Made by a program: the position numbers and the translations under genes
The notes under the pieces: generated by a model
Database searches by the model: none
The model's input: the letters and a program-made list of their open reading frames with translations, nothing else
Told to the model about the DNA's origin: nothing
In this document: positions 1-64,000 of the stretch, one piece after another
Numbering within the stretch: the stretch's first letter is position 1
How the letters are laid out: the number at the start of each line of letters is the position of its first letter
DNA from: an uncultured bacterium
GTDB lineage: Bacteria; Pseudomonadota; Gammaproteobacteria; Burkholderiales; Burkholderiaceae_C
Direction: 5' to 3'
Assembly: GCA_903928495.1 (NCBI GenBank)
Contig: CAIYQZ010000059.1
Span: 17,210 to 81,209 of the forward strand
DNA length: 64,000 bases

Positions 1-94
<94 letters not shown>

Positions 95-96
95 TC

Positions 97-102
97 TATA
101 AT
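97..102 (+). promoter_or_regulatory. candidate -10 hexamer upstream of rpmB-rpmG
   Basis: Perfect TATAAT 3 nt after the trxB stop and about 100 nt upstream of the rpmB ATG. No convincing -35 was seen. Confidence 0.3.
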
Positions 103-203
103 GCTGGGTTTTCCAGGGTTACCGCCACCCTTTTTCATGGCGAGGTGAGGTTGTCATTCCTGGCCGTCAGGCCACGACAACCGTGTTTATCGGAGTGTCC
201 TTT

Positions 204-437
204 ATGGCACGCGTCTGCGATGTAACGGGCAAAAAGCCCATGGTGGGAAACAACGTTTCCCACGCCAACAACAAAACCAAGCGCCGCTTCCTGCCCAACC
301 TGCAATACCGCCGGTTCTGGGTTGAGAGCGAAAACCGTTGGGTGCGTTTGCGCGTGTCCAGCGCAGCCCTGCGCCTGATCGACAAAAACGGCATTGACGC
401 CGTGCTCGCAGACCTGCGCGCACGTGGCCAAGCCTGA
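204..437 (+). CDS. rpmB: 50S ribosomal protein L28
   Basis: [34 protein letters not shown]... is the canonical L28 sequence. ATG at 204 lies inside the 183..437 ORF. Confidence 0.95.
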
Positions 438-455
438 TACTGAAAGGAACCGATC

Positions 456-626
456 ATGGCAAGCAAAGGCGGACGCGAAAAAATCAAGCTGGAATCCACT
501 GCAGGTACCGGCCACTTCTACACCACGAACAAAAACAAGAAAACCACGCCTCAAAAGCTGGCTTTCATGAAGTTCGATCCCAAGGCTCGCAAACACGTCG
601 AGTACAAGGAAATCAAGCTGAAGTGA
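456..626 (+). CDS. rpmG: 50S ribosomal protein L33
   Basis: Own translation gives [56 protein letters not shown]. The gene is too short for the ORF track and sits directly after rpmB, as is usual. Confidence 0.95.
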
Positions 627-643
627 TTCACTTCGCCTGAAAC

Positions 644-676
644 AAAAAAGCCGCTGTGTCCCAGCGGCTTTTTTGT
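644..676. terminator. rho-independent terminator, potentially bidirectional
   Basis: AAAAAAGCCGCTG-tgtcc-CAGCGGCTTTTTT lies between convergent rpmG (stop 626) and the desaturase gene (stop 712). An A-run and a T-run flank the stem. Confidence 0.65.
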
Positions 677-711
677 TGCCGGCCGCCAAGTGCGGCCGGT
701 AGGGCAATCAC

Positions 712-1914
712 TCAGGACAGGCGCACAGCCCGAAGGGTGTACGAGAACTCCTTGAGAGCGGAAATACCGCTGTCTTCGGCGCGCTTGCACCAAGCCTGCA
801 GGTCTTTGGCCAGTTGCTCGCGGGTATGTGTCCGGCTGGACCACAACTGGCGCAGCTCTTCACGCATGGCGTACATCTTGTCCAGCACCGGATGCTCGGC
901 ACGGGCCAGCGCCAACTGCGGTCGCAGCACCGCAGGTACTTTTTCATCATCACGGTGAAGCCAGCGGCGGGCCACTTCCAGCGCCTGGATGTTGCCTTGG
1001 CCAGACCGTGCGGCCTGCAGCTCGGCCTTGCAGGCGCGGCGCATTTCCCGGGCAAAGGTGGCCATCACTTCATAACGGTTGGCAATGATGGCTTCGAGCG
1101 TCTGTTCGTCGGCCACGGGTTTGACCATGCCCAACACCATGTGCGGGCTGGTTTTGCGGACCTTGGCCAGGCCGGCCATTTCCAGACAGCGGATGTACAG
1201 CCAACCGATGTCGAACTCATAGGGCTTGACGGACAACTTGGCCGATGTGGGGTAGGTGTGGTGGTTGTTGTGCAGTTCTTCGCCACCAATCAGGATGCCC
1301 CAGGGAGACACGTTGGTGCTGGCATCGGCGGCCTCAAAGTTGCGGTAGCCCCAGTAGTGCCCCAGACCGTTGATGATGCCGGCGGCAGTGATGGGAATCC
1401 AGGCCATCTGCACAGCCCAGATGGACAGGCCGATGACCCCAAACAACGCCACGTTGATGACCAGCATCACAGCCACGCCCTCCCAGGAAAAGCGCGTGTA
1501 CAGGTTGCGCTCGATCCAGTCGTCTGGCGTGCCGTGGCCATAGCGTGCCAAGGTGTCGAGGTTTTTGGTCTCGGCGCGGTACAGCTCTGCGCCCTCGGTC
1601 AGCACTTTCTTGATGCCGAACACCACGGGGCTGTGTGGATCGCCTTCCTGTTCGCATTTGGCGTGGTGTTTGCGGTGAACCGCAGCCCATTCTTTGGTCA
1701 CCTGGCCGGTGGTGAGCCACAGCCAGAAACGGAAGAAGTGCGACGGGATGGCATGCAGTTCCAGCGACCTGTGCGCCTGATGACGGTGCAAAAAGATGGT
1801 CACACTGGCAATGGTGATGTGCGTCAGCGCCAGCGTGATCAGCACCACTTGCCACCAGGTGGTCTCAATCAGTCCATGGCCCAGCCATTGGATGGCTGCA
1901 TCAAAAAAACTCAT
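712..1914 (-). CDS. membrane fatty-acid (acyl-CoA/acyl-lipid) desaturase
   Basis: Three histidine boxes (HRHQAHRS, HRKHH, HNNHH) and N-terminal TM helices. 400 aa, ATG at 1914. Confidence 0.85.
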   Translation of the reverse strand: MSFFDAAIQWLGHGLIETTWWQVVLITLALTHITIASVTIFLHRHQAHRSLELHAIPSHFFRFWLWLTTGQVTKEWAAVHRKHHAKCEQEGDPHSPVVFGIKKVLTEGAELYRAETKNLDTLARYGHGTPDDWIERNLYTRFSWEGVAVMLVINVALFGVIGLSIWAVQMAWIPITAAGIINGLGHYWGYRNFEAADASTNVSPWGILIGGEELHNNHHTYPTSAKLSVKPYEFDIGWLYIRCLEMAGLAKVRKTSPHMVLGMVKPVADEQTLEAIIANRYEVMATFAREMRRACKAELQAARSGQGNIQALEVARRWLHRDDEKVPAVLRPQLALARAEHPVLDKMYAMREELRQLWSSRTHTREQLAKDLQAWCKRAEDSGISALKEFSYTLRAVRLS

Positions 1915-1941
1915 GCTCGACTTTCAACAGGGGAAGAACCG

Positions 1942-1986
1942 GAGAGCGCCTCACCGGGGGTGCGCGATTTTAGGCGCGGCGCTCTC
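1942..1986 (-). other. GC-rich stem-loop between the rsmB-like stop and the desaturase start
   Basis: GAGAGCGCC (1942-1950) pairs with GGCGCTCTC (1978-1986), with an inner GCGC/GCGC pairing. No U-run. It may be a terminator, attenuator or processing structure. Confidence 0.3.
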
Positions 1987-2006
1987 AAAATACCAGCACC
2001 CGCAGC

Positions 2007-3308
2007 TCAGGATTTGCGCTGCCAGACAGCGGCAAAAAATCCATCGGTGTCGTGACGGTGAGGCCACATGCGAAGGTAGGGCCCACTGCACAGATGGGCC
2101 GCTGCATCGGCCGGTGTGCGCCCGCCCGCAGGTGCCTCAGACGCTTCCTGGCCCAGCAAACGCTCCAGCAGGCCGGGCACCGGCAGCAACTCAAAGTCAG
2201 GGTGCGCGGCAGAGAACGCCTCGGCAACAGCCTCGTTTTCTTCCGGCAACACGCTGCAGGTCGCGTACACCAACCGGCCACCGGCTTTCACCAGCCGCTG
2301 CGCACTGGCCAGGATGGCGGTTTGTTTGGCTTGCAGCTCCAGCACACCTGCGGCGGTTTGGCGCCACTTCAAGTCGGGGTTGCGGCGCAGGGTGCCCAAG
2401 CCCGAGCAGGGCGCGTCCACCAGCACGCGGTCCATCTTGCCCGCCAGGCGTTTGATGCGCTCGTCGCGCTCGTGAGCGATGGCCACCGGGTGCACATTGG
2501 ACAGGCCGCTGCGGGCCAGCCGGGGCTTCAAGGCATCGAGCCGGTGGGCCGACACATCGAACGCGTACAGCCGCCCGGTGTTGCGCATGGTGGCGCCAAT
2601 GGCCAGGGTTTTGCCGCCTGCGCCCGCGCAGAAATCGGCCACCATTTCGCTGCGCTTGGCTTCCAGCAACCAGGCCAGCAGTTGCGAGCCTTCGTCTTGC
2701 ACTTCCAGCTCGCCGCTGATGAATGCGGGCAGCTTGTTGATGGCGGGTTTGCCCTGCAACCGAATGCCCCAGGGCGAATATGGCGTGGGCGCACCCTCCA
2801 TAGCAAACTTTTTAAGCTGATCAAGCGCTACAGGCCGTTTTTGCTTGTAAATGTTCACGCGCAAGTCCAACCCGGCAGGCTCGTTCATGCTGCGGGCCAG
2901 CGCTTCAAACTCGTCGCCCACCTGCGCTTTGAGCGGGGCCACCAACCAGTCGGGCAAGTTGTGGCGGTGGTGGGCCATCAGCTCGTCTGGCCGCACGCGG
3001 GCAGTGCCGTCCAGCCACAAGCATTCCTGCTCGTTCAGGGCAGACTTGATGAAATTGCGGTCGCCATGAAAACCCAAAATGGCCAGGCGGCGCTCGCGCG
3101 GGCCAGAGCCTGATCGGGCCAGATGCTCAAACAGCAGCTTCTGCCGCAACACGGCGTACGTGGTTTCAGCCAGGGTGTTGCGCTCGCGCGGGCCGAGGTT
3201 GCGGTTCTCACGAAAGAAACGGGACACCACGGCAGCGGCCGGGTGGTCAAACTTCAATACCAGTTGCACCAGGGCGGTGCAGGCGTCTAACAGGGCTTTG
3301 GGGTGCAT
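2007..3308 (-). CDS. RsmB/Sun (NOL1/NOP2) family RNA m5C methyltransferase
   Basis: NusB-like N-terminus, SAM motif DFCAGAGGKT, catalytic DAPCSGLGTLRRNPD and ATCS motifs. ATG at 3308 is preferred over the GTG at 3329. Confidence 0.8.
   Translation of the reverse strand: MHPKALLDACTALVQLVLKFDHPAAAVVSRFFRENRNLGPRERNTLAETTYAVLRQKLLFEHLARSGSGPRERRLAILGFHGDRNFIKSALNEQECLWLDGTARVRPDELMAHHRHNLPDWLVAPLKAQVGDEFEALARSMNEPAGLDLRVNIYKQKRPVALDQLKKFAMEGAPTPYSPWGIRLQGKPAINKLPAFISGELEVQDEGSQLLAWLLEAKRSEMVADFCAGAGGKTLAIGATMRNTGRLYAFDVSAHRLDALKPRLARSGLSNVHPVAIAHERDERIKRLAGKMDRVLVDAPCSGLGTLRRNPDLKWRQTAAGVLELQAKQTAILASAQRLVKAGGRLVYATCSVLPEENEAVAEAFSAAHPDFELLPVPGLLERLLGQEASEAPAGGRTPADAAAHLCSGPYLRMWPHRHDTDGFFAAVWQRKS
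2800..2842 (+). repeat. 42-bp motif copy A (inside the rsmB-like CDS)
   Basis: ATAGCAAactttttaagctgATCAAGCGCTACAGGCcgTTTTT. Read on the gene strand it encodes KRPVALDQLKKFAME. Confidence 0.7.
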
Positions 3309-3376
3309 GGAGCAGATTGTCCCATGCACCCCGTGCCGTCGGTGGCCACAAACCGGTGCGGGATAATCTCGCCCCT

Positions 3377-4996
3377 ATGTCAGACATCTCCACCCAGGTG
3401 CGCCGCCGCCGCACCTTTGCCATCATCTCCCACCCCGACGCCGGTAAAACCACCCTCACCGAGAAGCTGCTGCTGTTCTCGGGCGCCATCAACATCGCCG
3501 GATCGGTCAAGGCCCGCAAGGCCGCCCGCCACGCCACCTCCGACTGGATGGAGATTGAAAAGCAGCGCGGCATTTCGGTGGCGTCCAGCGTGATGCAGAT
3601 GGAATACCGCGACTGTGTCATCAACCTGCTCGACACCCCCGGGCACCAGGACTTCAGCGAGGACACCTACCGCGTGCTGACCGCCGTGGACGCCGCGCTG
3701 ATGGTGATTGACGCGGCCAACGGCGTGGAGCCCCAAACCCGTCGACTGCTGCAGGTCTGCCGAGCCCGCAACACCCCCATCCTGACCTTTGTGAACAAGA
3801 TGGACCGCGAGGTGCAGGCCCCGCTGGACGTGATGGACGAAATCGAACGCGAGCTGGGCATGACCGTGGTGCCGTTCACGTGGCCCGTGGGCATGGGCAA
3901 ACAGTTCCACGGCGTGTACGACCGTCGCACCGACCAGATGCGCGTATTTGCCGCCGGTGAGGACCGCGCAGGTGGCGACGAAGACGTGTTGTCCGGGCTG
4001 GACAACGCTGACACCGCCAGCCGCTTTGGCATGGAATGGACCCAGGCCAAAGACGAAATGGAGCTGGTGGAAGGCGCATCACCTGCCTTCGATGAAGCAG
4101 AGTTTCTGGCTGGGCGCCAGACGCCCATGCTGTTCGGTTCGGCCATCAACAACTTCGGCGTGCGCGAGGTGCTGGACGCGCTGGTGGACCTGGCCCCACC
4201 GCCCGGCCCCAAGCCGTCCATCCAGCGCGTGGTGCAGCCAGTGGAGCCCAAGTTCACGGGCGTGGTGTTCAAAATTCAGGCCAACATGGACCCCGCCCAC
4301 CGCGACCGCATTGCCTTTGTGCGTGTGGCCAGCGGCAAGTTCGAGCGCGGCATGCCCCTGAAGGTGGTGCGCAGCGGCAAGGTGATCAAACCCAACACGG
4401 TGGTCACCTTCATGAGCCAGCGGCGCGAGTTGCTGGACGAAGCCTTTGCCGGCGACATCATCGGCATTCCCAACCACGGCGTGCTGCAGCTGGGCGACAC
4501 GCTGACCGAGGGTGAGCAACTCCAGTTCACCGGCCTGCCCTTCTTTGCGCCCGAAATCATCCGCAGCGTGGAAGTGGCCGACCCGCTGCGCGGCAAGCAG
4601 CTGAAGGCGGGCCTGACGCAGCTGGGCGAAGAAGGCGCCATCCAAGTCTTCCGCCCCATCGCAGGCAGCGTGCTGATGCTGGGTGCCGTGGGGCAACTGC
4701 AGTTTGAAGTGGTAGCGCACCGGCTAGAAGCCGAATACGGCGTGAAAGCCCGCATCACCGGCAGTCCGTACCAAGTGGCCCGCTGGGTGACCTGCGCGCC
4801 CGAAGACGGCGGCGAGCAGGAGCTGAAACGCTTCATTGACGCCAACCAGCACCGCGTGGCCTTGGACGCCGTGGACGCCCCCACCCTGCTGGTGGACCAC
4901 AGCGCCACCCTGCGCGCGGTGGAAACCAGCTGGCCCAAAATCAAGTTCCACGCAATGCGCGAGCATGCGGGGCTGGTGTTCCACAAGGCGATGTGA
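3377..4996 (+). CDS. prfC: peptide chain release factor 3
   Basis: MSDISTQVRRRRTFAIISHPDAGKTTLTEKLLLF... has the GTPase G1-G4 motifs and full-length RF3 similarity. ATG at 3377. Confidence 0.95.
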   Translation: MSDISTQVRRRRTFAIISHPDAGKTTLTEKLLLFSGAINIAGSVKARKAARHATSDWMEIEKQRGISVASSVMQMEYRDCVINLLDTPGHQDFSEDTYRVLTAVDAALMVIDAANGVEPQTRRLLQVCRARNTPILTFVNKMDREVQAPLDVMDEIERELGMTVVPFTWPVGMGKQFHGVYDRRTDQMRVFAAGEDRAGGDEDVLSGLDNADTASRFGMEWTQAKDEMELVEGASPAFDEAEFLAGRQTPMLFGSAINNFGVREVLDALVDLAPPPGPKPSIQRVVQPVEPKFTGVVFKIQANMDPAHRDRIAFVRVASGKFERGMPLKVVRSGKVIKPNTVVTFMSQRRELLDEAFAGDIIGIPNHGVLQLGDTLTEGEQLQFTGLPFFAPEIIRSVEVADPLRGKQLKAGLTQLGEEGAIQVFRPIAGSVLMLGAVGQLQFEVVAHRLEAEYGVKARITGSPYQVARWVTCAPEDGGEQELKRFIDANQHRVALDAVDAPTLLVDHSATLRAVETSWPKIKFHAMREHAGLVFHKAM

Positions 4997-5060
4997 GCGC
5001 CTGCCCCGGGGCGCTACAGTGTGTGCCGTTGTTTATTTTGTCCAAACGGAGGTTCTGTCC

Positions 5061-5300
5061 ATGATCCCTGAAACCATCATGAGCCTGCAGCACAGCGAAT
5101 CGGTGGTGGCCCAGATGGCCGCCACGGTGTTTGTGGGTCTGGCCCAGCAACGGGGTTTGAACGCAGACAACCAGCAGGCGCTGGTGGAGCAAGCGGTGGA
5201 GATCGCCATTCAACTGGCCGAGCGGGCAGAGAAGCGGGTGAAAAGCGATGAAGAATGGGCCGCCCGCCGTGACGCCCTGGCAGCCGGCAGGTCTCGCTGA
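5061..5300 (+). CDS. small hypothetical protein (79 aa)
   Basis: ATG at 5061 is preceded by AACGGAGG at good spacing. No family recognised. Confidence 0.45.
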   Translation: MIPETIMSLQHSESVVAQMAATVFVGLAQQRGLNADNQQALVEQAVEIAIQLAERAEKRVKSDEEWAARRDALAAGRSR

Positions 5301-5331
5301 CCCCGACAGGGCCCGCGCACGGCGCTGACGC

Positions 5332-6081
5332 ATGACACCCACCGCCGACACCCTGCGCAACCACTTGGTCGAAGTGGAGCGGCTGCGTCAGGCGGCTTTT
5401 GACGCACCGGCCAACGTGCGCGCCGCGCTGGCGGGTGTGCGCAGCGTGCAGGTGCAGCGGTTTCACTTCACCTACGCCGACTTTCTGGCCAGCCCGCGCC
5501 ACGGGCAGGCCGCGCGGTTCTTTTTGAACGAACTGTACGGCAGCCACGACTACCGCCAACGCGACGCACAGTTCGCCCGAATTGCAGGGGCCATCGAACG
5601 TCTGTTCCCGGCCAAAGTCATGGCGCTGGCCGTGCAGCTGGCCGAGGTGCACGCCCTCACCGAAACGCTGGACTGGCAGCTGTCGCAGGCTTGGAGTGCA
5701 GTGCCCGGAGCCCCCCCCGACACCGCGGAGGAAACAGCGGGCCGCTACCTGGCCTGCTGGCGACAGGTGGGTCGGCCTGCCGACCGGGAACGCCAGTTAC
5801 AGGCTGTGATGGCGCTGGGTTGGCAACTGGCCGAGGTGGTGCGCATTCCGGGCCTTCGCATGGCGCTGCGCCTCATGCGCAAGCCCGCACACGCCGCCGG
5901 GCTGGCGGTGCTGCAAGAGGTACTCGAAAACGGCTTTGATGCGTTCACGTCCATGGGCCAGCCCGACGGCTTTTTGCACGAGGTGCACCCGCGGGAAAGC
6001 GACTGGATCGGCAGCTTTTTTGCGGCGGAGTTGCCCGGCATCACCCAACGCCTCGCAAGTGCCCTGAGCCCTGCCAACTGA
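5332..6081 (+). CDS. conserved hypothetical protein (249 aa)
   Basis: Long ORF with host-like codon usage. No motif recognised. Confidence 0.6.
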   Translation: MTPTADTLRNHLVEVERLRQAAFDAPANVRAALAGVRSVQVQRFHFTYADFLASPRHGQAARFFLNELYGSHDYRQRDAQFARIAGAIERLFPAKVMALAVQLAEVHALTETLDWQLSQAWSAVPGAPPDTAEETAGRYLACWRQVGRPADRERQLQAVMALGWQLAEVVRIPGLRMALRLMRKPAHAAGLAVLQEVLENGFDAFTSMGQPDGFLHEVHPRESDWIGSFFAAELPGITQRLASALSPAN

Positions 6082-6112
6082 GTGGTCGGCCCTGCGAGGG
6101 CGGGACCAGGAT

Positions 6113-6967
6113 TCAGCCCGCCACCACCCGCTGCGTTTGCACGCCCAAGCCTTCCACCCCCAGCCGCATGGTTTGCCCGGCGCGCAAATACACCGGGGGT
6201 TTGTGGCCCATGCCCACGCCGGGCGGGGTGCCAGTGGTGATGACATCGCCCGGCTGCAAGGTGGTGAAGCGGCTCAGGTAGCTGACCAGAAACGCCACGC
6301 CGTAAACCATGGTGGCGGTGCTGCCGTTTTGGCGCAGCTGGCCGTCCAACTCAAGCCACAGCTTCAGCGCCTGCGGGTTGGGCACTTCGTCGGCCGTCAC
6401 CAGCCAGGGGCCAATGGGGCCGAAGGTGTCAAAGCCTTTGCCCTTGTCCCAGGTGCCGGCGCGCTCCAATTGGTATTCGCGCTCGGACACGTCGTTCACC
6501 ACACAGTAGCCCGCCACGTGGTTCAGCGCATCGGCTTCGTCGATGTAGCGCCCGCCCTGGCCAATGACCACGCCCAGCTCCACTTCCCAATCGGTTTTCA
6601 CCGAACCACGGGGGAGTTGCACCGCGTCGTCGGGACCGCAGATGCAACTGGTCCATTTGGTGAACACCACTGGCTCGGGTGGCACGGCCATGCCCGCCTC
6701 GGCTGCGTGGTCGGCGTAATTCAGGCCAATGCCCAGGAACTTGCCCACCTGCCCCACACAGGCGCCCAGCCGCAGGTCCTGCTGCGGCACACCGGGCACC
6801 AGGGGCAGGCTGTCGATGTCCAGCGCCTTCAACCGGGCCAGGCTGGCGGGCAGCAGGGCGTCGCCGGCCAGGTCGGGCACCACGGCAGACAGGTCCCGCA
6901 CGCGGCCCTGTGCGTCGAGCACACCGGGTTTCTCTTGGCCTACCGGGCCGTAACGCAGCAATTTCAT
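6113..6967 (-). CDS. fumarylacetoacetate hydrolase (FAH) family protein
   Basis: MKLLRYGPVGQEKPGVLD..., GIGLNYADHAAE, EVELGVVIG and GDVITTGTPPGVG are typical FAH/2-keto-4-pentenoate hydratase-like motifs. ATG at 6967. Confidence 0.9.
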   Translation of the reverse strand: MKLLRYGPVGQEKPGVLDAQGRVRDLSAVVPDLAGDALLPASLARLKALDIDSLPLVPGVPQQDLRLGACVGQVGKFLGIGLNYADHAAEAGMAVPPEPVVFTKWTSCICGPDDAVQLPRGSVKTDWEVELGVVIGQGGRYIDEADALNHVAGYCVVNDVSEREYQLERAGTWDKGKGFDTFGPIGPWLVTADEVPNPQALKLWLELDGQLRQNGSTATMVYGVAFLVSYLSRFTTLQPGDVITTGTPPGVGMGHKPPVYLRAGQTMRLGVEGLGVQTQRVVAG

Positions 6968-6980
6968 GGCAATTTCCTTG

Positions 6981-7021
6981 TAGCTACAAACCAACACACA
7001 GCAAGCGATGCAGGCCAATTT
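6981..7021 (+). repeat. 42-bp motif copy B (intergenic, left flank of the Type III R-M island)
   Basis: TAGCTAcaaaccaacacacAGCAAGCGATGCAGGCcaATTT. It lies 13 nt from the FAH start codon and 19 nt from the res stop. Confidence 0.7.
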
Positions 7022-7039
7022 GGCCTTACATTTCTGCTG

Positions 7040-10030
7040 TCAGAATGGAGTGGGTACTAAGTGATCAATCAGTTGCGCTAACTGCTCGTGGTTGATTTTG
7101 GTCTCGTACTTCACTGGAACGCCTTGTGCCTGCAATGCGGCAAAAAACCGCCGTGCGCTTTGAATCTTCCACCGCTCGCGTTCGGGCACCTCTGCCTCGT
7201 TGTCGTAGCCTTTGGTCTCCACTACTAGGTAAAGCGCCTCGGTGGCACCAGCGCGGCGTATGACATAGCCAAAATCTGGGTTGTACTTGCCAGCCGGTGT
7301 GGGAATGTTGATTTTGGGCAGCTTGGCAAACACCGTAATGCAGTCGTGCTGGGATTCGTCCACGGTGTCGCGCTCAATTTGGCTGTCCACCGGCATCACG
7401 TTTTCAACGTACAGCGATTTGGCTCGCACCACCGCATTGCCTATCGTGTGCGCTTCTTTGCCGCACAAAGCCAGTGGGATGGTTTTCAGCAAGGTGCCGG
7501 TGTTGTCGGTCAACGCCGTTGTCGCCCGGATCTCCCGCAACTCGTAACTCACCCTGTTCACCAGCAATTCGTGCACGCTGCGCAAGATCAGGTCACGCAG
7601 TGTGAGCAACGCCCGGTTCTCGTTGTGCTGAATTTGCGCAAATTTATCGGTGGGCATTCGGGCCAATACGCCGCTGATGGTGTGAATGCTCAGCCGCGTT
7701 TGGTTGGCCAATTCCCGCACAAACCCTTGCAAACTCAACACCGCATGGGGCTTGACCGTGTAGCTGTTTTGCGTGCTTTTGACTTCATGAACGCTTTGCA
7801 CATCGCTGGTGCGCGTGATGCGAACAGACAGCGGGCGGACATCAAAACTTTGCGCAATTCGGTTCAGCACGCTTCGCATGAGCCCTTCCGTATCCAGCTC
7901 GTAACGCAGCACCGCATGGCGGTTCAGGTTTTCCCAAAGGTGGCGAAACTGCTGGTAACTGACCAAGTTGGGTGTGAGGTTGGCTTGGGTTTTGTGCTGC
8001 TTATTCTTGACTTGTCCTGCGCTGTCGTAGTAAGCGTCCAGATACGCCTGCATGTTGGCAGCGTTGTGCGGCTCAATGCCCGGTATGCGCAACATGTTGG
8101 CCAAAATGCTTGCCCGCTTGGCATGGTAGGTGTCCCGGCTCATCACAAGCGTGGCTTGTCCGGTCAAGTCATCCAGCTCCACCACATCCAATGCGGCTAA
8201 AGCGTCCAACACCCGGTTGGCCAGTCGTGTGCTCAAGGCCACGCCAGCTTCGGCCAACAACTTGTCGTCAAACACCCGCGCCACCCGCTTGACGCTGTGC
8301 TGCGCAATTTCGCCCTGAATGGCAGCCACAAAATCACCCTCGCTGGCGGGCACCACCACGGTCAGGTCATTGATTTCGTCAAACGCTGCATCGTCGGCCT
8401 GCACCCGCTCCAGTTGCTGGTTCACTGCCAGGCGCAGGCCACGGCCAATTTGTTGCAACTTGCTGATTTTGGAATTGCTGGGGGCCAGTTTACACAGCGT
8501 GAAAACATTGGGGTTGTCCCAGCCTTCTTGCAGTGCCCACATGGAAAAAATGAACCTCAAATCCGTCTCAAACGACAGCAGTTTTTCCTTCTCTTGCAAG
8601 ATCAACTTGATGGCTTCTTCTTCGCCCTTTTCGCTGTGCGAGCGGGCAAAGTAGCCTTTGTGCACCTTGCCAATGTCAGTTTGGGTGCGCTGCAAATATT
8701 CACGGTAACCCTCATCGAGCTCCGGCTTGCCCAGTGTTAGCGCCAGGTGGTGACGGTAATGGCGCTCAAACGCCTCGCGCACCACCGCAGACTGGGTTTT
8801 GCCCCCCGCAGTTGCAGGCAGGTATTTGCCCACCGCATCAATGAAAAACAGCGTCAGCGACTTGATGCCGCGCTTGAACAGCTCTTCCTCACGCTCAAAG
8901 TGGTTGGCCACAGCACGCTCGATGATGAGCGATTGCACCTCATCGGCCAGCATGCCGTAGGCCGTCGGTTCACCCAGGGGCAGTGCAAAACCGTTGGTGA
9001 ACAGCAGCTCTTTGGCAGTGATTTTTTCCACCACATGGCCACTTAAAAAATCAAGCCCGGTTTGCTGACCCAGGTTGTCTTTGGCTTGCAAGCTCACGCT
9101 CGAGGCTTGCCCAGCGAGCGTTTGGTGGCCCACACGGGCAGTGCGCTCTTTTGCGCTGCCCGTCACCTCATGCAGGCACAGCACCTGCGCGCTGTCATGC
9201 CCCGTGCCCACGGTGTCCACCGTGATGCCCTTGACCAGCCGCTGGCGAAAAGCCTCCAGGCTGTCCAGCGTGTAAACAAGGTTGCGGTACTCGTCTTTTT
9301 TGAAAGTGGCCCCAAACCGGATGGTCAGCAGCGGGTTGAACTTGGCCAAATACTCCTGTACCACCTTGCCCTCAAAACGGTGCGGCTCATCAATGACGAG
9401 CACGGGCCGAATGTGCGCCAGCGCTTCCATGTAGCTTTTGGCCCGGCCAAACAAGTTGGCCTCGACGCCGCGCTTGTTGATGAGCTTGCTGTCCCCGGCA
9501 AACGACTGGTAGGTGGCCACCATCACCGACAACCCCAGGTTGGCAGCACTGATGAAGCCCTTCACCGTTTTGTCTGAGTAATTGACAACGTTGATTTTCT
9601 GGTTGTTGTACTCGCGGGCAAAAAACGCCGCCGTGGTTTGCAGGCTTTTCAGAGTGCCTTGGCGAATGGCGTTGCTGGGCACCAGCACAATGAATTTGGA
9701 CAACCGGTGCTGCTGGTGCAGCTTGTGAATGGTTTCAATGAAGGTGAAGGTTTTGCCCGTGCCCGTTTCCATCAGCACGTCCACATTCAACGCTGGGGTC
9801 AGGCTGCTGGACACTTGCACTGACCCCGTGGTCACGCCATTGGCCTCACGCACACGTGCAATGTTGGCTTTCAGCGTGGCATGCGCTTCGGCCTGCGAAA
9901 ACGTGGGGTTGGCCTGCACATCGGTGGGCGGAGCAAACCGCACATCCGCAAACACATCGGCGATCGAGCGCACCGCTTGCGCTTGGTGCGCCAGGCGGGT
10001 GTATTGGAATTGGGGCAATGCCATGGTCAC
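7040..10030 (-). CDS. res: Type III restriction enzyme, Res subunit
   Basis: 996 aa. SF2 helicase motif I METGTGKTF, motif II VIDEPHRF, and C-terminal PD-(D/E)xK (NPDFGY...VVETKG). It overlaps the mod stop by 4 nt. Confidence 0.9.
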   Translation of the reverse strand: MTMALPQFQYTRLAHQAQAVRSIADVFADVRFAPPTDVQANPTFSQAEAHATLKANIARVREANGVTTGSVQVSSSLTPALNVDVLMETGTGKTFTFIETIHKLHQQHRLSKFIVLVPSNAIRQGTLKSLQTTAAFFAREYNNQKINVVNYSDKTVKGFISAANLGLSVMVATYQSFAGDSKLINKRGVEANLFGRAKSYMEALAHIRPVLVIDEPHRFEGKVVQEYLAKFNPLLTIRFGATFKKDEYRNLVYTLDSLEAFRQRLVKGITVDTVGTGHDSAQVLCLHEVTGSAKERTARVGHQTLAGQASSVSLQAKDNLGQQTGLDFLSGHVVEKITAKELLFTNGFALPLGEPTAYGMLADEVQSLIIERAVANHFEREEELFKRGIKSLTLFFIDAVGKYLPATAGGKTQSAVVREAFERHYRHHLALTLGKPELDEGYREYLQRTQTDIGKVHKGYFARSHSEKGEEEAIKLILQEKEKLLSFETDLRFIFSMWALQEGWDNPNVFTLCKLAPSNSKISKLQQIGRGLRLAVNQQLERVQADDAAFDEINDLTVVVPASEGDFVAAIQGEIAQHSVKRVARVFDDKLLAEAGVALSTRLANRVLDALAALDVVELDDLTGQATLVMSRDTYHAKRASILANMLRIPGIEPHNAANMQAYLDAYYDSAGQVKNKQHKTQANLTPNLVSYQQFRHLWENLNRHAVLRYELDTEGLMRSVLNRIAQSFDVRPLSVRITRTSDVQSVHEVKSTQNSYTVKPHAVLSLQGFVRELANQTRLSIHTISGVLARMPTDKFAQIQHNENRALLTLRDLILRSVHELLVNRVSYELREIRATTALTDNTGTLLKTIPLALCGKEAHTIGNAVVRAKSLYVENVMPVDSQIERDTVDESQHDCITVFAKLPKINIPTPAGKYNPDFGYVIRRAGATEALYLVVETKGYDNEAEVPERERWKIQSARRFFAALQAQGVPVKYETKINHEQLAQLIDHLVPTPF

Positions 10031-12171
10031 CCCCGCAAGCGCAGCTTGTCTTCAGAAAACCCCAGCGTTTCGGCCACGGTGTGGATGCCCAGAATGAAGT
10101 TGTCGTCATTCACCCACGGCGCATACACCGTGATGGCGCGCACGGGTTCTGCTTTTTCTTGCAAGCGGCGCACCGTGTCAGTCAGTTCATTCAGTGGCAA
10201 TGTGTGGAGCACCAAAAGCACGTCAGACAAGCGGTAGAGCACATTTTCTTTAATCATTTCAATCTGCGTGGTCAGCGGCAACCCCTCGGCCAGCAGCAGG
10301 TTGTACAGCACACGCGGCAGGTGGGCGGGCTGGGGCGTGGCAATGGCGGTTTGCAGGGCCAGCACATCGGCTTGGGTGGCATCGGCCAGGGGCTTTTGCA
10401 AAATGAGCGCATCAGGATCGTCCACCAGTTCAAACACGCGAAACCCTGTGTCCAGTGCCGGGGTGTCATTGGGCAGCAGACTACCCGCAGCTTGTACTTT
10501 GGCTGCTTGGTCGGCTTGCAGTCTGGCCCCAGCGCGGCGCAGGCGCTCGGCGGTGATTTCAAAAATGGTGGCTTCTGGTTTCCCCAAGGTTTGGGTGACG
10601 AAGCTGTGTGCTTCTTTCTGCTTTTTGGGGTCGATGGGCTGCGGGATTTGCACCAGGATGAACCGGCGCGTGCCGCCGTCTTCAGCGTTGAGCCGCATCA
10701 CGGCCTCGCCTGTGGTGCCGCTGCCGGCGAAGAAATCCAACGCAATCGCGCTGCTGTCGCCAGGGCTGGCGTAGCTCAACAGCCGGGCCACTTCATCCAC
10801 ATCTTTGGGGTTGTTGAAAACTTTTTTCCCCAGCAATTCACGCAAGTGGCGCACCGACACTTGCGATTGTTTGTAGAAATAGCTACCGCGCACTTGGGTG
10901 GCCAACTCATCGTCAGCCTCGTCGTCGCTATCAGCATCTTCGGGCATGCCCTCCATTTCTTGCGGCAGGGGGCGAATGTGGGCTTTGCGAAAAGGCGGCT
11001 CGGTGTGGTCGGCGCGGAAAGCCACCAGACCCAATTCAATTTGCCGCTGCATTTCTTCAACGGATGCGTAAATCCAGCCACGTTCAGGAACAGCACACGG
11101 TTTCAAGGTATCGGGGTGCACCACGTCGTACCGGGGGCCGCCACCACCGGGCCATGAAATGTCACGGTCACGCCAAGGCCCGTTGCCATCCACGCGCTTG
11201 TAGCGGCTCCACTTTTTGGCTGGGTGGGCTTTGGGCAGGCTGGCAAACCACTGTTGGAGGTCGGCCTCAATAGCGGTGTCGTTGCTGCCGTGGCGCTGAC
11301 GCAGCGTCAGGTATTGCTCCCAAATGTCGCGCGCGCCGGGCTTTTCTTCACGCCACAGCGTGTTTTCTGCACGCAGGTGGCTTTGCGCTTTGGCATACAC
11401 CAGCATGTATTCATGCCCGTTGGAGAAAAACTTGGCGTCGTTTTTCCGGCCTTTTTCCCAAATGAGGTTGGAAATGAAGTTTTCTTCCCCAAACACCTCA
11501 TCACACAGCAGCTTCAATTGCGCCTGCTCGTTGTCGTCAATGGAAATGAAGATCACCCCATCGTCACGCATCAGGTCTTTGGCCAGCAGCAGGCGCGGGT
11601 ACATGAACGACAGCCAGCCGCTGTGCGTGCGGGCACCGTGGATGTTTTTGATGTATTCAATGTTGTCTGCGCTGTAACCCAGGTGCGCCAGAACCTCGCC
11701 CTGTTTGGCCGTGAAGTCGTCGCGGTACACAAACGCATCGCTTTGGGTGTTGTAGGGCGGGTCGATGTAAATGAGCTTGACCTGCCCAAAGTAACTGTGG
11801 CGCAGCAGGCGCAGGGCATCGAGGTTGTCGCCCTTGATGAGCAGGTTGCCTGTGCTGTCCCAGTTTGTGCTTTGCTCGGGCGCAGGCTGCACAATTTTTT
11901 GCACCGGCACAAAGGCGCTGTGGTAGGCCTCGCGCTTGCCCACCCAGCGCAGCTCAAAGCCGTCTTCTTCCACCTGCACGCCCGCCGGGTTGGCCGGGTC
12001 GAGGGCCAGTTGCAGCAAGCTGGCGTTGATGCGGATGTGCCCTTGCGCATCCGTCTCAACCGCCTGGGGGAACAGTTGGCGCAGGGCTTCCAGCTTGTGT
12101 GCTGCAGGGGAGGGCATGTCCAGCAACGCCTTGTTGGCATGGCCCGCAGGGGCATCGGTGTGCAAACTCAT
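10027..12171 (-). CDS. mod: Type III R-M DNA methyltransferase, Mod subunit (N6-adenine, beta class)
   Basis: 714 aa. Motif [11 protein letters not shown] precedes motif [12 protein letters not shown], with a variable middle region consistent with a target recognition domain. Confidence 0.9.
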
Positions 12172-12184
12172 ATCAATATCCTTG

Positions 12185-12225
12185 TAGCTGTAAACGCTTA
12201 TTCATCAAGCGACAGAGGCCGTTTT
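12185..12225 (+). repeat. 42-bp motif copy C (intergenic, right flank of the Type III R-M island)
   Basis: TAGCTGtaaacgcttattcATCAAGCGACAGAGGCcgTTTT. It lies 13 nt from the mod start codon, in the same orientation as copy B. Inner hairpin CGCTT/AAGCG. Confidence 0.75.
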
Positions 12226-12236
12226 GGCTTAAAAAA

Positions 12237-12821
12237 TCAAGGCAACGCAGCCAGCAAGCGCTCCACCGCACGGGGGTACATGAGGTGCTCCTGCGTCAGC
12301 ACCCTGGCGGCAAGGGTTTGTGCCGTGTCGCCGGGCAGCACGGGCACCACCGCTTGGTCCAGTATCTGGCCGTGGTCCAGCTCCGGGGTGACACGGTGCA
12401 CGGTGGCACCGGCAAACTTGCAACCCTCGTCAATGGCCCGCTGGTGCGTGTTCAACCCGGTGAAGGCGGGCAACAGGCTGGGGTGGATGTTGACCAGCCG
12501 CCCGTCGTAATGCGCCACAAACCCTGGTGTGAGGATGCGCATGAACCCAGCCAGCACCACCAGCGCGGGGTCAAAACCATCGATTTCAGCCATCAGCGCC
12601 GCGTCAAACGCCTCGCGACTGGCAAAGGCTTTGTGGTCGACCACAGCAGTGGGAAGGCCATGGCTGCGGGCAAAGGCCAGACCGGCGGCATCGGCCTTGT
12701 TGCTCAGCACTGCGGCCACGCGGGCACCCACGCGTTGTGCCCATTGGCGTTGCTCGGCGGCGCGCACAAGGGCTTGCATGTTGGAGCCGCCGCCAGAGAT
12801 CAAAATGACGATGTTTTTCAT
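12237..12821 (-). CDS. purN: phosphoribosylglycinamide formyltransferase
   Basis: [18 protein letters not shown]..., HPSLLP and ATVHRV motifs. 194 aa. Confidence 0.95.
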
Positions 12822-12848
12822 GACCTGACCGAGTGTAATGACCCCCCT

Positions 12849-13532
12849 ATGAACGCCGCCTACTCCCCCGCCCTGCGCCCTTTGTCACCCGCCGAATCCC
12901 GCGTGCTGGGCACGCTGATGGAAAAAGCCCGCACCGTGCCCGACAGCTACCCCTTGTCGATGCAAGCCCTGCTGACCGGCTGCAACCAGAAAACCACCCG
13001 CGACCCAGTGATGAACCTGACCGAAGGCCAGGTGGCCGAGGCGTTGGATGAACTCAAAGCCCTGGCACTGGTGGTGGAGCAAAGCGGTGCCCGCGTGCCG
13101 CGCTACAGCCACAACTTTCAGCGCGTGGTGGGCGTGCCCGAGCAGGCCGCCGCCCTGCTGGGCCTCTTGATGCTGCGCGGCCCGCAAACCGCTGGCGAAC
13201 TGCGCATCAACAGCGAACGCTGGCACCGCTTTGCCGACATTTCGTCGGTGGATGCCTTTTTGGAAGAGCTGCAAGACCGCAGCACCGACAAAGGTGGCCC
13301 GCTGGTCGTCAAACTGCCCCGCGCGCCCGGCACCCGTGAACAGCGCTGGGCCCACCTGCTGTGCGGCGAGGTGGACCTGACGCAAACCCCCACCGGCCCG
13401 ACCAGCAGCGCGGCCACAGAGGACGAGGTGATCGCTCTCACCCGCCGCGTGGCCACGCTCGAAGAGCAAGTGGCCTCTCTGCAACGCACGCTTGCGCAGT
13501 TGTGCGAGCAACTGGGCGTCACCCCAAGCTGA
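12849..13532 (+). CDS. YceH-like DUF480 family protein
   Basis: [42 protein letters not shown] is the YceH/UPF0502 signature. ATG at 12849. Confidence 0.8.
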
Positions 13533-13634
13533 AGCGGCGGCAAACACTGGGTGAAACCCTGATCTGTCCCACGCTGGACAAGCCAGAAAAGAACGGGCGT
13601 GCTAAAACCGGACACCGTTCACAGGAGACAGCGC

Positions 13635-14837
13635 ATGGATTTGGCTTTCACGCCCGAAGAGCAGCAGTTTCGCGAAGAGGTGCGCGCCTGGGTGGCCGCA
13701 CACCTGCCCGCCGACATTTCGCACAAAGTGCACAACGCCCTGCGCCTGACGCGGGACGACCACCAGCGGTGGGCCAAAATTCTGGGGGCCAAAGGCTGGC
13801 TGGGATTCGGCTGGCCCCAACAGTTCGGCGGCCCGGGCTGGACTGCGATTCAGAAACACCTGTTTGAAGAAGAGTGCGCACTGGCCGGTGCGCCTCGCAT
13901 CGTGCCGTTTGGGCCGGTGATGGTGGCCCCGGTCATCATGGCCTTCGGCAACGCCGAACAGCAACAGCGCTTTTTGCCGGGCATTGCCAGCGGCGAGGTA
14001 TGGTGGAGCCAAGGCTACAGCGAGCCCGGCTCGGGCTCTGATCTGGCCAGCGTCAAGTGCCGCGCCGAGCGGGTGGGCAACAAATACATCGTCAACGGCC
14101 AGAAAACCTGGACCACGCTGGGCCAGTACGGCGAGTGGATTTTTTGCCTGGTGCGCACCAGCACCGAAGGCAAGCCACAAACCGGCATCAGCTTTTTGCT
14201 GATCGACATGAAAACCCCCGGCGTGACGGTGCGCCCTATCAAGCTACTGGACGGCGAGTGCGAGGTGAACGAAGTCTGGTTCGACAACGTCGAAGTGCCT
14301 GCAGAAAACCTGGTGGGCGAAGAAAACAAGGGCTGGAACTACGCCAAGTACCTGCTGGCCCACGAGCGCACCAACATTGCCGATGTGAACCGCGCCAAGC
14401 GCGAGCTGGAGCGCCTCAAGCGCATTGCCAAGGCAGAAGGCGTGTGGGCCGACCAGCGCTTCCGCGACCAGATTGCCCTGCTGGAGGTGGACGTGGTGGC
14501 GCTGGAAATGATGGTGCTGCGCGTGCTGAGCGCCGAAAAAAGCGGCAAACAAAGCCTGGACATTGCGGGCCTGCTGAAAATTCGCGGCAGCGAGATCCAG
14601 CAGCGTTATGCCGAGCTGATGATGCTGGCCGCCGGCCCCTACAGCCTGCCCTTCGTGTTTGAAGCCATGGACGCAGGCTGGCAAGGTGATGCAGCGCTGG
14701 GTCTCTCCGAGTTCCCCGGTGACAACTTGGCCAATGCACCGCTGGCCAGCACCTACTTCAACATGCGCAAAACCACCATTTACGGCGGCAGCAACGAGGT
14801 GCAACGCAACATCGTTGCCCAAACCGTGCTCGGCTGA
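13635..14837 (+). CDS. acyl-CoA dehydrogenase
   Basis: MDLAFTPEEQQFREEVR..., WWSQGYSEPGSGSDLAS, and C-terminal TIYGGSNEVQRNIV. AGGAGA lies upstream of the ATG at 13635. Confidence 0.9.
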   Translation: MDLAFTPEEQQFREEVRAWVAAHLPADISHKVHNALRLTRDDHQRWAKILGAKGWLGFGWPQQFGGPGWTAIQKHLFEEECALAGAPRIVPFGPVMVAPVIMAFGNAEQQQRFLPGIASGEVWWSQGYSEPGSGSDLASVKCRAERVGNKYIVNGQKTWTTLGQYGEWIFCLVRTSTEGKPQTGISFLLIDMKTPGVTVRPIKLLDGECEVNEVWFDNVEVPAENLVGEENKGWNYAKYLLAHERTNIADVNRAKRELERLKRIAKAEGVWADQRFRDQIALLEVDVVALEMMVLRVLSAEKSGKQSLDIAGLLKIRGSEIQQRYAELMMLAAGPYSLPFVFEAMDAGWQGDAALGLSEFPGDNLANAPLASTYFNMRKTTIYGGSNEVQRNIVAQTVLG

Positions 14838-14851
14838 ACCAGGACAACCAC

Positions 14852-15979
14852 ATGGACTTCGATTTCTCCGACGACCAGGCGCAACTGGCCGATGCCGTGT
14901 CCCGCTGGGTGGACAAGGCCTACACCTTCGAGCGCCGCCGCGCCACCACCGCAGCGGGCGGTTTTGACCGCGCTGCCTACAACGAGCTGGCCGAACTGGG
15001 CCTGACCGGCCTGACCGTGCCTGAAGCACACGGCGGTTTGGGCATGGGGCCGGTCGACAGCATGGTGGTCATGCAGGCACTGGGCCAGGGTCTGGTACTC
15101 GAACCCCTGGCGCAAACCCTGGCCGCCAGCACCGTGCTGGCCCACACCGCTCCGGACGACGTGCAGGCGCAGTGGCTGCCGCGCATCGCCAGCGGCGAAG
15201 CGCTGGTGGTGCTGGCGCATCAGGAGCGCAAGGCCCGTTACCAATTGGGAATTTGTGAAGCAAAAGCGGCTCCAGCGCTTGATGGGTGGACAGTTTCAGC
15301 TATCAAACACATGGTTCCCGTGGGAGACCAGGCAGATGCCTGGCTGGTGCCCGCACGCATTGCAGACGCCTCAGGCGACCGCATGGCGTTGTTTCTGGTC
15401 GAGCGCACAGCCCCCGGTGTGATGGCCACAGGCCACGCCACGCAAGACGGTGGCCGTGCGGCCAATGTCACGCTCACCGATGCCCCGGCAACCCTCGTCA
15501 CCCGCAATGGCCTGGCCGCGCTGGAGCTGGCGGCTGATGTTTCCCTGGCAGCCCTGTGCGCGGAGGCCGTCGGCGTGATGGATAAAACCGTCGCGCTCAC
15601 CGTGGAGTACATGAACACCCGCAAACAGTTTGGTGTGGTCATTGCCAGCTTCCAGGCCCTGCGACACCGCGTGGCCGACATGAAGATGCAGTTGGAGCTT
15701 GCCCGCAGCATGAGCTACTACGCCACGCTCAAGATGGGTGCACCCGCCGCCGAGCGCAGCCTGGCGCTGTCACGCGCCAAGGTCCAACTGGGCCACAGCA
15801 TGCGTTTTGTGGGCCAACAGGCGGTGCAGTTGCATGGCGGCATGGGCGTGACCGATGAAATGCTGGTCAGCCACTGTTTCAAGCGCCTCACACAAATGGA
15901 AATGACCCTGGGTGACACACTGCACCACCTCGGTGTGGTGAGCGACAACATGCAGGAAACCGCAGGCGTCTTCGCCTGA
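14852..15979 (+). CDS. acyl-CoA dehydrogenase family protein (partner subunit type)
   Basis: MDFDFSDDQAQLADAV..., ACAD C-terminal helices (QLHGGMGVTDE). It is adjacent to and co-directional with the previous ACAD. Confidence 0.88.
   Translation: MDFDFSDDQAQLADAVSRWVDKAYTFERRRATTAAGGFDRAAYNELAELGLTGLTVPEAHGGLGMGPVDSMVVMQALGQGLVLEPLAQTLAASTVLAHTAPDDVQAQWLPRIASGEALVVLAHQERKARYQLGICEAKAAPALDGWTVSAIKHMVPVGDQADAWLVPARIADASGDRMALFLVERTAPGVMATGHATQDGGRAANVTLTDAPATLVTRNGLAALELAADVSLAALCAEAVGVMDKTVALTVEYMNTRKQFGVVIASFQALRHRVADMKMQLELARSMSYYATLKMGAPAAERSLALSRAKVQLGHSMRFVGQQAVQLHGGMGVTDEMLVSHCFKRLTQMEMTLGDTLHHLGVVSDNMQETAGVFA
15262..15304 (-). repeat. 42-bp motif copy I (inside the second ACAD CDS)
   Basis: The reverse strand reads GATAGCTGaaactgtccacccATCAAGCGCTGGAGCCgcTTTT. 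The gene strand encodes EAKAAPALDGWTVSAIK. Confidence 0.75.
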
Positions 15980-16006
15980 CGGGCCGCCCACCGGGCCGCT
16001 GTCTGG

Positions 16007-18190
<2,184 letters not shown>

Positions 18191-18293
18191 CGACAAGCAC
18201 TTTCAGAACAGATGTCGCGCGGTTCGCGCGGGTGCGCAATTTTGCATCACCCGCGTGATAAAACACACTGTTTCTGCGCGCAGGCCTAGACCA

Positions 18294-18851
18294 TCAAGCA
18301 TGCAAACGCGAGTGGCGTGGCAAGTGCGCCATCAAAAACTCCATCTGGTCAGCCAGGATGCGGCGGTTTCGCAGAATGAAGTCTTCCCACAGGCTGGGCA
18401 CATAGGGCGCGTAAAGCAGTGGCATGCCCGCCTGCTCGGGGGTGCGGTTGCCTTTGCGATGGTTGCATGAGCGGCAAGCCGTGACGACATTCATCCAGGC
18501 ATCGGGGCCACCTTTGCTGACGGGCCTGATGTGTTCGCGCGTGAGGTCGAGTTCCTGAAAGTGGTCTCCGCAGTAAGCGCACAGGTTTCGGTCGCGGGCA
18601 AACAGTTTGGGGTTGGTGATGCTGGGCGTGGCGCCAAAGGGATTGGCTCCGCCAAAACCCTGCGTGCCAATGATGGAGTTCACGGTGATGACTGATTGCA
18701 AACCTGTCAGCGCGTTGTGCCCACCGTGGAACACGGCCACCTCGCTGCCCATTTCCCAGCGCACCTGACCGGCGGCGTAATGCAGCACAGCCTCTTCCAG
18801 GCTGATCCAGGATTGCGGCAACCCCTGCCCCGAGAGCTTCAAGACTTTCAA
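18294..18851 (-). CDS. HNH endonuclease family protein
   Basis: CAYCG...EHIRPVSKGG...NVVTACRSCNHRKGNRTPE is an HNH/zinc-ribbon motif. The probable TTG start at 18851 follows GGAGG. The longer 261-aa ORF is probably an upstream extension. Confidence 0.7.
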   Translation of the reverse strand: MKVLKLSGQGLPQSWISLEEAVLHYAAGQVRWEMGSEVAVFHGGHNALTGLQSVITVNSIIGTQGFGGANPFGATPSITNPKLFARDRNLCAYCGDHFQELDLTREHIRPVSKGGPDAWMNVVTACRSCNHRKGNRTPEQAGMPLLYAPYVPSLWEDFILRNRRILADQMEFLMAHLPRHSRLHA

Positions 18852-18999
18852 AACCACCTCCAGCGAACGCGGCCATGAACACACACCCCAGCGCTGTCGC
18901 ACGACTGTTCCATCCGTCACCGTGGAACAATAGAGAAAGACAACGCGTTTCAATATAACGCGCCGCTGTGACAAACGCCGCCCCGCCAGCCCAATAGCC

Positions 19000-20088
19000 A
19001 TGAAGATATTCAGAGGTCTGCACCACATGCCCCGACGCCCGAACGGCGAAGCGGAGGGCTGCGCACTCACCATCGGCAACTTTGACGGCGTTCACCGGGG
19101 ACACCAGGCCATGTTGGCCCTGCTGAACAACGAAGCCCGGCACCGGGGTGTGCCCAGTTGCGTGATGACCTTCGAGCCCCACCCACGCGATTTTTTTGCC
19201 GCACAGCAACGCAAACCCGACTTCGCCCCTGCGCGCATCGCCACCTTGCGTGACAAGCTCACAGAGCTCGCCCGCTGCGGGGTGGACCGCTGCCTGGTGC
19301 TGCCCTTCAACGCACGTTTTGCCGCGCAAACCGCCGCTGACTTCATCACCGACACACTGGTGGATGCCTTGGGCGTGCGCTACGCGCTGGTGGGCGACGA
19401 CTTTTGTTTTGGCGCTGGCCGCAAAGGCGACTACGCCATGCTCGACGCCGCCGGTGCCCACCATGGATTCGACGTGGCGCGCATGCAGTCTTATGAGGTG
19501 CACAGCTTGCGCGTGTCCAGCTCGGCCGTGCGCCAGGCGCTGGGTGAGGGCCGCATGGCCGACGTGGCCGCGCTGCTGGGCAGGCCCTACAGCATCTCGG
19601 GCCATGTCGTGCACGGTCGCAAGCTGGGGCGCGAGCTGGGCGCAACAGCCCCCGGTGCAGGCGACGGCTTTCGCACCCTGAACCTGCGCTTTGCCCACTG
19701 GAAACCCGCTGCCAGCGGCATTTTTGCGGTGCAGGTGCATGGCCTGCACCCCAATCCGTCGGCGCCACCATTGGCCGGTGTGGCCAACCTGGGCGTGCGC
19801 CCTTCGCTCGACCCCAACGACATCAACGGCGGACGCGTGCTGTTGGAAACCCATTGCCTGGACTGGCCTGCCGAGGTGGCCGCCCACCTTGGGGCAGAGG
19901 GGGCCTACGGTAAAATCATCCGTGTGGACCTGCTGCACAAACTGCATGACGAGCTGAAATACGACAGTCTCAACGCCCTGACCCAGGGCATTGCCAAAGA
20001 CTGCGCCGATGCACGCACGTTTTTCGCCTCATATTCCAGTTCTTCCCACACCCAAACCCGTCGCCAGACCACGCGCGACCGAATTTGA
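19000..20088 (+). CDS. ribF: bifunctional riboflavin kinase/FAD synthetase
   Basis: LTIGNFDGVHRGHQAML and the C-terminal riboflavin kinase region (GFRTLNL, VRPS). It sits upstream of ileS-lspA, as is typical. Confidence 0.9.
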   Translation: MKIFRGLHHMPRRPNGEAEGCALTIGNFDGVHRGHQAMLALLNNEARHRGVPSCVMTFEPHPRDFFAAQQRKPDFAPARIATLRDKLTELARCGVDRCLVLPFNARFAAQTAADFITDTLVDALGVRYALVGDDFCFGAGRKGDYAMLDAAGAHHGFDVARMQSYEVHSLRVSSSAVRQALGEGRMADVAALLGRPYSISGHVVHGRKLGRELGATAPGAGDGFRTLNLRFAHWKPAASGIFAVQVHGLHPNPSAPPLAGVANLGVRPSLDPNDINGGRVLLETHCLDWPAEVAAHLGAEGAYGKIIRVDLLHKLHDELKYDSLNALTQGIAKDCADARTFFASYSSSSHTQTRRQTTRDRI

Positions 20089-20217
20089 CGCACACACCCG
20101 GCTGTGTGGCGTGGTCGCCGCGCAGCCACCCTCCGCTTCGCGGCACTGCTCTTTTGGGGCTGTGCGCACCCCGCCCGCCGGGCCCACCGCATTCACGCCC
20201 TCACACACGCTCGCCCA

Positions 20218-23130
20218 ATGTCTGACACAAAACCCGCCGCTGCAGCCACAGCCACCGACTACCGCGCCACCCTGAACCTGCCCGACACCCCCTTCCCGAT
20301 GCGCGGCGACCTGCCCAAGCGGGAGCCGGGCTGGGTGAAGGCCTGGGAAGACAACGGCCTGTACAACAAGCTGCGTGAAGCCCGCAAAGGTGCGCCCAAG
20401 TTCATCCTGCACGACGGCCCGCCCTACGCCAACGGCCAGATCCACATCGGCCACGCGGTGAACAAGGTGTTGAAAGACATGATCGTCAAGGCCCGCCAGT
20501 TGAAGGGCATGGACGCGCAGTACATCCCCGGCTGGGACTGCCACGGCCTGCCAATTGAAAACGCCATTGAAAAACTGCACGGCCGCAACCTGAGCCGTGA
20601 CGACATGCAGGCCAAAGCCCGCGCCTTTGCCACCGAGCAGATCGCGCAGCAAATGGCCGACTTCAAGCGCCTGGGGGTGCTGGGCCAGTGGGACCGCCCC
20701 TACCGCACCATGGACTTTGCGACGGAGGCCAACGAAATCCGCGCCTTCAAGTGTGTGATGGAGCGCGGTTTTGTGTACCGGGGTCTGAAGCCCGTTTACT
20801 GGTGCTTTGACTGCGGCAGCTCGCTGGCCGAGTTCGAAATCGAGTACCAGGACAAAAAGAGCCAGACACTGGACGTGGCCTTTCCGTGCGCCGAGCCCGA
20901 CAAACTGGCCGCCGCGTTCGGCCTGCATGGCCTGACCAAAGAAGCCTTTGTGGTCATCTGGACCACCACCGCGTGGACGATTCCAGCCAACCAGGCGCTC
21001 AACCTCAACCCGGAATTGATCTACGCACTGGTGGACACACCCAAGGGGATGCTGATCCTGGCGGAAACGCTGGTGGAAAAGTGCCTGGCCCGCTTTGGGT
21101 TGGAAGGCACCATCATTGCGCACGCCAAGGGCGCCAAGCTGGAAAAAATCAACTTCCGCCACCCGCTGGCGCATGTCGATGCGGGCTACAACCGCCTGTC
21201 GCCCGTGTTTTTGGCCGACTACGCCACCGCCGATGACGGCACCGGCATCGTGCACTCGTCGCCCGCCTATGGTGTGGACGACTTCAACAGCTGCGTGGCC
21301 AACGGCTTTGCGTACGACGACATCTTGAACCCCGTGCAAGGCAACGGCCAGTACGAGGCCGAGCTGCCACTGTTCGGTGGCATGAACATCTGGAAGGCCT
21401 GCCCCGTCATCATCGACACGCTGCGCGACAACGGCCGCCTGATGGCCACAGAAGTCATCACCCACAGCTACCCGCACTGCTGGCGCCACAAAACCCCGGT
21501 GATCTACCGCGCGGCCGCCCAGTGGTTTGTGCGCATGGACGAAGGCGACGGCATTTTCACCACCGACAAAGCGCCACAGACCCTGCGCCAGATGGCCCTG
21601 GCTGCCATTGAAGAGACAGGCTTCTTCCCCGAAAACGGCAAAGGCCGCCTGCGCGACATGATTGCCAACCGGCCCGACTGGTGCATCAGCCGTCAACGCA
21701 GCTGGGGCGTGCCCCTGCCGTTTTTGCTGCATGTGGACACGGCCGAGCCGCACCCGCGCACGCCCGAGATTGTGGACCTGGCCGCGCAAGTGGTGGAACA
21801 GGGCGGCATCGAGGCCTGGAGCAAACTCACGGTTACAAACATTTTGAGCCTTATCGACGATGCGGCGGACGCTTCAAGCTATACAAAAAGCACCGACATC
21901 TTGGAAGTTTGGTTCGACTCCGGCACCACCCACACCACGGTGCTGAAGGGAAGCCACGGCCAGAAACGCGCTGATGGCAGCCTGGCCCACGCGCACGACG
22001 AGGGCTGCGAGGCCGATCTGTACCTGGAAGGCCACGACCAGCACCGCGGCTGGTTCCACAGCTCGCTGTTGACTGCCTGTGCCATGTATGGGCGCGCCCC
22101 TTACAAGGGCCTGCTGACCCACGGTTTCACCGTGGACGGCCAGGGCCGCAAGATGAGCAAAAGCGTGGGCAACGTGGTGGCCCCGCAAACCATCAGCGAA
22201 AAAATGGGCGCGGAAATCATCCGCCTGTGGTGCGCCAGCACCGACTATTCAGGTGATTTGGGCATTGACGACAAGATTCTGGCCCGCGTGGTGGATGCCT
22301 ACCGCCGCATACGCAACACGCTGCGCTTTTTGCTGGCCAATATCAGCGACTTCAACCCCGCCACCGACACCGTGGTCGATGCCGACCTGCTGGAAATCGA
22401 CCGCTACGCGCTGGCCCGTGCGGCGCAGTTGCAAACCGACATCCTGGCGCACTACGAGAAGTACGAATTCCACCCCGTGGTGGCCAAGCTGCAGCTGTAT
22501 TGCAGCGAAGACCTGGGCGGCTTCTACCTCGACGTGCTGAAAGACCGGCTGTACACCACGGCTCCCAACTCCAAAGCCCGCCGCAGCGCGCAAACGGCGC
22601 TGTACCGCATCACCCACGCATTTGTGCGCTGGATGGCACCGTTCCTGAGTTTCACCGCTGAAGAGGCCTGGGGCTTCATGGGCCAGAAGGATGCGCCGCA
22701 CAGCGAATCCATCTTCATGGAAACCTACACCGTGTGGCCCGCACCCGACGCCGCCAGCGAAGCGCTGCTGGCCAAGTGGCAGCGCATCCGCGAAATCCGC
22801 GACTTGGTGAACAAGGAAATCGAGGCCGTGCGCACCACCGGCGCCGTGGGTTCGTCGCTGCAGGCGAACGTGACGCTGACCGTGCCGAGCGAAGACCACG
22901 CTGTGCTGGCCAGCCTGGGTGATGACCTGAAGTTTGTGACCATCACATCTGCTGTGACATTGATAGCTGGAAACTCAATACAGATAAGCGTTGAAGCCTC
23001 AAAAAGCCATAAATGCGAGCGCTGCTGGCACTACCGTGACGATGTGGGCCATGATGCTGACCACCTCGGCCTGTGCGGGCGGTGCACCAGCAACCTGCAC
23101 GGCACGGGCGAAGTGCGGGAACACGCCTGA
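20218..23130 (+). CDS. ileS: isoleucine--tRNA ligase
   Basis: MSDTKP...[22 protein letters not shown]-type motif [16 protein letters not shown], and C-terminal CERCWHY zinc motif. ATG at 20218. Confidence 0.97.
21842..21893 (-). repeat. 42-bp motif copy H (divergent, inside ileS)
   Basis: The reverse strand reads TATAGCTTgaagcg...cgtcGATAAGGCTcAAAAT. It is a locally AT-rich patch encoding [19 protein letters not shown], and is the weakest member of the family. Confidence 0.45.
22963..23005 (+). repeat. 42-bp motif copy G (inside ileS, just before the C-terminal zinc motif)
   Basis: ATAGCTGgaaactcaatacAGATAAGCGTTGAAGCCtcAAAAA. It encodes [15 protein letters not shown]. Confidence 0.7.
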
Positions 23131-23684
23131 TGGCTGCCGCCAAACCAGCCAAGTCCGGCAAACCCGCAGGCGGTGCCAAACCGAAACTGACCCCCAGCAT
23201 CGTCCCGTGGCTGGCGTGGGCAGCCATCGTGTTGCTGCTCGACCAGTTCACCAAAACGCTGATCCTGGGCTATTACCAACTGGGGGACAGCACACCCGTC
23301 ACCTCGTTTTTCAATGTGGTGCGGGTGCACAACCACGGCGCGGCGTTCTCTTTCCTGGCGAATGCCGGCGGCTGGCAGCGTTGGCTGTTCACCGGCATTG
23401 GCGTGGTGGCCGCCATCTTCATGGTTTGGATGCTGAAAAGCCACCCCGGCCAGAGGCTGTTTGCGTTTGCCGTCAGCAGCCTGCTGGGTGGGGCTGTAGG
23501 CAACGTGGTGGACCGCCTGATGCACGGCTACGTGGTGGACTTTCTGGACTTTCACTGGAAAGTGCTCTCCCCCGTGTTTCCGCTGGGTCACTTTCCCGCG
23601 TTCAATGTGGCCGACGCGGCCATCACGCTGGGTGCCGTCTGTCTGATCCTCGACGAAATACTGCGGGTGCGCCGTGGGAAATAG
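23130..23684 (+). CDS. lspA: lipoprotein signal peptidase (signal peptidase II)
   Basis: The ATG overlaps the ileS stop (TGATG). [19 protein letters not shown] and FNVADAAI motifs. Confidence 0.93.
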
Positions 23685-23766
23685 CACAATTCACCAGAGC
23701 TGTGCCAACATGTCGGCCTGACATCCACCGACCCCGGATGAGACCCCTCACGTTTTTGACCACCCG

Positions 23767-25065
23767 ATGAAGACCGCCTGGCAGCTCATCCACCGCTCCA
23801 CCAGACTGCTGGCAGCCACGGCAGTGGCCTGCGGGACCGGCCTTGCACTCGCTCAGCCGACCGAAGAAGCCCCGCCGAATCTGTTGTTCTCCGGTTTCGG
23901 CACCATTGGCGCCAGCAAAGCGTCGACCGATTTCGGTGGCACGTTCGCGCGCGATGTGTCTCAAGTGCCAGGCCCTTCCGGGCTGCAGCTCAGGCCCGAC
24001 ACACGGGTAGGAGCACAAATCAACTGGCGTGCCACGGACACACTTGAAGCAGTTGGTCAGGTCGTGCTGCGAGACCGTCCGGACAGTGCCCAATCGTCAG
24101 ACTCGATTGAGTGGGCGTTTGTGGCCTACCGCCCGACACCAGACACCACCTTGCGCGTGGGCAGGCTCAACGCCGACTTGTATTTGCTGTCCGACTTCCG
24201 CAACGTGGGTTACGGCTACCTGTCTGTGCGTCCGCCACCGGATTTTTATGGCGTCATGTCCATGAACAACCTGGATGGGGTGGACATCAGCCACAACTGG
24301 CGCATGGGCGATGCCGACTGGCGCGTCAAAGCCACTGCCGGCGCGTCGCGCTACGACATGATGGCATTGCGGTCACGGTTCAATGACGCCAGAGGGCTGA
24401 CCCTGAGCAGGGACAACGATGGCCTGACCCTGCGCGGCACACTGGCCACAGGGCACTTGAGCGTGAATTTGCCAGGCTTGGAATTGCTGCAGCAGGGCCT
24501 GAGTCAAGTGACACTTGCGCCCGTGGCATCAGTGGCAGCACAGGCCAAGGCTCTCTCGTCTGCCTTGAATTTTCAAGACATTCGCGCGAGGTACGTCGCA
24601 CTCGGCCTGGCCTATGACAAGCACGACTGGCTGGTAAACGCGGAATGGATGCGCATTTCCACCAGCAACCAGGCGATCTCCGGCACAGGCACGTATGTCA
24701 TGGCTGGGCGGCGGTTGGGCGCATTCACGCCCTACGTGGGTCTGAGCCGGGCCCGCTCGCTCTCTGCGGCTGCCACAGCACCCAACTGGGCACGCGACCT
24801 GATGCCACTGGCCCCAGTCATCGGGTTGAATGCCGTGGCCCAGGCACAGGCAGTGGGAGACATCGCCACCGGCGTGCTCAACACCTACCGTGTCGACCAG
24901 CACACACGCACGCTGGGTGTGCGCTGGGACATCCGGCCCAACCTGTCGCTCAAGGCCCAGTGGGACTGGGTCACAGTGCGCCCCTTGGGCGGCGTGATGT
25001 GGGGTGGCAACAGCAACGGCGGCTCGGCCAACGTGGGCTCCGTGGCGCTGGACTTTGTGTACTGA
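23767..25065 (+). CDS. outer-membrane beta-barrel (porin-like) protein
   Basis: Signal peptide ending ALA-QP, amphipathic beta-strand periodicity, C-terminal ...VALDFVY. 432 aa. Confidence 0.65.
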   Translation: MKTAWQLIHRSTRLLAATAVACGTGLALAQPTEEAPPNLLFSGFGTIGASKASTDFGGTFARDVSQVPGPSGLQLRPDTRVGAQINWRATDTLEAVGQVVLRDRPDSAQSSDSIEWAFVAYRPTPDTTLRVGRLNADLYLLSDFRNVGYGYLSVRPPPDFYGVMSMNNLDGVDISHNWRMGDADWRVKATAGASRYDMMALRSRFNDARGLTLSRDNDGLTLRGTLATGHLSVNLPGLELLQQGLSQVTLAPVASVAAQAKALSSALNFQDIRARYVALGLAYDKHDWLVNAEWMRISTSNQAISGTGTYVMAGRRLGAFTPYVGLSRARSLSAAATAPNWARDLMPLAPVIGLNAVAQAQAVGDIATGVLNTYRVDQHTRTLGVRWDIRPNLSLKAQWDWVTVRPLGGVMWGGNSNGGSANVGSVALDFVY

Positions 25066-25070
25066 CGGCC

Positions 25071-25535
25071 ATGGCTGCACTCACTCTGCCCCCCGTTGTA
25101 TTGCTGACTGGTTTGCTTATGGCAGCGTCGTGCCGGGCGGACGTGTTTGTCATCGCGTCGGCAGAAGCGCCATTGCAAGCGATCAGCCCGAAAGAACTGC
25201 AGGCGCTGTACATGGGCAAGCGGCAGGCCTTGTCCGACGGAGTGCGTGTTCAAGCCACCGATCTGCCGCGCAACCACCCCCTGCGCGAACGGTTCTATGG
25301 TCAGTTGACAGGCATGTCACTCGCACAGGTCAGCAGCCACTGGGCACGCTTGTTGTTCTCCGGCCAGTCGACACCGCCGCTGACCTTGACCGACGAAGCA
25401 AGCATGCTGAGTTACCTCAAACGCACGCCGGCAGCCTTGGGCTACTCAACCACCGCCCCGCCCCAACCGTCGGGGCTGAAAGTCGTCATGGTCCTGAAAA
25501 CCGGTGCCGACTCCTCTCGGGACCATGCGCCTTAA
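25071..25535 (+). CDS. small periplasmic substrate-binding-like (PstS/PBP-like) protein
   Basis: Signal peptide MAALTLPPVVLLTGLLMAASCRA. LQAISPKELQALYMG and GYS motifs resemble phosphate-binding-protein-like domains. 154 aa. The family call is from memory. Confidence 0.5.
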   Translation: MAALTLPPVVLLTGLLMAASCRADVFVIASAEAPLQAISPKELQALYMGKRQALSDGVRVQATDLPRNHPLRERFYGQLTGMSLAQVSSHWARLLFSGQSTPPLTLTDEASMLSYLKRTPAALGYSTTAPPQPSGLKVVMVLKTGADSSRDHAP

Positions 25536-27186
25536 GCGGCTTCAGGATGGTTTGCTGATTGCCCTGCTGGCAGCAGCAAGCTTGCTGGCCGGCGTGGCGG
25601 CACCACTGGCCTATTGGGGGGCATTCAACCGGGCGTTGTCTCAAGGCGAAGACACCCTGAATGGTTTGCTGATTGCTGTGGAAAAGACCGCGACGATCGG
25701 CGCATACGCGGGAGATGCCATCCTGCTGCAGGAGGTGGTGGACGGCCTGTCGCTGAACCCCTTGGCCGGGTTTGTCGAGGTGCGAGACCCGAGCGGGCGG
25801 CCCTGGGTCAGCTCGGGTGGCAACAACCGGCCGGCCCAGACAGACGCTGGCGGGCAATGGGTAGAAAGGGCTTTGCATTCCCCGTTCGACCGGGCAGAAA
25901 CCACCGGTACGCTGCGTATCGAGGCCAACATGGCGGTTTTGCGGGCATCGGCACGTGCACAGGCGTCGGTGCTGGCCTCGATCATGCTGGGCCAAAGCCT
26001 GGGTGTTGCATTGCTGCTGTATCTGTTGGCCACGCGGCTCGTTTCCCGGCCCATCGTCCAAATGGCAGATCGTTTGCGATCCATGGTTCCCGGCAGCATG
26101 AAGCATCTGGACGTCCCTCCGCTTCACGAACACGATGAGCTGGGTGCCCTTGTGCGAAGTGCCAACACATTGCTCAGCAACCAGGACGAGGCCTTGCAGC
26201 GTGAACGGGTGCTACGCGCCGAAATTGCAAAGCTGGGTGCCGAGTACGAGACCATCTTCTCGGCCAGCAGCGCAGGCATTTTTGTGATGACCCGCGAGAT
26301 GCGGCTCATGCACTGCAATGCACGTGCGAGATCTTTGTCCGGATGGGTTGAAGCCAATGCCGACACGGGTGCAGATGCCCAGTTTGTGGACACCACATTT
26401 GCCCAACCCGAAATCCTGCGCAACATGATCCGGCAGGCCATTGTGTGCGGCAACACGGAGGCTGCCGACCTCGCGCTGCGGGGCTCGGGTGGCATCACGC
26501 GTTGGGTGCACTGCCTGATCACGGCCCGGGCGGCACTGCAAGGCCACGCCGCGGAGACGCCTGCGGTCATCGAAGGCGTGATGTATGACATCACGGAGCG
26601 CAAGCAAGCCGAATTGGCCTCTCGCCACCGCGCCGAACACGACCCACTCACTGGGCTGAACAATCGCCGGGGCTGCGACGTGACACTGGCAACCATCCTC
26701 GACGGAGCGCGCAGCAGCGGCACCAGCGTGTGTGTGTTGTACCTGGACCTCGACGGCTTCAAGTCCATCAATGACCGGTACGGACACGCATCAGGCGACA
26801 ACGTGCTGATGGAAGTGGCTCGGCGCATACGCACGCAGGTTCGCAGGGGCTCAGACCTGTGCGCACGGGTGGGCGGAGATGAATTCCTGGTCGCCCTGTG
26901 CGACACAGACGAACGGAGTCCGCACCTGTGTGAATCGGCCTCGGAGTTGCTGGCCAGCGTGGGGGCACCCATACCGCTGGAAGGTGGGTTAAAAGTCAAT
27001 GTGGGCGTGAGCATCGGCATCGCCTGTTACCCACGCCATGGCCAGAATGCTCCCGCGCTGGTGCACAGTGCAGACTTGGCCATGTATGAGGTGAAACGCA
27101 CTGGCAAACATGCGTTTGCGATGGCCTTCCTGCCCCCACTGGCTGAAGCGGACGCCACAGGTGGCCCACACCTTCCATCTGATTGA
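25525..27186 (+). CDS. membrane diguanylate cyclase (periplasmic sensor region, HAMP, PAS, GGDEF)
   Basis: Two TM segments flank a periplasmic region, followed by a PAS-like segment. The GGDEF domain has RVGGDEF and an I-site-like RRGSD. The ATG at 25525 overlaps the upstream gene end. Confidence 0.85.
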   Translation: MRLKRLQDGLLIALLAAASLLAGVAAPLAYWGAFNRALSQGEDTLNGLLIAVEKTATIGAYAGDAILLQEVVDGLSLNPLAGFVEVRDPSGRPWVSSGGNNRPAQTDAGGQWVERALHSPFDRAETTGTLRIEANMAVLRASARAQASVLASIMLGQSLGVALLLYLLATRLVSRPIVQMADRLRSMVPGSMKHLDVPPLHEHDELGALVRSANTLLSNQDEALQRERVLRAEIAKLGAEYETIFSASSAGIFVMTREMRLMHCNARARSLSGWVEANADTGADAQFVDTTFAQPEILRNMIRQAIVCGNTEAADLALRGSGGITRWVHCLITARAALQGHAAETPAVIEGVMYDITERKQAELASRHRAEHDPLTGLNNRRGCDVTLATILDGARSSGTSVCVLYLDLDGFKSINDRYGHASGDNVLMEVARRIRTQVRRGSDLCARVGGDEFLVALCDTDERSPHLCESASELLASVGAPIPLEGGLKVNVGVSIGIACYPRHGQNAPALVHSADLAMYEVKRTGKHAFAMAFLPPLAEADATGGPHLPSD

Positions 27187-27195
27187 GGTGCTCAT

Positions 27196-27633
27196 GTGCT
27201 GACAGATCGACGTCACCAACCCAAGGGATTTGCACACACTGCAGTCAATACGACGGCGCTGGCTTGCCTGTGTGCCCTGCCTCTTGCAAGCGCACAAACG
27301 GTTGTCTGCCACGTGGACTACGGCGGAGAAGTCCGCCGCATCGTGGCCCCACCGGTGAACTCGCCGTACGGCGTGGCAGCGGTCGAGGTGGGCTCGTATT
27401 TTCTGTTTCGCGTGGTGAACCAGACCCAACCGGCCGACCTGGCATCCGTCAAGGTGTACACCTATGCCAACCATGAAGGGGGTGCGGCCCCCATTCATCA
27501 GGCGCAGTACAGCGCAGCGCAGGTGGCGCAGCAGCCTGTGCGTGGTGGTCACGGCTTCACAGGACAACACTGGGTGTACGAACCTGTGCGAGACGGCGAA
27601 CTGCGCTACTGGTGCGAGAAAGGCCGACCATGA
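27196..27633 (+). CDS. secreted hypothetical protein (145 aa)
   Basis: GTG start after GAGG, signal peptide ...ALPLASA-QT. No family recognised. Confidence 0.45.
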   Translation: MLTDRRHQPKGFAHTAVNTTALACLCALPLASAQTVVCHVDYGGEVRRIVAPPVNSPYGVAAVEVGSYFLFRVVNQTQPADLASVKVYTYANHEGGAAPIHQAQYSAAQVAQQPVRGGHGFTGQHWVYEPVRDGELRYWCEKGRP

Positions 27634-28646
27634 CCCGGTTGAGCCGCTGTTGCACGACGCTGATGATGACGCTTGGCCTGAGTTGGTCTGCATTCGCTCA
27701 AGCCCCCGGGGCCGGTCCTGGCACGGTGCGCCTGCTGTTCGCAGGTGACCTGATGCTGGCCGACGGCCCTGGCAAAACGATTGCCGACGGCGGCGACCCG
27801 CTGGCCCCGTTTGCGTCCCGCCTGGCCGACGCAGACTACCGCATTGGCAATCTGGAAGTGCCCGTGGCCACCGTGGGCCAGCCGATGGAAAGCAAGATTT
27901 TCAGCTTCCGCGCCCACCCGCATGTGATGCGGGTGCTCAAGGGCCGGTTTGACGCGCTGGCCCTGGCCAACAACCATTCGGGCGACTTTGGCAAAGAAGC
28001 GTTTCTGGAAACCATGCGGCACGTGGACGAGGCAGGCATTGCCCGCTTTGGCGGCGGCCGCAACCTGGCCGAAGCCCATGCGCCGCTGTGGGTACGCAAG
28101 AACGGACTGAACATTGCGGTGCTGAGCTACAACGAGTTCAAGCCCCGCTCGTTCGAGGCGGGTGCCGAGACGCCGGGAATTGCCTGGAGCGAAGACAGCC
28201 ACGTGGTGGCCGACATCCGCGCTGCACGACGCGCCGGGGCGGACGTGGTCATCCCGTTCATGCACTGGGGCTGGGAGCGCGAACTGCTGCCCACCCAGCG
28301 CCAGCGCGACCTCGCCCGCCTCATGATCGACGCCGGGGCCGACGTGGTGGTGGGCGGCCACCCGCACGTGACCCAGGGTGTGGACCGATACAAAGGCAAG
28401 CTCATCGTTTACAGCCTGGGCAACTTTGTGTTCGACAGCTTTGAGAACGTGCCGGGCGGCACCACGGGCTGGCTGCTGCGCCTGACGGTTGACAAGCAGG
28501 GTGTGCGCCAGTGGGACACCCTGACCGCCGAGATGGACTTGGCCGGCACACCCCACCCAGTGCCGGGGACGATGTCGCCCTGCGGCGTGCGCGAAGGGCG
28601 TGGCAGGCACGCCGCTGTCACGCTGGCCAGGTGCTCCAACCCCTGA
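27630..28646 (+). CDS. CapA family (poly-gamma-glutamate synthesis-type metallophosphatase) protein
   Basis: LLFAGDLML, GNLEVP, LANNHSGDFG, HWGWE and GGHPHV motifs. The ATG at 27630 overlaps the upstream stop (ATGA). Confidence 0.8.
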   Translation: MTRLSRCCTTLMMTLGLSWSAFAQAPGAGPGTVRLLFAGDLMLADGPGKTIADGGDPLAPFASRLADADYRIGNLEVPVATVGQPMESKIFSFRAHPHVMRVLKGRFDALALANNHSGDFGKEAFLETMRHVDEAGIARFGGGRNLAEAHAPLWVRKNGLNIAVLSYNEFKPRSFEAGAETPGIAWSEDSHVVADIRAARRAGADVVIPFMHWGWERELLPTQRQRDLARLMIDAGADVVVGGHPHVTQGVDRYKGKLIVYSLGNFVFDSFENVPGGTTGWLLRLTVDKQGVRQWDTLTAEMDLAGTPHPVPGTMSPCGVREGRGRHAAVTLARCSNP

Positions 28647-28658
28647 ACTACTGCCGAA

Positions 28659-29441
28659 TCAGCCGCCCAGCACCCGCTGCAGCACCCACGCTGCCTCGTC
28701 GGTGAACAGACCCTGCGCCACGGCCTCGCGCACCCGGACCGGTGGCCAGCACTCGAAGTGGTCCACCTCGCCGTCCTGGTTCACTGGTTCCAGTCCGGCA
28801 GGCACAGTGGCGGTGTACCAGTGCGTATCTTCCACCAGCAGGCCCGCGCCGCCACCATCGGGCACTGGGCGGGTGGCGGTGAAGTGGCCATGGTGCGTCA
28901 CCTGGTCCAAATCAGCCAGGTGCAGGCCAGCCTCTTCCCAGGTTTCGCGCTCCAGCGTCTCGGCCACGGTTTCGTGGCCGGCCACGGTGCCACCCATCAG
29001 GGTGTCCCACAGACCAGGGTCGTTGGGTTTGGTCAGGCTGCGCTGCTGCACCCACACCGCGCCATCGGGCCGCAAGCCCACCAGGTGCACAGCCTGGGTG
29101 CGCAGCCCCAGCACGCGCACCACGCCACGTTCTACCAGCCCCAGCGTTTGGCCTGAATCGTCGGCCACCGGCAGCAACTCATTGCGCCAGGGGCCACTGC
29201 GGCCACAGGCGCGCAGGGCATGCGCCAACTGCGCCATGTGCACGGTGAAATCATCGCTTGAAAATGCCTCCAGCGCATATCCCCATTGGTTTTGTAGCTG
29301 CGCTTTTTGCAAGATGCAATTGTGCTCTGCAGCGCTTTGGGCACACAGGGCCTCGGCCACAGCAGGGGTGAGCGAGCCCACCACCAACCCGCCCCAGAGC
29401 AGGGACAGGCGATGGCCATGCACTGGGGTCTCGCCTGACAT
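28659..29441 (-). CDS. NUDIX hydrolase family protein
   Basis: Nudix box GGTVAGHETVAETLERETWEEAGL. ATG at 29441. Confidence 0.8.
   Translation of the reverse strand: MSGETPVHGHRLSLLWGGLVVGSLTPAVAEALCAQSAAEHNCILQKAQLQNQWGYALEAFSSDDFTVHMAQLAHALRACGRSGPWRNELLPVADDSGQTLGLVERGVVRVLGLRTQAVHLVGLRPDGAVWVQQRSLTKPNDPGLWDTLMGGTVAGHETVAETLERETWEEAGLHLADLDQVTHHGHFTATRPVPDGGGAGLLVEDTHWYTATVPAGLEPVNQDGEVDHFECWPPVRVREAVAQGLFTDEAAWVLQRVLGG
29261..29299 (-). repeat. 42-bp motif copy O (inside the Nudix CDS)
   Basis: The reverse strand reads AGCTAcaaaaccaatggggatATGCGCTGGAGGCatTTT. The gene strand encodes QLQNQWGYALEAFS. Confidence 0.65.
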
Positions 29442-29445
29442 CACA

Positions 29446-29670
29446 TCAACTGGACGCCGATGCCACCTTTTTCAGGTGGGTGTAGAGCTGGTCTTTGAGC
29501 ACGAGCTTTTCTTTTTTCAGGTTCTCAATTTCCACGGGGGTACCGGGCACCGTGTGCGACTCCATGTTGCGGATGAGCTGGTCGAGTTCGTTGTGTTTGT
29601 CGAACAGGCGGGTGAAGTGGGCGTCGTGGCCTTTGAGTTGGGAAATGACGTCGCGAAACTCTGGAAACAT
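29446..29670 (-). CDS. YdcH-like DUF465 protein
   Basis: MFPEFRDVISQLKGHDAHFTRLFDKHNELDQLIRNME... is typical of DUF465. ATG at 29670. Confidence 0.8.
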   Translation of the reverse strand: MFPEFRDVISQLKGHDAHFTRLFDKHNELDQLIRNMESHTVPGTPVEIENLKKEKLVLKDQLYTHLKKVASASS

Positions 29671-29802
29671 GTGAACTCCTTGTGAAGAACGCGGTGCACC
29701 GAAACGGCGCACACAGCAGCAGGTGTACACCAAACCAGTCAACCATGTGTTGACGCAATCGGGGTTTATGCCCGCAAGTGCCGCAGGTGCCGTGCCTACC
29801 GT

Positions 29803-32187
29803 TCAGTTGTCGGGGTCTTCGCGGCAGGCGTAACCGCTGCTGGCCAGCCATTGCACCAGTGCGCTGTCCGACAAGGGGCGTGCGACCACAAAGCCTTGCA
29901 CCCGGGTGATGCCAAGACGCACCAGCGTTTCGACCTGGGTCTGCGACTCCACACCCTCGGCAATCATCCCGAGGTCAAGCTCGCGGGCGAGGTCGGTCAC
30001 GGTGCGGACCATCACCTCGTCGCCCTTGTCGAGCAGCAGCACAAAACTGCGGTCCACCTTGAGCGTGTGGAATGGCAAGCTGCGCAAACGGTAGAGCGAT
30101 GAATGCCCCGTGCCGAAATCGTCAAGGAAAAACGCGAAACCCAGGGTCTTCAGCGTGTGCATGGTCTGCACCAGCGACTCGGGCGACGTCTCCAGCAAGC
30201 CCTCGGTCACCTCGAGGCGAATGGCTGACGACGGCAGCCCGTGCGAGAACACGACACGGGGCACATCTTCCGCCAGGTTGAATTCCTGGAACTGCCGCAG
30301 CGACAGGTTGACACTGCACGGCACATACATGCCCTGGCGGCGCAACCGCGCCACCATGGCACAACTTCGCTCCAGCACCTGCATGCCCAGGCGCCCGATC
30401 AGGCCCGCTTCCTCGGCAATGGGTATGAATTCGGTGGGTGACACGGCCTCGCCATCGAGAGACCAGCGGGCCAGGGCCTCCATGCCCACCACGCGTTTGC
30501 TCGCCACATCGACCACTGGCTGGAAAACCACCTGTATGCCGTTGGCGGCCACCGCGCGGCGCAAGGCCTGCTCAAGGCGGTTGCGCCGCTGCGCCTCCAC
30601 CTGCAAGCCCTCGTTGAACACCGCGCAGCCATCGCGCCCGTTCTGCTTGGCCTGGTACATGGCCAGGTCGGCGTTGCGCATCAGCGCGCCGACGCCATCC
30701 ACCCCATCACAGAACGCCAGCCCCACCGAGCCGGTGGTAGACACCTGCAACTCCCCGTGGGTGAGCGGTACCCGCATGTTTTCCAGAATGCGCTGTGCGA
30801 ACTCCACCGCCGCCTCGCGCTGCACCGCATGCAGCACAACAGCAAATTCATCCCCCCCGAGGCGGGCCACTGCGTCACCCTGGCGCACCGTTGAACTGAG
30901 TTGTCGGCCCACATGGCACAGCAGCGCATCGCCCACGTCGTGCCCGAAACCGTCGTTCACGGCCTTGAAGTTGTCCAGATCGATCAGCAGCAGGCACGAC
31001 GTCCGGCTGCGGTGTTCGGCCTGGTGGTAGGGCAGTTCTGACAGCATCCGCTCCAGACCTTGACGGTTGGGCAGTCCTGTGAGGCTGTCGTGTGTGGCGT
31101 TGTGCTCCACCTGCCAGTGCACCTGCTTCACCAGTTCATTGAGCGAGCGGCCCAGGTTGTCAATCTCGTCACTGCCTTTGGCAGGCCAGGACGTCGTCCA
31201 GTCATGTGTGGCGCGGTAGCGGTCTGCCAGCTCGGAAAAGTGGGTCAGCCGACGCACCACCAGCCAATGAACCCATGCGCCCAGCGCCACCAGTGACGAC
31301 AGAAACACCAGCATCACCGCCAGCAGCATGAGCCAGGTCACAGCATTGCGCTCTTGCTGCAGGCCAGTGTTGTGGGTCACCGTCAGCGATGCCGGCCAGG
31401 GAGCCAGCGGTGCCTGCGCCTGCCAACGTCCGTCGCCAAGGTGCGTCTGGGAGGTGGGCAGATCGGGCTGGGCCGACACCACAAACTCAACGCCGGTGAC
31501 CGCTTTGAGCGATGAACGGTACGCCGCGTCCAGAGGGCGCACCAGCATCAGGCAACCGCGCGGCGGCGCATTGCCCGCGGTGTTGAGCACCGGGGCCAAG
31601 GCCACTGCCAGCGGGGTGTCGTCGGCCCACACCAGCACTTCGCTGCGCTGTGCACATGGGCCGCCCTGAACCTGCAGGGCGGTCAATGCGTCGTCCCAGA
31701 TGGGTGGAAGGGCCTGGGACATGTCTGAGCCCTGCACCACCCGTGCCCCGACGAGCTTGCCAGAGCCTCCCCACACCACCGCGCCCTGGACACGCAGATT
31801 GCGCAAGGAGGTCACCGTGAAGTTGTCGTCCAGGAACTGTCCTGAAGGCGCCGCCATGAACCCGTAAAAGTCGTCCCACTGCGCGTAGTCGAGGGTGAGT
31901 TCACCCAGCGTCTGGCTGTCCTGGAGAACGACACTGTGCACCCGGGCGAGGGCATCGCGGGCGGCCGCGCGCTCAAAGGCATCGAACGAGCGCTGCAACA
32001 CGCTCTGGCTGAAAACCAGCACCACCACACTGGCCAGACCCAGCACCAGCGCGATGCGCAGCACCAGCTTGCGACCCAACCCACCTGTGGAGGATGGCAC
32101 GGTTGCACCGCCCACGTTGTGGGGACTGTCAACAGCGGCCTGGGTGGCAGTGGGCCCCGCCGGAGGGGCGGGTTCGGGGTGTGTCAT
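29803..32187 (-). CDS. GGDEF-EAL signalling protein with periplasmic sensor and HAMP
   Basis: TM-periplasmic-TM N-terminus, GGDEF (RLGGDEF) and EAL (EALARW, DDFGTG, KVD) motifs. ATG at 32187 is preferred over the TTG at 32196. Confidence 0.9.
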   Translation of the reverse strand: MTHPEPAPPAGPTATQAAVDSPHNVGGATVPSSTGGLGRKLVLRIALVLGLASVVVLVFSQSVLQRSFDAFERAAARDALARVHSVVLQDSQTLGELTLDYAQWDDFYGFMAAPSGQFLDDNFTVTSLRNLRVQGAVVWGGSGKLVGARVVQGSDMSQALPPIWDDALTALQVQGGPCAQRSEVLVWADDTPLAVALAPVLNTAGNAPPRGCLMLVRPLDAAYRSSLKAVTGVEFVVSAQPDLPTSQTHLGDGRWQAQAPLAPWPASLTVTHNTGLQQERNAVTWLMLLAVMLVFLSSLVALGAWVHWLVVRRLTHFSELADRYRATHDWTTSWPAKGSDEIDNLGRSLNELVKQVHWQVEHNATHDSLTGLPNRQGLERMLSELPYHQAEHRSRTSCLLLIDLDNFKAVNDGFGHDVGDALLCHVGRQLSSTVRQGDAVARLGGDEFAVVLHAVQREAAVEFAQRILENMRVPLTHGELQVSTTGSVGLAFCDGVDGVGALMRNADLAMYQAKQNGRDGCAVFNEGLQVEAQRRNRLEQALRRAVAANGIQVVFQPVVDVASKRVVGMEALARWSLDGEAVSPTEFIPIAEEAGLIGRLGMQVLERSCAMVARLRRQGMYVPCSVNLSLRQFQEFNLAEDVPRVVFSHGLPSSAIRLEVTEGLLETSPESLVQTMHTLKTLGFAFFLDDFGTGHSSLYRLRSLPFHTLKVDRSFVLLLDKGDEVMVRTVTDLARELDLGMIAEGVESQTQVETLVRLGITRVQGFVVARPLSDSALVQWLASSGYACREDPDN

Positions 32188-32289
32188 GTCGCCCAAAGTG
32201 TACCCATCGACCCTGACAGGTCACAGCCCCTCTGGCCGGGATGCCTGCCCACACACTTGGGCTGTGCGGCTTGCGGGTCTTGGAGCGAC

Positions 32290-33282
32290 TCAGGGCAGCA
32301 AAATGGTGCAGCCGGTGGTCTGGCGGGCTTCCAGGCTGCGGTGTGCAGCCTGCACATCGGCCAGGGCAAAGCGCTGGTCGATGCGGATGTTGACCGCCCC
32401 GCTCAACACCACGGCAAACAACTCGTCGGCCATGGCCTGGGTGCGCTCGCGGCTGGTGATGTGGCTGAACAGCGTTTGCCGGGTGACATACAGAGAGCCT
32501 TTGGGGCCCAACATGCCGGGCGCAAACGGCGGCACGGGGCCGCTGGCATTGCCAAAGCTGGCCATCAGGCCAAAGGGCTGCAGGCAATCCAGGCTTTTGT
32601 CCCAGGTGTCTTTGCCCACGCTGTCGTACACCACCTTCACACCCTGGCCACCGGTGATGTCTTTCACGCGTGCCGCAAAGTCTTCGGTTTTGTAGTTGAT
32701 AGCAAACTTTGCACCATGGGCAAGCGCCAGGGCACATTTTTCATCGGAACCCGCTGTGCCAATGAGTTGAAGACCCAGCGCCTTGGCCCATTGGCAGGCA
32801 ATCAGGCCTACGCCACCTGCAGATGCATGGAACAGCACAAAGTCGCCGGCCTGCAAGCCACCCTGGGGCAGCGTGCGTTTGAGCAGATACTGGGCCGTCA
32901 AGCCCTTCAACATCATGGCGGCTCCGGTCTCGAACGAAATGCCATCGGGCAGCTTGCACACGTTCATGGCAGGCATCACCCGGCGCTGGCTGTAGCTGCC
33001 GGGCGGGTTGGCGGCGTAGGCCACGCGGTCGCCCACGGCCAGGTGGGTCACGCCATCGCCCACCGCTTCCACCACGCCAGAGCCTTCCATGCCCAGTTGC
33101 AGGGGCATGGACAGGGGGTACAGGCCGCTGCGCTGGTACACGTCGATGTAGTTCAGGCCAATGGCTTTGTGGGCAATCCGCACCTGGCCAGGGCCAGGTT
33201 GGCCCACAGGAACGGTCACCAGCGCCATTTGCTCGGGGCCACCGGCCTGGCTGATCTGGATGGCTAGGGTTGTGTCGGTCAT
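32290..33282 (-). CDS. qor: NADPH:quinone oxidoreductase (zeta-crystallin/MDR family)
   Basis: MTDTTLAIQISQAGGPEQM...GLNYIDVYQRSGLYP... and AAGGVGL nucleotide-binding motif. ATG at 33282. The 644-aa ORF in the track is read-through. Confidence 0.9.
   Translation of the reverse strand: MTDTTLAIQISQAGGPEQMALVTVPVGQPGPGQVRIAHKAIGLNYIDVYQRSGLYPLSMPLQLGMEGSGVVEAVGDGVTHLAVGDRVAYAANPPGSYSQRRVMPAMNVCKLPDGISFETGAAMMLKGLTAQYLLKRTLPQGGLQAGDFVLFHASAGGVGLIACQWAKALGLQLIGTAGSDEKCALALAHGAKFAINYKTEDFAARVKDITGGQGVKVVYDSVGKDTWDKSLDCLQPFGLMASFGNASGPVPPFAPGMLGPKGSLYVTRQTLFSHITSRERTQAMADELFAVVLSGAVNIRIDQRFALADVQAAHRSLEARQTTGCTILLP
32699..32741 (+). repeat. 42-bp motif copy Y (inside qor)
   Basis: ATAGCAAactttgcaccatgGGCAAGCGCCAGGGCacaTTTTT. 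It shares the 12-mer ATAGCAAACTTT and identical spacing with copy A. It encodes EKCALALAHGAKFAIN. Confidence 0.65.
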
Positions 33283-33320
33283 GTTGTCGTCCTCTTGTTG
33301 GAAAAAAATCGGAGTTAGGG

Positions 33321-34190
33321 TCACCAGCCCACGTAGGCCAGGGTCACCTGCGCCACCGTGGCGCTGCGCTGCTGTGTGAGAGGGCTGAGGGCCGCATCGC
33401 CCAACAGCGAGCTGCGTCCAATGCTGCCCGCCAAACGCCAGTGTGGGGTCAACGCACGCGACACCCCAACTCCCCAACCCCACGATTCCAGGCCTGCGCC
33501 TGGCTGCCAGGCGGGGCGACCGGCCCGTGCTGCGTCGGGTGCCACACCGTAAAAGGTTTGCATGGCGCGGGCATTGGCCCAACCCACGCCTCCACTGACA
33601 TTCATGACCCACCCGTCTGCTATCGGGGTGGACCAGCTCAGGCCCAGGTTGGCACGCAAGCCCTGACCACGCAACACGTCTTGCTGCAGGCTGCCCGACA
33701 CCTGCCAACCGGGTGCCAGGCTGTAGCGCACCGAGCCCCGCAGGCCCAGCGAGGAACGGATGTTGGGCAGGCCACTGAGCATGGGGTCGTCCCCGCTGCT
33801 GCGCCCGTGGGACAGGCGGGCACCCACGCCCACGCTCCAACGGTCGTTTTGCAGCACACTGGTGCTGATGCCTCCCGCTAAGTCCATGCCCGCCAGCGAG
33901 CGGGCGGAAGACGACGACACCATCCACCGCCCCACGCGCCCCGCCACCACCGGCCGCAGACTCAGTTTCCGCGCGCTGCCCCCTGCGTAAGCGGGGCCAG
34001 ACGCCAACGTGGCGCCCAACACCCAGCGGTCTTGCCGCGCGGGGGCATTCGGGGCGGGTGCATCTGCCGCCAAGGGCACAGTGCCTGGCAGCGGCAGAGC
34101 GCTCTGGGCCATCAGCACCTGGGTGGGAGCCAACCACAGTGCTGCTGTGCCGAGCAGCCAGGCGGGAGCAATTCGAGTCGGGATATTCAT
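33321..34190 (-). CDS. MipA/OmpV family outer-membrane protein
   Basis: Signal peptide, beta-strand periodicity, C-terminal ...LAYVGW, and a size typical of MipA. The family call is from memory. Confidence 0.7.
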   Translation of the reverse strand: MNIPTRIAPAWLLGTAALWLAPTQVLMAQSALPLPGTVPLAADAPAPNAPARQDRWVLGATLASGPAYAGGSARKLSLRPVVAGRVGRWMVSSSSARSLAGMDLAGGISTSVLQNDRWSVGVGARLSHGRSSGDDPMLSGLPNIRSSLGLRGSVRYSLAPGWQVSGSLQQDVLRGQGLRANLGLSWSTPIADGWVMNVSGGVGWANARAMQTFYGVAPDAARAGRPAWQPGAGLESWGWGVGVSRALTPHWRLAGSIGRSSLLGDAALSPLTQQRSATVAQVTLAYVGW

Positions 34191-34262
34191 CGTTTTCAGT
34201 ATGCCGCACGCGGCTTAACCCCACGCCATGCCGTACAGTGGCGCGCCCACCGTTTGCTGCAC

Positions 34263-35177
34263 ATGACGTTCCACCTCACCCCCCGTACTGCCATTCTGTT
34301 GACGTTGCCCCCCCTGCTGTGGGCTGGCAACGCCGTGGTGGGCCGCCTGATGGCACACACCGTGCCGCCCATCACCTTCAACATGCTGCGCTGGGCGTTG
34401 GTGCTGGTGATGCTGCTGCCCCTGGCAGCCTGGGTGCTCAAGCCGGGTAGTCCGTTCTGGACACACTGGCGGCGCATGGCCGTGCTCGGTCTGCTGGGCA
34501 TGGGCAGCTACAACGCGCTGCAATACGCGGCCCTGAAAACCTCCACCCCGCTGAACGTGACGCTGGTGGGGTCGAGCATGCCCATCTTCATGCTGACGAT
34601 GGGCAGGCTGTTTTTCGGGGCCACCATCTCGCGCGCTCAAGCGATCGGGGTGACCCTTTCAACCGCCGGGGTGTTGACCGTGCTCACCCGGGGGGACTGG
34701 ACACAACTGGCCAGCCTGCGCCTGGTGGCGGGCGACCTGCTGATGCTGCTGGCCACCGCTGCCTGGAGCCTGTACAGCTGGCTGCTGATTCGCCCACCGA
34801 AGAACCAGCCCGATCCCCCTGCCCTGCGCGGCGACTGGGCCGCCTGGCTCATGGCCCAGGTGGTGCCCGGCCTGCTGTGGTCGGCCGCGTTTGCGGGCGT
34901 GGAGTGGACGGTGGTGCCCAACCTGCACATCGACTGGGGCTGGCCGTTTTTCGCAGCCCTGTTGTACGTGGCCTTGGGCCCCTCGGTGCTGGCTTACTAC
35001 TGCTGGGGCACGGGCGTGGCCAAAGCAGGGCCGCAGGTGGCGGGCTTTTTCGTCAACCTCACTCCGCTGTTTGCGGCCATCCTGTCGGCCGCCGTGCTGG
35101 GCGAGTTGCCCAAGGCCTACCACGCAGTGGCGTTTGCGCTGATTGTGGGCGGCATTGTGGTGAGCTCGCGCAAGTGA
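34263..35177 (+). CDS. EamA/DMT family transporter
   Basis: Ten predicted TM helices and two EamA-like halves. ATG at 34263. Confidence 0.85.
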   Translation: MTFHLTPRTAILLTLPPLLWAGNAVVGRLMAHTVPPITFNMLRWALVLVMLLPLAAWVLKPGSPFWTHWRRMAVLGLLGMGSYNALQYAALKTSTPLNVTLVGSSMPIFMLTMGRLFFGATISRAQAIGVTLSTAGVLTVLTRGDWTQLASLRLVAGDLLMLLATAAWSLYSWLLIRPPKNQPDPPALRGDWAAWLMAQVVPGLLWSAAFAGVEWTVVPNLHIDWGWPFFAALLYVALGPSVLAYYCWGTGVAKAGPQVAGFFVNLTPLFAAILSAAVLGELPKAYHAVAFALIVGGIVVSSRK

Positions 35178-35183
35178 GCCCCT

Positions 35184-36017
35184 TCAGAAGGTTCCCGCGA
35201 ACGCCCCGCCATCGGCCAGCACGTTCTGCCCGGTGATGTAACCCGCCTGCACGCTGCACAGAAACGCGCAGATTTGCCCGAACTCATGCGGGGTGCCAAA
35301 GCGCTGCGCCGGAATTTGAGCGATTTGCGCAGCGCGCACCTCGTCCACCGTTTTGCCCTGCCTCTGGGCAGCCCCGGCTATTGTTGTTTTGATGCGGTCG
35401 GTGTCGAACTTGCCCGGCAGCAGGTTGTTCAGCGTCACGCCTTTTGCCGCCAGCGTGGGGTTGCGGGCCACGCCCGCCACAAAACCGGTCAGGCCGCTGC
35501 GTGCGCCGTTGGAGAGGCCCAGGATGTCGATGGGCGCTTTCACCGCGCTGCTGGTGATGTTGACGATGCGACCGAAGCCGCGCGCCGCCATGCCGTCCAC
35601 CGTGGCTTTGATGAGTTCGATGGGGGTGAGCATGTTGGCGTCGATGGCCTTCAGCCAGGCGTCGCGCTCCCAGTCGCGGAAGTCGCCGGGGGGTGGGCCA
35701 CCGGCGTTGGTCACCACGATGTCAAACGCGGTGCCGGGGCCACCGGCCACGCCCAGTGCGGCGGCGCGGCCCTCGGGCGAGGTGATGTCGGCGGCCACGG
35801 CCAGCACCACATTCTTCAAGACTTTTTGGCCTCCAGCGCTTGACTGCATTGACAACTCAGCTCTGATATTGTCCGCCGCAGCGTGCAGCACCTCGGCCCC
35901 ACGGGCCACCATCACCACGTTCACACCCTCGGCGGCCAGCGCCTGTGCACAGCCCAGACCCAACCCTTTGCTGGCGCCGCAGACCAGCGCCCATTTGCCT
36001 TGCAAACCCAAATCCAT
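35184..36017 (-). CDS. SDR family oxidoreductase
   Basis: GASKGLG cofactor motif, the NITS...A catalytic region, and PGKFDT. Confidence 0.88.
   Translation of the reverse strand: MDLGLQGKWALVCGASKGLGLGCAQALAAEGVNVVMVARGAEVLHAAADNIRAELSMQSSAGGQKVLKNVVLAVAADITSPEGRAAALGVAGGPGTAFDIVVTNAGGPPPGDFRDWERDAWLKAIDANMLTPIELIKATVDGMAARGFGRIVNITSSAVKAPIDILGLSNGARSGLTGFVAGVARNPTLAAKGVTLNNLLPGKFDTDRIKTTIAGAAQRQGKTVDEVRAAQIAQIPAQRFGTPHEFGQICAFLCSVQAGYITGQNVLADGGAFAGTF
35823..35865 (-). repeat. 42-bp motif copy X (inside the SDR CDS)
   Basis: The reverse strand reads CAGAGCTGagttgtcaatgcAGTCAAGCGCTGGAGGCcaAAAAA. The gene strand encodes RAELSMQSSAGGQK, codon-for-codon alignable with copy G in ileS. Confidence 0.75.
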
Positions 36018-36060
36018 GTGTGGCTCCGTTGAAGTAAAAAAGCAATCTTGAAAGCAGCAG

Positions 36061-36990
36061 TCAGGCCTTGGCCCGGCTGACCCAGAACACGCCGCCCATC
36101 ACCAGCACCGTGCCCACCAGCACCCAACCGTTGAAGGGCTCGCCCAGCAGCAACACGCCCATGGTGATGGTGGACATGGGCCCGATCATGCCGGTCTGGG
36201 CGGTCAGGCCAGAGCCGATGCGCTCAATGGCCATCATCACCATCAGGACAGGTGCGGCGGTACAGGCCACGGCGTTGAGCACCGACAGCCACACCACCTC
36301 GGGCGCGACCAGCGCCGCCGACAGCGGGCGCAGCCACACAAACTGCCCGATGCACAGCACACAGGCCACCGTGGTGGCCAGGCCCACCAGGCGCAATGAG
36401 CCCAGCCGCTTGACCATTTCGCCGCTGTACAGCAGGTACACGGCATAACTCACTGCGCTGCCAAACACCAGGGCGCCGCCCAGCAGGGTGCCACTCGCGT
36501 CAAAGTTCACCTCGTGCCCAAACACCACCAACACACCGGCATAACTCAGCGCCATCGCTCCGGCTTGCCGGCCGGTGATGCGCCGCCCATACAGCGCCCA
36601 CCCCAGCACCAACACCAGCGTGGGGTTGAGGTACAGAATGAGCCGCTCCAGGCTGGCACTGATGTACTGCAGGCCCCAAAAGTCCAGAAAACTGGCGAGG
36701 TAGTAGCCACTGAAACCCAGGCCCAGCACGCCCAGCCAGTCTCGGCGGCTCAAGGCGGGTTGCCCCCGGCTGGCCCACCAGGCCATGGCCAGGAACATGG
36801 GCAGGGCAAACAGCATGCGGTACATCAGCAGGGTGACGGCATCCACTCCGTGCCGGAACGCCAGCTTGACGATGATGGCCTTGCCGCTGAACGCGATGGA
36901 ACCAGCGGCAGCCAGGGTCAGGCCCAGCAGTACTTTTTTTCTAGCTGCCAGTGCAATACCATCAAGCGCTGGAGGCACTTTTCTATCCAA
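36061..36990 (-). CDS. EamA/DMT family transporter
   Basis: Ten TM helices. The only available starts (TTG at 36990, GTG at 36978) lie at or inside motif copy F. Confidence 0.8.
   Translation of the reverse strand: MDRKVPPALDGIALAARKKVLLGLTLAAAGSIAFSGKAIIVKLAFRHGVDAVTLLMYRMLFALPMFLAMAWWASRGQPALSRRDWLGVLGLGFSGYYLASFLDFWGLQYISASLERLILYLNPTLVLVLGWALYGRRITGRQAGAMALSYAGVLVVFGHEVNFDASGTLLGGALVFGSAVSYAVYLLYSGEMVKRLGSLRLVGLATTVACVLCIGQFVWLRPLSAALVAPEVVWLSVLNAVACTAAPVLMVMMAIERIGSGLTAQTGMIGPMSTITMGVLLLGEPFNGWVLVGTVLVMGGVFWVSRAKA
36942..36982 (+). repeat. 42-bp motif copy F (forms the first ~15 codons of the EamA gene)
   Basis: TAGCTGccagtgcaataccATCAAGCGCTGGAGGCacTTTT. A 24-nt stretch (36959-36982) is identical to 46618-46641. 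It encodes DRKVPPALDGIALAARK. Confidence 0.85.
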
Positions 36991-37014
36991 AACAGTTACC
37001 CCACTGGTGCACGG

Positions 37015-38688
37015 TCACCAGCCGGCAGCCAAGCCATCGCGGCGCGGATCGCTGGCGGCCATGTAGCCCTCGGTGCCGGGGTCACCCAGGCGCCAAATGA
37101 ACTGGCCTGCACCAAAGTCCTGGTAGCTGTCCTGGATGACGTCCACCCGGTGGCCCAGGGCCTGCAGCCCAGCCACGGTGTCGGGGTTCATGCCCGATTC
37201 GACGTTGATGGACAGGCCCGTGTTGAACCGCCAGCGCGGTGCGTCGCACGCGGCTTGCAGGCTTTGGCCGTGGTCGAGCAGGCGCACCAGGGTTTGCAGG
37301 TGGCCCTGGGGCTGCATGTTGGCACCCATCACACCAAAGGCCATCACCGGGTCCACCCCGCCGTGGTCACCTGGTCGCGTGAGGAAAGCCGGGATGATGG
37401 TGTGAAAGGGCCGCTTGCCCGGCGCCACCACGTTGGCCGGGTTGCCCTGGCCCCCTGCAAAAGCGGCTGGCAGCGCAAAGCCATGCCCCCGGTTTTGCAG
37501 GCTGATGCCAAACGTGGGCTCCACGCAGCCCGAGCCAAAGCCCATGTAGTTGCTTTGAATGAAGCTGACCATCATCCCGCTCTCGTCGGCGGCAGTGAGG
37601 TAAATGGTGCCGCCCCGGCGGTGTGGGTCGTTCGGCGTGCCGGCCTGCGGGGCTTGCGCGCGGCGGGGGTCGATCAGTTTGGCGCGCTCGGCCAGGTAGG
37701 TGGGGCTGAGCAGTTCCTCCACCAACACCTGCATGGCGGCGGGCTCGGCCACGAAGCGATAGGCATCAGCAAAGGCGAGTTTCATGGCCTCGATTTGCAG
37801 ATGTTGCGCCGCCACGCTGTCCACCGGCAGGGCCGCCACGTCGAAGTGCTGAAGGATGCCGAGCGCCATCAGCGCCGCAATGCCCTGGCCGCTGGGCGGA
37901 ATTTCGTGCAGGGTGTGACCACGGTAGGTTTGACCGATGGGCTGCACCCACTCGGGGGCGTGGGAGGCCCAGTCGGCCTGCGTGAGTGCGCCGCCGTGCT
38001 GAGCGGCAAACCGGGCCAGCGCCTGGGCGATTTCGCCTTGGTAAAACGCTTCGCCTTTGGTAGCTGCAATGGCTTTCAGGGCCAGCGCTGCTGCCTTGAA
38101 TGACCACAACTCTCCAACAAGCGGCGCACGGCCTTTGGGTAAAAACGCCTGGGCAAAACCGGGCTGGCTGCCCAGTTCGCTCACCACCGCCGCCCACTTG
38201 CCCTGCACCACGGGGGGCACGGCGTAGCCGCGCTCGGCCACTTCAATGGCGGGTTGCATCAGGTCACCAAACGGCAGTTTGCCAAATCGCTCGCTCAACG
38301 CCACCCAGCCGCTGACCGCTCCAGGCACGGTCACGCTGTCGATGCCGCGTTTGGGTGGAGCGGTGGCACTGTCGCCATACTTGGCGGTGAAGTAATCGGG
38401 CGTCCAGGCCTGCGGGGCACGGCCCGAGGCGTTCAACCCATGCAACTCGCCACCGGCCCACACCAGCGCAAAGGCATCGCTGCCCAAGCCATTGCTGACG
38501 GGCTCCACCACGGTCATGACTGCGGCGGCTGCCACGCCAGCATCGACTGCATTGCCCCCGCTGCGCAGCATGTGCAAGCCCGCTTGCGCGGCCAGCGGGT
38601 GCGAGGTAGACACCACGTTGCGCGCGAACACCGGCAGGCGCACGCTGCGGTAGGGGTTGGGGGTTTGGGCAGCAGAGGCGAGGTGCAT
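37015..38688 (-). CDS. ggt: gamma-glutamyltransferase family protein
   Basis: SHPLAAQAG...GGNAVDA, and the autoprocessing threonine context GGTIYLTAAD (aligned to the family motif from memory). ATG at 38688. No signal peptide is visible. Confidence 0.88.
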   Translation of the reverse strand: MHLASAAQTPNPYRSVRLPVFARNVVSTSHPLAAQAGLHMLRSGGNAVDAGVAAAAVMTVVEPVSNGLGSDAFALVWAGGELHGLNASGRAPQAWTPDYFTAKYGDSATAPPKRGIDSVTVPGAVSGWVALSERFGKLPFGDLMQPAIEVAERGYAVPPVVQGKWAAVVSELGSQPGFAQAFLPKGRAPLVGELWSFKAAALALKAIAATKGEAFYQGEIAQALARFAAQHGGALTQADWASHAPEWVQPIGQTYRGHTLHEIPPSGQGIAALMALGILQHFDVAALPVDSVAAQHLQIEAMKLAFADAYRFVAEPAAMQVLVEELLSPTYLAERAKLIDPRRAQAPQAGTPNDPHRRGGTIYLTAADESGMMVSFIQSNYMGFGSGCVEPTFGISLQNRGHGFALPAAFAGGQGNPANVVAPGKRPFHTIIPAFLTRPGDHGGVDPVMAFGVMGANMQPQGHLQTLVRLLDHGQSLQAACDAPRWRFNTGLSINVESGMNPDTVAGLQALGHRVDVIQDSYQDFGAGQFIWRLGDPGTEGYMAASDPRRDGLAAGW

Positions 38689-38740
38689 GGTCAGCTCCAG
38701 AATGGGGACACGGATTGTGGCGGTGGGCAGTGCGCCAACG

Positions 38741-38765
38741 AAAAACGGCACCCGTCGGGGTGCCG
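38741..38765 (-). terminator. rho-independent terminator after tctA
   Basis: On the minus strand, GGCACCC-cgac-GGGTGCC is followed by TTTTT, about 40 nt after the tctA stop. Confidence 0.65.
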
Positions 38766-38805
38766 CTTGCGTGACAGGCCCCACCACTCGGGTGGAGCCT
38801 GTGCG

Positions 38806-40317
38806 TCAGTCTTCCACAAACGCTTCTTCGCGCTTTTTCTTGATGGAAGGCAACATCACGATCACCAGCAGCAACAGGGCAAACGCCAGCAGCGTGGCCG
38901 ACAGGGGGCGTGTGACAAACACGCTCCAGTCGCCCCGCGACAACAGCAGCGCACGGCGCAGGTTTTCTTCCATCATGGGGCCCAGAATGAACCCCAGCAG
39001 CAGCGGCGCGGGTTCCAGCCCCAGCTTGATGAAGGTGTAGCCCACAGCACCAAAGCCTGCCACCATCCACACGTCAAACGTGTTGTTGTTGGTGGAGTAA
39101 ACACCAATCGCACAGAACAGCACGATGGCCGGGAACAGCCAGCGATAGGGCACGGTCAGCAGCTTGATCCAGATGCCGATGAGCGGCAGGTTCAGGATGA
39201 TCAGCATCAGGTTGCCGATCCACATGGAGGCAATCAGCCCCCAGAACAGCTCGGGATTGCTGGTCATCACCTGGGGGCCAGGCTGGATGTTGTGGATGGT
39301 CATGGCACCCACCATCAGCGCCATCACGGCGTTGGGCGGGATGCCCAGCGTCAGCAGCGGAATGAACGATGTTTGCGAACCTGCGTTGTTGGCAGCTTCA
39401 GGAGCAGCCACGCCACGGATGTTGCCCTGGCCGAACGGCACTTCACCGGGCTTGAGCTTCGTCTTTTTCTCTATGGTGTAGGCAGCAAAGGCCGACAACA
39501 GCGCACCGCCGCCGGGCAGGATGCCCAAGGCAGAACCCAACGCAGTGCCGCGCAGCACGGCGGGCACCATGTTCTTGAAGTCTTCCTTGGTGGGCATGAG
39601 GCCCTGCACGTTGCCCGTGAACACTTCGCGCTTCTCTTCACCTTGTGCCAGGTTGCTGATGATCTCGCCGTAGCCGAACACACCCATGGCGATCACCACG
39701 AAGCTGATGCCGTCGGACAGTTCAGGGATGTCGAATGTGAAACGTGGCACACCGGAGTTCACGTCGGTACCCACCATGCCCAGCAACAGACCCAGCACGA
39801 TCATGCCCAGAGCCTTGAGCAGCGAACCCGAAGCCAGCACCACCGCACCAATGAGGCCCAAAATCATCAGCGAGAAGTACTCGGCCGGGCCAAACTTGAA
39901 CGCCACCTCGGTCAGCGGTGCAGCGAAGGCCGCCAGAATCAGCGTGCCCACGCAACCGGCAAAGAACGAACCCATGCCAGCAGCCGCCAACGCTGGGCCT
40001 GCACGGCCTTTGCGGGCCATCTGGTAACCGTCGATCACGGTCACCACGGACGACGATTCACCCGGCAGGTTCACCAGAATGGCGGTGGTGGAGCCGCCGT
40101 ATTGCGCCCCGTAGTAAATGCCAGCCAGCATGATCAGCGCGGCCACGGGGGGCAGCGCGTAGGTGGCGGGCAGCAGCATGGCAATGGTGGCTACGGGGCC
40201 AATGCCCGGCAACACACCAATCAGCGTGCCCAGCAAACAGCCAATGAAGGCGTACATGAGGTTTTGGGCCGTGAAGGCCACGCCAAAACCCAACGCAAGG
40301 TTGTCAAACAGTTCCAT
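38806..40317 (-). CDS. tctA: tripartite tricarboxylate transporter, large permease
   Basis: MELFDNLALGF...GVLPGIGP...YGGSTTAILVN are canonical TctA motifs. 503 aa. Confidence 0.93.
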   Translation of the reverse strand: MELFDNLALGFGVAFTAQNLMYAFIGCLLGTLIGVLPGIGPVATIAMLLPATYALPPVAALIMLAGIYYGAQYGGSTTAILVNLPGESSSVVTVIDGYQMARKGRAGPALAAAGMGSFFAGCVGTLILAAFAAPLTEVAFKFGPAEYFSLMILGLIGAVVLASGSLLKALGMIVLGLLLGMVGTDVNSGVPRFTFDIPELSDGISFVVIAMGVFGYGEIISNLAQGEEKREVFTGNVQGLMPTKEDFKNMVPAVLRGTALGSALGILPGGGALLSAFAAYTIEKKTKLKPGEVPFGQGNIRGVAAPEAANNAGSQTSFIPLLTLGIPPNAVMALMVGAMTIHNIQPGPQVMTSNPELFWGLIASMWIGNLMLIILNLPLIGIWIKLLTVPYRWLFPAIVLFCAIGVYSTNNNTFDVWMVAGFGAVGYTFIKLGLEPAPLLLGFILGPMMEENLRRALLLSRGDWSVFVTRPLSATLLAFALLLLVIVMLPSIKKKREEAFVED

Positions 40318-40329
40318 GGTGAGCTTTCT

Positions 40330-40818
40330 TTAACCGGTGATGAAGGAGGGCCACACCGGGAACTGCAGTGCCAGCAGTTTGACGAAGGCCAGGTAACTGC
40401 CCACAGACAGGATGGTCGCCAGCACCAGCACCTCTTTCAGATTGAATGTTTCGGCTGCAAGGCTGGCAATCAAGGTCAGAGCAAAAATGCCGACCACCAG
40501 ACCGAAACCCGGCAAGCCGATGGCAGGCACACCCACCAGAAGCGCGCCGAATGTGATGTTGGCACCCAGCACGTACGCCAGTGGCTTGAAAGCCCATTTG
40601 CCAATGGGGTCTCCATCAGGGTGCCCCTTGATGAGAGATTGCAGAATCACCACCGCCCCCATCAGAGCCAGAATGATGCCCAGCATCAGCGGGAAATAGC
40701 CGGGCCCCATGCGGGCGGCATCGCCCACCTGGTAAGTGCTTGCGCCGTACGCAAACGCCCCACCCACAACGGTGAACAGCAGTCCACCAAAAAAGTCTTT
40801 CTGATTTTTCACCAGCAC
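40330..40818 (-). CDS. tctB: tripartite tricarboxylate transporter, small permease
   Basis: Four-TM 162-aa protein directly upstream of tctA. The GTG start is preceded by AGGAGA. Confidence 0.8.
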   Translation of the reverse strand: MLVKNQKDFFGGLLFTVVGGAFAYGASTYQVGDAARMGPGYFPLMLGIILALMGAVVILQSLIKGHPDGDPIGKWAFKPLAYVLGANITFGALLVGVPAIGLPGFGLVVGIFALTLIASLAAETFNLKEVLVLATILSVGSYLAFVKLLALQFPVWPSFITG

Positions 40819-40919
40819 AGGAAATCTCCTCGAACGTTGGAACGACGAGATTCTGCGCCCGGGTTCCCATGCCCCGGGTGTGGATTACACATACCGGCAG
40901 CCTAGGGTTTACCCTTGAA

Positions 40920-41663
40920 TCAGTCTTTGGGGCTGGACAGCCGTGCCTCGTCCAGCACGCGGTAGGCCCGGCCTTGGCGGTCCATGGGTTCGAGCAGCCC
41001 TTCGCGAATGAAGGCATTGAGCGTGCGGCTGACAGTCTCCAGTTTGAGGTCGAGCATGGCCCCCATGTCCTCGCGCGAGAACAGCATGACCACCCCTGAC
41101 TCGGCAGGCGCACCAGGCAACGCTGACCCCGCCACGGCATGGGCCCGCATTTTGAGCACCAGCCCGCCCAGCCGTTGGCGGGCATTGCCAAAGTTCAGGT
41201 CCGCCAACCAGTCGTCGGCCTCTTTCAGGCTCTGATGCCACTTGCCCATCAGGCGCTGGTGCAAGCGCGGTGTTTCCTGGTTCAGGCGTTGGATCACCTC
41301 TACTGGCAGACGGCACACCTTGACGCCGGTCAGTGCCACAGCCTCGCATTCGTAAGTGCTGGAAAACAAGGCCTCCAGGCCCAGCACGTCGCCAGAGCGC
41401 AGCACACGCACGATGCGCTGGCGGCCATCGGGCATGTTGCGCACCAGCTTGACCATGCCCACGCGCAGCGTCATGAGGCTGGACGCCGGGTCTCCCATGC
41501 GCTGCAAGCTGTCGCCAGCGCTGAATTCAAGGTCGTCAATGGGTGCATGGATGAGGCCGAAGTCTTCTTCCTTCAGATCGGCAAACAGAACCATGTCCCG
41601 AATGCCGCAGTTGCGGCAATCTGCAGTGCCACGCCAAGCTGAATCGGTTTTGATGGGAATCAT
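40920..41663 (-). CDS. Crp/Fnr family transcriptional regulator
   Basis: N-terminal CRNC cysteines, a cNMP-binding-like barrel, and a C-terminal HTH (ETVSRTLNAF). ATG at 41663. Confidence 0.85.
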   Translation of the reverse strand: MIPIKTDSAWRGTADCRNCGIRDMVLFADLKEEDFGLIHAPIDDLEFSAGDSLQRMGDPASSLMTLRVGMVKLVRNMPDGRQRIVRVLRSGDVLGLEALFSSTYECEAVALTGVKVCRLPVEVIQRLNQETPRLHQRLMGKWHQSLKEADDWLADLNFGNARQRLGGLVLKMRAHAVAGSALPGAPAESGVVMLFSREDMGAMLDLKLETVSRTLNAFIREGLLEPMDRQGRAYRVLDEARLSSPKD

Positions 41664-41710
41664 GTCAATCGAGGTGTGAAAACGGACTGGCCGCAGGCGA
41701 CGCCCATGGC

Positions 41711-41724
41711 ATGACAAACGTCAA
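41711..41724. promoter_or_regulatory. candidate FNR/Anr-type box
   Basis: aTGAC-aaac-GTCAA palindrome about 50 nt upstream of the Crp/Fnr gene start. It is close to TTGAT-N4-ATCAA class sites. Confidence 0.35.
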
Positions 41725-41787
41725 AAATATACACCCCAGGGAATCCCCCTGTGAGGCACCATGGCGTGAGACTCGCGGTGAGCGGGT

Positions 41788-43041
41788 TCAATGACCTGAG
41801 GGCACGTCCAGATCAGGCACAGACACTGCGATGTCTGGTGGGGCCGCGTCGTATTGCGCCACGCGAATGCGCCCACCGCCTTCGCGTTGTGCCCGCCGAA
41901 CCGCCTGCCCACAGAAATCAAGCAGGGTTTCAGACGGCATGCTTTCGTCCTCACGCCCGCCCACACCAATGCTCAGAGTGAGGTTGACCGACTGCCCGTT
42001 CCACAACAGGGGATTGGCCTTGACCGCCGCCTGCGTGCGCTCGGCCACCAACATGGCGCCCATGATGGGCGTGGCGGGCAAAAACATGAGCAGTTCGGCG
42101 TTCATGGAGCGCCCCAGCCGGTCGGTTTTGCGCAGGCCGCGCCCGAGAACACCCGTGACGTGGCGCAAGGCCGCATCACCGGCAGCAAACCCCAACTGTT
42201 TGTTCAACGCATGGAACTGGTCCACTTCGCAGACCAGCAGCGACTGGGGCTGGGGGGTGCGGCGCAGCCGGTCGCGCTCGGCGTTCAGCAAGGCCATGAA
42301 CGAGCGGATGTTGAGTGCGCCGGTGAGTTCGTCTTCGGTGTTGAGTTCGCGAATTTTGTCGACCAGCTTGAGCAACAGCAGGCCTGCCAGGCCCCCGTTC
42401 AGCAGCCCCCAGGCAGCCAGCAGCAACAGCAACTGCCAGTCGGTCATGGCCGAGAAGTGGCTGCTACCCGCCGCCGTGTGGGTCTGGGCGTACGCCCCCA
42501 GCCAGCCATGCACCAGGGTGCCCACCATGCCCGCCAGCCAGAGAAGTGCTGCCCCGGCCAACGGCGCCAGACTCCAACGTGCCACTCGCACTCCGCCCTG
42601 GGCCATCATCGACGGGAACGCCTGCTGAACGGTGACGCTGAGCACCCACAGCGATGCGCTGAAAAAGGCCAACCACGGCCCCGTGCCCGCGCCATCCAGC
42701 CAGGCCACACCCACCATGAGAACGGCCAGCGCGGGCAACATGAGCGGGGACAACACATAAGTGGGCTTGAGATCGTGCAAGGTCTGCAATCCACTGCACA
42801 GCCACTGAAGGGCAGCGAGCATCAGCACCAGCCCCAGCGCCAGCCGGTACGCAGCGGGCAAGGGTTCGAGCAACGCCCAGGGCCACCAGCTCAGACCGGC
42901 CAGGAGCACCCACCCATTGAAACCGGCGAAGTGCCGGGAGGCGCGGCTGAAAATGCGCAGTGGCCCAGCGGTCAGCGCCCAGCCCAAAACGGCCAGGGCT
43001 GCGCCCAACGTGAGGGCGTAAACCCACACCAGGCTGGTCAT
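41788..43041 (-). CDS. membrane diguanylate cyclase (multi-TM N-terminus, GGDEF)
   Basis: About 7 TM helices followed by a GGDEF domain with a variant GGRED active-site motif and RLGRS. Confidence 0.8.
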   Translation of the reverse strand: MTSLVWVYALTLGAALAVLGWALTAGPLRIFSRASRHFAGFNGWVLLAGLSWWPWALLEPLPAAYRLALGLVLMLAALQWLCSGLQTLHDLKPTYVLSPLMLPALAVLMVGVAWLDGAGTGPWLAFFSASLWVLSVTVQQAFPSMMAQGGVRVARWSLAPLAGAALLWLAGMVGTLVHGWLGAYAQTHTAAGSSHFSAMTDWQLLLLLAAWGLLNGGLAGLLLLKLVDKIRELNTEDELTGALNIRSFMALLNAERDRLRRTPQPQSLLVCEVDQFHALNKQLGFAAGDAALRHVTGVLGRGLRKTDRLGRSMNAELLMFLPATPIMGAMLVAERTQAAVKANPLLWNGQSVNLTLSIGVGGREDESMPSETLLDFCGQAVRRAQREGGGRIRVAQYDAAPPDIAVSVPDLDVPSGH

Positions 43042-43109
43042 GAGGAAACTTTCAGATGGGCTTGCACAGTGGTCGCTAGCTTACCAAGGCCGCAGGCCGG
43101 CCTTCAAGC

Positions 43110-44897
43110 TCAAAACAAGGGTGGTGTGCAAGCCAGCACCTCGTCCAGCGTGGTCAGCCCTTCGGCCACCTTGAGCGCACCGGCCACGCGCAGGGGACGC
43201 ATGCCATCGGCCACGGCCTGCCGACGCAATGCGTCCATGCTGGGCTCGCGGTTGACCTTGTCTTTGAACGCCTCTGTGGTGACCATCAGCTCATACAGAC
43301 CCATCCGGCCTTTGAATCCTGTCATGCGGCAGTCAATGCACCCCACCGCCTTGTAAGGGCTGTAGTTGCCACTGGCTTGCCAGGGCTTGATGACTTCGTC
43401 CAGCGAAGACCGACTGGCCTCGGTATCGGGCACCTTGCACAGTGGGCACAGCGTGCGCACCAGCCGCTGCCCCAGCACGCCCAGCACGGTGGCATTGATC
43501 AGGTAGGGCGCCACACCCAGCTCCATCAAACGCATGATGGCACTCGGGGCATCGTTGGTGTGCAGCGTGGAGAACACCAGGTGGCCGGTCAGCGCGGCCT
43601 GAACAGCCATGTCTGCCGTGGCCAGGTCGCGGATCTCGCCCACCATCAGAATGTCAGGGTCCTGGCGCATCAGCGCCCGCAGGCCCTGGGCAAAGTCAAA
43701 GTCCAGGTGGGTTTGCACCTGCGTCTGGTTGAAGGCCGGCTCGATCATCTCGATGGGGTCTTCAATGGTGTTGACATTCACCTCTTCGGTGGCCAGGCGC
43801 TTGAGGGTAGAATAGAGCGTGGTGGTTTTGCCCGAACCGGTGGGCCCCGTGACCAGAATGATGCCGTGAGGGCGCTTGACCAGTGCCTCCCAGCGGCGGG
43901 CGTCGTGCGCCGAGAAACCCAGCGCATCCAGGTTCTTGACGGTGGTGTCGGGGTCGAAAATGCGCATCACCATCTTTTCGCCAAAGGCGGTGGGCAGGGT
44001 AGACAGCCGCATTTCCACTTCGTCGCCACGCGGATTCTTGGTTTTGATGCGGCCGTCCTGAGGACGGCGTTTTTCCACCACGTCCATGCGGCCTAACAGT
44101 TTGATGCGCGCGGTCATGGCCGCCAGCACCGCTCCGGGCAACTGGTACACCGGGTGCAGCACCCCGTCGATGCGGAACCGGATCACCCCCTGCTCACGCC
44201 TAGGCTCCAAATGAATGTCGCTGGCCCGCTGGTCAAAGGCGTACTGCCACAGCCAGTCCACCACCTGCACCACGCCCTGGTCGTTGGCGTCGAGCGTGCG
44301 GTTGCTGCGCCCCAGTTCCACCAGTTGCTCGAAGCTGGCCTGGGTGCCACCACCTGCTTTCACTGCAGCCCTGACCGACTTGGCCAGCGCGTAGAACTCT
44401 CCGGTGTAGCGCTTGATGTCGAGCGGGTTGGCCACCACCAGCCGAACGGTGCGGCGGGTCTGGCGCTCTACCTCGGGCACCCAGTCGGTCAGACCCGGTT
44501 CCGACGTGGCCACCACCACCTCGGCAGGACCGACCTGCACGGGCAGCACCTTGTGGCGCTCGGCATACGGGGCAGACATGGCCTCGGCCACACGGCCCAC
44601 GTCCACCTTGAGAGGGTCGATGCGCACAAAGGGCAGGCCCAGGTGACTGGCCAGCCATTCGCTCAGCGCATCCAGGCTCAGGGTGACACCGTCACTCTCG
44701 CGCACCATGCCCACCACACTCAGGCGCTGAAGCGGCGGTTGGGCACTTTGCGCGGCCGAGCAGCGGGCCACCGTGCGTTCGGCCTCGGCAGCGGAAATCA
44801 CGCCGTCATCGGCCAGCCAGCCGACCAGTTGTTGCCATTCCAGCGGGCCCTGAAGGCGAACGGGAGCTTTGTGAACAGCTGCTTCAGTGCGTTTCAA
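43110..44897 (-). CDS. GspE/PulE family secretion ATPase (T2SS/T4P type), stand-alone
   Basis: T2SSE_N-like N-terminus, Walker A GPTGSGKTT, Asp box, Walker B, His box, and a tetracysteine (CPLC...CIDC). TTG start at 44897. No other secretion genes are nearby. Confidence 0.88.
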   Translation of the reverse strand: MKRTEAAVHKAPVRLQGPLEWQQLVGWLADDGVISAAEAERTVARCSAAQSAQPPLQRLSVVGMVRESDGVTLSLDALSEWLASHLGLPFVRIDPLKVDVGRVAEAMSAPYAERHKVLPVQVGPAEVVVATSEPGLTDWVPEVERQTRRTVRLVVANPLDIKRYTGEFYALAKSVRAAVKAGGGTQASFEQLVELGRSNRTLDANDQGVVQVVDWLWQYAFDQRASDIHLEPRREQGVIRFRIDGVLHPVYQLPGAVLAAMTARIKLLGRMDVVEKRRPQDGRIKTKNPRGDEVEMRLSTLPTAFGEKMVMRIFDPDTTVKNLDALGFSAHDARRWEALVKRPHGIILVTGPTGSGKTTTLYSTLKRLATEEVNVNTIEDPIEMIEPAFNQTQVQTHLDFDFAQGLRALMRQDPDILMVGEIRDLATADMAVQAALTGHLVFSTLHTNDAPSAIMRLMELGVAPYLINATVLGVLGQRLVRTLCPLCKVPDTEASRSSLDEVIKPWQASGNYSPYKAVGCIDCRMTGFKGRMGLYELMVTTEAFKDKVNREPSMDALRRQAVADGMRPLRVAGALKVAEGLTTLDEVLACTPPLF

Positions 44898-44966
44898 GTT
44901 GCAAAGTCTCTGGGTGGACAGGCTGAAGTGCAGCCCGACATAGGTGATGTGAATGAAAAGCGCACG

Positions 44967-45215
44967 TCAGGCAGACAAAACAACCCGCTGGGTCAGGTCG
45001 GGCGTGCCAGCCAGCAGCCCAGCCACTGAAAGGTCTTCGTCCAGTACATCCCAATGCAAGCCACTGCGGCTCAATTCAACTTGAGCCAGTTGCTCGGGGC
45101 TGGCATGCAACAGACGGGGGAACCAAGCCAACGGGACAGAAATTTTTCGTCCATCTGACAGGGTGACGGTCATGCTGTCTTCGTCGAACGAGACATTTTC
45201 AGGCGAAATACTCAT
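44967..45215 (-). CDS. DUF2442 family protein (putative antitoxin-like partner)
   Basis: MSISPENVSFDEDSMTVTLSDGRKISVPLAWFPRL is typical of DUF2442. AAGGAG lies 5 nt upstream of the ATG at 45215. Confidence 0.7.
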   Translation of the reverse strand: MSISPENVSFDEDSMTVTLSDGRKISVPLAWFPRLLHASPEQLAQVELSRSGLHWDVLDEDLSVAGLLAGTPDLTQRVVLSA

Positions 45216-45441
45216 TCCAGCTCCTTTCAATCAACGCTCGGTGCGTCTCAACCGCATTTTGCAGCTCACGCAAGGTTCGCGCATCCAGACCGCTGCTGCC
45301 GGCCAGGCTGATGGACGGGGCCATCCAAAACTTGGCCTCGCCCTGTGGGCTACGCACATGAATATGCATGGCTTCACGAGGGTTGCCCTCGTTGGAATAG
45401 AAGAAAAACCGGAAGTTTTTGTATCGGAACACAACGGGCAT
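45199..45441 (-). CDS. DUF4160 family protein (putative toxin-like partner)
   Basis: FRFFFYSNEGNPREAMHIHVRSPQGEAKFW is the DUF4160 signature. 80 aa. Confidence 0.75.
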   Translation of the reverse strand: MPVVFRYKNFRFFFYSNEGNPREAMHIHVRSPQGEAKFWMAPSISLAGSSGLDARTLRELQNAVETHRALIERSWNEYFA

Positions 45442-45444
45442 GCG

Positions 45445-46314
45445 TCAGCCTCCTCTTGCAATCGGGTAGATGTCCTGGACAGCGGCCCAATGTTCACGGA
45501 GTAAGCAGCCAAACTCCGCATGTGCATTGACGGCTGCTGCGTGGCTTGGTACCAAAGCATTCAACACAGTGGACAGGCGCAACGGTGGTTCGTCGTGCAT
45601 ATGCACGGTCCACTTTCCGTTCCCTCTGACCAAGTGCGCTTGGCTCCACACCCCTTGTTCAAGGTACGGAGGGATTCGGTGCATGAACCGATCTCTGTAT
45701 GAAAACACCGGGTCCAAGTCTCGGTTTTGGGGATAGATGGTTTCAATGGCTGCTCTCAATCGGGGGGTCGCCTCCCAACGCTCGACCGCGCTCCACATTT
45801 CATTCCATTTGGGCGCCTGATGGCTGTCTCTGGAACGTGATGAGAGCTCCGACCCGGGCGGTGACAACAACACATCCATCTCGTGGTGGGTTCTCCAAAC
45901 GGCAAATGCGAAGCGGCTTTTCAGCGCCATGGGCAGATTCAATGCATGGTGTGCCAATGGCAACACCACTTCCGCCAAAAGAGCCAACCGCGCTTCTGCA
46001 CTTTCGGCACCGTCCAAAGATGCCTGCCACGCCTTCAATCTGTCCAGGCAATAACCGAAGTCATTGACCTCGTTGGTCAACCGGTACCAGTGGGTCTCTG
46101 ACGTTTCCCCCCACGCATCGGCCATCGTGTCCATGGTCAGGTGACGTGAGACCGGTGCGTGAAAGGGCACTTGTGGACGCCTGACCTCTGCGGGTAGTTG
46201 ATGCAGCGCGCTGCGATACCGCGCCTGCCCAGCGCCAAGCGATGCATCCCATTTGGGGTCTGCGGGGTCAACTTCACCAAGCAAATGCTTTGCTTGTTCA
46301 GTCTCGGAGCTCAT
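45445..46314 (-). CDS. hypothetical protein (289 aa) with R-x4-H motif
   Basis: The ATG overlaps the stop of the MmeI-like gene (ATGA at 46311-46314). The region is AT-richer than its neighbours. RDRFMH lies at aa 207-212 (nt 45679-45696). No family recognised. Confidence 0.7.
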   Translation of the reverse strand: MSSETEQAKHLLGEVDPADPKWDASLGAGQARYRSALHQLPAEVRRPQVPFHAPVSRHLTMDTMADAWGETSETHWYRLTNEVNDFGYCLDRLKAWQASLDGAESAEARLALLAEVVLPLAHHALNLPMALKSRFAFAVWRTHHEMDVLLSPPGSELSSRSRDSHQAPKWNEMWSAVERWEATPRLRAAIETIYPQNRDLDPVFSYRDRFMHRIPPYLEQGVWSQAHLVRGNGKWTVHMHDEPPLRLSTVLNALVPSHAAAVNAHAEFGCLLREHWAAVQDIYPIARGG

Positions 46315-49175
46315 GGTGCAGGTGCTGCATTGAGGGTTTTCTTAACCTTACCTGCCTTCCCCACCGCCAGCAAACTGTTCAGCCGCTGGTACAGCTCAAA
46401 CAAAAACGCCACGCGCTCGGCGTCGTTTTTGTAGGCCTTTTTTCCGCCGCAGGCTTCGTAGGCTTTGTCCACGGCGGTGTCGAGTTTTTGGTGGGCTTTG
46501 AGCAGCGCCGGGGGCATGGTGAGCGGGTCGTACAGGTCGGCCAGGCTGCTGGTGGGGAACTGGGCGCGGGCGTCGAGCACGGCTTGGGCGGCGGTTTCTA
46601 TAGCCACTTGCGCTTTTCCATCAAGCGCTGGAGGCACTTTTGACACTGAATTTTCTGTTGGGTTGCAGAAGGGCCAGGGGAAGTTGTTGTAGACGATGGC
46701 GGCGGAGTAGCGGTAATCGCTTTTCAGCCGCCCGCAGGTGGTGCGCACCCAAGCGTTGTGCATGGTGCTAGAAAGGACGCCGAAGTGGAACAGGGTGGCG
46801 TCGGGCAGCACGTAAAGCTGATTTGACGCAATAACTTCTGGGGGCAAAAAGCCTATTGGGATGAAGTTACGACGCTCAGAGCTCACCGTGGGAATGGCGA
46901 GGTAATGGGTACTGGGTTGTCGAATTTCTGCAAACAATGTAGGGGTGTTAGCCAGCTTCTTGGTGGTTTCGCGGTCGCGGGATGCCCGCCACTTTCGAAC
47001 CGCTTCAATCCGTGATAACGCCACTGGCGACTGTCTCAGGCTGGTTGGTGATGCATCTCGAAACCAAAGGCACCAGCGCGGCGTGCTGTGCAACAGTTCT
47101 TCACCTCCCATGAATGGCCGAACAAATTCGGCTATCCGTGAATCTTTGGATTCCAGAGAGTCCTTTGTGCTCTTATCCAACGTGTAGTGGCCATCGTCGA
47201 GCGCGAAACTGCCGTACACCAGCCCCGGGACACCGTTGGTGGGCCTTTTTACAGAGGCAAGTAGCACATCGGGTGCATCCACCAAATAGGGGTTGATGCG
47301 CTGCGCAGGCACGGCGTGGGGCTGGCCCTTGATGTCGTCGTACTCGTGAATGATCTTGCCCGCCCGGTCGTTCAGCCCGAAGCCGACGATGACGCAGTGC
47401 ACGGCGGCTTTGCCCTTAGCTTCGTTGCTCCAGTTGAAGGTGCGGTGGGCAAAGTGAATTTTCACGCCCTGTGCCAGCAGCCAGCTCCACAACACGCCCA
47501 CCTGTTCACCTTGCGTGATGCTGTTGGTGGACACAAACGCGCACTCTGGCAGCACCGCACCTGCCGTACCTGATTCTTGGGCGAGCGCCATGTAGCGCGC
47601 GGCTTTGACGTACCACGCCGACACAAAGTCGAGCACACCAGCGCCCTGGATGTGGCCCATCACCTGCTCAAAGTCGGCTTTTTGTGCGGGGGACTGTTCT
47701 CTTTTGCCCAAAAACGGCGGGTTGCCCAGGACAAAACTGCACCGTTCCGGGGCCAGCATGTCGGCCCAGTCCAGCGTGAGGGCGTTTCCGTGCGCAATGT
47801 GGGGGCTGGTGCGCAAGGGGATGCGTGCGAAATACAGGCCAAACTCTTCGCTGACCTGCAGGTTCATTTGGTGGTCCATCAACCACAGGGCCACTTGGGC
47901 AATTTGGGCTGGGAATTCTTCAATTTCTATGCCGAAAAACTGGTCCACGTTCACGCCAATCAGGCTGTGCACGTCCACGCTGCGTTGGCCGGCGTTGCCG
48001 CTGAGTTCGTGGCTGGCGCGCAGCACGGCCAGTTCCAGCAGGCGAAGTTCCCGGTAGGCAATGACCAGAAAGTTGCCACAGCCGCAGGCGGGGTCAAAAA
48101 ACGTGAGGTGGCGCAGCTTTTGGTGAAACTCAAACAGGCGGTTGCGGTTGCCTTTGACCTTGCCAAACTCGGCCCACAGCGCGTCCAGAAACAGGGGCTT
48201 GATGAGTTTTTGGATGTTTTCTTCGCTGGTGTAGTGCGCGCCCAGGTTGCGGCGGGCCTCGGCGTTCATGATGCTTTGGAACAGGCTGCCAAAGATGGCG
48301 GGGCTGATGGCCGACCAGTCCAGCGCGCAGGCATCGAGCAGGGCCTCGCGCATGGGGGCATTGAAGTCGGCCAGGGGCAGGCTTTCTTCAAACAGCTTGC
48401 CGTTGATGTAGGGGAAGCTGGCCAGTTGCGCGTCCAGGTGGGTGCTGCGCTTGGGCTCTGCGGTGTTGAGCACCTGAAACAGTTGGGCCAGGCGGGCACC
48501 CAGGTCCGAGCCGTCGGGCTCGGTGCGCTCCTCCACAAAGGCGCGAAAGGCCTGTGCGGGCTGAAAAATGCCGGTGTCGTCGGCAAACAGACAAAACAGC
48601 AGGCGCACCAGCAGCACCTCCAGCGGGTGCTCGGTGTAGCCGCTGGCTTTAAGTGCGTCGTGCAGCTTGCCCAAAGCGGCAGCGGCTTTGACGTTGACGG
48701 GGTCTTGGGCGCGAATAACCTGGGCCTTGTAGCCGGCCAGAAAGCCGAACAGGCGCACGTGTTTGTGCAGGTCTTTCAGCGCAAATTCCAGCGTTTCGTC
48801 GGGGCGTTCTGCGGTGGCCAGGCGGTGCACGCGCATGCGGGCAAAGTCGCACACCACAATGAGTTGGGGCAAGTCGCGCTCGGCGAGACCGGGGAAGTAG
48901 CCCAGGGCTTGGTCAAACGCGGCGTCCAGGTTTTTGCCCAGCGACTTTTGCTCGACCAGCAGCATGCCAGGCCAGAACAGATCAACAAAGCCTTGACCGC
49001 CACCGTGTTTTTTGACTGCCAGCTCGAAGGTCGCCACGCGTTTGTCGGTGATGCCGAAGATTTCGAAAAACGCCAGCCAAAAGGGTTTGGCATGGCTGTT
49101 TTCGTCCGTTGCATCGGCCCAGGTGCGACTGAAGCTCAGTGCACGGCCCTTTATCTCGTTCCAGCTCAAAGGCAT
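46311..49175 (-). CDS. MmeI-family Type IIL restriction-modification enzyme (fused endonuclease, methyltransferase and specificity domains)
   Basis: N-terminus MPLSWNEIKGRALSFSRTWADATDENSHAKPFW... closely parallels MmeI. Nuclease motif D65-X9-E75-X-K77 (VDLFWPGMLLVEQK), SAM motif FFDPACGCGNFL, and catalytic GNPPFLG. 954 aa. Confidence 0.9.
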   Translation of the reverse strand: MPLSWNEIKGRALSFSRTWADATDENSHAKPFWLAFFEIFGITDKRVATFELAVKKHGGGQGFVDLFWPGMLLVEQKSLGKNLDAAFDQALGYFPGLAERDLPQLIVVCDFARMRVHRLATAERPDETLEFALKDLHKHVRLFGFLAGYKAQVIRAQDPVNVKAAAALGKLHDALKASGYTEHPLEVLLVRLLFCLFADDTGIFQPAQAFRAFVEERTEPDGSDLGARLAQLFQVLNTAEPKRSTHLDAQLASFPYINGKLFEESLPLADFNAPMREALLDACALDWSAISPAIFGSLFQSIMNAEARRNLGAHYTSEENIQKLIKPLFLDALWAEFGKVKGNRNRLFEFHQKLRHLTFFDPACGCGNFLVIAYRELRLLELAVLRASHELSGNAGQRSVDVHSLIGVNVDQFFGIEIEEFPAQIAQVALWLMDHQMNLQVSEEFGLYFARIPLRTSPHIAHGNALTLDWADMLAPERCSFVLGNPPFLGKREQSPAQKADFEQVMGHIQGAGVLDFVSAWYVKAARYMALAQESGTAGAVLPECAFVSTNSITQGEQVGVLWSWLLAQGVKIHFAHRTFNWSNEAKGKAAVHCVIVGFGLNDRAGKIIHEYDDIKGQPHAVPAQRINPYLVDAPDVLLASVKRPTNGVPGLVYGSFALDDGHYTLDKSTKDSLESKDSRIAEFVRPFMGGEELLHSTPRWCLWFRDASPTSLRQSPVALSRIEAVRKWRASRDRETTKKLANTPTLFAEIRQPSTHYLAIPTVSSERRNFIPIGFLPPEVIASNQLYVLPDATLFHFGVLSSTMHNAWVRTTCGRLKSDYRYSAAIVYNNFPWPFCNPTENSVSKVPPALDGKAQVAIETAAQAVLDARAQFPTSSLADLYDPLTMPPALLKAHQKLDTAVDKAYEACGGKKAYKNDAERVAFLFELYQRLNSLLAVGKAGKVKKTLNAAPAP
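46600..46641 (+). repeat. 42-bp motif copy E (inside the MmeI-like CDS, C-terminal region)
   Basis: ATAGCCacttgcgcttttccATCAAGCGCTGGAGGCacTTTT with inner hairpin GCGCTT/AAGCGC. It encodes SKVPPALDGKAQVAIE. Confidence 0.85.
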
Positions 49176-49192
49176 GGCGCACTCCCTGACTT

Positions 49193-49220
49193 TTTATAGC
49201 TACAAAGTATTGCCAATCAA
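49193..49220 (-). promoter_or_regulatory. candidate sigma70-type promoter for the MmeI-like operon (inside motif copy D)
   Basis: The minus strand reads TTGATT-16 nt-TATAAA, ending 17 nt before the ATG, with AGGGAG in between. Confidence 0.4.
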
Positions 49221-49236
49221 TCGACCCAAAGCAAAT
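49196..49236 (+). repeat. 42-bp motif copy D (intergenic, upstream of the MmeI-like gene)
   Basis: ATAGCTAcaaagtattgccAATCAATCGACCCAAAGCaa. The 5' half is well conserved and the 3' half degenerate. Confidence 0.55.
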
Positions 49237-49248
49237 AGATGATTGAAA

Positions 49249-50034
49249 TCAGGCCTCGAGGGGTTTGAACACTTTGAGCCACTTCAGCGCAGGCAAGCCC
49301 CAGCGCACCTGTATGTCGGCGGCGCGGGCTTCCAGCTCGGCACGGCTGGGGCGGCTGGGCGTGCGCTGGGCCAGCACCACGGTGTTGCCTTCTTTGGTGG
49401 GTTTGAACAACCACACCGCGTCGCGGCCGAAAGCTGCGGCAATTTCTTCCACGCTGTCGGGGTATTTGTTGCGCTCGCCGAACAGGTTGACCGTCATGCA
49501 GCCGCCTTCGCTCAGCACATTGCGGCAGTCTTTGTAGAAGTCAAAGCTGTCGAGCACCGGGGCTGCGGCCTCGTGGTCATAGAGGTCAACCTGCAGCGCA
49601 TCGACGTTGCCTGTCCACTCTGGGCTCCGGATTTCCACCCCTGCGTCGGCCAGCACGATGCGCAGCTTGGAATCGTCGGGCGGCAGCTTGAACAGGAAAC
49701 GGCAGGCCGAAATGACCTGCGGGTTCAGCTCCACCGCCGTGGTGCAGATCTTGAGCTTTTTGCGGCAAAACTTGGTCAGCGCTGCAGCACCCAGACCGAG
49801 CTGCATGGCGTGTTTTTTGCTGATTTTGGCGGGATCGTTGAACAACAGCCACGCCATCATGCGCTGCACGTATTCCAGCTCGATGTCGTAGGGCTCGTCC
49901 AGCAACATGCTGCCCTGCACCCATTCGGTGCCCAGGTGCAGGCAACGCACGTTGCCGTAATCCGAAAAATTGACCTCTGGCAGTGCCGGTGCGGCGGACT
50001 GACGGGGGCGTGAGGCAGCGGCCCGGGTGCTCAT
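49249..50034 (-). CDS. spermidine synthase-like SAM-dependent methyltransferase
   Basis: LQLGLGAAALTKF (motif I-like), VDLYD, and a class I MTase fold pattern. ATG at 50034. Confidence 0.7.
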   Translation of the reverse strand: MSTRAAASRPRQSAAPALPEVNFSDYGNVRCLHLGTEWVQGSMLLDEPYDIELEYVQRMMAWLLFNDPAKISKKHAMQLGLGAAALTKFCRKKLKICTTAVELNPQVISACRFLFKLPPDDSKLRIVLADAGVEIRSPEWTGNVDALQVDLYDHEAAAPVLDSFDFYKDCRNVLSEGGCMTVNLFGERNKYPDSVEEIAAAFGRDAVWLFKPTKEGNTVVLAQRTPSRPSRAELEARAADIQVRWGLPALKWLKVFKPLEA

Positions 50035-50177
50035 GTCGTCACCCTGCGTGTGTGTGCTGACAACACAAAACCGGACATTTGCACGCGATGCAAGCCACAC
50101 GTTGTCGCGCAACGACTTGCCGTCACAGAAACCGGGAAATACTGCATAGGTGTTGTTTTGACTTGAAAGGATTGATT

Positions 50178-50990
50178 ATGAACACCGAACTGATCTGGAA
50201 TTTTCTGTCCACCCAAGGGGCAGATTTCGGCCTGAAGATACTGGGCGCCATTGCCGCCTGGGTGGTGGGCCGCTGGCTCATCAACCTGGCGGTGGGCCTG
50301 ATCGGCGGCGGCCTGGAGCGCGCCAAAAAGCTTGACCAGACGCTGATCCGCTACCTGAAGTCCATCATCAGCGTGGCGTTGACGGTGGTGTTGATCCTGG
50401 CCATTCTGGACATTTTTGGCGTCAAGACCACTTCGTTTGCCGCGCTGCTGGCCGGCGCGGGCCTGGCCATCGGCACCGCCTGGGGTGGTTTGCTGACGCA
50501 CTTTGCGGCTGGTGTGTTTTTGCAGGTGCTTCGGCCCTACAAGGTGGGCGACTTCATCAGCGCCGGGGGCACCGTGGGCACGGTGAAGGAGTTGGGGCTG
50601 TTTGCCACCACCATCCTCACGCCCGACAACGTCACCACCATCGTGGGCAACAACAAGGTGTTTTCAGACAACATCCAGAACTTCAGCCACGAGCCCTTCC
50701 GCCGCGTGGACTGCCTGGCCAAGGTGGCCAACGGCGTCGATGCACAGGACGCCATCGCCCGCCTGCGCGTGGCCGTGGCCGCCATCCCCAATGTGAAAGC
50801 CAGCCCAGCACCGGACATTGAGATCCTTCAGTTCACGCCCGAGGGCCCGCTGCTGTGTGTGCGCCCCTACGCCCACACCGACCACTATTGGCAGGTGTAC
50901 TTCGACACGCACAAAGCCGTGGCCACCACCTTTGGTTCGGCGGGCTACCCGGTGCCGGAAACCCCTGTGTCGTATCGCACGGTGGCCTGA
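50178..50990 (+). CDS. small-conductance mechanosensitive channel (MscS family)
   Basis: Three TM helices followed by the beta-domain motif PYKVGDFISAGGTVGTVKELGLFATTI. ATG at 50178. Confidence 0.85.
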   Translation: MNTELIWNFLSTQGADFGLKILGAIAAWVVGRWLINLAVGLIGGGLERAKKLDQTLIRYLKSIISVALTVVLILAILDIFGVKTTSFAALLAGAGLAIGTAWGGLLTHFAAGVFLQVLRPYKVGDFISAGGTVGTVKELGLFATTILTPDNVTTIVGNNKVFSDNIQNFSHEPFRRVDCLAKVANGVDAQDAIARLRVAVAAIPNVKASPAPDIEILQFTPEGPLLCVRPYAHTDHYWQVYFDTHKAVATTFGSAGYPVPETPVSYRTVA

Positions 50991-51007
50991 CCCACCACCG
51001 GCCCCAT

Positions 51008-51538
51008 TCAACCGGCCAGTGCCGGGCCCAAAGCCGCCCACCAGGCGGCTTTTTTTCGTTCCAGGCTCCAGCTGGCGTTGGCTGGACTGCTGGAGGGCAG
51101 CTTGACCACCGGCACCCCCAACGCCAAAGTGTGCCGGTGGTGGCGAAAACTGGTCGCCCCGTTGTGAGCCACCAGCGCCAGTTGCGGACACACCGCCCGA
51201 AAGGCCGAAAAATCATTCACCGTGGCGTTGCGAATGTCAGCGTCCAGGCTGCCCTGGCGCTCGCAACTGGCGTACACGTCCCACAGGCCCACGCCGTGAT
51301 CCTGCAGCCACCGGCAGCGCTTAGCGTAGTCAGAACCATAGCTGACTTTCTTTTCCAGACAAGCGATAGGGGCTGAAAACATCTCAAATACGTGGGCCAT
51401 GAGGGGCCAGAAGTGGTTGCGCGGGTGGCCGTAGTACTGCTGGGCTGCCAAGGACGCCGCGCCGGGAAAACTGCCCAGCACCAGCACGCGGGTGCGCACA
51501 TCCACCAGGGGCGGCAGCCCCACCAGGCGGGCCGGCAT
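51008..51538 (-). CDS. DNA-deoxyinosine glycosylase (UDG family 6-like)
   Basis: VLVLGSFPGAASLAAQQYYGHPRNHFW is the family signature. ATG at 51538. The longer 312-aa ORF is read-through. Confidence 0.75.
   Translation of the reverse strand: MPARLVGLPPLVDVRTRVLVLGSFPGAASLAAQQYYGHPRNHFWPLMAHVFEMFSAPIACLEKKVSYGSDYAKRCRWLQDHGVGLWDVYASCERQGSLDADIRNATVNDFSAFRAVCPQLALVAHNGATSFRHHRHTLALGVPVVKLPSSSPANASWSLERKKAAWWAALGPALAG
51031..51057 (+). terminator. rho-independent terminator of the mscS-family gene, embedded in the 3' end of the convergent glycosylase CDS
   Basis: AAGCCGCC-cacca-GGCGGCTT followed by TTTTTT, 40 nt after the mscS stop. Confidence 0.6.
51338..51379 (+). repeat. 42-bp motif copy Z (inside the glycosylase CDS)
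   Basis: ATAGCTGactttcttttccAGACAAGCGATAGGGGCtgAAAA. It encodes FSAPIACLEKKVSYG. Confidence 0.65.
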
Positions 51539-51540
51539 GG

Positions 51541-52407
51541 TCAGCCCTTTTCCCACAGGGCGCGCAGACGTGGCAACGCGGCCAGTGCGTTGGCCGTGGT
51601 CTGGGCGGCCAAGGCATCGGGGGTGGTACCCCGCAGCCCCGCCACCAGCGCGCCGATGCGCGGCAGCTCGGCGGGGGTGTTGATGCCTTGGGGTTGCCCG
51701 GCAGCGCGCTGGGCAGCAGTGGCATACAGCCACTGGGGCGGGATGTCGGGCGAATCGGTTTCCAGCACCAGGGCGGTGTCGGGCAGGGTGGCGGCCAGGT
51801 GGCGCAGCTGCCGTGCAGCATCGAACGTGACCGCGCCGCCAAACCCCAGCTTGAAGCCCAGGCGCAGGAAAGCGGCTGCCTGCTCGTCGCTGCCGTTGAA
51901 GGCGTGCGCTATGCCCGCTTGCCCCGGCGCCGGGGCACCGGCCCACACACTGCGCAAGTGTTTGAGCAGCAGGTCAGCACTGCGGCGCACATGCAGCAAC
52001 ACGGGCAAGCCGTGCTGCTTGGCCAGTTTCAATTGGGCGCGGTAAAACAACTGCTGGCGCTCTCGCATGGACGGGGTGCACAGGGCTGGCACAAAAAAGT
52101 CGAGCCCTATTTCACCCACGGCCACCAGGCGCGGGTCAGATGCGTGATGCGACAACGCGGCTTCCAGCTGGACCAGATCGGCCTCGGTCGATTGCGGCAC
52201 CCAGAGGGGATGGATCCCCAGCGCATAGGCATTGCCATGTGCGTGGGCGATGTCTCGCACCACCTCAAAATGGGCAGGATGCACCGCAGGCAGCACACAC
52301 AGCCGCACGCCACACGCAACTGCCGCTGCCTGCACCGCAGCCACACCACCGGCCAACGCCTGGATTTCAGGGGCGTCGAGGTGGGCATGTGTGTCGATCC
52401 AGGTCAT
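51541..52407 (-). CDS. TatD family metal-dependent hydrolase
   Basis: WIDTHAHLD, GEIGLD and LLHVR motifs. ATG at 52407. Confidence 0.9.
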   Translation of the reverse strand: MTWIDTHAHLDAPEIQALAGGVAAVQAAAVACGVRLCVLPAVHPAHFEVVRDIAHAHGNAYALGIHPLWVPQSTEADLVQLEAALSHHASDPRLVAVGEIGLDFFVPALCTPSMRERQQLFYRAQLKLAKQHGLPVLLHVRRSADLLLKHLRSVWAGAPAPGQAGIAHAFNGSDEQAAAFLRLGFKLGFGGAVTFDAARQLRHLAATLPDTALVLETDSPDIPPQWLYATAAQRAAGQPQGINTPAELPRIGALVAGLRGTTPDALAAQTTANALAALPRLRALWEKG

Positions 52408-52543
52408 CGGGCGGGTGTGGTGTGTTGGATGAAATCCCTCGCTGAATCTTAGAATGCATGACAAAAATCACGCGGCTCGGTCACACTGAGCGCCAGCAAC
52501 GCCGTAGAGCGCGTCAGGGACGGTACCTCATCGAAAGACCTGC

Positions 52544-53023
52544 ATGGGATTCTTCAGCCGCCTGTTCAATTGGGATGACAAAAAACCCGTTGAACCAGAT
52601 ACCGACAAAAGCCTGGCCAGTGAATTGGGCCTGGACGCCAAGGCCGCCGCCGCCGTGCTGGCAGAAATCGACGTGGACTCGGCCATTGCCGCGCACGAAA
52701 ACTGGAAGCTGCGCCTGGCCAACCACCTGAACGGCACCTCCACCGAACAGTTCGACCCCGCCGTGGTGTGCCTGGACGACCGCTGCGACCTGGGCAAGTG
52801 GCTTCACGGCGCAGGGCGCGAGCGCTTGGGCAAGTACCCGGCGTTCAGTGTGCTGGTGGCGCGACACAAGTACTTTCATTTGCAGGCGTCCACCGTCCTG
52901 CTGCAAAAGCAGGGTGGAGATGCCGCCAGCGCTGAAAAGACACTCAACGGCGCGTTCAAACACGGCTCCAATCAAGTGGTTCTGCTGTTGAAAGAACTCA
53001 AACGCGGACTGGGTACGCGCTGA
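52544..53023 (+). CDS. CZB (chemoreceptor zinc-binding) domain protein
   Basis: AHENWKLRL...CDLGKWLHG...ARHKYFH matches the H-x3-W...C-x-LG-x-W...H CZB pattern. Confidence 0.78.
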   Translation: MGFFSRLFNWDDKKPVEPDTDKSLASELGLDAKAAAAVLAEIDVDSAIAAHENWKLRLANHLNGTSTEQFDPAVVCLDDRCDLGKWLHGAGRERLGKYPAFSVLVARHKYFHLQASTVLLQKQGGDAASAEKTLNGAFKHGSNQVVLLLKELKRGLGTR

Positions 53024-53039
53024 GGGCACAGCCGCCACA

Positions 53040-53828
53040 TCACGACAACGTCAAGCGCCCCTTCAGCAAGGCGGCACGTCGGCTGCAGCGCTGGGCCAGA
53101 GCCTCGTCGTGGGTGACCACGATGAACGCTGTGCCCTGATCGCGGGCGAGTTGCAGCATCAGCTCGAACACACTGTCGGCCGTGCCACGGTCCAGGTTGC
53201 CGGTGGGTTCGTCGGCCAGAACGCAGGCAGGCTGCGTCACCAGCGCCCGCGCCATGGCCACCCGCTGGCGTTCGCCGCCCGACAGCTCTGCCGGCCGGTG
53301 GTGCAGGCGCTCGGCCAGGCCCACACGGGCCAGCATGGCCGCTGCAGTGGCCGCGGCCTCGGCCCGGTCGGTGCGGCGAATCCACAGCGGCATGGCCACG
53401 TTGTCTTGGGCGCTGAACTCGGGCAACAGGTGGTGAAACTGGTACACAAAGCCCAGGTGCTGGTTGCGCAACACGCCTTGCTGCGCCGCACTCAGGCCCG
53501 CCAGCGGCTGGCCCATCAGCGTCACACTGCCGCTGCTGGGCGCATCCAGCCCGCCCAACAGGTGCAGCAAGGTGCTTTTGCCCGAGCCCGACGCACCGAC
53601 GATGGCCAGCGTGTCACCCGCACGCACCGTCAGGTCCACGCCCTGCAGCACGGTCACGTCGAGCCGACCTTCGACAAAACGCTTGGTCAGGGCTGTGGCT
53701 TGTAGCACAAGCTTCGAGCCGGCGCCGGGCCGCCCCAAGCTCGCGAGGGCCCCCTCGGGGGGCAGTGCAGCGCCTTCAGGCGCAAACCCCGGGACATCGT
53801 CACGCTTGGGGGCCATGTTGTCATTCAT
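53040..53828 (-). CDS. lolD: lipoprotein-releasing system ATP-binding protein
   Basis: Walker [10 protein letters not shown], signature LSGGERQRV, Walker B LADEP. The start at 53828 overlaps the lolC stop. It adds about 38 low-complexity residues, and a GTG at 53708 is the alternative start. Confidence 0.88.
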
Positions 53829-55071
53829 AGCGAAGCGCCTCTGCCGGGTTCACACGGCTGGCGCGCCAGCTGGGGTAGAGCGTGGCCACAAAGGCCAGCA
53901 CCAAAGATATGACGGCAATCGGCACGATGTCGGCCTGCTGCGGGTCACTCGGCATGCGGCTGATCAGGTACACGTCGCGCGGCAAAAAGGTGGCACCCAG
54001 CAGCCGCTCCAGCGCGGGCACCAGCACATCGATGTTGAACGCCACGCCCAAGCCAAGCAACAAGCCGCTGATGGTGCCGATCACGCCCACCATGGCCCCT
54101 TGCACCACAAAAATGCCCATGATGCTGCGCGGGCTGGCCCCCAGCGTTCGCAAGATGGCAATGTCTGCCCGCTTGTCGGTCACGGTCATCACCAGTGTGC
54201 TCACCAGGTTGAAAGCTGCCACCGCCACGATCAGTGTGAGGATGATGAACATCATGCGTTTTTCAAGCTGCACGGCCGCAAACCAGGTGCGGTTCTGGCG
54301 CGTCCAGTCGCGCACCAGCAGGTCGCCGGTCAGCGTCATCAGCAGTTGCAGAGCCACCTCTCGCGACTGGTGCAAGTCCTTGATTTTCAGGCGCACGCCG
54401 GTGGGCCCTTCCAGCCGGAAGATTTTGGCTGCGTCGTCTTGGTGCAGCAGCACCAGTCCGCTGTCGTATTCGAAGTGGCCCGAGTCAAACGTGCCCACCA
54501 CGGTCATTTGTTTCAGGCGCGGCACCACACCCGCCGGGGTCACCTGGCCGCTGGGGGCGATGAGGGTGACCACGTCGCCCTCGCGCACCCCCAGGCTGTT
54601 GGCCAGTTCTGCGCCCAGCACTGCGCCAAAACCACCGGGCACCAGGCGTTGCAACACGGGGTTGCGGGCAAACATGTCGGTCACTTCGCCTTCCAACGCC
54701 GGATCCACCCCGCGCACCAGTGTGCCTTTCATGTCTTCACCGCGCGCCAGCAATGCCTGGGCAGCTATGAAGGGCGCAGCACCCACCACGTTGGGGTTGG
54801 CACGAACTTCGGTCAGGGTTTGAGGCAAGTTGGGGATGGCTGCGCCACCCGGCGCAAACACCTCGATGTGCGAGAGCACACCCAGCATGCGGTCGCGCAC
54901 TTCTTTTTGAAAGCCGTTCATCACGCTCAGCACAATGATGAGCGCCGCCACCCCGAGTGCAATGCCCAGCATGGACACGCCTGAAATGAAGGAGATGAAG
55001 CCGTTGCGCCGCGTGGCCCGGCCCGCACGCGTGTAGCGCCAGCCCAGAGACAGTTCATAGGGAAGGTTCAT
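53821..55071 (-). CDS. lolC: lipoprotein-releasing system permease (LolC/LolE family)
   Basis: [18 protein letters not shown]... and MacB/FtsX-type topology. ATG at 55071. Confidence 0.9.
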
Positions 55072-55095
55072 GCGGGAATTGTGGCATCCCGCACA

Positions 55096-56109
55096 ATGCC
55101 CGCCATGTCTGCTGCGCCTTTGCCTTCCCAACGTCCCGTGTCCGTGTCACCCACTCCGGCCCTGCCGCGCCTGCTGTTGTCGTTCGCCTCGGTCCTGGAC
55201 GAAGGCTGCCAAAGCTTGCTGGGCACCCTCGCATTGCCCCATCTCACCCGGTTGCTGGCCCTGGGGCCCACGGTGACGCCTGAAACCCCAGCGCCCACTG
55301 ATGGCGAACGGACGCTGACCCCGCCGCACGAGCGCGCCCACTCCGCACTGCTGGGCATGAGCGCGCCCGACGGCCAAGTGCCTTGGGCCGCGTGGAGCAC
55401 CCACAGCACAACCGCCGCCGCTTGGTTCACGCCCTGCCACCAAGAGGTGGGCAACGGCCACGTCACGCTGCACGACCCGCAGGCGCTGGGCTTGAGCGAA
55501 GCCCATTCCCGCACCCTGCTGGCCGCACTGCAACCCTGGGCGCAGGAAGACGGCATCACACTCACCTGGCACGCGCCCGACCGCTGGCTGGCGCAAGGCG
55601 CTGTGTTTGAAGGGCAGGCCACCGCGTCGCTGGACCGGGTGGTGGGCCGCTCCATCGCGCCGTGGCTGCCCATGGCCCCGGCCGCCGCCCCGCTGCGCCG
55701 CCTGCAAAACGAAGCACAAATGCTGTTCTACACCCACCCTGCGCACGACGAACGGGTGGCCGCCGGGCTGGCCCCGGTCAACGCGTTCTGGATCAGCGGC
55801 AGCGGTGCGTGCCCCACCGCCCCGGCGGGAATTGCTGACAACGTGACGGTAGACGACCGCCTGCGCACCCCCGCCCTGCGCGGCGACTGGGCCGCATGGC
55901 AACTGGCCTGGCAACAACTCGACGCCGAAGTGCTACCCGCCTGGCTGGCCCGCGCGCAAGCCGGTGAGCGGGTGCAGCTCACCCTGTGTGGCGAGCGCAG
56001 CTTCACCACCCTGGCTTGGGGGCCACGCAGCCCCTGGCAACGCTTTCGCGCCAATATTTCAAACATTTTTGGCACCCAGCGCTTATCTGAATTGCTTTCA
56101 CCACTATGA
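55096..56109 (+). CDS. conserved hypothetical protein
   Basis: Long ORF with host-like codon usage. The stop overlaps the recJ ATG (ATGA). The start is uncertain (GTG at 55081 or ATG at 55096). Confidence 0.6.
   Translation: MPAMSAAPLPSQRPVSVSPTPALPRLLLSFASVLDEGCQSLLGTLALPHLTRLLALGPTVTPETPAPTDGERTLTPPHERAHSALLGMSAPDGQVPWAAWSTHSTTAAAWFTPCHQEVGNGHVTLHDPQALGLSEAHSRTLLAALQPWAQEDGITLTWHAPDRWLAQGAVFEGQATASLDRVVGRSIAPWLPMAPAAAPLRRLQNEAQMLFYTHPAHDERVAAGLAPVNAFWISGSGACPTAPAGIADNVTVDDRLRTPALRGDWAAWQLAWQQLDAEVLPAWLARAQAGERVQLTLCGERSFTTLAWGPRSPWQRFRANISNIFGTQRLSELLSPL
56066..56107 (-). repeat. 42-bp motif copy R (spans the hypothetical-gene stop and the recJ start)
   Basis: The reverse strand reads ATAGTGGTGaaagcaattcAGATAAGCGCTGGGTGCcaAAAAA. 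The plus strand encodes IFGTQRLSELLSPL-stop. Confidence 0.65.
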
Positions 56110-57842
56110 AAATCATTGACCGCGACGTTCCCCCTCGCGCCCTGTGGGCGCTGGAGCAGGCCGGCATTCACCCCCTGCTGGCGCGCCTGTACGCCGCACG
56201 CGGCATGACCAGCGCCGACGAACTTGACGACAGCCTGGCCCGCCTGCTGCCCCCTTCCACCCTGAAACACGCCGACACGGCCGCCCGCCTGCTGGCAGAC
56301 GCGTTTGAGCAGCGCCAGCGCATCTGCATCGTGGCCGATTACGACTGCGACGGCGCCACCGCCTGCGCCGTGGGCCTGCGCGGCCTGAAGATGCTGGCCG
56401 CGCCTCTTGCGTTTGACGGCATCAGCTACCTGGTGCCCGACCGGGTTGCCGACGGCTACGGCCTGACGCCCAGCATTGCCCGCCGCGTGGCCGCCACGGG
56501 CGCGCAGGTGCTGGTGACCGTGGACAACGGCATTGCCAGCCTGGAAGGCGTGGCCACCGCCCGCGAACTGGGCCTGCAAGTGCTGGTGACCGACCACCAC
56601 CTGCCTGCCCAAATCGACGGCCAAGTGGTACTGCCCGCCGACTGCGTCATCGTCAACCCCAACCAGCCTGAATGCGGGTTTGAAAGCAAAGCCATCGCTG
56701 GCGTGGGCGTCATGTTCTACGTGCTGCTGGCCCTGCGCGCCGAATTGCGCAACCGGGGTGTGTTCGATGCCAAAAGCCAACCGAAGGTGGACAACCTGTT
56801 GCCGCTGGTGGCGCTGGGCACCGTGGCCGACGTGGTGAAACTTGACGCCAACAACCGCCGCCTGGTGGCCCAGGGCCTGAAGCGTGTGCGCGCCGGTGCC
56901 CTGCCCCCCGGCCTGGCCGCGCTGTTTGCCGTGGCCAGCCGCAAGCCCGAGGCAGCCACCGCCTTCGACTTCGGCTTTGCCGTCGGCCCGCGCCTGAACG
57001 CTGCCGGGCGCCTGTCTGACATGACGCTGGGCATTGAATGCCTGGCCACCGACGACCCCACCCAGGCCACCGAACTGGCACGCATGCTCGACGGCATCAA
57101 CCGCGAACGCAAAGCCATCGAGGGCGACATGCGCGAGATGGCCCTGCAACTGGCCGACGAGATGCTGGACGAGTCCGAAGAACCGCCACCGGCGCTCTGT
57201 GTCTTTGACCCCGACTTTCATGAAGGCGTGGTGGGCATCGTGGCCTCACGCCTGAAAGACAAGCTGCACCGCCCCACCTTTGTCTTTGCCATGAGCCAAG
57301 CCGAGGGCAAAGAACATGAGCTGAAGGGCTCGGGCCGCAGCATTCCCGGTTTTCACCTGCGCGACGCGCTGGACCTGGTGGCCAAGCGCTGCCCCGGCGT
57401 GCTGCTGCGCTTTGGCGGCCACGCCATGGCGGCAGGCTGCACCATTGACGCCGACCGGCTTGACGAATTCGAGGCCGCATTGCAGCAGGTGGCCCATGAA
57501 TGGCTGGACGCCGCCACCCTGACACGCCGCCTGGCGGCAGATGGCCCACTGGACAAACAGTTCCGCCGCATCGACGTGGTCGATGCCCTGCACAAAGAGG
57601 TGTGGGGCCAGGGCTTTGCCCCGCCCGTGTTTGCCGAGGTGGTGGACGTGGTGAGCCAGCGGTTGGTGGGCGACAAGCACATGGCCCTGAAGCTCAAGCA
57701 CCAAGGCGACCCAGTGGACGCCATGTGGTTCAGCCACACCGAACCCCTGCCCGCCCGCGCGAAACTGGCCTTCAGGCTGGATGCCGATGAGTGGCAGGGG
57801 CAACGCAGGGTGCGGTTTCTGGTGGAAGCGGCTGAAAGCTGA
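56106..57842 (+). CDS. recJ: single-stranded-DNA-specific exonuclease
   Basis: DHH motifs (DYDCDGATA, VTVDNG, VTDHH) and a DHHA1 region. 578 aa. Confidence 0.95.
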   Translation: MKIIDRDVPPRALWALEQAGIHPLLARLYAARGMTSADELDDSLARLLPPSTLKHADTAARLLADAFEQRQRICIVADYDCDGATACAVGLRGLKMLAAPLAFDGISYLVPDRVADGYGLTPSIARRVAATGAQVLVTVDNGIASLEGVATARELGLQVLVTDHHLPAQIDGQVVLPADCVIVNPNQPECGFESKAIAGVGVMFYVLLALRAELRNRGVFDAKSQPKVDNLLPLVALGTVADVVKLDANNRRLVAQGLKRVRAGALPPGLAALFAVASRKPEAATAFDFGFAVGPRLNAAGRLSDMTLGIECLATDDPTQATELARMLDGINRERKAIEGDMREMALQLADEMLDESEEPPPALCVFDPDFHEGVVGIVASRLKDKLHRPTFVFAMSQAEGKEHELKGSGRSIPGFHLRDALDLVAKRCPGVLLRFGGHAMAAGCTIDADRLDEFEAALQQVAHEWLDAATLTRRLAADGPLDKQFRRIDVVDALHKEVWGQGFAPPVFAEVVDVVSQRLVGDKHMALKLKHQGDPVDAMWFSHTEPLPARAKLAFRLDADEWQGQRRVRFLVEAAES

Positions 57843-57888
57843 AGCCCCGCACCGACCACGGGCGGCGGTCGCTCCCTAAAATGCCCCC

Positions 57889-58764
57889 ATGAAAACCCTG
57901 ACACCCACCGGCATCCTGAACGCTGACTTGCATTGCCATTCGGTGGTGTCGGACGGCACCCTCACCCCGGAGCAACTGGCCCAGCGCGCCAAAACCAACG
58001 GGGTGGAGCTGTGGGCTCTGACCGATCATGACGAAGTGGGTGGACAACACCGTGCCATGGCAGCGGCCAGCGCATTGGGTTTGCCCTATCTCACGGGGGT
58101 AGAGGTGTCCGTCACCTTTGCCAGCGTCACAGTTCACATCGTGGGCCTGGGGTTTGACCCTGACCACCCCGCCCTGGTACAAGGCCTGGCCCAAACCCGT
58201 GGCGGGCGCGACCAACGCGCGCAGGAGATGGCCGACCAACTGGCGGCTGTGGGCATCAAGGGCGCATATGACGGCGCGCTGAAATACGTGGGCAACCCTG
58301 AGCTGATTTCACGCACCCACTTCGCGCGTTTTCTGGTGGAAACCGGGGTGTGCCAGGACACCAATGAGGTGTTTCGCCGCTTCCTGACAGAGAACAAACC
58401 CGGCTTTGTGCCGCACCGCTGGGCCAAACTGGGCGACGCCGTGCGCTGGATCCGCGAGGCCGGGGGCATGGCCATCATTGCGCACCCCGCACGGTATGAC
58501 CACAGCCCCACGGCGGAGTACGCGCTGTTCACAGAGTTCATCGCCCACGGCGGCCAGGGAGTGGAGGTGGTGACGGGCAGCCACAGCGCGGCCGAGGCCA
58601 TCCAGTACGCAGACATGGCGCTGGAGTTTGGCCTGGCCGCGTCGCGCGGGAGTGACTTCCACAGCCCTGAGGAAAGCCACACCGACCTGGGTGCCCTGCC
58701 CCACCTGCAAGGAAAGCTCACCCCTGTGTGGGAACTGCTGGCCGACCGCATTCACTGGCACTGA
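57889..58764 (+). CDS. PHP domain phosphoesterase (TrpH/YciV-like)
   Basis: DLHCHSVVSDG, ALTDHD, IAHPARY and GSDFH motifs. Confidence 0.85.
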   Translation: MKTLTPTGILNADLHCHSVVSDGTLTPEQLAQRAKTNGVELWALTDHDEVGGQHRAMAAASALGLPYLTGVEVSVTFASVTVHIVGLGFDPDHPALVQGLAQTRGGRDQRAQEMADQLAAVGIKGAYDGALKYVGNPELISRTHFARFLVETGVCQDTNEVFRRFLTENKPGFVPHRWAKLGDAVRWIREAGGMAIIAHPARYDHSPTAEYALFTEFIAHGGQGVEVVTGSHSAAEAIQYADMALEFGLAASRGSDFHSPEESHTDLGALPHLQGKLTPVWELLADRIHWH

Positions 58765-59682
58765 ATGACCACTGCGGCCGAACCGGCAGCGCGCCCGCTG
58801 CAAGGCATTGCGTTTGTGTTATGCGCCGTAGCGTGTTTTGTGGTGCTGGACACCACGGTGAAGTTCACCAGCGCTGCGGTGTCCGTGCTGGTGGCGGTGT
58901 GGTTCCGCTACCTGTTTCAAGCCCTGGCGGTCAGCCTGGTGATGCTGCTCACCCCTGGCCCTGCGCGCCTGAAAACAGACCACCCAAAGTTCCAGGTGGT
59001 GCGTGGCCTGTTGCTGTTGTCGGTCAGCATCCTGAGCTTCATCAGCGTGAGCCTGATGCCTGTGGGCGAATTCACGGCCATCGTGATGCTGGCACCGCTG
59101 GTCGTCACGCTGCTGGCGGCGGTTTTCCTCAAGGAGTGTGTAAGCCCCCTGCGCTGGGTGTTGGTGGCAGGTGGCTTCTGTGGGGCCTTGTTCATCGTGC
59201 AGCCGGGCGGGCACTCGCTTGGCTGGGTCACCTTGCTGCCACTGTTGATGGTGCTGGTGTATGCCAGTTTTCAGATCCTGACCAGCCGCATGGCCCGCAC
59301 CGAGCACCCCATGACCATGCACCTGTACACCGGATGGGTAGGAGCGCTGGCCATGACGGCGGTGTTGCCGCTGGCATGGACGGGCTGGCCCGATGGCCAC
59401 ACACTGGCACTGCTGTGCCTCGTGGGCCTGATGGGCACCGTGGGCCACTTTTTTCTCATCATGGCCTACGCAAGGGCACCGGCCTCCACACTCAGCCCTT
59501 ACCTGTATGCCCAGATCGGTTTTGCGATGCTGGCAGGCTGGTGGGTGTTCGACCATGTGCCCGGTGTGCTCGAATGGATCGGAGTCGGGCTGATTGCGAC
59601 GTGTGGCGTGGCAGCCGGTTGGCTGAGTGCGCGCCAAACGCCAAGCAAAGCGCGGATAGAACCCGACGTGCCAGAGCCTTGA
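58765..59682 (+). CDS. EamA/DMT family transporter
   Basis: Ten TM helices. The ATG is immediately after the upstream stop (TGAATG). Confidence 0.85.
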   Translation: MTTAAEPAARPLQGIAFVLCAVACFVVLDTTVKFTSAAVSVLVAVWFRYLFQALAVSLVMLLTPGPARLKTDHPKFQVVRGLLLLSVSILSFISVSLMPVGEFTAIVMLAPLVVTLLAAVFLKECVSPLRWVLVAGGFCGALFIVQPGGHSLGWVTLLPLLMVLVYASFQILTSRMARTEHPMTMHLYTGWVGALAMTAVLPLAWTGWPDGHTLALLCLVGLMGTVGHFFLIMAYARAPASTLSPYLYAQIGFAMLAGWWVFDHVPGVLEWIGVGLIATCGVAAGWLSARQTPSKARIEPDVPEP

Positions 59683-59739
59683 CGTTACAGTGGTTGCCCA
59701 CACTTTGTGTTCATGCCCCAACGCATGTCCCCCTACCGC

Positions 59740-60891
<1,152 letters not shown>

Positions 60892-60924
60892 CCAGCCCCG
60901 GTGACATTCGCGACAAGCCGCCGC

Positions 60925-61719
60925 TCAAGCGGGCTTGTCGCCGGTGTCTTCGTCTTCCTTGGGTGCAGGCTTGACCATGTATTTGGCACCCAGAATGCCA
61001 AACTCATACAGGATGGTCATGGGAATGGCCAAGGCCAGCTGCGAAATCACATCGGGTGGCGTGACGATGGCGGCAATCACAAACGCAATGACGATGAAAT
61101 AGCCCCGGAAGTCGCGCAGCTGCTCGATGGTCACCATGCCAAAACGCACCAGCAACACCACCACGATGGGTACCTGGAACGCCATGCCAAAGGCCAGGTA
61201 CAGCGACAAAATGGCTTCCACATACGACGCAATGTCGGGCGTGGCGGCCACACTTTCGGGCGTGAAGTTCTGGATGAACCCGAACATCTTGTCCAGCACA
61301 AAAAACTGCACGAAGGCAATGCCCACGTAGGCCAGCAGGCTGCCGAAAAAGATCAGGGGCAAGGCGAAATGCTTTTCGTGGCTGTAAAGGCCCGGGGCCA
61401 CAAACGCCCAAGCCTGGTACATCAGCCAAGGCAAGGCCAGCAACAGCCCCGCCATCATCAACACCTTGAGCGGAATGAAAAACGGGGAGAACACGCCCAC
61501 GGCAATCAGTTTGGCGTCGGGCGGCATGTGGGCACGGATGGGAACCGCAATGAGGTCGATCAGGCCTGACGGCCCTGGCCAGATGGCCAGCAGGATCATG
61601 GCCACAGCCACACCGGCCAGGCTGTACATCATGCGGTCGCGCAGCTCGATCAGGTGCTGGACAAAAGGCTGCTCGGTCCCGGCCAGTTCGTCTTGGGGAC
61701 CTTTTGTGTTGTCGGACAT
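60925..61719 (-). CDS. tatC: twin-arginine translocase subunit TatC
   Basis: FVQHLIELRDR..., six TM helices, TPPD motif. Confidence 0.95.
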   Translation of the reverse strand: MSDNTKGPQDELAGTEQPFVQHLIELRDRMMYSLAGVAVAMILLAIWPGPSGLIDLIAVPIRAHMPPDAKLIAVGVFSPFFIPLKVLMMAGLLLALPWLMYQAWAFVAPGLYSHEKHFALPLIFFGSLLAYVGIAFVQFFVLDKMFGFIQNFTPESVAATPDIASYVEAILSLYLAFGMAFQVPIVVVLLVRFGMVTIEQLRDFRGYFIVIAFVIAAIVTPPDVISQLALAIPMTILYEFGILGAKYMVKPAPKEDEDTGDKPA

Positions 61720-61722
61720 CGG

Positions 61723-62208
61723 TCAGCTCAGGGTGGAACGGGGTTTGGGCCGAAAACGCGCCACGCGCGCCGCACCAGACTGCACCCGCGTGCGCACGCC
61801 GCTGCGGGCCTTGTACCACTGCGGCATGGCTTTTTGTTTGACCCGCCATTTTTTGGCGGGGTTCTTGTACTCGGGCACCAACGGTGCGCCCAGGTCGATG
61901 AGAGCTTCGTGGGTGGACGTGCTGTACTCGTTGGTGGCATCGGCCCAGGACTTTTCAAAATCGGCCGCACCGGACTGGATGGAGGACTCCACGTCGCTGG
62001 CGGCGGTTTTGACCGTGTCGCGCATTTTCTTGAGCTCTTCGAGCTCGATGGAGCGGTTCACCTCGGCCTTCACATCGGCCACGTACCGCTGTGCTTTGCC
62101 CAGCAGCGCCCCGACCGTGCGAGCGAGCTTGGGCAACTTTTCGGGGCCAATGACCACCAGCGCCACCGCGCCGATCAGCGCGAGTTTGGAAATGCCAAGG
62201 TCAATCAT
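61723..62208 (-). CDS. tatB: twin-arginine translocase subunit TatB
   Basis: [26 protein letters not shown] is the canonical TatB N-terminus. Confidence 0.88.
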
Positions 62209-62227
62209 GTATCAGCCCTGTGGGGGC

Positions 62228-62473
62228 TCAGCTCTTGGTCTTGGCTTCGACGTCAATGGTGGTGGACTTGTCAGCCGTGGTGGCCTGGGTCACCTGAGGC
62301 TTGGCAGCGGTGGCGTCGTCGGCAGCAGCGCCGGTGCCGTCCTTCATGCCATCTTTGAAGCCCTTGACTGCGCCGCCCAGATCGGAGCCCATGTTCTTGA
62401 GCTTCTTGGTGCCAAACACCATGACCACAATCAGCAGCACGATCAACCAGTGCCAAATGGAAAAACTACCCAT
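62228..62473 (-). CDS. tatA: twin-arginine translocase subunit TatA
   Basis: [36 protein letters not shown] at 62473. Confidence 0.92.
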
Positions 62474-62535
62474 GACCAACTCCTTGTGAATGTGACCCAC
62501 ACCCCTGGGGGTGTGACTGCGGTGGATTCTAAACG

Positions 62536-62895
62536 TCAGCCCCTCAACCAAGGGCGGGGGCCGCCCATGACATGGACGTGCAAGTGGTGTATTTCCTGGC
62601 CGCCCTCGTCTCCCGTGTTGATGACAACCCGAAACCCACCCTCCGGATAGGGTTTGCAGCCCTGTTCCAGCGCCAGGCGGGGAGCCAGGACGAGCATGCG
62701 GCCCAGCAGGGCTTCATGCTCGGGCCCTGCTTGCGCCAGTGACGGGATGTGCAGCTTGGGCACCATCAAAAAATGCACGGGCGCCCAGGGGTTGATGTCG
62801 TGGAAGGCGTAGATGTGGTCGTCTTCGTAGACCTTGCGGCTGGGGATTTTCCCGGCCGCGATTTTGCAGAACAGGCAATTTTCATCGACAGACAT
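62536..62895 (-). CDS. HIT family (HinT-like) nucleotide hydrolase
   Basis: CLFCKIAAG and histidine triad HHLHVHV. ATG at 62895. Confidence 0.9.
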
Positions 62896-62897
62896 GT

Positions 62898-63266
62898 TCA
62901 CTCCTCCATCGCCTGGCCTGCGTTCATGCGCAGGAAGCCTTTGGCGATGCGATACAAAAACCAGATGGAAATCAGCCACCAGGCCACCATCCCCGGCAAC
63001 AAAAACAGCAGCCACAGCGGCAGGGTGATCAGGTACAACCCACCCGCAATGAACAGCGTGCGCAGCCGCCACGTGAAGTGGCTGGCGTGCCAGGTGCCCG
63101 CTGCGTCGCTGCGCTTGACCAGGTCGATCACCAGCGCCACCAGGAGCAGCGTCACGCCCATTTGTGCGCCGGGGATGAAGGCGGCCACGGCCACGACGAG
63201 GTGCAGCAGGTAGCTGACCACGCCCAGTGTGTTCAGGCTTTGGAGGCGTTCTGTTTCGGTTTGCAT
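62898..63266 (-). CDS. small integral membrane protein
   Basis: Three to four hydrophobic helices. ATG at 63266. The family is not certain. Confidence 0.55.
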   Translation of the reverse strand: MQTETERLQSLNTLGVVSYLLHLVVAVAAFIPGAQMGVTLLLVALVIDLVKRSDAAGTWHASHFTWRLRTLFIAGGLYLITLPLWLLFLLPGMVAWWLISIWFLYRIAKGFLRMNAGQAMEE

Positions 63267-63294
63267 GGGGCAGGTCTTTGGGGTGTGGCCGTTG

Positions 63295-63675
63295 TCAGGC
63301 TTCGCCTGCACGGTCTTTGGCTTTGCGCAGGGCTTTTTCTTCCAGCCCGCTCAGGCCTTCGCGGCGCACGAGTTCGGCCACCACGTCGGCAGGCGTCAGT
63401 CCGTAATGGGCCAGCGCGATCATGCTGTGAAACCACAAATCAGCCACCTCACCCACCAGAGGCTGGGTGGAGGCGCCGTGGTCGGCGTCTTTGGCGGCCA
63501 GCACCACTTCAGTGGCCTCTTCACCGATTTTTTTCAGGAAGGCGTCGGGGCCTTTGTGCAGCAGGCGCGACACGTAGCTTGTGTCGGGGTTGCCGCCGTT
63601 GGCAGGTTTGCGGCTTTCAATGACCTGGGCCAGGCGGTCCAGGGCGTCGGTGGGGGCGAGTGAAGATGTGGTCAT
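63295..63675 (-). CDS. hisE: phosphoribosyl-ATP pyrophosphatase
   Basis: [31 protein letters not shown]...EVADLWFH is typical of HisE. It overlaps the hisI stop by 4 nt. Confidence 0.9.
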
Positions 63676-64000
63676 TTGTAAATGTGCTCGGGATCCTTGA
63701 GCACAGGCTCAACCGCTGCCCAACGCCCATCTTCGTATTTTTGAAAGAAACAACTGTGACGACCGGTGTGACAGGCAATGCCTGGCTCGTGCCCCAGCTG
63801 GGTGACCTTCAGCAGCACCACGTCGTTGTCGCAATCGAGCCGGATGTCGTGCACGGTTTGCACGTGGCCAGACTCTTCGCCCTTGAACCACAGCTTGCCA
63901 CGCGAGCGGCTGAAGTACACGGCACGACCCAGCTCGGCAGTTTTGGCCAAGGCTTCGCGGTTCATCCAGGCGAACATCAGCACGTCGCCAGTGGCGGCCT
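63672..64000 (-). CDS. hisI: phosphoribosyl-AMP cyclohydrolase (5' end outside window)
   Basis: [19 protein letters not shown]...[11 protein letters not shown]...[13 protein letters not shown] contains the canonical HisI motifs. Confidence 0.9.

Follow-up and report, generated by a model that had tools for sequence, protein, structure and literature searches.

A dispersed, lineage-diversifying repeat family with copies between and inside genes of Comamonadaceae

What is the AT-rich motif that recurs through this stretch of DNA, often inside otherwise ordinary genes? A preliminary description of the window (the whole 64,000-nucleotide stretch analyzed) listed 14 copies of a 42-bp bipartite motif and likened it to Rickettsia palindromic elements (RPEs) or to a short, uptake-signal-like word. 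We searched with an HMM trained on 29 intergenic copies, all from other genomes, against a null of 1.6 Mb of reversed sequence whose two best scores were 12.6 and 8.1 bits; the sampling covered ~2 Mb of selected loci, not whole genomes. Matches of at least 12 bits numbered 122 in 1.6 Mb of real sequence versus 1 in the reversed null. Of the 14 listed sites, this intergenic-only HMM independently recovered 8, with scores that the null hardly ever reached. Three others were marginal (22963, 51338, and 29261), two of which, 22963 and 29261, lie at sites that hold strong copies in relatives, and the remaining three (21842, 49196, and 32699) were left unsupported, none matching the intergenic-only HMM and 32699 reaching E = 0.019 with HMM m2. 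The core 16-mer ATCAAGCGCTGGAGGC was enriched over shuffled sequence, with 7 window matches at ≤3 mismatches (1.08 expected; 0 of 100 shuffles reached 7); four sites match with ≤1 mismatch, and the copies at 36942 and 46600 have 24 identical nucleotides in common. The copies in the window are as follows.

2785..2853, plus strand: copy at 2800; 17.0 bits from the 3' half only, which is well preserved; antisense in rsmB (2007-3329, minus strand), residues ~163-177, encoding ...KQKRPVALDQLKKFAM.
6965..7033, plus strand: intergenic copy at 6981; 15.3 bits; between the res stop codon (7040) and the ATG of an FAA-hydrolase gene (6966), its ATAGC end adjoining the ribosome-binding site and start codon of the latter.
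12169..12237, plus strand: intergenic copy at 12185, the top copy of the window (32.7 bits; E = 1e-10 with HMM m2); occupies the whole 65-nt gap from the purN stop codon (12237) to a DNA methylase ATG (12171).
15250..15318, minus strand: copy at 15262; 13.9 bits; antisense in an acyl-CoA dehydrogenase gene (acd; 14852-15979, plus strand), residues ~134-155, encoding CEAKAAPALDGWTVSAIKHMV.
22950..23019, plus strand: copy at 22963; window score 8.5 bits; at the 3' end of ileS in sense orientation, where it encodes 22 residues just before the IleRS zinc finger KCERCWH.
29247..29310, strand left unassigned: degenerate copy at 29261; window score 5.9 bits; within the N-terminal domain of a Nudix gene (28659-29444, minus strand).
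32696..32760, plus strand: doubtful copy at 32699, inside qor (32290-33324, minus strand).
35811..35879, minus strand: copy at 35823 (3' half); 13.9 bits; core 16-mer with 1 mismatch; sense orientation in an SDR gene (35184-36017, minus strand), residues 51-65, encoding AADNIRAELSMQSSAGGQKVLKN.
36926..36994, plus strand: strong copy at 36942; 24.0 bits; exact 16-mer; overlaps the 5' end and uncertain start of an EamA transporter gene (36061-36990, minus strand), where it reads KVPPALDGIALAARKK; by Pfam, the EamA domain begins at residue 22 of the longest ORF.
46585..46653, plus strand: strong copy at 46600; 28.3 bits; keeps the hairpin GCGCTT-7-AAGCGC; antisense in an MmeI-family gene (46311-49175, minus strand), in the linker between the TRD and C-terminal domain, encoding NSVSKVPPALDGKAQVAIET.
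51337..51399, plus strand: marginal copy at 51338; 7.4 bits; E = 1e-3 with HMM m2; inside a UDG-family gene (51008-51946, minus strand).
56049..56117, minus strand: copy at 56066; 10.0 bits; the 3' end of the ORF upstream of recJ, encoding the C-terminus of that ORF, which overlaps the recJ ATG; its CTAT box supplies that ATG at 56106; conserved in metagenome contigs L001-L004.

The 42-bp motif is real but forms only the core of a unit of ~65-70 bp, with the consensus (A/G)CTAT-N7-(A/G)ATAGCTG-C(C/T)AGCGCTT-loop-AAGCGCT(G/A)G-AGGCC-NN-TTTT-G..AAAA. The unit is quasi-palindromic and AT-rich (47% GC versus 67% for the host contigs). In a scan of metagenome contigs, 108 stretches were found, almost all of them the full unit amid unrelated flanks, and core identity among non-orthologous copies was 0.74 versus 0.29 in the flanks. 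Neither terminal inverted repeats nor target-site duplications could be seen at the copies. The motif is a real, dispersed, and previously unrecognized repeat family, and neither the literature nor Rfam yielded an account of it, in keeping with its initial description as an element not recognized.

Many copies lie at gene boundaries: at convergent gene ends, in the gaps between tandem genes, and directly before start codons. About 10 independent intergenic sites between convergent genes overlap both stop codons, several copies adjoin start codons in the same orientation, and a copy upstream of ribF is conserved across the family. Such placement would suit a cis-acting expression signal under selection at each site separately, whether an intrinsic (bidirectional) terminator or, on the reverse strand, a sigma-70-type promoter or 5' leader. 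Acidovorax-type copies, in which the inner hairpin reported earlier is real, have folding energies of -20 to -24 kcal/mol and A and T runs alongside, and two of three promoter-like matches in L072 (TTGATG-16-TATTAT and TTGATC-16-TATCAT) fall on the reverse strand of elements. However, neither the window nor L072 gave a terminator-like call at any element, window positions 1-20 kb showed no promoter-like site, and the usual -10 candidate, TATCAA, is without the critical final T; the unit matches neither a canonical terminator nor a canonical promoter. The median folding energy of the family is not below that of random 46-mers, and the stem shows no compensatory covariation. Orientation relative to neighboring genes is mixed, and for the conserved mid-gene copies in rsmB, acd, and EarP no regulatory role is evident. 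We therefore regard an expression signal as an unlikely explanation of the family.

The intragenic share of copies was 24% and 41% in two samples, bearing out the claim that many lie in frame within genes. These copies are visible, as had been proposed, owing to A/T-ending codons: GC3 of motif codons is 0.39-0.43 (~0.40 overall) versus 0.80-0.83 (~0.82) in the remainder of the gene, and in motif-free genomes those same codons reach 0.81-0.82. ATA and GTA, which account for only 5% of Ile and 2% of Val codons in this genome, are both used by the motif. Three recurring reading frames are seen among the intragenic copies read to date; the common variant carries TAG in one forward frame and TGA in one reverse frame. 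The shared K-x-P-P-A-L-D-G reverse frame was confirmed and was found again in unrelated genes of other genomes, namely, those for HrpA, enoyl-CoA hydratase, and MnmC. Clade dialect is kept by genic copies at three sites (ISV versus IRA in ileS, GCGC versus GGGC in acd, and LQRL versus LQPL in Nudix).

Could such sites be AT-rich patches picked by eye, produced by chance or by constraint on the proteins? The three unsupported sites and the similar rsmB and ileS peptides of motif-free genera speak for this. Orthologues in other genera do carry the same nucleotides, nominally the outcome that the preliminary description equated with protein constraint, but the equation fails because genera lacking the motif specify similar peptides using GC-rich codons. 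Bearing and motif-free genomes differ systematically in which synonymous codons they use, and this, together with the excess over the null and the exact 24-nt repeats inside the window, makes this account scarcely credible overall; for the well-supported copies it is already ruled out. The constraint acts on the nucleotides themselves, neither on the encoded peptide nor on the hairpin.

The likeness to RPEs held in outcome, but the genic copies are not simply inserted. In rsmB, acd, ileS, and Nudix, copies occupy orthologous sites in several genera with no element-sized indel, and at genic sites the number of codons is equal in bearing and nearly all motif-free genomes. The rsmB site, inside the RsmB ferredoxin-like domain (an ungapped PF22458 match), has orthologous copies in L054, L036, and L008 and no indel among 20 orthologues. 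The acd site, within the Acyl-CoA_dh_M (ACAD middle domain) match, has an orthologous copy in 11 genomes, and 51 orthologues show no local indel. At the ileS site, copies score 12-37 bits in 21 genomes, and in bearing genomes the segment is always 24 codons. The degenerate Nudix copy is orthologous to the strongest Acidovorax copies (51.6 bits at the same protein site in L033:17751), and judged by this orthology its orientation is probably opposite to the minus strand first assigned.

A purely RPE-like or MITE-like element, with each genic copy an in-frame insertion of extra sequence, would explain the length added by some copies: 11-13 aa in MmeI, 21 aa in CcmF and 37 aa in MnmC relative to Pfam profiles, and extra length in the linker of HrpA. 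At the MmeI site, the homologue L085 carries a 37.9-bit copy, and the short homologue L086, without a copy, is 11-13 aa shorter. Encoded peptides recur across unrelated genes, and both REPs and RPEs are documented within ORFs (PMC3733652, PMC10969869). Against insertion throughout stand rsmB (70 residues over 70 Pfam positions) and acd (80 over 82), the unchanged codon number of rsmB, acd, and ileS with and without the motif, and EarP, with two copies and no net insertion. Insertion as the sole process thus seems improbable.

The Acidovorax/Simplicispira/Giesbergeria, Rhodoferax, and Polaromonas lineages carry 1-3.7 copies per 10 kb, Polaromonas with its own sharply bounded variant, and the unit is absent from the sampled loci of Variovorax, Limnohabitans, and others. 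A genome as a whole either carries the unit or lacks it according to its lineage, and intragenic presence mostly follows suit. A DNA uptake or self-recognition signal, in which a competence receptor's preference and biased uptake with recombination would place copies in situ, genes included, is consistent with this pattern, with the clade dialects and equal-length copies in conserved genes, with the nearly equal use of the two strands (73 versus 66 copies), with an intragenic fraction like that of Neisseria DUS, and with palindromic intergenic pairs at convergent gene ends, as for USS/DUS (PMC1852404). Natural transformation occurs in Acidovorax temperans, A. facilis, and Verminephrobacter; cross-species transformation was not seen, competition data hint at sequence-specific uptake, and that paper reports no uptake sequence (PMC4212676). 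However, the family behaves as a single long unit. The short word AAGCGCTGG occurs outside elements at 6.7 per 100 kb versus 7.7 in genomes without the motif, contrary to the uptake-word suggestion, and short core words generally are not enriched there. The length and sharp boundaries of the conserved unit, its high identity among non-orthologous copies, the copies that add length, and a strong copy within a mobile MmeI restriction-modification gene also argue against an uptake signal, to which we give little credence.

Our best reading, which we hold somewhat more firmly than not, is an old, lineage-diversifying Comamonadaceae repeat family, REP/RPE-like and under DNA-level, lineage-specific constraint. 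A lineage-specific trans-acting protein may recognize the double-stranded sequence and spread and/or maintain the copies, giving a REP/RPE-like system that could be selfish or domesticated. Copies in variable linkers (MmeI, CcmF, MnmC, and HrpA) would be in-frame additions, and those in fixed-length segments (rsmB, acd, ileS, and EarP) may have arisen by conversion-type overwriting seeded by chance similarity, persisting because these protein segments tolerate the changes. As to such seed similarity, even Variovorax has an rsmB sequence, CTTGCGCTGGCCGCCATCAAG, that on direct reading agrees with the element in 15 of 17 positions. Recurrent conversion is a weak link, since conversion between copies ~70% identical should be inefficient. 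No transposase, other trans factor, or RAYT gene was found; ten ORFs with copies close by on either side were ordinary genes. A host function would account for the lasting conservation at orthologous sites just as well as a selfish element does.

Several known systems resemble this family in part. The integron cassette orfF (gcuF), of PF06231 (DUF1010), holds one element copy (82% identity over 60 nt), and the first ~22 profile positions are a translation of the element's reverse strand; however, PF06231 is annotated as a protein family rather than a DNA repeat, and translated chromosomal copies score 8-21 bits, under the 25-bit cutoff, matching only positions 1-25 of 66. USS of Pasteurellaceae and DUS of Neisseriaceae likewise show dialects, in-situ copies within genes that keep to preferred frames, and, between convergent genes, inverted pairs, and they too have AT-rich flanks and naturally competent relatives (PMC1852404, PMC4212676), whereas here the unit is long, its isolated short core is not enriched, and some copies add length. 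RPEs are likewise dispersed palindromic repeats lying in frame within unrelated housekeeping genes, with a recurrent peptide, orthologous sites in related species, and a preference for tolerant parts of proteins (PMC10969869). They are ~100-150 bp, as opposed to ~65-70 bp; they insert residues, whereas several strong copies here are equal-length segments of conserved domains, and the present hosts are free-living, GC-rich Betaproteobacteria. Compared with GTAG-tagged REP/REPIN-RAYT systems, the unit occurs as singlets rather than REPIN doublets, carries an extra 5' CTAT-N7-ATAG box, has a stem without compensatory covariation and an intragenic fraction of 24-41%, and has no RAYT gene found with it. 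With these systems it nevertheless shares a conserved (G/A)TAG beside a GC-rich palindrome, the TAG sometimes serving as a stop codon, high copy number, sites at gene ends and notably between convergent genes, occurrence within ORFs, which in REPs is occasional, and lineage-specific variants with vertical inheritance and loss of the whole family in some lineages (PMC3733652).

The AT-rich motif was found to be part of a longer unit in related species, as seen across 80 ileS-centred loci, with the form (A/G)CTAT-N7-(A/G)ATAGCTG-C(C/T)AGCGCTT-loop(7)-AAGCGCT(G/A)G-AGGCC-NN-TTTT-G..AAAA. Conservation is highest in the CTAT and ATAGC boxes, followed by the GC cores of both arms and then by GGC, TTTG, and AAAA; the best-conserved box, (A/G)TAGC, reaches ~1.8 bits per position, has A or G in its opening position, and is separated from the inner stem by 3 nt. 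Metagenome contigs scanned with the window's core yielded 108 stretches, nearly all of which contained the full unit between unrelated flanks. Identity among non-orthologous copies was 0.74 over the 46-nt core versus 0.29 in the flanks, and the elements have a GC content of 47% versus 67% for their contigs. Polaromonas carries its own variant of the element, with sharp edges, and in two Polaromonas MAGs (L025 and L030) a lineage-specific subfamily, AATAGCTGCTTGAGCAGGATTTACTTGGGTTA..GGCC, shows ~94% identity between non-orthologous sites.

Density in sampled DNA was 1-3.7 copies/10 kb in the Acidovorax/Simplicispira/Giesbergeria, Rhodoferax, and Polaromonas lineages (1.1 copies/10 kb in the window), with the sampled genomes arranged by UPGMA ordering. 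No copies were present in the sampled loci of Variovorax, Limnohabitans, most Hylemonella, and Sphaerotilaceae-like genomes.

Within the 64-kb window, the core 16-mer ATCAAGCGCTGGAGGC is found 7 times when up to 3 mismatches are allowed versus 1.08 times expected, four sites match it with ≤1 mismatch, and the copies at 36942 and 46600 have 24 identical bases in common. Sites were tested with models trained without any window sequence. A first HMM, trained on 25 copies taken from other genomes, found 11 of the 14 sites listed by eye in the preliminary description at E ≤ 0.02. A stricter HMM was trained on 29 intergenic copies only, all from other genomes, and gave top scores of 12.6 and 8.1 bits on a null of 1.6 Mb of reversed sequence.

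Window sites (start positions) scored with the intergenic-only HMM
12185: 32.7 bits
46600: 28.3 bits
36942: 24.0 bits
2800: 17.0 bits
6981: 15.3 bits
35823 and 15262: 13.9 bits each
56066: 10.0 bits
22963: 8.5 bits
51338: 7.4 bits
29261: 5.9 bits
21842, 32699, and 49196: no match

Thus, eight of the sites listed by eye are solid and three marginal with this model, and three are unsupported; orthology rescues two of the three marginal sites. The window belongs to a Comamonadaceae genome; the closest IleRS matches to that of the window are from Hylemonella and Extensimonas (77-79% identity), and the window's recJ locus is also present in ENA metagenome contigs. As a separate observation, the two highest-scoring window copies adjoin or lie within the window's two restriction-modification systems:

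7040-12171, reverse strand: Type III-like res and mod pair
46311-49175, reverse strand: MmeI-family Type IIL enzyme

Copies lying fully within genes made up 34 of 139 (24%) in one sample and 47 of 115 (41%) in another. Pfam confirmed the window host genes named previously and added HrpA, CcmF, MnmC, RecG, EarP, enoyl-CoA hydratase, and a DUF748 protein in other genomes. The re-use of reading frames reported from the window is confirmed, with the same peptides recurring in unrelated genes of the window and of other genomes: K.PPALDGKAQAAI.. from one reverse frame in MmeI, HrpA, enoyl-CoA hydratase, MnmC, and acyl-CoA dehydrogenase; ..LQRL.. from another reverse frame in Nudix, RecG, and EarP; and ..IAG.A...S... 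from a forward frame in IleRS, CcmF, and the SDR. Frame re-use probably arises because other frames carry stop codons, TGA in the remaining reverse frame of the common variant and TAG in one forward frame. One metagenome contig (Ga0116169_1003959; L138:4879-9511) has four forward in-frame copies across two neighboring predicted ORFs, three of them inside a DUF748/OmpA-family protein (6275-9523), and these copies encode repeated DA..SEAAGA..TSAGG peptide segments. At four genic sites, copies occupy orthologous positions in several genera:

rsmB (window 2800): orthologous copies in the sampled loci L054, L036, and L008
acyl-CoA dehydrogenase gene (acd): orthologous copy in 11 genomes
ileS 3' end: 21 genomes at 10 bits or more
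Nudix N-terminal domain: 40-52 bits in Acidovorax; window copy at ~29261 degenerate

Lengths were compared to see whether genic copies are insertions. At rsmB, acd, and ileS, no element-sized indel sets motif-bearing orthologues apart from motif-free ones, and the number of codons is equal in motif-bearing and nearly all motif-free genomes. Pfam alignments place 70 RsmB residues on 70 profile positions and 80 acyl-CoA dehydrogenase residues on 82, which leaves no space for an insert. Likewise, EarP contains two copies and no net insertion. Other copies do come with added length: +11-13 aa in MmeI versus a short homologue, with the ATAGC end lying over ancestral codons that encode AQAAIE; +21 aa in CcmF versus the Pfam profile; and +37 aa in MnmC, which has two copies. 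The HrpA copy lies in a hypervariable, low-complexity linker where the alignment is uninformative on indels. Two modes therefore coexist, with extra residues in variable linkers and equal length at fixed-length sites. A simple insertion model of the kind proposed for Rickettsia palindromic elements (RPEs) fails at rsmB, acd, ileS, and EarP.

Constraint on the embedded copies acts on nucleotides. In motif-bearing genomes, GC3 was 0.39-0.43 in motif codons versus 0.80-0.83 elsewhere in the gene, whereas in motif-free genomes the same codons had a GC3 of 0.81-0.82 and encoded similar peptides. Among the motif codons are ATA and GTA, which account for only 5% and 2% of the Ile and Val codons of this genome, respectively. 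Since IleRS identity between these genera is ~75%, synonymous sites are expected to be saturated, and keeping the motif codons would need an ongoing force. Furthermore, the 3' arm exists in clade-specific versions, or dialects: Acidovorax-type genomes share AAGCGCT with the window, whereas Rhodoferax and Polaromonas have AAGGGCT. Genic copies track the dialect of their clade, with altered protein:

IleRS: ISV versus IRA
Acyl-CoA dehydrogenase gene: GCGC versus GGGC
Nudix: LQRL versus LQPL

Several copies sit in equal-length segments of conserved domains; their nucleotides are retained despite strong GC pressure and shift together with the clade version, which means that a DNA-level force dictates protein sequence.

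The inner hairpin described previously was borne out only in part: Acidovorax-type copies fold strongly, but the stem shows no covariation. RNAalifold did not find a consensus stem in the family; our proposed stem had 75.0% of cells paired versus 74.6% in shuffles and 3 double changes versus 4.4 expected, with no excess; and the median folding energy of the family was not lower than that of random 46-mers. An RNA or single-stranded DNA hairpin constraint is rejected on the missing consensus stem and on stem counts equal to those of the shuffled control. An intrinsic terminator would have its T run directly behind a GC-rich hairpin. In the element, the T run begins 7-8 nt past the inner stem, and none of the terminator-like sites in window positions 1-20 kb and in L072, a sampled locus, coincides with an element copy. 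A canonical intrinsic terminator is rejected, as no copy was flagged in these two regions and family folding energy is not below random. Sigma-70 promoters would have -35 and -10 hexamers spaced 16-18 nt apart and pointing to a gene downstream. Sigma-70-like calls fell on the reverse strand of 2 of 6 L072 copies and on none in window positions 1-20 kb. These two (L072:1015-1042 and L072:17072-17099; TTGATC-16-TATCAT and TTGATG-16-TATTAT) are among three sigma-70-like matches in 20 kb. Read on the reverse strand, well-formed copies can resemble a sigma-70 promoter; the element is not clearly a promoter, and copy orientation relative to genes is mixed and inconsistent. No Rfam family reached its gathering threshold in the window, and none of relevance matched by E-value in the sampled loci L033, L054, and L072.

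Intergenic copies occupy entire gaps between genes and are singlets rather than inverted doublets (REPINs). Convergent gene pairs flank approximately 10 independent sites, at which the copy overlaps both stop codons, and ~12 lie between tandem genes. One copy, in the divergent ribF promoter region, is kept across the family, weakly even in Variovorax; in the window (~18820-19030, upstream of ribF at 19027-20088) it was not detected, and only an adjacent TATATTG-like box is left. Some orthologous intergenic sites are common to three genera and absent in a fourth genome. In five metagenome loci (L101, L135, L134, L091, and L112), the element alone makes up a ~75-nt divergent intergenic region, with one ATG 1-3 nt from the CTAT box and a second 11 nt past the element's GGAGG, which could be a Shine-Dalgarno sequence.

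The reading that best fits these data is a REP/RPE-like interspersed repeat that is moved or maintained as a long unit via lineage-specific trans-acting sequence recognition. We infer both the factor and the mechanism: a putative trans factor would recognize the sequence itself, linker copies would be in-frame additions, and fixed-length copies may reflect conversion-type overwriting seeded by chance similarity. An example of such a seed is the rsmB sequence CTTGCGCTGGCCGCCATCAAG, which even in Variovorax agrees with the element in 15 of 17 positions.

Alternatively, the element could act in DNA uptake. Uptake sequences (USS/DUS) have a short 9-12 bp core that, taken as a word by itself, is strongly over-represented on either strand, and DNA that bears it is taken up preferentially. 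The resemblance to an uptake signal suggested in the preliminary description did not hold for a short word, as core words are not enriched outside elements: AAGCGCTGG occurred at 6.7/100 kb versus 7.7 in motif-free genomes and GCGCTGGAGGC at 1.7/100 kb versus 1.5, and further sub-words showed the same lack of enrichment outside detected elements. Palindromic pairs and genic copies formed in situ are likewise a feature of USS/DUS (PMC1852404). Natural transformation occurs in Acidovorax and Verminephrobacter, where sequence specificity is hinted at, and the paper reports no uptake sequence (PMC4212676). Given the short-word result, an uptake signal of the USS/DUS type has a low probability. It is improbable, in our estimation, that a lineage-specific recognition system, possibly the uptake machinery suspected to be sequence-specific in Acidovorax/Verminephrobacter, constantly maintains or rewrites ~70-bp sites in place, including those in the essential genes ileS and rsmB; if it did, this would force Arg/Pro and Ser/Arg replacements to preserve a DNA signal. 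The element is a candidate specificity determinant of natural transformation in these two genera.

A plasmid search returned only the orfF/gcuF cassette of class 1 integrons (array dfrA12-orfF-aadA2), in 1827 plasmid records; the cassette contains one copy at 82% identity over 60 nt:

L087:4001-4060 (pCTX-M3, NC_004464.2 66697-66756): orfF element copy

This copy is annotated as protein family DUF1010, and the Pfam profile PF06231 begins with ~22 positions that equal the translated reverse strand of the element. Sequence comparison thus suggests a Comamonadaceae-like host as the source of the orfF cassette, and that PF06231 partly models a DNA repeat, flagging both DUF1010 and orfF as partly translated repeat.

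Literature searches by exact sequence and by repeat type and host family found no description of the element, which was not recognized as a described one in the preliminary description either. REPs are short imperfect palindromes with a conserved 5' GTAG that are mostly extragenic and arranged as inverted doublets. The Comamonadaceae element, in contrast, occurs as singlets with 24-41% of copies intragenic, and whereas a REP stem is kept as structure with compensatory changes, its stem lacks covariation. No RAYT (Y1 transposase) or other transposase was present among 10 copy-flanked ORFs (YaeQ, NapC, PIN/FitA, DapA, and similar), and no MITE terminal inverted repeats or target-site duplications were visible by eye in ~60 distinct flanks. 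To our knowledge, in-frame palindromic repeats in many housekeeping genes have so far been regarded as a Rickettsia peculiarity; a similar outcome is now seen in free-living, GC-rich Comamonadaceae at ~1-3.7 copies/10 kb of sampled DNA. RPEs (PMC10969869) are one of the two nearest known cases, and the likeness to them proposed earlier holds for in-frame placement in unrelated ORFs and for recurring peptides, but lengthening is confined to variable linkers. The other is REPs inside ORFs, which have also been documented (PMC3733652). Unlike either, the Comamonadaceae element has a stem without covariation, some of its embedded copies match the length of the sequence replaced, it is constrained at the nucleotide level across genera, and its genic copies follow the dialect of their clade.

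Follow-up and report, generated by a model that had tools for sequence, protein, structure and literature searches.

The Type III restriction-modification (R-M) operon in the window, the whole 64,000-nt stretch of DNA analysed here, carries one copy of a dispersed 61-nt repeat at each end, and this association between the repeat and the flanks of mod-res is real and conserved. The two copies, B and C, are not a private duplication: both belong, in diverged form, to an interspersed repeat family of constant length (about 61 nt) in Rhodoferax/Polaromonas-like Comamonadaceae. The reading that we favour, at a probability of roughly 0.55, is that members of this repeat stand at the junctions of an old accessory insertion as intercistronic punctuation, and that the locus varies by ordinary recombination. 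The features concerned are as follows.

12821..12237, minus strand: purN (Pfam Formyl_trans_N), the conserved left flank of the variable interval
12172..12232, minus strand: copy C of the 61-nt repeat, occupying the purN-mod spacer (purN stop 12237, mod start 12171)
12171..10027, minus strand: mod, Type III DNA methyltransferase, 714 aa (Pfam N6_N4_Mtase PF01555, E=3.6e-30)
10030..7040, minus strand: res, Type III restriction subunit, 996 aa (Pfam PF04851 ResIII and PF19778 RE_endonuc)
6968..7028, minus strand: copy B of the 61-nt repeat, degenerate, occupying the res-FAH spacer (res stop 7040, FAH start 6967)
6967..6113, minus strand: FAH-family hydrolase (Pfam FAA_hydrolase)
5332-6081, plus strand: DUF8198 gene, within the purN-prfC interval
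4997..12236, no strand: variable purN-prfC interval, holding in the window mod, res, FAH, DUF8198 and a 79-aa ORF
15257..15317, plus strand: repeat-like copy D, in frame within an acyl-CoA dehydrogenase gene (14852-15979; profile E=1.1e-4)
36926..36986, minus strand: copy E, overlapping the 5′ end of an EamA transporter gene (best window match of the independent profile, E=1.1e-6)
46586..46646, minus strand: copy F, in frame within an MmeI-family Type IIG R-M gene (46311-49175; profile E=4.9e-6)

The mod gene, with its N6/N4 methyltransferase domain, adjoins a co-oriented res gene that combines a helicase-type ATPase with an endonuclease domain, as expected of a Type III R-M system, and the mod stop and res overlap by 4 nt. 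Of 5279 mod homologs, the closest (75-95% identity) belong to metagenomes and MAGs of Comamonadaceae. The earlier note had described the island as less GC-rich than its flanks, and the GC profile bears this out (0.55-0.60 across 6900-12000 vs 0.64-0.68 on either side, the R-M part being low); equally, its statement that no integrase or transposase is present agrees with our Pfam scan, in which the genes scanned between 2 and 15 kb contained no integrase, transposase or Y1 transposase domain. The gene directly after purN in relatives is prfC or RsmB, and across loci L087-L140 the contents of the purN-prfC interval differ: some have nothing there, and others have FAH alone, a DUF262-like gene, a gene for a membrane protein or ~3 kb of sequence of unknown nature. 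FAH is itself an accessory gene of the interval, since L088 and L140 lack it there and L089 has it without R-M.

Copies B and C, both on the minus strand and 5204 nt apart from start to start, coincide with the same-orientation motifs that had been reported at res-FAH and purN-mod. They match at 45 of 64 positions in an ungapped alignment that includes the ATG, and a repeat search of the window gave 72% identity over 67 nt. The shared start-codon context with identical spacing claimed for them also holds: both copies can be written as AGCTACAAGGAnATTGnn-ATG, the individual minus-strand contexts being AGCTACAAGGAAATTGCC-ATG for B and AGCTACAAGGATATTGAT-ATG for C, and the AGCTAC block ends 12 nt ahead of the ATG of FAH and of mod, respectively. 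The motif is not particular to the island, as further copies of the 61-nt repeat occur in the window at 36926-36986, 46586-46646 and 15257-15317 and in many relatives.

Pairwise identity between B and C is unconvincing by itself, because unrelated 61-nt pairs at 70% also arise in an all-against-all comparison of this GC-rich window. Nor is the bracketing pair more alike than others: B and C match at 43/61 positions, and either matches the unlinked window copies at 36-42/61. These background pairs, together with a score for B of only 5.4 bits against an independent profile, are what would be expected if two AT-richer spacers in a GC-rich genome resembled each other by chance. Yet the pattern common to B and C (TAGCTNNAAACNNNNANNCANCAAGCGA, up to three mismatches) has three matches in the window vs 0.00 expected from 100 shuffles, both copies fall in register with a profile derived from other genomes, and family copies occupy the same two junctions in every homologous locus, which makes coincidence extremely improbable. 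Against the family profile built without any window copy, C scores 19.5 bits, and not one of 500 shuffled versions of the 120-nt B region reached the score of B. By its own score B is a degenerate, very weak family member.

The consensus of the repeat consists of nnnnCAAATnGGCCTCTAGCCC, a variable stretch, GCGCnAGCAGCTAT and then nAAAAnAnTAGCA: it opens A-rich, continues with GGCC and a GC-rich imperfect palindrome, and closes with a near-invariant AGCT core (usually AGCTAY) ahead of an A-rich tail. Searching 2.5 Mb of loci at E<0.01 returned 50 distinct matches, and 46 of these, drawn from many loci, could be aligned over 61 columns with no gap (alignment A1), with G43 and C44 invariant and conserved blocks on either side. 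We defined the family by an ungapped fit to this 61-column consensus with AGCTAY at columns 42-47 and the 5′ block CAAAT.GGCC.C.AGC, a definition that covers both B and C. These two copies are the only ones to read GTAGCT where the family consensus has CAGCTAT, or ATAGCTG on the other strand. The window-free profile recovers E, F, C and D at E<=1e-4 and B weakly. Copies D, E and F share the 16-mer CTCCAGCGCTTGATGG; the 5′ half of F forms a 12-aa insertion (NSVSKVPPALDG) relative to MmeI 5HR4, and the Pfam match of the EamA gene overlapped by E begins at ORF residue 22. No Rfam family matches the element, and we found no published description of the 61-nt repeat family.

Copies are sparse, at about one per 6-13 kb in the loci seen (4-5 in the 64-kb window and ~26 in 157.7 kb of annotated relative loci). 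A typical copy makes up the entire intergenic space between co-directional genes, with the upstream stop codon just ahead of the element or within its first third, often inside. Where the next gene is co-directional, AGCTAY lies 12-32 nt, mostly 18-23 nt, from its start. Other copies lie between convergent genes (L174, L176 and L180), antisense to their neighbours (the toxin-antitoxin pair of L171, and L181) or within ORFs (D and F in the window, and L178), and these atypical copies do not fit a pure co-directional linker role.

In the 157.7 kb of annotated relative loci, a sense-oriented copy is present at 16/16 mod-res junctions (eight loci) vs 9/114 other intergenic slots. The operon occurs in two contexts. 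The first is the purN-FAH junction of the window and of L167-170, in which Mod is 93% and Res 86% identical; the second is the serB locus with PIN or DUF1016 on its left (L171, L172, L174, L176, L177 and L178). In the latter, there is a family copy on either side of the homologous mod-res of other Comamonadaceae (Mod 75-88% identical) at each locus examined. Identity of the window Res is 86% with that of L167 and 64-69% with the alleles at the serB locus. The occurrences at the serB locus probably go back to a single ancestral arrangement, so that about two independent contexts, rather than eight, can be counted. The geometry of the flanks is conserved, as seen from family copies around mod-res at the serB locus and from a copy at an R-M-free site (L089), and bracketing is therefore a property of the R-M module and not a coincidence of the window.

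The R-M-free site is on a metagenome contig whose purN is 94.6% identical to that of R-M-carrying L167 and whose FAH is 91% identical to that of L168. It lacks mod-res and has a single B-like copy directly upstream of the FAH ATG, in line with the earlier note, which had predicted one motif copy at an empty purN-FAH junction. The note's other refuting outcome, a cassette never associated with the motif elsewhere, is likewise not what the serB locus displays, and neither check refutes the idea. The solo copy has 43 matches with B, including the B-specific core CGCTTnCTGTGTGT, and 37 with C. By this alignment, B is the full-length ortholog of the solo copy and not a hybrid junction. L089 also has ~150 extra nt between purN and its own copy that are missing from the filled alleles. 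At the serB site, the R-M-free loci have no copy where the cassette would sit: mfd overlaps serB in L180, and the PIN-serB spacer of L181 is 23 nt long and contains no element.

These sites bear on the proposal that the motif is a preferred recombination or integration site. Such a site could move mod-res as a one-copy circle, released by recombination between the flanking direct copies, that integrates, Campbell-style, into a resident copy elsewhere, through RecA or a recombinase acting on the palindrome; the cassette would end up between two same-orientation copies, an outcome equivalent to insertion with long target duplication. The one copy in L089, the bracketing of all mod-res loci seen, which lie at two chromosomal sites, and the very similar bracket pairs of some genomes (55/61 in L172, a 58-nt repeat at 95%; 50/61 in L176, 56 nt at 86%) are all compatible with this, as is a PIN_3 toxin-antitoxin pair in L171 that lies between copies 91% identical over 67 nt. 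However, the copy-free serB junctions, the full-length alignment of B to the solo copy without hybrid structure and the extra sequence in L089 argue against it. The bracket copies of the window, L167, L171 and L174 show no greater similarity to each other than unlinked copies do. Near the island, the genes scanned include no integrase, transposase or Y1 transposase, and the breakpoints seen are outside the element. We thus consider a recombination site unlikely. The conserved association stands, but it does not establish target duplication or site-specific integration.

A precedent for the recombination-site reading comes from R-M complexes within long direct repeats, or inserted with long target duplication and including Type III cases (Furuta, Abe & Kobayashi 2010, PMC2853133); R-M units in long direct repeats were also noted by Nobusato et al. 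2000, as cited in that paper. One of its examples, a 57/64-bp repeat around a Type IIG system, is from Acidovorax JS42, also in the Comamonadaceae, and has no mobility genes. Long target duplication was defined there by R and M inside an insert of <20 kb and by direct repeats of >30 bp that align to a single empty-site sequence, with high-copy repeats excluded. Our locus resembles those cases in having a complete ~5 kb R-M unit without integrase or transposase, same-orientation repeats of ~60 bp with mod and res between them (5204 nt), and a single copy in an R-M-free relative. Unlike them, its repeat belongs to a dispersed multi-copy family, a class which that study excluded; the empty-site copy is orthologous to one copy only (43 matches with B vs 37 with C), and the empty state of the second site is copy-free.

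The distribution of divergence and breakpoints points instead to an old insertion that is reshuffled through its surroundings. Between the window and L167, identity is 86.4% across purN-C-mod-res and 83.2% across res-B-FAH; since the island and its flanks have diverged to a similar extent, the island is old. Homology between L089 and L167 stops in the 3′ end of purN and picks up again at the ATG of FAH; L081 matches the window at 100% identity to ~570 nt inside mod, where the allele switches. The allele breakpoints seen are thus the 3′ end of purN, the FAH ATG and a point within mod, and none is in the repeat. Because these positions are in flanking or conserved genes, present-day variation points to ordinary homologous recombination and not to a site-specific event in the repeat.

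A further possibility is that the element serves as a portable signal for expression, be it a promoter with a ribosome-binding region or a 5′-UTR regulatory RNA, that drives or tunes mod and the gene after res, the bracket existing because the two genes require it alike. The earlier note had a related suggestion, that mod captured a resident expression signal. At each of the 16 R-M junctions the element has a fixed orientation relative to the gene that follows, with AGCTAY 12-32 nt from the ATG, and the window subfamily contains TTGATG, 16 nt and TAnnAn, then AAGGA ahead of the ATG. In addition, serB is translationally coupled to mfd without an insert, and the element precedes serB whenever R-M is inserted. 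A promoter/terminator scan, however, detected neither a sigma-70 nor a terminator consensus at the two copies, and the -10 hexamer lacks the final T; if read as TACAAG, it would place the transcription start at about the ATG and bypass AAGGA. Nor is TTGATG/TAnnAn family-wide, as its spacing would be ~22 nt in Polaromonas-type copies. RNAalifold returned no consensus structure for the repeat alignment, and a 9-bp stem that pairs in register in 59.8% of cells (27-38% when slid) shows no covariation, because this value is not above a column-preserving shuffle (59.0%). Copies at convergent ends, antisense or inside ORFs, and the expression of serB behind a toxin-antitoxin insert in L181 where the element is absent, also argue against such a role, which we regard as quite improbable. 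The capture of a signal by mod is weakly supported by the common tail ACAAGGAAATTG and opposed by the lack of promoter consensus at B and C.

We therefore return to intercistronic punctuation. On this reading, the Type III mod-res operon of this bacterial family carries one sense-oriented copy per junction, whatever the site, and the window operon entered the variable purN-prfC interval long ago as a low-GC accessory insertion. Copy C is the mod-linked copy; it matches the mod-upstream copy of L167 at 49/61 positions when anchored over 61 nt (52 matches in a 64-nt alignment with the ATG). Copy B is the resident copy of the neighbouring accessory FAH, with or without R-M. The matching start-codon contexts of FAH and mod would arise because the 3′ tail of the repeat itself reaches the start codon and because neighbouring copies share ACAAGGAAATTG, a tail found in the mod-upstream copy of L167, in window C (one mismatch) and in window B. 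This common tail fits local gene conversion, and B and C seem to be partly homogenised; the similar bracket pairs of L172 (55/61) and L176 (50/61) also fit homogenisation between copies of one bracket. As punctuation, the element would put a stem-loop where the upstream gene stops and, ahead of the next start, an A-rich leader free of structure, which may allow a foreign operon to be tolerated between host genes. As a by-product, the copies would provide ~60-bp patches of homology for gene conversion and occasional module excision or integration.

Several known repeat classes share part of this description. REP and BIME elements of enterobacteria and pseudomonads, including GTAG-tagged REPs, are short GC-rich imperfect palindromes, mostly extragenic and just past stop codons of co-directional or convergent genes, with a consensus that varies by species (PMC3733652), and are similar to our element in these respects. 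Our element differs from REPs in its fixed length of 61 nt and its asymmetric conserved ends (A-rich plus GGCC; AGCTAY plus an A-rich tail), and the conserved GTAG (or CGTC) end tetranucleotide is absent from the family consensus. Its copies are sparse, are not in inverted pairs and point strictly towards the downstream start at R-M junctions. A RAYT (Y1 transposase) gene was not found by Pfam among the subset of window ORFs scanned.

The Correia/NEMIS elements of Neisseria and similar MITEs are small repeats at gene junctions that may extend into the ends of genes, provide signals for expression and mark points of rearrangement. Our element is likewise a small interspersed repeat at gene junctions, but is much shorter and has no recognisable terminal inverted repeats or target-site duplication. 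Integron attC sites are imperfect palindromes with conserved ends and a variable centre, that all point the same way between accessory genes, toxin-antitoxin and defence genes among them; they have RYYYAAC and GTTRRRY cores, with intI and attI nearby. The palindromic element described here is similarly oriented between accessory genes, and its copies are more alike within than between genomes. In contrast to attC, the A1 consensus contains neither RYYYAAC nor GTTRRRY on either strand, no integrase domain is found in the genes scanned around the island, and the loci are not cassette arrays, with copies also between core genes.

The betaproteobacterial repeat BRE is about 90 bp long, 69% GC and often tandem, and occurs in Comamonadaceae (Polaromonas JS666, Rhodoferax and Acidovorax), usually in intergenic regions and sometimes wholly within coding sequences (Hot et al. 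2011, PMC3110155). The 61-nt element is also found in Comamonadaceae, mainly between genes and with some copies within coding sequence. We rejected its identification as BRE, as AGCTA and GCGCTTG are missing from the published BRE sequence list and both length and GC differ (PMC3110155).

R-M and toxin-antitoxin modules move between genomes and sites, often without a recognisable mobility gene, and the accounts of how they do so, such as long target duplication, are still largely descriptive. Here, one R-M module has a dispersed 61-nt repeat at both ends, with a fixed stop-to-start geometry, at two sites and across roughly genus-level divergence. The presence of the repeat at the R-M ends is real; that it is also the route by which the genes arrived is less likely. 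As a long shot, the element could be the recombination handle of an integrase-less Comamonadaceae cassette system, in which same-orientation copies delimit mod-res, possibly the MmeI-type gene and VapBC/PIN pairs, circles re-insert at any resident copy, and the stop-to-start linker keeps host neighbours expressed. If the repeat is only a REP-like passenger, the bracket should not be taken for an att site or for a recent target duplication, and a repeat family has been documented. If it is a recombination substrate or an expression adaptor, it would offer a concrete, testable mechanism by which defence genes are spliced harmlessly between mfd and serB or between purN and prfC.

The Type III restriction-modification (R-M) operon mod-res lies between purN and a gene for an FAH-family hydrolase (FAH), and a copy of one sequence motif occupies nearly all of each outer junction (purN|mod, 65 nt; res|FAH, 72 nt). 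The features of this locus are as follows.

12821..12237, minus strand: purN (gene call and Pfam)
12172-12232, minus strand: motif copy C, at the purN|mod junction
12171..10027, minus strand: mod (N6_N4_Mtase)
10030..7040, minus strand: res (ResIII and RE_endonuc)
6968-7028, minus strand: motif copy B, at the res|FAH junction
6967..6113, minus strand: FAH-family hydrolase gene
5332-6081, plus strand: DUF8198 gene, beyond FAH
likewise beyond FAH: a 79-aa ORF, prfC and an RsmB-type methyltransferase gene

The minus-strand sequences are TTAAGCCAAAACGGCCTCTGTCGCTTGATGAATAAGCGTTTACAGCTACAAGGATATTGAT-ATG for C and TAAGGCCAAATTGGCCTGCATCGCTTGCTGTGTGTTGGTTTGTAGCTACAAGGAAATTGCC-ATG for B. The two agree at 45/64 positions without a gap, or at 72% over 67 nt in a repeat search, and the pattern they share has zero expected chance matches. 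GC content is 0.55-0.60 across 6900-12000 vs 0.64-0.68 in both flanks. The earlier note's description of two similar copies around a GC-poor island is thereby confirmed as written.

Pattern and repeat searches of the window reveal three further copies, which share the exact 16-mer CTCCAGCGCTTGATGG.

15257-15317, plus strand: copy D
36926-36986, minus strand: copy E
46586-46646, minus strand: copy F

Weak profile matches in relative loci (labelled L) pointed to a larger family in DNA resembling that of Rhodoferax and Polaromonas. We aligned 46 distinct copies, 45 of them free of any internal gap, with the consensus nnnnCAAATnGGCCTCTAGCCCnnGnnnnAnnnGCGCnAGCAGCTATnAAAAnAnTAGCAn. An independent profile, built leaving out all window copies and their close orthologs, recovers E, F, C and D in the window with E-values between 1e-6 and 1e-4. 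B aligns to it in register at 5.4 bits, a score reached by 0/500 shuffles. On these scores C is a clear member and B a degenerate one, and both belong to a dispersed repeat; degenerate as B is, a chance likeness between the two is very improbable. Window site G (49197-49223), upstream of an MmeI-family gene, was considered as a further copy and is unsupported (-0.4 bits). Other sites resemble the repeat in part. Within the RsmB-type ORF (2007-3329), the site at 2816-2851 (minus strand; a partial match at 2816-2844) is probably the 'copy A' of the earlier note. It falls in coding sequence (VNIYKQKRPVALDQLKKF), has 81% identity to C across 32 nt, and fits the family profile in its 5′ half alone (E=0.009). 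Degenerate repeat-like sites at 22950-22999 (minus strand; E=0.005 against the independent profile) and 56077-56115 (plus strand) read GGCTTCAACGCTTATCTG...CCAGCTATCAATG and are 72% complementary over 39 nt.

At the consensus level the centre of the element is an imperfect palindrome, with a 9-bp stem that is paired in 59.8% of cells vs 27-38% with the partner slid. A hairpin of RNA or DNA with compensatory changes, suggested by eye from CTGT/ACAG in C vs CCA/TGG in F, was rejected on a formal count that found none beyond column composition, and RNAalifold predicted no consensus structure for the family. Rfam gave zero matches across the whole window at the gathering threshold and nothing relevant at the two junctions in E-value mode (a chance XIST match, E=3.1). 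BRE (Hot et al. 2011, PMC3110155) was rejected as the identity of the motif, being a different element, and a literature search with the element's sequence strings found no relevant paper containing them.

The placement of the copies relative to genes is regular. The AGCTAY block lies 12-32 nt, mostly 18-23 nt, from the start of the co-directional gene that follows, and the upstream stop codon falls shortly before the element or within its first third; in loci of the L081/L171/L172 type the element encodes the last five to nine res codons. Such spacing could suit a dedicated expression signal. Consensus scans of 6000-13000 found no promoter-like site, and no terminator at B or C, and we consider a dedicated signal unlikely.

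Copies also lie inside or overlap genes. The ORF at 46311-49175 (minus strand) encodes a Type IIG R-M enzyme of the MmeI family, full-length and with 5/5 MmeI Pfam domains. Relative to MmeI (PDB 5HR4) it carries an in-frame 12-aa insertion (NSVSKVPPALDG) between the TRD and the C-terminal domain. The 5′ half of copy F falls on this insertion, and its 3′ half lies over native sequence (KAQVAIETAA vs KQSKAIEEAA in MmeI). Copy D is in frame within a conserved acyl-CoA dehydrogenase ORF (14852-15979) and reads AAPALDGWTVSAIK. A similarly placed sequence in L133 (7509-7565), about 2.4 kb from purN, scores on the family profile and has the typical tail CAGCTACTAAAAACATAGTA. The 5′ end of an EamA transporter ORF overlaps copy E (site 36926-36990, minus strand). 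Upstream of the EamA domain the only in-frame starts of this ORF, TTG at 36990 and, a few codons on, GTG, lie just upstream of or inside the element. Copy E probably supplies the start codon and first residues of this ORF. D, E and F share one reading frame (..P-A-L-D-G..).

The bracket around mod-res recurs at a second chromosomal site. Mod homologs number in the thousands; those 75-88% identical belong to Comamonadaceae and, on long contigs, lie immediately upstream of serB, a different place from that in the window. Their left neighbour is a VapBC/PIN toxin-antitoxin pair or a DUF1016 nuclease gene, with mfd further upstream in Polaromonas-type loci (L174, L176, L177, L178) and other genes there in Rhodoferax-type loci (L171, L172). 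At each serB locus examined, one family copy separates the left neighbour from mod and another separates res from serB, both sense-oriented, which bears out the expectation that the cassette elsewhere would be linked with the motif. Across 157.7 kb of annotated loci, copies occur at 16/16 mod-res junctions vs 9/114 other intergenic slots. In this bacterial family, sense-oriented copies flank the mod-res operon on both sides, at two chromosomal sites; the finding is real and holds beyond the window.

How alike the two bracket copies are varies among loci. In L172 (7937-7994 and 13049-13106) they share 95% identity over 58 nt; the final 30 nt of the res reading frame fall in the downstream copy, and these 30 nt recur, non-coding, upstream of mod. 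The L176 copies agree at 86% over 56 nt, and those of L171, L174, L167 and the window resemble each other no more than unlinked copies do. L171 also holds a pair consisting of a PIN_3 toxin and an 81-aa partner, bracketed by family copies (709-775 and 1586-1652) that are 91% identical over 67 nt and antisense to the genes. Unrelated genes often lie between mod and res in relatives: KilA-N in L081, an AAA_15 ATPase and a 188-aa ORF in L171, an SMC-like ATPase and SLFN/AlbA_2 in L174, and an NTase-HepT toxin-antitoxin pair in L177. Defence-type cargo appears to have a second insertion hotspot at the mod-res junction. A plasmid database search found no close relative of the mod-res module.

Both sites of the module are variable intervals between core genes. 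At mfd|serB the genes overlap by 4 nt in the empty state, and other states hold VapBC, or DUF1016 with the R-M module. In Polaromonas sp. OV174 (L180), where mfd and serB overlap by 4 nt, the junction contains neither R-M genes nor the element. L181 has a VapBC pair between mfd and serB, an element-free PIN-serB spacer of 23 nt, and one reverse-orientation copy between mfd and the antitoxin gene. At serB, therefore, both bracket copies occur solely alongside the R-M module. From the gene arrangements, this pattern runs contrary to the prediction of a target duplication and fits a module that carries or acquires the element at each end.

The informative loci at the window's own site came from a PurN scan of metagenomes, which returned 80 loci; a genome-collection scan with the FAH protein gave a best match of 82% identity, with purN adjoining FAH in 0/80 loci. 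FAH is a widely transferred accessory gene. Downstream of purN we find convergent prfC directly (L088, L140), RsmB (L090, L143 and others), a membrane-protein gene followed by prfC (L095), some 3 kb of unknown sequence (L097), a low-GC gene that encodes, from a reading of the translation only, an apparently DUF262-like product (L087), or FAH followed by prfC (L089). From these varied followers, FAH is itself accessory and the purN-prfC interval variable.

Four loci (L167-L170) have the window-like order purN-copy-mod-res-copy-FAH, with Mod 93%, Res 86% and FAH 88% identical to the window. Divergence between the window and L167 is similar for island and flank (about 14% across purN-C-mod-res, about 17% across res-B-FAH), and the low-GC island is therefore old, as old as that lineage split. 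L089 is closely related to the L167-L170 lineage, with 94.6% identity to L167 across purN and 91% to L168 from the FAH ATG on. Between the purN and FAH homology it has a 207-nt spacer in place of 5.3 kb, ending in one element-like sequence directly before the FAH ATG, and so matches the earlier prediction of an empty site with one copy and no R-M genes. This solo copy best fits window B (43 matches, including the B-specific core CGCTTnCTGTGTGT), and C less well (37 matches); B is the resident copy of FAH. Comparison of the empty allele with the filled ones puts the limits of homology within the 3′ end of purN and precisely at the FAH ATG, not within the element, and L089 carries about 150 nt absent from filled alleles. 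Both observations disfavour a simple target duplication. L089 may have lost its R-M genes secondarily or had them replaced. The proposal that the motif is an integration site is only partly upheld: the single copy at the L089 empty site and the bracket elsewhere support it, but the breakpoints lie outside the element and empty serB junctions are copy-free. We regard element-mediated integration of the cassette as a doubtful origin for the bracket, though a less remote one than a dedicated expression signal.

Strain-level variation points to breakpoints in genes as well. L081 (1-11821) aligns to window 16848-7132 and is 100% identical for 5.2 kb, from the acyl-CoA dehydrogenase genes through purN (PurN identical) and copy C into about 570 nt of mod. 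Past this point it changes abruptly to a serB-type allele, with a Res 91% identical to that of L171, then serB and dsbA; a family copy after res is detected with a wider family profile. From its sequence, L081 would be a recombinant that crossed over within mod, or else a chimeric MEGAHIT contig joining two mod paralogs; on both readings the breakpoint lies outside the element. With a mid-mod allele change and possible chimerism, we downgraded L081 as an independent third context (purN left, serB right). Present-day polymorphism breakpoints fall in genes.

Overall, we favour, with a probability of about 0.55, a bracket of dispersed repeats that act as stop-to-start linkers and as homology for gene conversion. 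The likeness of the two start-codon contexts would then stem from the repeat's own 3′ tail and from two copies, 5.2 kb apart, having become partly homogenised. The mod-upstream copy (in L167, and in the window with one mismatch) and the window FAH-upstream copy share the tail ACAAGGAAATTG; the tail is longer in serB-locus copies (CAAAACnnTAGTA). The element may link one gene's stop to the next gene's start, and could offer homology for gene conversion, possibly also for excision and integration.

[quoted passage not shown] 2010, PMC2853133). The window case agrees with these units in size and content but not in their low copy number, and its fit to their empty-site pattern is ambiguous. The element resembles REP/BIME sequences (PMC3733652) and MITEs in position and partial palindromy. 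It differs from the former in having no GTAG head and no inverted pairs, from MITEs in having no terminal inverted repeats (and no transposase was identified), and from integron attC in having no attC core sites. The R-M module here, with members of a dispersed repeat consistently on either side, is a variation on known repeat-flanked R-M units, built on a repeat family that appears undescribed.

Follow-up and report, generated by a model that had tools for sequence, protein, structure and literature searches.

Copies of a dispersed palindromic repeat within qor, an acyl-CoA dehydrogenase gene and ileS at unchanged length suggest a genome-wide DNA signal in Comamonadaceae

Results

Repeat copies within and between genes

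The window, by which we mean the whole 64-kb stretch of DNA analysed, contains qor, encoding an NADPH:quinone oxidoreductase, a second acyl-CoA dehydrogenase (ACAD) gene and ileS, encoding isoleucyl-tRNA synthetase. Each of these genes carries a copy of a dispersed repeat. Genes were called as Pfam-supported ORFs, because calling by GC3 only was too noisy. The genes and copies are as follows.

32290..33282, minus strand: qor, NADPH:quinone oxidoreductase (Pfam ADH_N and ADH_zinc_N)
32687..32758 (core 32699-32741), plus strand: repeat copy in qor, at Qor residues ~181-195
14852..15979, plus strand: second acyl-CoA dehydrogenase gene (Pfam-supported ORF)
15247..15314 (core 15262-15304), minus strand: repeat copy in the ACAD gene, at residues ~137-152
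20215..23130, plus strand: ileS, isoleucyl-tRNA synthetase (Pfam-supported ORF)
22950..23023 (core 22963-23005), plus strand: repeat copy in ileS, at residues 917-931
2788..2858, plus strand: repeat copy in an rsmB/F-like rRNA methyltransferase gene (2007-3329, minus strand)
46589..46657, plus strand: repeat copy in an MmeI-family restriction-modification gene (46311-49175, minus strand), within the linker that connects the TRD and C-terminal domains
35815..35866, minus strand: repeat copy in an SDR gene (35184-36017, minus strand), in a loop of variable length
6975..7040, plus strand: intergenic copy, between the stop codon of type III res and the start codon of the FAA-hydrolase gene
12175..12241, plus strand: intergenic copy, between the stop codon of purN and the start codon of type III mod
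36930..36999, plus strand: intergenic copy, between the stop codon of ggt and the start codon of eamA
51326..51398, plus strand: copy in the convergent spacer of the mscS-like and tatD genes, kept in relative L081

On the sense strand of the gene the qor copy reads AAA TGT GCC CTG GCG CTT GCC CAT GGT GCA AAG TTT GCT ATC. The ileS copy is situated between the anticodon-binding domain and the C-terminal zinc finger, about 110 nt ahead of the ileS stop codon and lspA. Six copies lie inside Pfam-supported ORFs (rsmB, ACAD, ileS, qor, SDR and MmeI), about 6/11 of the listed copies, a placement at odds with the extragenic-only location of REP sequences. The intergenic copies sit between same-direction operon genes, and their GCTA(C/T) end adjoins the Shine-Dalgarno sequence of the next gene; at 6975..7040 it is the GTAGCTAC end that adjoins the Shine-Dalgarno sequence and ATG. 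A copy known upstream of ribF is lost in the window itself. A first-pass annotation of this DNA had placed motif copies in qor, ACAD and ileS. All three were found where it had put them and are genuine, but its set of three was too small, as the rsmB, MmeI-family and SDR genes carry further copies.

An imperfect palindrome with fixed box spacing

A pattern scan that allowed TAGC-N(16-20)-AAGCG returned nine matches in the window, every one with a spacing of exactly 18, compared with about 0.5 expected from a composition-based estimate at that spacing. The nine 43-mers share a mean ungapped identity of 0.56 (random 43-mers, 0.27; 99.9th percentile, 0.49). Copies are about 55-60% identical to one another and occur at a density of about one per 5-7 kb. 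All three copies in qor, ACAD and ileS keep the exact 18-nt spacing. The family consensus is TTGCTAT-N5-GATAGCTGC..GCGC-loop-AAGCGCTGGAGGCC-AATTTG, an imperfect palindrome of ~45-70 nt in which the boxes TAGC and AAGCG(C/G)T stand at the fixed 18-nt spacing, accompanied by GGAGGC and a T-run. The conserved positions fall into two or three boxes that together extend over more than 43 nt, and the spacer is variable and partly self-complementary. The element is A/T-rich relative to the genome and occurs as dispersed single copies. In shape it resembles a REP, a (G/A)TAGC 5' box standing beside a palindrome. The high nucleotide similarity between unrelated genes and the 12-mer common to two copies, both remarked on in the first-pass annotation, were recovered. 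The ACAD copy is 72-74% similar to the one at 36942, and the 12-mer ATAGCAAACTTT is found only at 2800 (rsmB copy) and 32699 (qor copy), with the same spacing to AAGCGC and extending 7 nt into the otherwise variable spacer. Over 43-47 nt, the copy at 36930..36999 and the MmeI copy are 79% identical.

Beyond the invariant GCTAT/ATAGC stem, hairpin pairing reached 60%; shifted controls gave 27-48%, and the observed value was attained by 22 of 1000 shuffles. The stem of hairpin 1 is paired in 93% of the genic copies, while the AAGGGCT dialect introduces a G-G mismatch instead of a compensated pair. Because hairpins 2 and 3 are only modestly supported by fixed-column counting, the structural claim for the element is kept weak. 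None of the Rfam 15 covariance models matched the window at gathering score, the best copies staying at chance level (E > 1), and a full-text literature search with the element's sequence strings returned unrelated primers only. Several identities were considered and rejected. A promoter TTGATG-N16-TATCAA on the reverse strand would have a -10 hexamer without the final T that overlaps the Shine-Dalgarno sequence of the next gene, and an intrinsic terminator lacks a T-run after the hairpins in either orientation. The beta-proteobacterial repeat element BRE is of different sequence, ~90 bp long, GC-rich (69% G+C) and often tandem (VNTR) (Hot et al. 2011, PMC3110155).

The genic copies as members of the family

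Conserved peptides such as KCALAL..FAINY and SAIxLIAG could by chance be encoded by motif-like DNA. Copies were therefore scored with models trained without the three genes, one from the window only and one from 72 copies of relatives; the ribF-upstream copy gave the trained model too much weight at the 5' and 3' ends. The ACAD copy scored 24.0 bits (E 1.5e-6) with the window-only model and 24.9 bits with the relatives model, the qor copy 16.3 bits (E 4e-4) and 11.6 bits, and the ileS copy 6.6 bits (E 0.56) and 15.1 bits, respectively. The low window-only score of ileS leaves some room for coincidence, as does the 11.6-bit score of qor, for which the broad model predicts 0.13 occurrences per 52 kb of shuffled coding sequence. 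Partial pre-adaptation is moreover seen in the native qor and ileS peptides, outgroups matching up to 12/20 conserved positions. However, none of 150 synonymous-codon shuffles of each gene reached the observed score, the shuffle maxima being 7.0 to 7.6 bits with the relatives model and 6.0 to 8.9 bits with the window-only model. Box positions are also filled by rare A/T-ending codons, namely ATA (3% of Ile), CTT (4% of Leu), GGA (4% of Gly), GTT (5% of Val) and GCT (8% of Ala).

The consensus has a single stop-free frame per orientation and, upon manual reading, all genic copies use that frame. GC3 of the ileS motif in the window is 0.37 versus 0.83 gene-wide, and motif-bearing genomes behave alike (0.26-0.67 in the motif codons, 0.77-0.94 gene-wide). 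The same codons in motif-free genomes mostly have a GC3 of 0.8-1.0 (range 0.52-1.0). The drop is confined to genomes that also hold other family copies. Along with the conserved synonymous sites of qor and the scores of 20-40 bits at the same sites in other genera, both described below, these results speak against chance resemblance, which is disfavoured and in our judgement very improbable. The stretches in qor, ACAD and ileS genuinely belong to a dispersed repeat family of Comamonadaceae that forms an imperfect palindrome.

Genic copies at unchanged length

In-frame insertion of a miniature mobile element, be it a MITE, a REPIN or RPE-like, would add some 14 or more codons to a gene. In ileS, a gap at the motif site was seen in none of 80 aligned orthologues, and 2-3 extra residues near the site occur in only four distant ones. 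For qor, the site is free of gaps in 58 plus 120 homologues. Among 51 aligned ACAD orthologues there are only three length outliers at the site (+3, -1 and -4 aa), and rsmB has no indel at the copy relative to 19 orthologues. The motif-encoded peptides of all four genes are positionally homologous to motif-free orthologues, in ileS and ACAD residue by residue. The first-pass annotation had favoured replacement over insertion, on the view that homologues have native sequence of about equal length at these sites. This holds for all three genes and also for rsmB: with 51-80 orthologues of ileS, ACAD and qor aligned, indel scoring revealed no insertion of 40-45 nt, and the unchanged length shows that this view of the family alignments was correct.

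Two other genes differ. MmeI-family homologues that lack the central hairpin fall short by exactly 11 codons (33 nt), a clean indel that coincides with the hairpin, and the SDR loop in the window, where the motif is present, is 8-13 codons longer than in most orthologues. Since these linkers carry 8-13 extra codons, the family is not strictly length-neutral everywhere. Both cases, like the REP-like shape of the element, favour insertion. Nevertheless, the short MmeI forms keep both element flanks (AATAGC-GTG-GCGCTGG-GCCTCAG), which fits a deletion of the hairpin equally well. Against insertion stand the constant length of qor, ACAD, ileS and rsmB relative to 19-178 homologues each, outgroups included, the native peptides at the sites, and the presence of copies at the same codons in several genera. 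Judging from these alignments, a classical insertion in qor, ACAD and ileS is refuted, and we give a mobile element as the source of the genic copies hardly any credence.

Rickettsia palindromic elements (RPE) are palindromic repeats in protein-coding genes that remain functional (review PMC10969869). Unlike RPE insertions, which add tens of residues, the copies in four genes here come without an added residue and encode native peptide; only the MmeI and SDR linkers are RPE-like. REP, BIME and REPIN sequences are short imperfect palindromes beside a GTAG-like 5' box, abundant in gamma-proteobacteria, vertically persistent and divided into lineage-specific classes (PMC3116915, PMC3337134). Whereas REP and REPIN sequences are extragenic and spread by transposition with RAYT transposases, the present family has length-neutral genic copies.

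Age, constraint and in-place change

The ileS and ACAD motifs occupy the same codons in at least five genera. Using a model built only from copies outside the three genes, the ileS site scored 20-40 bits in about 20 relatives, which belong to Polaromonas, Rhodoferax, Acidovorax, Simplicispira and Giesbergeria, and the ACAD site 15-27 bits in about 12; the latter motif is found at the same codons in Acidovorax, Polaromonas, Rhodoferax, Giesbergeria and Extensimonas. Both copies are ancient and common to several genera, and the ileS copy in the window is a partly eroded version of the one present in the ~20 relatives. The qor copy is younger and is common to six closer relatives, with 80-90% nucleotide identity.

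Of the qor codon columns with the same amino acid, 8/13 are invariant in the motif versus 53/225 elsewhere (p = 0.005), and the motif is the top 18-codon window of the gene in this respect. Synonymous differences affect 0-4 of 13-18 motif codons, compared with 26-44% in the remainder of the gene. The qor copy is clearly under synonymous-site constraint. For ileS, synonymous differences between close relatives amount to ~9% in the motif versus 24%, a non-significant trend that is not significant for any pair, and distant motif-bearing pairs (0.38 versus 0.36) display no synonymous constraint.

Compared with native outgroup sequence, the qor copy carries about ten point changes. Those at conserved family positions comprise seven toward the consensus and none away from it; outgroups match 7-12/20 of these positions and the ingroup 13-16/20. 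Between the nearest outgroups and the motif-bearing consensus 33-34/43 nt agree, among them those that separate the two conserved boxes. As far as present-day sequences can tell, convergence in situ is directly supported for the qor copy.

Dialects, coordinated loss and orientation

All 27 of the 27 genic copies examined carry the core variant of their own genome's non-genic copies, either AAGCGCT or AAGGGCT, although these cases are not phylogenetically independent and reflect about 2-3 switches. Sister species L012 and L024 show the same dialect difference at ileS, at ACAD and at the copy downstream of purN. Similarly, both genic sites and the other copies are gained or lost together, for example between L075 (Acidovorax radicis N35) and L080 and between L039 and L023. 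In the latter pair, one member with and one without the family, the divergence of motif codons is elevated (d3 0.80 versus 0.29, d12 0.28 versus 0.04), a pattern that block replacement and rapid directional decay fit equally.

Such a block could have been copied. In that case, ~40-70 nt from another copy, or from another strain's allele with or without the motif, would have replaced an already similar site. Gene conversion, template switching and the annealing of single-stranded element DNA at the fork are candidate routes, and selection would subsequently have restored critical residues. The concordant dialects, the concentration of sister-pair divergence in motif codons, the extra nucleotides of the MmeI and SDR copies and the rsmB/qor 12-mer with its reach into the variable spacer are all in keeping with short-patch copying. 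So is the change from PEVQKEL to PVALDQL in rsmB of the window lineage, which creates the exact core AGCGCTTGAT that is also present in ACAD and MmeI. The evidence from individual sites points the other way: the qor copy retains those 33-34/43 nt of native outgroup sequence, the ileS and ACAD peptides are homologous residue by residue, and weak orthologues look like a mosaic of gradual decay, L001 and L015 keeping the 5' and 3' parts with the core lost. An identity of only ~55-60% between copies is, furthermore, too divergent for RecA-type conversion. The first-pass annotation had named convergence in situ and short-patch conversion side by side; the former gained its direct support from qor, and the latter is retained as an unlikely alternative.

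With respect to transcription, the copies in ileS and SDR are in forward and those in ACAD, rsmB, qor and MmeI in reverse orientation, and each orientation is kept. Each genic copy might also be an mRNA hairpin selected locally for its own operon, serving in processing, stability or as a signal upstream of lspA. The operon position of the intergenic copies next to Shine-Dalgarno sequences, the ileS copy shortly before lspA and the frequent pairing of the hairpin-1 stem would suit such a role. Conservation of both orientations, in contrast, indicates a DNA-level rather than a strand-specific RNA signal. Three copies (ACAD, qor and rsmB) are situated in the middle of their genes, the G-G mismatch of the AAGGGCT dialect is uncompensated, and Rfam gave no match. 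In addition, a shared reader accounts better for the coordinated loss across the genome than a multitude of separate local functions would. Taken together, we consider local RNA elements improbable.

Discussion

A repeat located inside essential genes at unchanged length suggests a genome-wide DNA signal that is kept against protein-coding pressure. We regard recoding in place under a genome-wide force at the DNA level as the best reading, with a probability of roughly 0.6. Native codons would have been rewritten where they stand to spell the repeat, without insertion, by changes to rare A/T-ending codons and a few swaps of tolerated residues, within the stop-free frame of each orientation. 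A sequence-specific force acting on DNA throughout the genome would create and hold copies wherever the protein tolerates them. This force may be selection for a site read by a postulated lineage-specific trans-acting factor or, alternatively, a biased-fixation drive as proposed for DNA uptake sequences. Once it is lost, copies would be expected to decay together at all sites.

Some observations count against recoding in place. Known driven or selected words (uptake sequences of 9-12 bp, HIP1 of 8 bp) are much shorter than the element and less structured. The MmeI and SDR copies changed gene length. Synonymous constraint is clear for qor, with only a non-significant trend for ileS.

Uptake sequences have lineage dialects and stable orthologous positions. 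USS and DUS are iterated motifs that lie in genes without indels, preferentially at poorly conserved residues and in particular frames, where they alter peptide composition; their frame use correlates with preferred codons (Findlay & Redfield 2009, PMC2817400). Like the USS of Pasteurellaceae and the DUS of Neisseriaceae, the present element uses a single frame in each orientation, sits in variable segments, shows dialects and is conserved at orthologous positions, and its coding copies in qor, ACAD, ileS and rsmB would likewise have arisen in place without indels. It differs from both in being a three-part palindrome of 45-70 nt without a short invariant core, and in forcing rare codons. The cyanobacterial HIP1 (GCGATCGC), a palindrome of very high abundance that is conserved both inside ORFs and between them, has been interpreted as kept by selection, which may serve chromosome or nucleoid structure (Xu, Lawrence & Durand 2018, PMC5861425). 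Unlike HIP1, with its 8 bp and more than one copy per gene, the present element is 5-8 times longer, sparser and equipped with flanking hairpins.

Going beyond recoding in place, we tentatively propose, at somewhat less than even odds, that Comamonadaceae possess a genome-wide DNA signalling system. A palindromic word of 45-70 nt would be read by a putative co-evolving factor, written into essential genes, ileS among them, against codon bias and protein optimum, changed in dialect in a concerted manner, and erased genome-wide upon loss of the reader. Candidates for the reader are an uptake receptor and proteins that organise the chromosome or act in repair. If true, such a system would be a long and structured counterpart of uptake sequences or HIP1.

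Dispersed bacterial repeats of 45-70 nt are usually taken to be mobile and extragenic. Here, a repeat is overlaid at unchanged length on the housekeeping reading frames of ileS, the ACAD gene, rsmB and qor, and its retention on the scale of genera has a price in rare codons and altered residues. Overlapping codes are clearly exemplified here in nature, which means that a hidden constraint at the DNA level enters codon-usage and dN/dS analyses of these genomes. Whether iterated motifs owe their persistence to selection or to molecular drive, a long-debated question, can now be tested in another lineage. The putative reader or driver should be directly discoverable by comparative genomics, given the sister species that differ in having the family (L075/L080 and L039/L023) and the dialect switch between L012 and L024.

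The repeat in qor, the ACAD gene and ileS

All three genic copies of the imperfect palindrome were found where the first-pass annotation had placed them. They were scored with two detection models trained without the three genes, one built from the window only and one from 72 copies of relatives.

Genic copies and their scores (window-only model; model from relatives)
15262-15304, second acyl-CoA dehydrogenase (ACAD) gene: 24.0 bits; 24.9 bits
22963-23005, ileS: 6.6 bits; 15.1 bits
32699-32741, core of the qor copy: 16.3 bits; 11.6 bits

The pattern TAGC-N(16-20)-AAGCG matched nine times in the window, with a spacer of 18 nt in 9/9 cases; base composition gives an estimated expectation of about 0.5 matches for TAGC-N18-AAGCG. 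Mean ungapped identity among the nine 43-mers was 56%, compared with 27% for random 43-mers (99.9th percentile, 49%). As had been noted from the sequence, ATAGCAAACTTT is confined to 2800 and 32699, with the same spacing to AAGCGC at both, and the ACAD copy is 72-74% similar to the copy at 36942. Synonymous codons were shuffled within each of 41 window genes, preserving protein and codon usage, and for qor, ileS and ACAD alike the observed score was reached in none of 150 replicates. Thus, the matches depend on specific, unusual codon choices. The presence of the repeat in the three genes is confirmed. Weak, possibly decayed copies (7-18 bits) were also seen within ggt (38052-38106), within the type III mod gene (10213-10259) and at an ORF junction near 56.1 kb (56053-56115).

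The copies replace native sequence

An IleRS scan of species-representative genomes yielded 80 syntenic Comamonadaceae loci, which also hold the ACAD and qor orthologues. None of the orthologues in these loci has a gap at the ileS motif site, and at the qor site gaps were absent from 58 orthologues and 120 further homologues. The ACAD site is of equal length except in 3 of 51 orthologues (+3, -1 and -4 residues). Outgroup genera entirely without the repeat family have the same length at the sites, and a fourth genic copy, in an rsmB-like gene, is likewise length-neutral. A clean insertion of 40-45 nt is absent from the alignments of all three genes, in agreement with the first-pass proposal that these copies are replacements; the indel-free alignments rule out transposition-type insertion as their origin. 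The ileS peptide SA(I/V)xLxAGxxLx(I/V)xVx(P/A)SxxxKC is recognizable in orthologues with and without the motif, and KCALALAHGA of qor is identical in one motif-free orthologue. The peptides encoded at the motif sites are the native ones.

In the MmeI-family gene (window 46311-49175) the motif sits in an inter-domain linker, TRD-C. MmeI-family restriction-modification enzymes of Comamonadaceae exist in a long and a short form: among 120 homologues, 18 are shorter by exactly 11 codons in this linker, and they occur interspersed with long forms 81-87% identical to them. Their DNA keeps AATAGC-GTG-GCGCTGG-GCCTCAG, that is, the element minus its central hairpin. The polyphyly of the short forms suggests that the hairpin has been lost or gained precisely and more than once. 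The SDR gene has its copy in a variable loop that is 8-13 codons longer in the window than in most orthologues. Therefore, length neutrality of the family applies to constrained segments and not to free linkers.

Native codons are recoded at the DNA level

Within the genic copies, native codons are recoded at the DNA level. GC3 of the window ileS copy is 0.37, compared with 0.83 for the entire gene, and the copy contains the rare codons ATA (three times; 3% of Ile codons), GGA (4%), GTT (5%) and TCA (7%). Rare codons of the qor copy are CTT (4%) and GCT (8%). Unexpectedly, many other genera carry identical recoding at identical codons of ileS and ACAD: scores are 20-40 bits for the ileS site in about 20 species (Polaromonas, Rhodoferax, Acidovorax, Simplicispira, Giesbergeria) and 15-27 bits for the ACAD site in about 12 species. 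In motif-bearing genomes the motif codons have a GC3 of 0.26-0.67 vs 0.77-0.94 gene-wide, while the corresponding codons of motif-free orthologues are mostly at 0.8-1.0 (range 0.52-1.0). Occurrence of the motif is coordinated between the two sites and follows how many other copies the locus contains. It is patchy among close relatives, the motif being present in locus L075 and absent from L080, and present in L039 and absent from L023. Both the ileS and the ACAD copy are thus ancient and shared, and their presence is coordinated with that of the other family members; most parsimoniously, the family originated long ago and was then lost repeatedly from whole genomes.

The ileS gene of Rhodoferax antarcticus (L052) contains a second copy (11314-11378, 23.8 bits), which lies upstream of the conserved 3' one at a distance of about 1.3 kb. 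In the relative L090 (15945-18911; IleRS of 989 aa) the ileS copy has apparently been replaced or lost, since a differing sequence, WDEVEAAPNDFDFDIRIDAVNVSVHP, directly precedes the KCERC zinc finger.

The qor copy was absent from the species-representative genomes (top score 4.4 bits). A protein search provided a graded series of closer relatives, and the copy is present in all six contigs whose qor genes show 80-90% nucleotide identity. Its synonymous sites are conserved: the motif shows 0-4 synonymous differences in 13-18 codons, vs 26-44% in the remainder of the gene. Of the codon columns with one amino acid throughout, 8/13 are invariant in the motif and 53/225 elsewhere (Fisher p = 0.005; seven sequences), and the motif is the top 18-codon window of the gene by this measure. 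The qor outgroup consensus matches 7 of 20 strongly conserved family positions (single outgroups, mean 8.4, maximum 12) and the ingroup 13-16; at these positions there are seven changes toward the family and none away. The nearest outgroups have 33-34 of 43 nt in common with the ingroup consensus, the stretch between the boxes included; CAG to CTT, ACC to GCT and TTC to TTT are examples of the substitutions. The qor copy thus looks like native sequence edited by about ten substitutions, and not like a foreign block. The first-pass interpretation is supported overall, and in-situ recoding is best demonstrated here.

An inferred genome-wide force on DNA

The core occurs in two dialects: Polaromonas and Rhodoferax have AAGGGCT, and the window and the Acidovorax group have AAGCGCT. 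Every scorable genic copy (27/27) has the variant of its own genome's non-genic majority (Fisher p = 2e-7, uncorrected for phylogeny). The sister species L012 and L024 show the same dialect difference at ileS, ACAD and the copy downstream of purN; in ileS the dialect alters the protein (Ser vs Arg). In rsmB of the window lineage PEVQKEL has become PVALDQL, creating AGCGCTTGAT, the core also present in the ACAD and MmeI copies. As read from the consensus of relatives' copies, each orientation has a single stop-free frame, used by all genic copies: TTG ATA GCT in ileS and SDR, and GCG CTT G.. ... GCT AT. in ACAD, rsmB, qor and MmeI.

The best-supported reading is that a genome-wide, sequence-specific force on DNA holds the genic copies against codon bias and protein preference. 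It would act largely via point changes at permissive positions, as selection for a bound site or as biased-fixation drive. Local RNA functions of the copies are disfavoured relative to a DNA-level signal read by a putative shared factor, because each orientation relative to transcription is conserved and the G-type dialect gives a G-G mismatch in the putative stem, with no compensated pair. Short-patch conversion is a live rival as the maker of the genic copies: the 12-mer common to rsmB and qor extends into the variable spacer, and pairs with and without the motif diverge mainly in it (L039/L023, d3 0.80 vs 0.29, d12 0.28 vs 0.04). Such sister genomes make the driver of the copies discoverable.

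In behaviour, uptake sequences in coding regions (PMC2817400) and HIP1 (PMC5861425) come closest, but these are words of 8-12 bp, whereas the present element is a structured palindrome of 45-70 nt. REP sequences look similar; however, about 6 of the 11 copies listed for the window element are genic. Rickettsia palindromic elements differ, as the present element adds no residues in four genes. Identity with the BRE of Hot et al. (PMC3110155) was rejected on comparison. Rfam holds no family for the element, and a literature search for its sequence found no paper containing it.

Surroundings of the copies

In relatives purN and rsmB are neighbours; here an insertion of about 9 kb (window 3317-12241) separates them.

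Genes of the inserted block
3317-4996, prfC
5332-6081, unassigned ORF
6113-6967, FAA hydrolase
7040-10030, type III res
10027-12171, type III mod

Within the block, copies at 6975-7040 and 12175-12241 flank the mod-res pair, the latter also marking the block's purN end. The two copies are direct repeats with 72% identity over 67 nt, a stretch that takes in the Shine-Dalgarno sequence and start codon of the gene that follows. The element's GTAGCTA(T/C) end adjoins the Shine-Dalgarno sequence and ATG of the mmeI, type III mod and FAA hydrolase genes (window 49190-49240, 12171-12190 and 6967-6990; L081 3379-3450), and each of these three places is a junction of DNA that was apparently acquired. 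The elements may act as hot spots of recombination or integration, or may provide translation-initiation context.

Of all copies, the one most widely conserved occupies the divergent spacer upstream of ribF, beside an HNH endonuclease gene in the window lineage (L001-L080, around locus coordinates 8750-8900; window, about 18.9-19.1 kb; L086, 20428-20573). Even Variovorax, from which other copies have disappeared, retains it; in the window lineage it is lost, TTGTCA...TATATT alone being left. L086, the closest relative, has HipA-like toxin modules (143-1731 and 6381-8044) inserted near the eamA/SDR region, which are absent from the window; genes are gained preferentially in this neighbourhood, a hot spot.

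Follow-up and report, generated by a model that had tools for sequence, protein, structure and literature searches.

Our analysis indicates that the four minus-strand genes at 44967-49175 of the window (the whole 64,000-nucleotide stretch of DNA that was analysed) make up a compact defence island, assembled for the most part from known components, and do not constitute a new four-protein machine. We consider it probable that this small island is horizontally mobile and has three separable modules, namely restriction-modification, Abi-like and toxin-antitoxin. Two of the three, MmeI and DhiTA, already have names, and the modules most likely travel together while remaining biochemically independent of one another. 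The remaining module is a 289-aa protein, p289. All of the loci used for comparison are metagenomic and belong to a narrow clade.

The genes are packed as the first-pass annotation had described, as was confirmed from the open reading frame list and the sequence. The MmeI-family gene (46311-49175, 954 aa) and the p289 gene (45445-46314, 289 aa) overlap at an ATGA (46311-46314) that contains the stop of one and the start of the other. A gap of 3 nt (45442-45444) follows before the DUF4160 gene (45199-45441, 80 aa), which in turn overlaps the DUF2442 gene (44967-45215) by 17 nt (45199-45215). The DUF2442 product is 82 aa when counted from ATG, or 87 aa from an alternative TTG start at 45230. This gene order and spacing was found again in other contigs. 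The intergenic leader 5′ of the MmeI gene (49176-49248, minus strand), which was read directly, carries a Shine-Dalgarno sequence, AGGGAG, at 49182-49187. The promoter-like hexamers reported earlier can be seen there by eye (49193-49220) as a -35-like TTGATT (49215-49220), a 16-nt spacer and a -10-like TATAAA (49193-49198); however, a strict sigma-70 scan returned no promoter in the region, leader included, and for this reason we regard a leader promoter as plausible only. The leader is not conserved in two sister loci, L021 and L022, where homology to the window begins 1 nt before the MmeI ATG. At the opposite end, the 3′ end of DUF2442 carries a terminator-like hairpin with a T-run (44981-45000, minus strand). 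This weak consensus match is only suggestive, because the region holds 15 terminator-like matches against 7.1 ± 2.9 expected. The GC content of the block is 58.6%, compared with 63.7% and 64.9% in its flanks. The Pfam match of the neighboring gene previously called spermidine-synthase-like is only sub-threshold (E = 0.007; 16.4 bits, with the cut-off at 22.9).

Enzymes of the MmeI family recognise an asymmetric site, cleave about 20/18 nt away from it and protect the host by single-strand methylation. Judging from its domains and motifs, the 954-aa protein is an intact Type IIL/IIG restriction-modification enzyme of this family. The Pfam domains MmeI_N, MmeI_hel, MmeI_Mtase, MmeI_TRD and MmeI_C all scored above threshold (E 1e-25 to 7e-88), giving the five-domain architecture of nuclease, helical spacer, gamma-class N6A methyltransferase, target-recognition and C-terminal domains, and PADLOC’s REase_MTase_IIG matched the protein end to end (residues 3-933, E = 0). 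Pfam, PADLOC and the translated motifs also agree with the earlier claim that the catalytic motifs (D-X9-EXK, FxDPACGxGxFL and NPPF) are intact. The nuclease motif D65-X9-E75-X-K77 lies at 48945-48983 and translates as DLFWPGMLLVEQK, SAM motif I reads FFDPACGCGNFL (48066-48101), and motif IV, NPPF, is at 47712-47723. Sister-locus enzymes are 75% identical to that of the window, and residues ~637-789, inside the target-recognition domain, are without nucleotide homology between sister MmeI genes. The target-recognition domain is likewise the part that varies between close relatives in the MmeI family, whose Type IIL (IIG) members the protein also resembles in its five Pfam domains, D-X9-EXK, SAM motifs I and IV, and comparable length. 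Nothing in the enzyme itself departs from the family; what is unusual is the downstream gene overlapping its stop codon.

The DUF4160 and DUF2442 proteins are predicted to be the DhiT toxin and DhiA antitoxin, respectively, of a type II pair of the DhiTA family. Both exceeded their Pfam gathering cut-offs (DUF4160, E = 1.3e-17, 64 bits against 23; DUF2442, E = 1.6e-23, 83 bits against 23.9), both genes have their own Shine-Dalgarno sequence (AGGAGG and AAGGAG, respectively), and identity to the sister loci is 89-91% for DUF4160 and 78-85% for DUF2442. The DhiTA system of Dickeya dadantii 3937 is an experimentally validated type II toxin-antitoxin consisting of a DUF4160 toxin that blocks growth and a DUF2442 antitoxin that neutralises it, with the complex autoregulating its own promoter, and the two genes work on their own in both Dickeya and E. 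coli (PMC8198452). The toxin arm suggested by the first-pass annotation thus corresponds to a validated family. Pairing of DUF4160 with DUF2442 has been described as typical (PMC12065111), and such a pair on a Thermus plasmid increases plasmid persistence (PMC12724237). The window pair has the same Pfam domains as DhiTA, with the toxin gene first and the reading frames overlapping, a layout that agrees with Table 1 of PMC8198452. It differs in lying 3 nt behind another gene. Because of this position, a promoter of its own would fall inside p289; the strict scan found no promoter-like site 5′ of DUF4160 in the window.

Comparison of loci demonstrated that the block moves as a unit. The stretch that starts at the MmeI ATG and finishes with DUF2442 (4.2-4.4 kb) occurs with sharp ends in three unrelated chromosomal contexts, and on these grounds the four genes are not neighbors by chance, as had been proposed. 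L021 and L022 are 97.9% identical over this interval with unrelated flanks, and the window block has the same ends. The ends of the block showed neither an integrase nor repeats. In L021-L030 the order is MmeI (75% identical), an ATGA overlap, an unrelated 256-aa gene (X256), DUF4926, DUF4160 (91% identical) and DUF2442; X256 and DUF4926 hold the middle slot in place of p289. The MmeI-p289 stop/start overlap is kept in L001 and L002, and an overlap with the MmeI stop is therefore conserved for two unrelated cargo genes. One junction of the cargo cassette is ~73 nt ahead of the MmeI stop codon, and the other coincides exactly with the ATG of DUF4160. L001, L003 and L021 represent one chromosomal site (flanks of 82-96% nucleotide identity) with different cargo, and in L003 a different DUF4160/DUF2442 pair substitutes at the DUF4160 position. 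The slot occupied by p289 between MmeI and DUF4160 is exchangeable. The P2/P4 phage defence hotspots (PMC9122126) are similar in that conserved flanks (in our case the MmeI C-terminus and DUF4160) enclose alternative, unrelated cargo; in contrast, the flanks of the slot are defence genes within a 4.2-4.4 kb block rather than phage core genes.

With regard to p289 itself, searches of Pfam, NCBIfam, PADLOC and PHROGs gave no match, and 71 family members gave no consistent match in PADLOC. An exhaustive profile search returned 180 representative clusters, all labelled ‘hypothetical’, and by sequence p289 is a member of a real, unnamed and unannotated family. Its dN/dS of 0.15-0.35 (0.20 for L002 versus L003) indicates purifying selection. 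The 25 nt 5′ of p289 contain no AGGAG-like sequence, i.e. no Shine-Dalgarno of its own, and this together with the ATGA overlap ties its translation to that of MmeI.

Members of the HEPN superfamily have metal-independent endoribonuclease activity, and in the canonical domain the motif begins a long core helix. The p289 family motif, [FY]R[ND]xxxHR (YRDRFMHR in the window, at 45676-45699, with R207 and H212), fits the HEPN Rx4-6H pattern with a polar residue after R. The motif H was invariant and the R nearly so in a first set of 71 members. In an independent second set of 68 distant members, the R and H of Rx4H were the sole invariant columns, which suggests a catalytic role. HEPN families were also the sole recurrent weak Pfam matches in both sets: five of the 71 matched HEPN_Cthe2314, Apea or RiboL-PSP, all sub-threshold, and two of the 68 matched HEPN_Cthe2314 (best E = 5e-4, again sub-threshold), the only Pfam family matched more than once in that set. 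HEPN_Cthe2314 (PF18730) was the best match of the family consensus as well, aligned over the Rx4H region (E = 0.0026), although its 18.2 bits fall below the gathering threshold of 27.1 and the window p289 itself matched no Pfam HEPN family. The conserved context of PF18730 is given as ‘none detected’ (Anantharaman et al., PMC3710099). The AF2 model of p289 (pLDDT 79, pTM 0.79) consists largely of helices, with a single beta-hairpin, and it places Rx4H in a low-confidence loop with prolines after the motif rather than at the beginning of a long helix. Foldseek with this model found no match at E < 0.1 in PDB or BFVD, HEPN or other, and a profile search of PDB sequences found none. Pfam likewise detected no helix-turn-helix or other DNA-binding domain and no ATPase or P-loop. 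Taken together, these analyses suggest that p289 is probably an HEPN-type (Rx4H) protein and a putative RNase or effector; membership is probable and not demonstrated, because no structural match was found.

Relatives of p289 are located in ICEs, prophage-like elements, plasmids and defence islands with no conserved partner. Those examined at 20-41% identity occur alone, with neither MmeI nor DhiTA beside them, and the same holds for relatives of less than 35% identity. Genes recurrently found nearby include the defence genes TIR, SIR2, AbiGi-like, MNT/PDC-S09, PDC-M05A and BrnA; integrases, recombinases and transposases also adjoin them. This setting, combined with the HEPN-like Rx4H, means that p289 fits an abortive-infection-type effector, and the abortive-infection arm of the first-pass annotation stands to that extent, its HEPN membership being only probable. 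In L012, a p289 homologue (35% identity) adjoins an MmeI remnant, which suggests that the p289-MmeI link is older than the window clade. MmeI is gutted in both L003 and L012, where p289 is still intact.

We also looked downstream of more distant MmeI relatives (n = 78, 48-69% identity), and none was followed by p289, DUF4160 or DUF2442. Among the 54 relatives with sufficient downstream sequence, about a quarter (14) had a coupled downstream ORF, with effectors of the Fic, Mrr, NERD, NACHT and SIR2 kinds represented; in six of those 14 the ORF overlapped the MmeI stop (Fic, Mrr, NERD and NACHT). The composite defence module proposed earlier is accordingly retained as a cassette of restriction, Abi-like and toxin-antitoxin genes, and given up as one integrated four-component system, since the slot is exchangeable and the parts occur apart. 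As had been stated, the four genes together do not correspond to a named system: PADLOC-DB v2 contains no model for them, and p289, DUF4160 and DUF2442 had no PADLOC match.

Based on these observations, we predict that the block is probably expressed as one transcript starting upstream of the MmeI gene. The MmeI enzyme would act as the first line, methylating its own recognition site and cutting unmodified incoming DNA. The p289 gene would be exchangeable cargo of a hotspot bounded by the MmeI C-terminus on one side and the toxin-antitoxin pair on the other. Its translation is coupled to MmeI, as can be read from the stop/start overlap and the lack of a ribosome-binding site, and its product is most likely an HEPN-type RNase that works as a single protein, regulates itself and acts like an abortive-infection effector. 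The DhiTA-type pair probably keeps the cassette stable through post-segregational killing, or may give a further abortive arm. Two sets of observations weigh against this model. Sharp-ended co-transfer, and an overlap conserved for two unrelated cargos, could reflect selection for functional coupling instead of co-carriage alone; and its HEPN component has to contend with profile matches that are all below the Pfam threshold, a Foldseek search without a match and a motif in a low-confidence loop.

PrrC and RloC carry an N-terminal ABC-ATPase fused to an HEPN nuclease, whose latency is imposed by the linked restriction-modification enzyme. With this in mind, p289 could be wired to MmeI as a second defence line specific to it, made in a fixed ratio, held latent on the enzyme and freed as an RNase when phage anti-restriction inactivates MmeI. 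At least 16 HEPN clades are linked to restriction-modification systems with PrrC-EcoprrI as the paradigm, and the PrrC model has been proposed for them (Anantharaman et al. 2013, PMC3710099). The p289 protein resembles these RNases in its mostly helical model, its conserved Rx4H, its place directly beside a restriction enzyme gene and its mobile block, and the translational coupling, the L012 locus and the stop-overlapping effectors of distant MmeI relatives are all consistent with a guard. Nevertheless, its partner is a single-chain Type IIL enzyme and not a Type I system, it lacks PrrC’s ABC-ATPase regulatory domain (no such Pfam match, and only 289 aa), and its HEPN matches are sub-threshold. 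Further, in the loci that have lost MmeI by deletion (L003, L012), p289 remains intact under purifying selection, and a toxin silenced solely by MmeI should not survive such a loss. Given also the solitary distant relatives and the unrelated cassette in its slot at sister loci, we consider a guard of this kind unlikely. A related and broader idea, which we judge rather improbable, is that MmeI-type enzymes are hubs licensing second-line effectors that are coupled at the stop and fire upon phage anti-restriction, with MmeI-cargo-DhiTA forming a self-stabilising mobile chassis. The codons overlapping the MmeI stop may then be a docking slot for translationally coupled toxins, and the effectors may include the p289 family, X256/DUF4926, Fic, Mrr, NERD and NACHT.

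Two further explanations were considered. That p289 is no defence effector at all, but a mobile-element or regulatory gene (e.g. an MmeI expression controller, an anti-defence gene or a maintenance gene) hitch-hiking in a recombination hotspot, its Rx4H having another role, would agree with the lack of significant matches to a characterised family or structure and with a company of ICEs, plasmids, prophage-like elements and mobility genes that suits any accessory cargo. It is, however, doubtful in view of the two invariant residues, the recurrence of HEPN in two independent member sets, the repeated defence-gene neighbors and the absence of a Pfam DNA-binding domain. Tight packing and co-transfer might also be expected of an obligate four-component machine, the strict sense of the composite defence module proposed earlier, in which, for example, DhiA or DhiT regulates p289 or MmeI. 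This is highly improbable: p289 is replaced in L021-L030, DUF4160 in L003, and MmeI is lost in L003 and L012; the small genes are missing from every distant MmeI relative analysed; and DhiTA needs no partner in Dickeya or E. coli.

In conclusion, if the modules are independent, which we judge most likely, the block is an ordinary, neatly packaged defence island; should the hub idea be true, p289 would stand as founding member of a HEPN RNase family, so far unannotated, that guards a Type IIL enzyme. The island offers a small system for asking whether a restriction enzyme and an abortive-infection effector are merely co-carried or wired together, a question dating from the work on PrrC-EcoprrI. 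Through our analysis, an unannotated protein family with about 180 clusters can be counted among the likely defence effectors of HEPN type, with R207/H212 of p289 as a concrete candidate catalytic motif. The analysis also describes a natural ‘chassis’, in which a restriction enzyme and an addiction module surround an exchangeable toxin slot, and new effectors could be mined from the gap between MmeI C-termini and DUF4160.

Examination of the ORFs in the window bore out the first-pass annotation of four compact minus-strand genes. These encode an MmeI-family single-chain restriction-modification enzyme (954 aa; 46311-49175), an unannotated 289-aa protein, p289 (45445-46314), a DUF4160 protein (80 aa; 45199-45441) and a DUF2442 protein (82 aa; 44967-45215), the last two with above-threshold Pfam matches. 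Reading of the sequence also confirmed the spacing, with an ATGA in which the MmeI stop and p289 start overlap, 3 nt between the p289 and DUF4160 genes and a 17-nt DUF4160/DUF2442 overlap. The MmeI motifs described earlier as intact are present in the translation (D65-X9-E75-X-K77, FFDPACGCGNFL and NPPF). All five MmeI Pfam domains were found, and the protein agrees over its whole length with the PADLOC model for Type IIG enzymes. A Shine-Dalgarno sequence precedes each of the MmeI, DUF4160 and DUF2442 genes; none was read upstream of p289, so that translation of p289 should require ribosomes that have just finished MmeI at its stop codon. Of the promoter-like hexamers previously noted upstream, TTGATT-16 nt-TATAAA is visible by eye in the 73-nt leader before the MmeI gene, although a strict promoter scan returned no site in the region. 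The GC content of the block is 58.6%, compared to 63.7% and 64.9% in the two adjoining 10-kb stretches. The "spermidine-synthase-like" label given to the upstream neighbor (49249-50112) proved weak, as its Spermine_synth match (E = 0.007; 16.4 bits) lies below the cut-off of 22.9; this exact protein is absent from a collection of 15 billion proteins. Downstream of the MshE/GspE ATPase gene, positions 41788-43041 appear by eye to encode a protein that is anchored in the membrane and whose C-terminus resembles a diguanylate cyclase (GGDEF-type). In both of its other chromosomal contexts (loci L021 and L022) the block is likewise flanked by GGDEF-EAL genes, which may be a coincidence.

No match to p289 was found in Pfam, NCBIfam, PADLOC or PHROGs. 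A word-indexed search of 5.8 billion proteins returned only four close relatives (64-88% identity), and an exhaustive profile search (E <= 1e-3) gave a family of 180 representative clusters, mostly 250-290 aa in length and aligned over approximately residues 70-280. PADLOC, run on 71 members, yielded nothing consistent. The invariant positions in an alignment of 71 members are W96, H212 and G221; N81, N84, E115, P128, R207, P244 and L271 are almost invariant. The sole invariant columns in a non-overlapping second set of 68 more distant members are the R and H of [FY]R[ND]xxxHR, which correspond to the Rx4-6H signature of HEPN RNases (defined in PMC3710099). Every HEPN profile match of the family is sub-threshold: five of the 71 members weakly match three different HEPN Pfam families; the family consensus finds its best Pfam match, which covers the motif region, in HEPN_Cthe2314 (E = 0.0026; 18.2 bits, with the threshold at 27.1); and HEPN_Cthe2314 is the only family matched by more than one member of the second set (best E = 5e-4). 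Modelled from 5 sequences, p289 gave a low-quality AF2 structure (pLDDT 63); a second model, based on 48 sequences, reached pLDDT 79 and consists mostly of helices, plus one beta-hairpin. The Rx4H motif falls in a low-confidence stretch of the model and is followed by prolines. Foldseek gave no match at E < 0.1 in PDB for either model or in BFVD for the second, and PDB sequences searched with a profile yielded nothing above noise. The sub-threshold scores, the placement of the motif and the negative structure search count against HEPN membership; weighing them against the motif itself and the profile matches, we predict that p289 probably belongs to the HEPN proteins. With a dN/dS of 0.15-0.35, it is under purifying selection.

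The related loci are all metagenomic and stem from a narrow clade. The layout of MmeI C-terminus, ATGA, p289, DUF4160 and DUF2442 is repeated in L001 and L002, whose contigs include only the C-terminus of MmeI. A look-up of one DUF4160 protein, 91% identical to that of the window, yielded ten sister loci (L021-L030) with other cargo, in the order MmeI (75% identical), 256-aa gene, DUF4926, DUF4160 and DUF2442. This cargo (6984-7993 in L021) likewise starts at an ATGA, where the 256-aa gene overlaps the MmeI stop. The 256-aa protein was rejected as a diverged p289 (hhalign probability 7.7%; BLASTP E = 1.1). It has no Pfam, PADLOC or PHROG match and may be an undescribed toxin. Since a proposal exists that DUF4926 acts as an immunity partner for BECR RNase toxins (bioRxiv 10.64898/2026.08.28.747851), the 256-aa/DUF4926 cargo, too, has the look of a toxin module. 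In nucleotide comparisons, the cargo is bounded by one junction approximately 73 nt upstream of the MmeI stop and by another precisely at the ATG of DUF4160.

The outer limits of the block are sharp. L021 (4062-8450) and L022 (4050-8450) share 97.9% identity from 1 nt before the MmeI ATG to approximately 25 nt before the DUF2442 stop and are unrelated outside it; the window block ends at the same two points (44986 and 49176). L001, L003 and L021 represent one chromosomal site, with a GGDEF-EAL gene to the left and an MFS gene to the right (82-96% identity), occupied by p289 in L001 and L003 and by the 256-aa gene and DUF4926 in L021. Overall, p289 occurs in two contexts and the 256-aa/DUF4926 cargo in two, with one in common, so cargo type and chromosomal location assort independently. 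Sequence comparison indicates that the block moves as a unit and that its middle is exchangeable. The window contains no tRNA gene. No direct or inverted repeats of note flank the block, no integrase was found inside it, and neither an integrase nor a transposase lies at its ends. Among the sister MmeI enzymes, nucleotide homology is lost only within the target-recognition domain (residues ~637-789), the usual route by which MmeI enzymes alter their specificity. Straight after the L021 block (8519-9642) are an HTH_66/DUF433 gene and a PIN_10 gene, a probable further toxin-antitoxin pair that L001 lacks at this site.

Some loci retain p289 or a relative without an intact MmeI. L003 (9743-12908) is a decayed locus in which two deletions gut MmeI. 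The enzyme is cut down to codons ~3-30 and a short C-terminal piece, and MmeI "DPLTMPP" continues directly into p289, whose full ORF now starts at MmeI Met887. In place of DUF4160 stands a different, divergent DUF4160/DUF2442 pair, after which come the orthologous DUF2442 and then an AAA_21 (AbiEii-like) ATPase gene. A second MmeI remnant (residues 67-88, 82% identity) is found in L012, ~140 nt upstream of P0006, a p289 relative of 35% identity. Hence p289 can persist without MmeI, which argues against a toxin checked only by MmeI. The closest outgroup, P0005 (41% identical, in L011), is preceded by an unannotated 452-aa gene and followed by MNT-type genes (PDC-S09, PDC-M05A). The 452-aa protein (L011:36-1394) lies 12 nt upstream of P0005, and its C-terminal "PDIIV...IVECTTK" resembles by eye a PD-(D/E)xK nuclease motif.

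Family members at 20-27% identity occupy varied mobile or defense contexts. These include an ICE, with an adjoining AbiGi-like gene (L004-7); the vicinity of TIR and ISL3 genes (L008); an island with SIR2, methyltransferase and pP_pnuc (L009/10); a site adjoining BrnA (L013); a prophage-like element, beside its integrase (L015/16); a provirus (L111); and plasmids, where recombinase, Tn3, TIR and YhaN genes adjoin relatives always labelled "hypothetical". MmeI, DUF4160 and DUF2442 are absent from these loci. No conserved partner gene was found among the relatives, and the 665/666-aa genes upstream in L004 and L009 were rejected as a conserved divergent partner, being mutually unrelated. IMG/VR and PLSDB yielded no relative from the p289 clade; the wider family had one provirus match and seven plasmid matches. 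In the IMG/VR provirus, the gene behind the p289-family member encodes 251 aa and shows a HEPN-like motif of textbook form, "RNKLAHG" (L111:7152-7907).

A metagenome scan covered 80 loci with MmeI relatives (48-69% identical), of which 78 were analyzed because two MmeI genes run off the contig. Over 4 kb downstream of MmeI, none of the 78 carried a p289-family, DUF4160, DUF2442, 256-aa or DUF4926 gene, and both controls (the window and L021) behaved as expected; p289, DUF4160 and DUF2442 were therefore rejected as general MmeI companions. Among the 54 loci whose downstream sequence extends for 1.4 kb or more, 14 had a coupled gene, defined as an ORF of 150 aa or longer on the strand of MmeI whose start lies no more than 40 nt from the MmeI stop; in six cases it overlaps that stop. 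No two of the 14 genes are related. Fic, Mrr, NERD and NACHT (NACHT-STAND) genes are among them, each with a -4 overlap, as are SIR2, DUF3800, HNH/NUMOD and ATP-grasp genes (examples from L031-L110: L057:6975-7622, L069:3694-4608, L070:5796-6674 and L102:8030-12085). In these loci, tightly packed, diverse effector-type genes are thus often located behind MmeI, as could be the case for any defense-island gene.

The toxin-antitoxin pair of the block is from an already known family. The same DUF4160/DUF2442 domain pair constitutes dhiTA of Dickeya dadantii, an experimentally established type II toxin-antitoxin proposed as a new toxin/antitoxin superfamily, in which the toxin gene comes first, the genes overlap and the pair is autoregulated (PMC8198452). 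A 2025 comparative study reported that DUF2442 proteins follow most DUF4160 proteins and treated DUF4160 as an effector domain (PMC12065111), and a Thermus plasmid pair raises plasmid persistence (PMC12724237).

On balance, we favor reading the block as a mobile mini defense island of three separable modules. MmeI would provide restriction-modification, p289 would be an exchangeable single-gene HEPN-like effector and the DhiTA pair would serve in addiction or abortive infection. The main rival is PrrC-like wiring, with p289 as a HEPN nuclease held latent by the linked MmeI. Its translational coupling to MmeI fits this, and the precedent is strong, with at least 16 HEPN clades linked to restriction-modification systems (Anantharaman et al., PMC3710099); however, the MmeI-less loci and solitary p289 relatives speak against such wiring, which we consider unlikely. 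A non-defense role for p289 appears improbable. The earlier proposal of a composite defense module rather than chance neighbors holds insofar as the block is shared as a unit with sharp ends, but the swappable middle makes an obligate four-protein system highly improbable.

MmeI, DhiTA and the linkage of HEPN proteins to restriction-modification as a theme are already known. What is new is the conserved MmeI...DhiTA frame, with its unexplained sharp ends and swappable middle, together with the unannotated p289 family and its linkage to a Type IIL enzyme.
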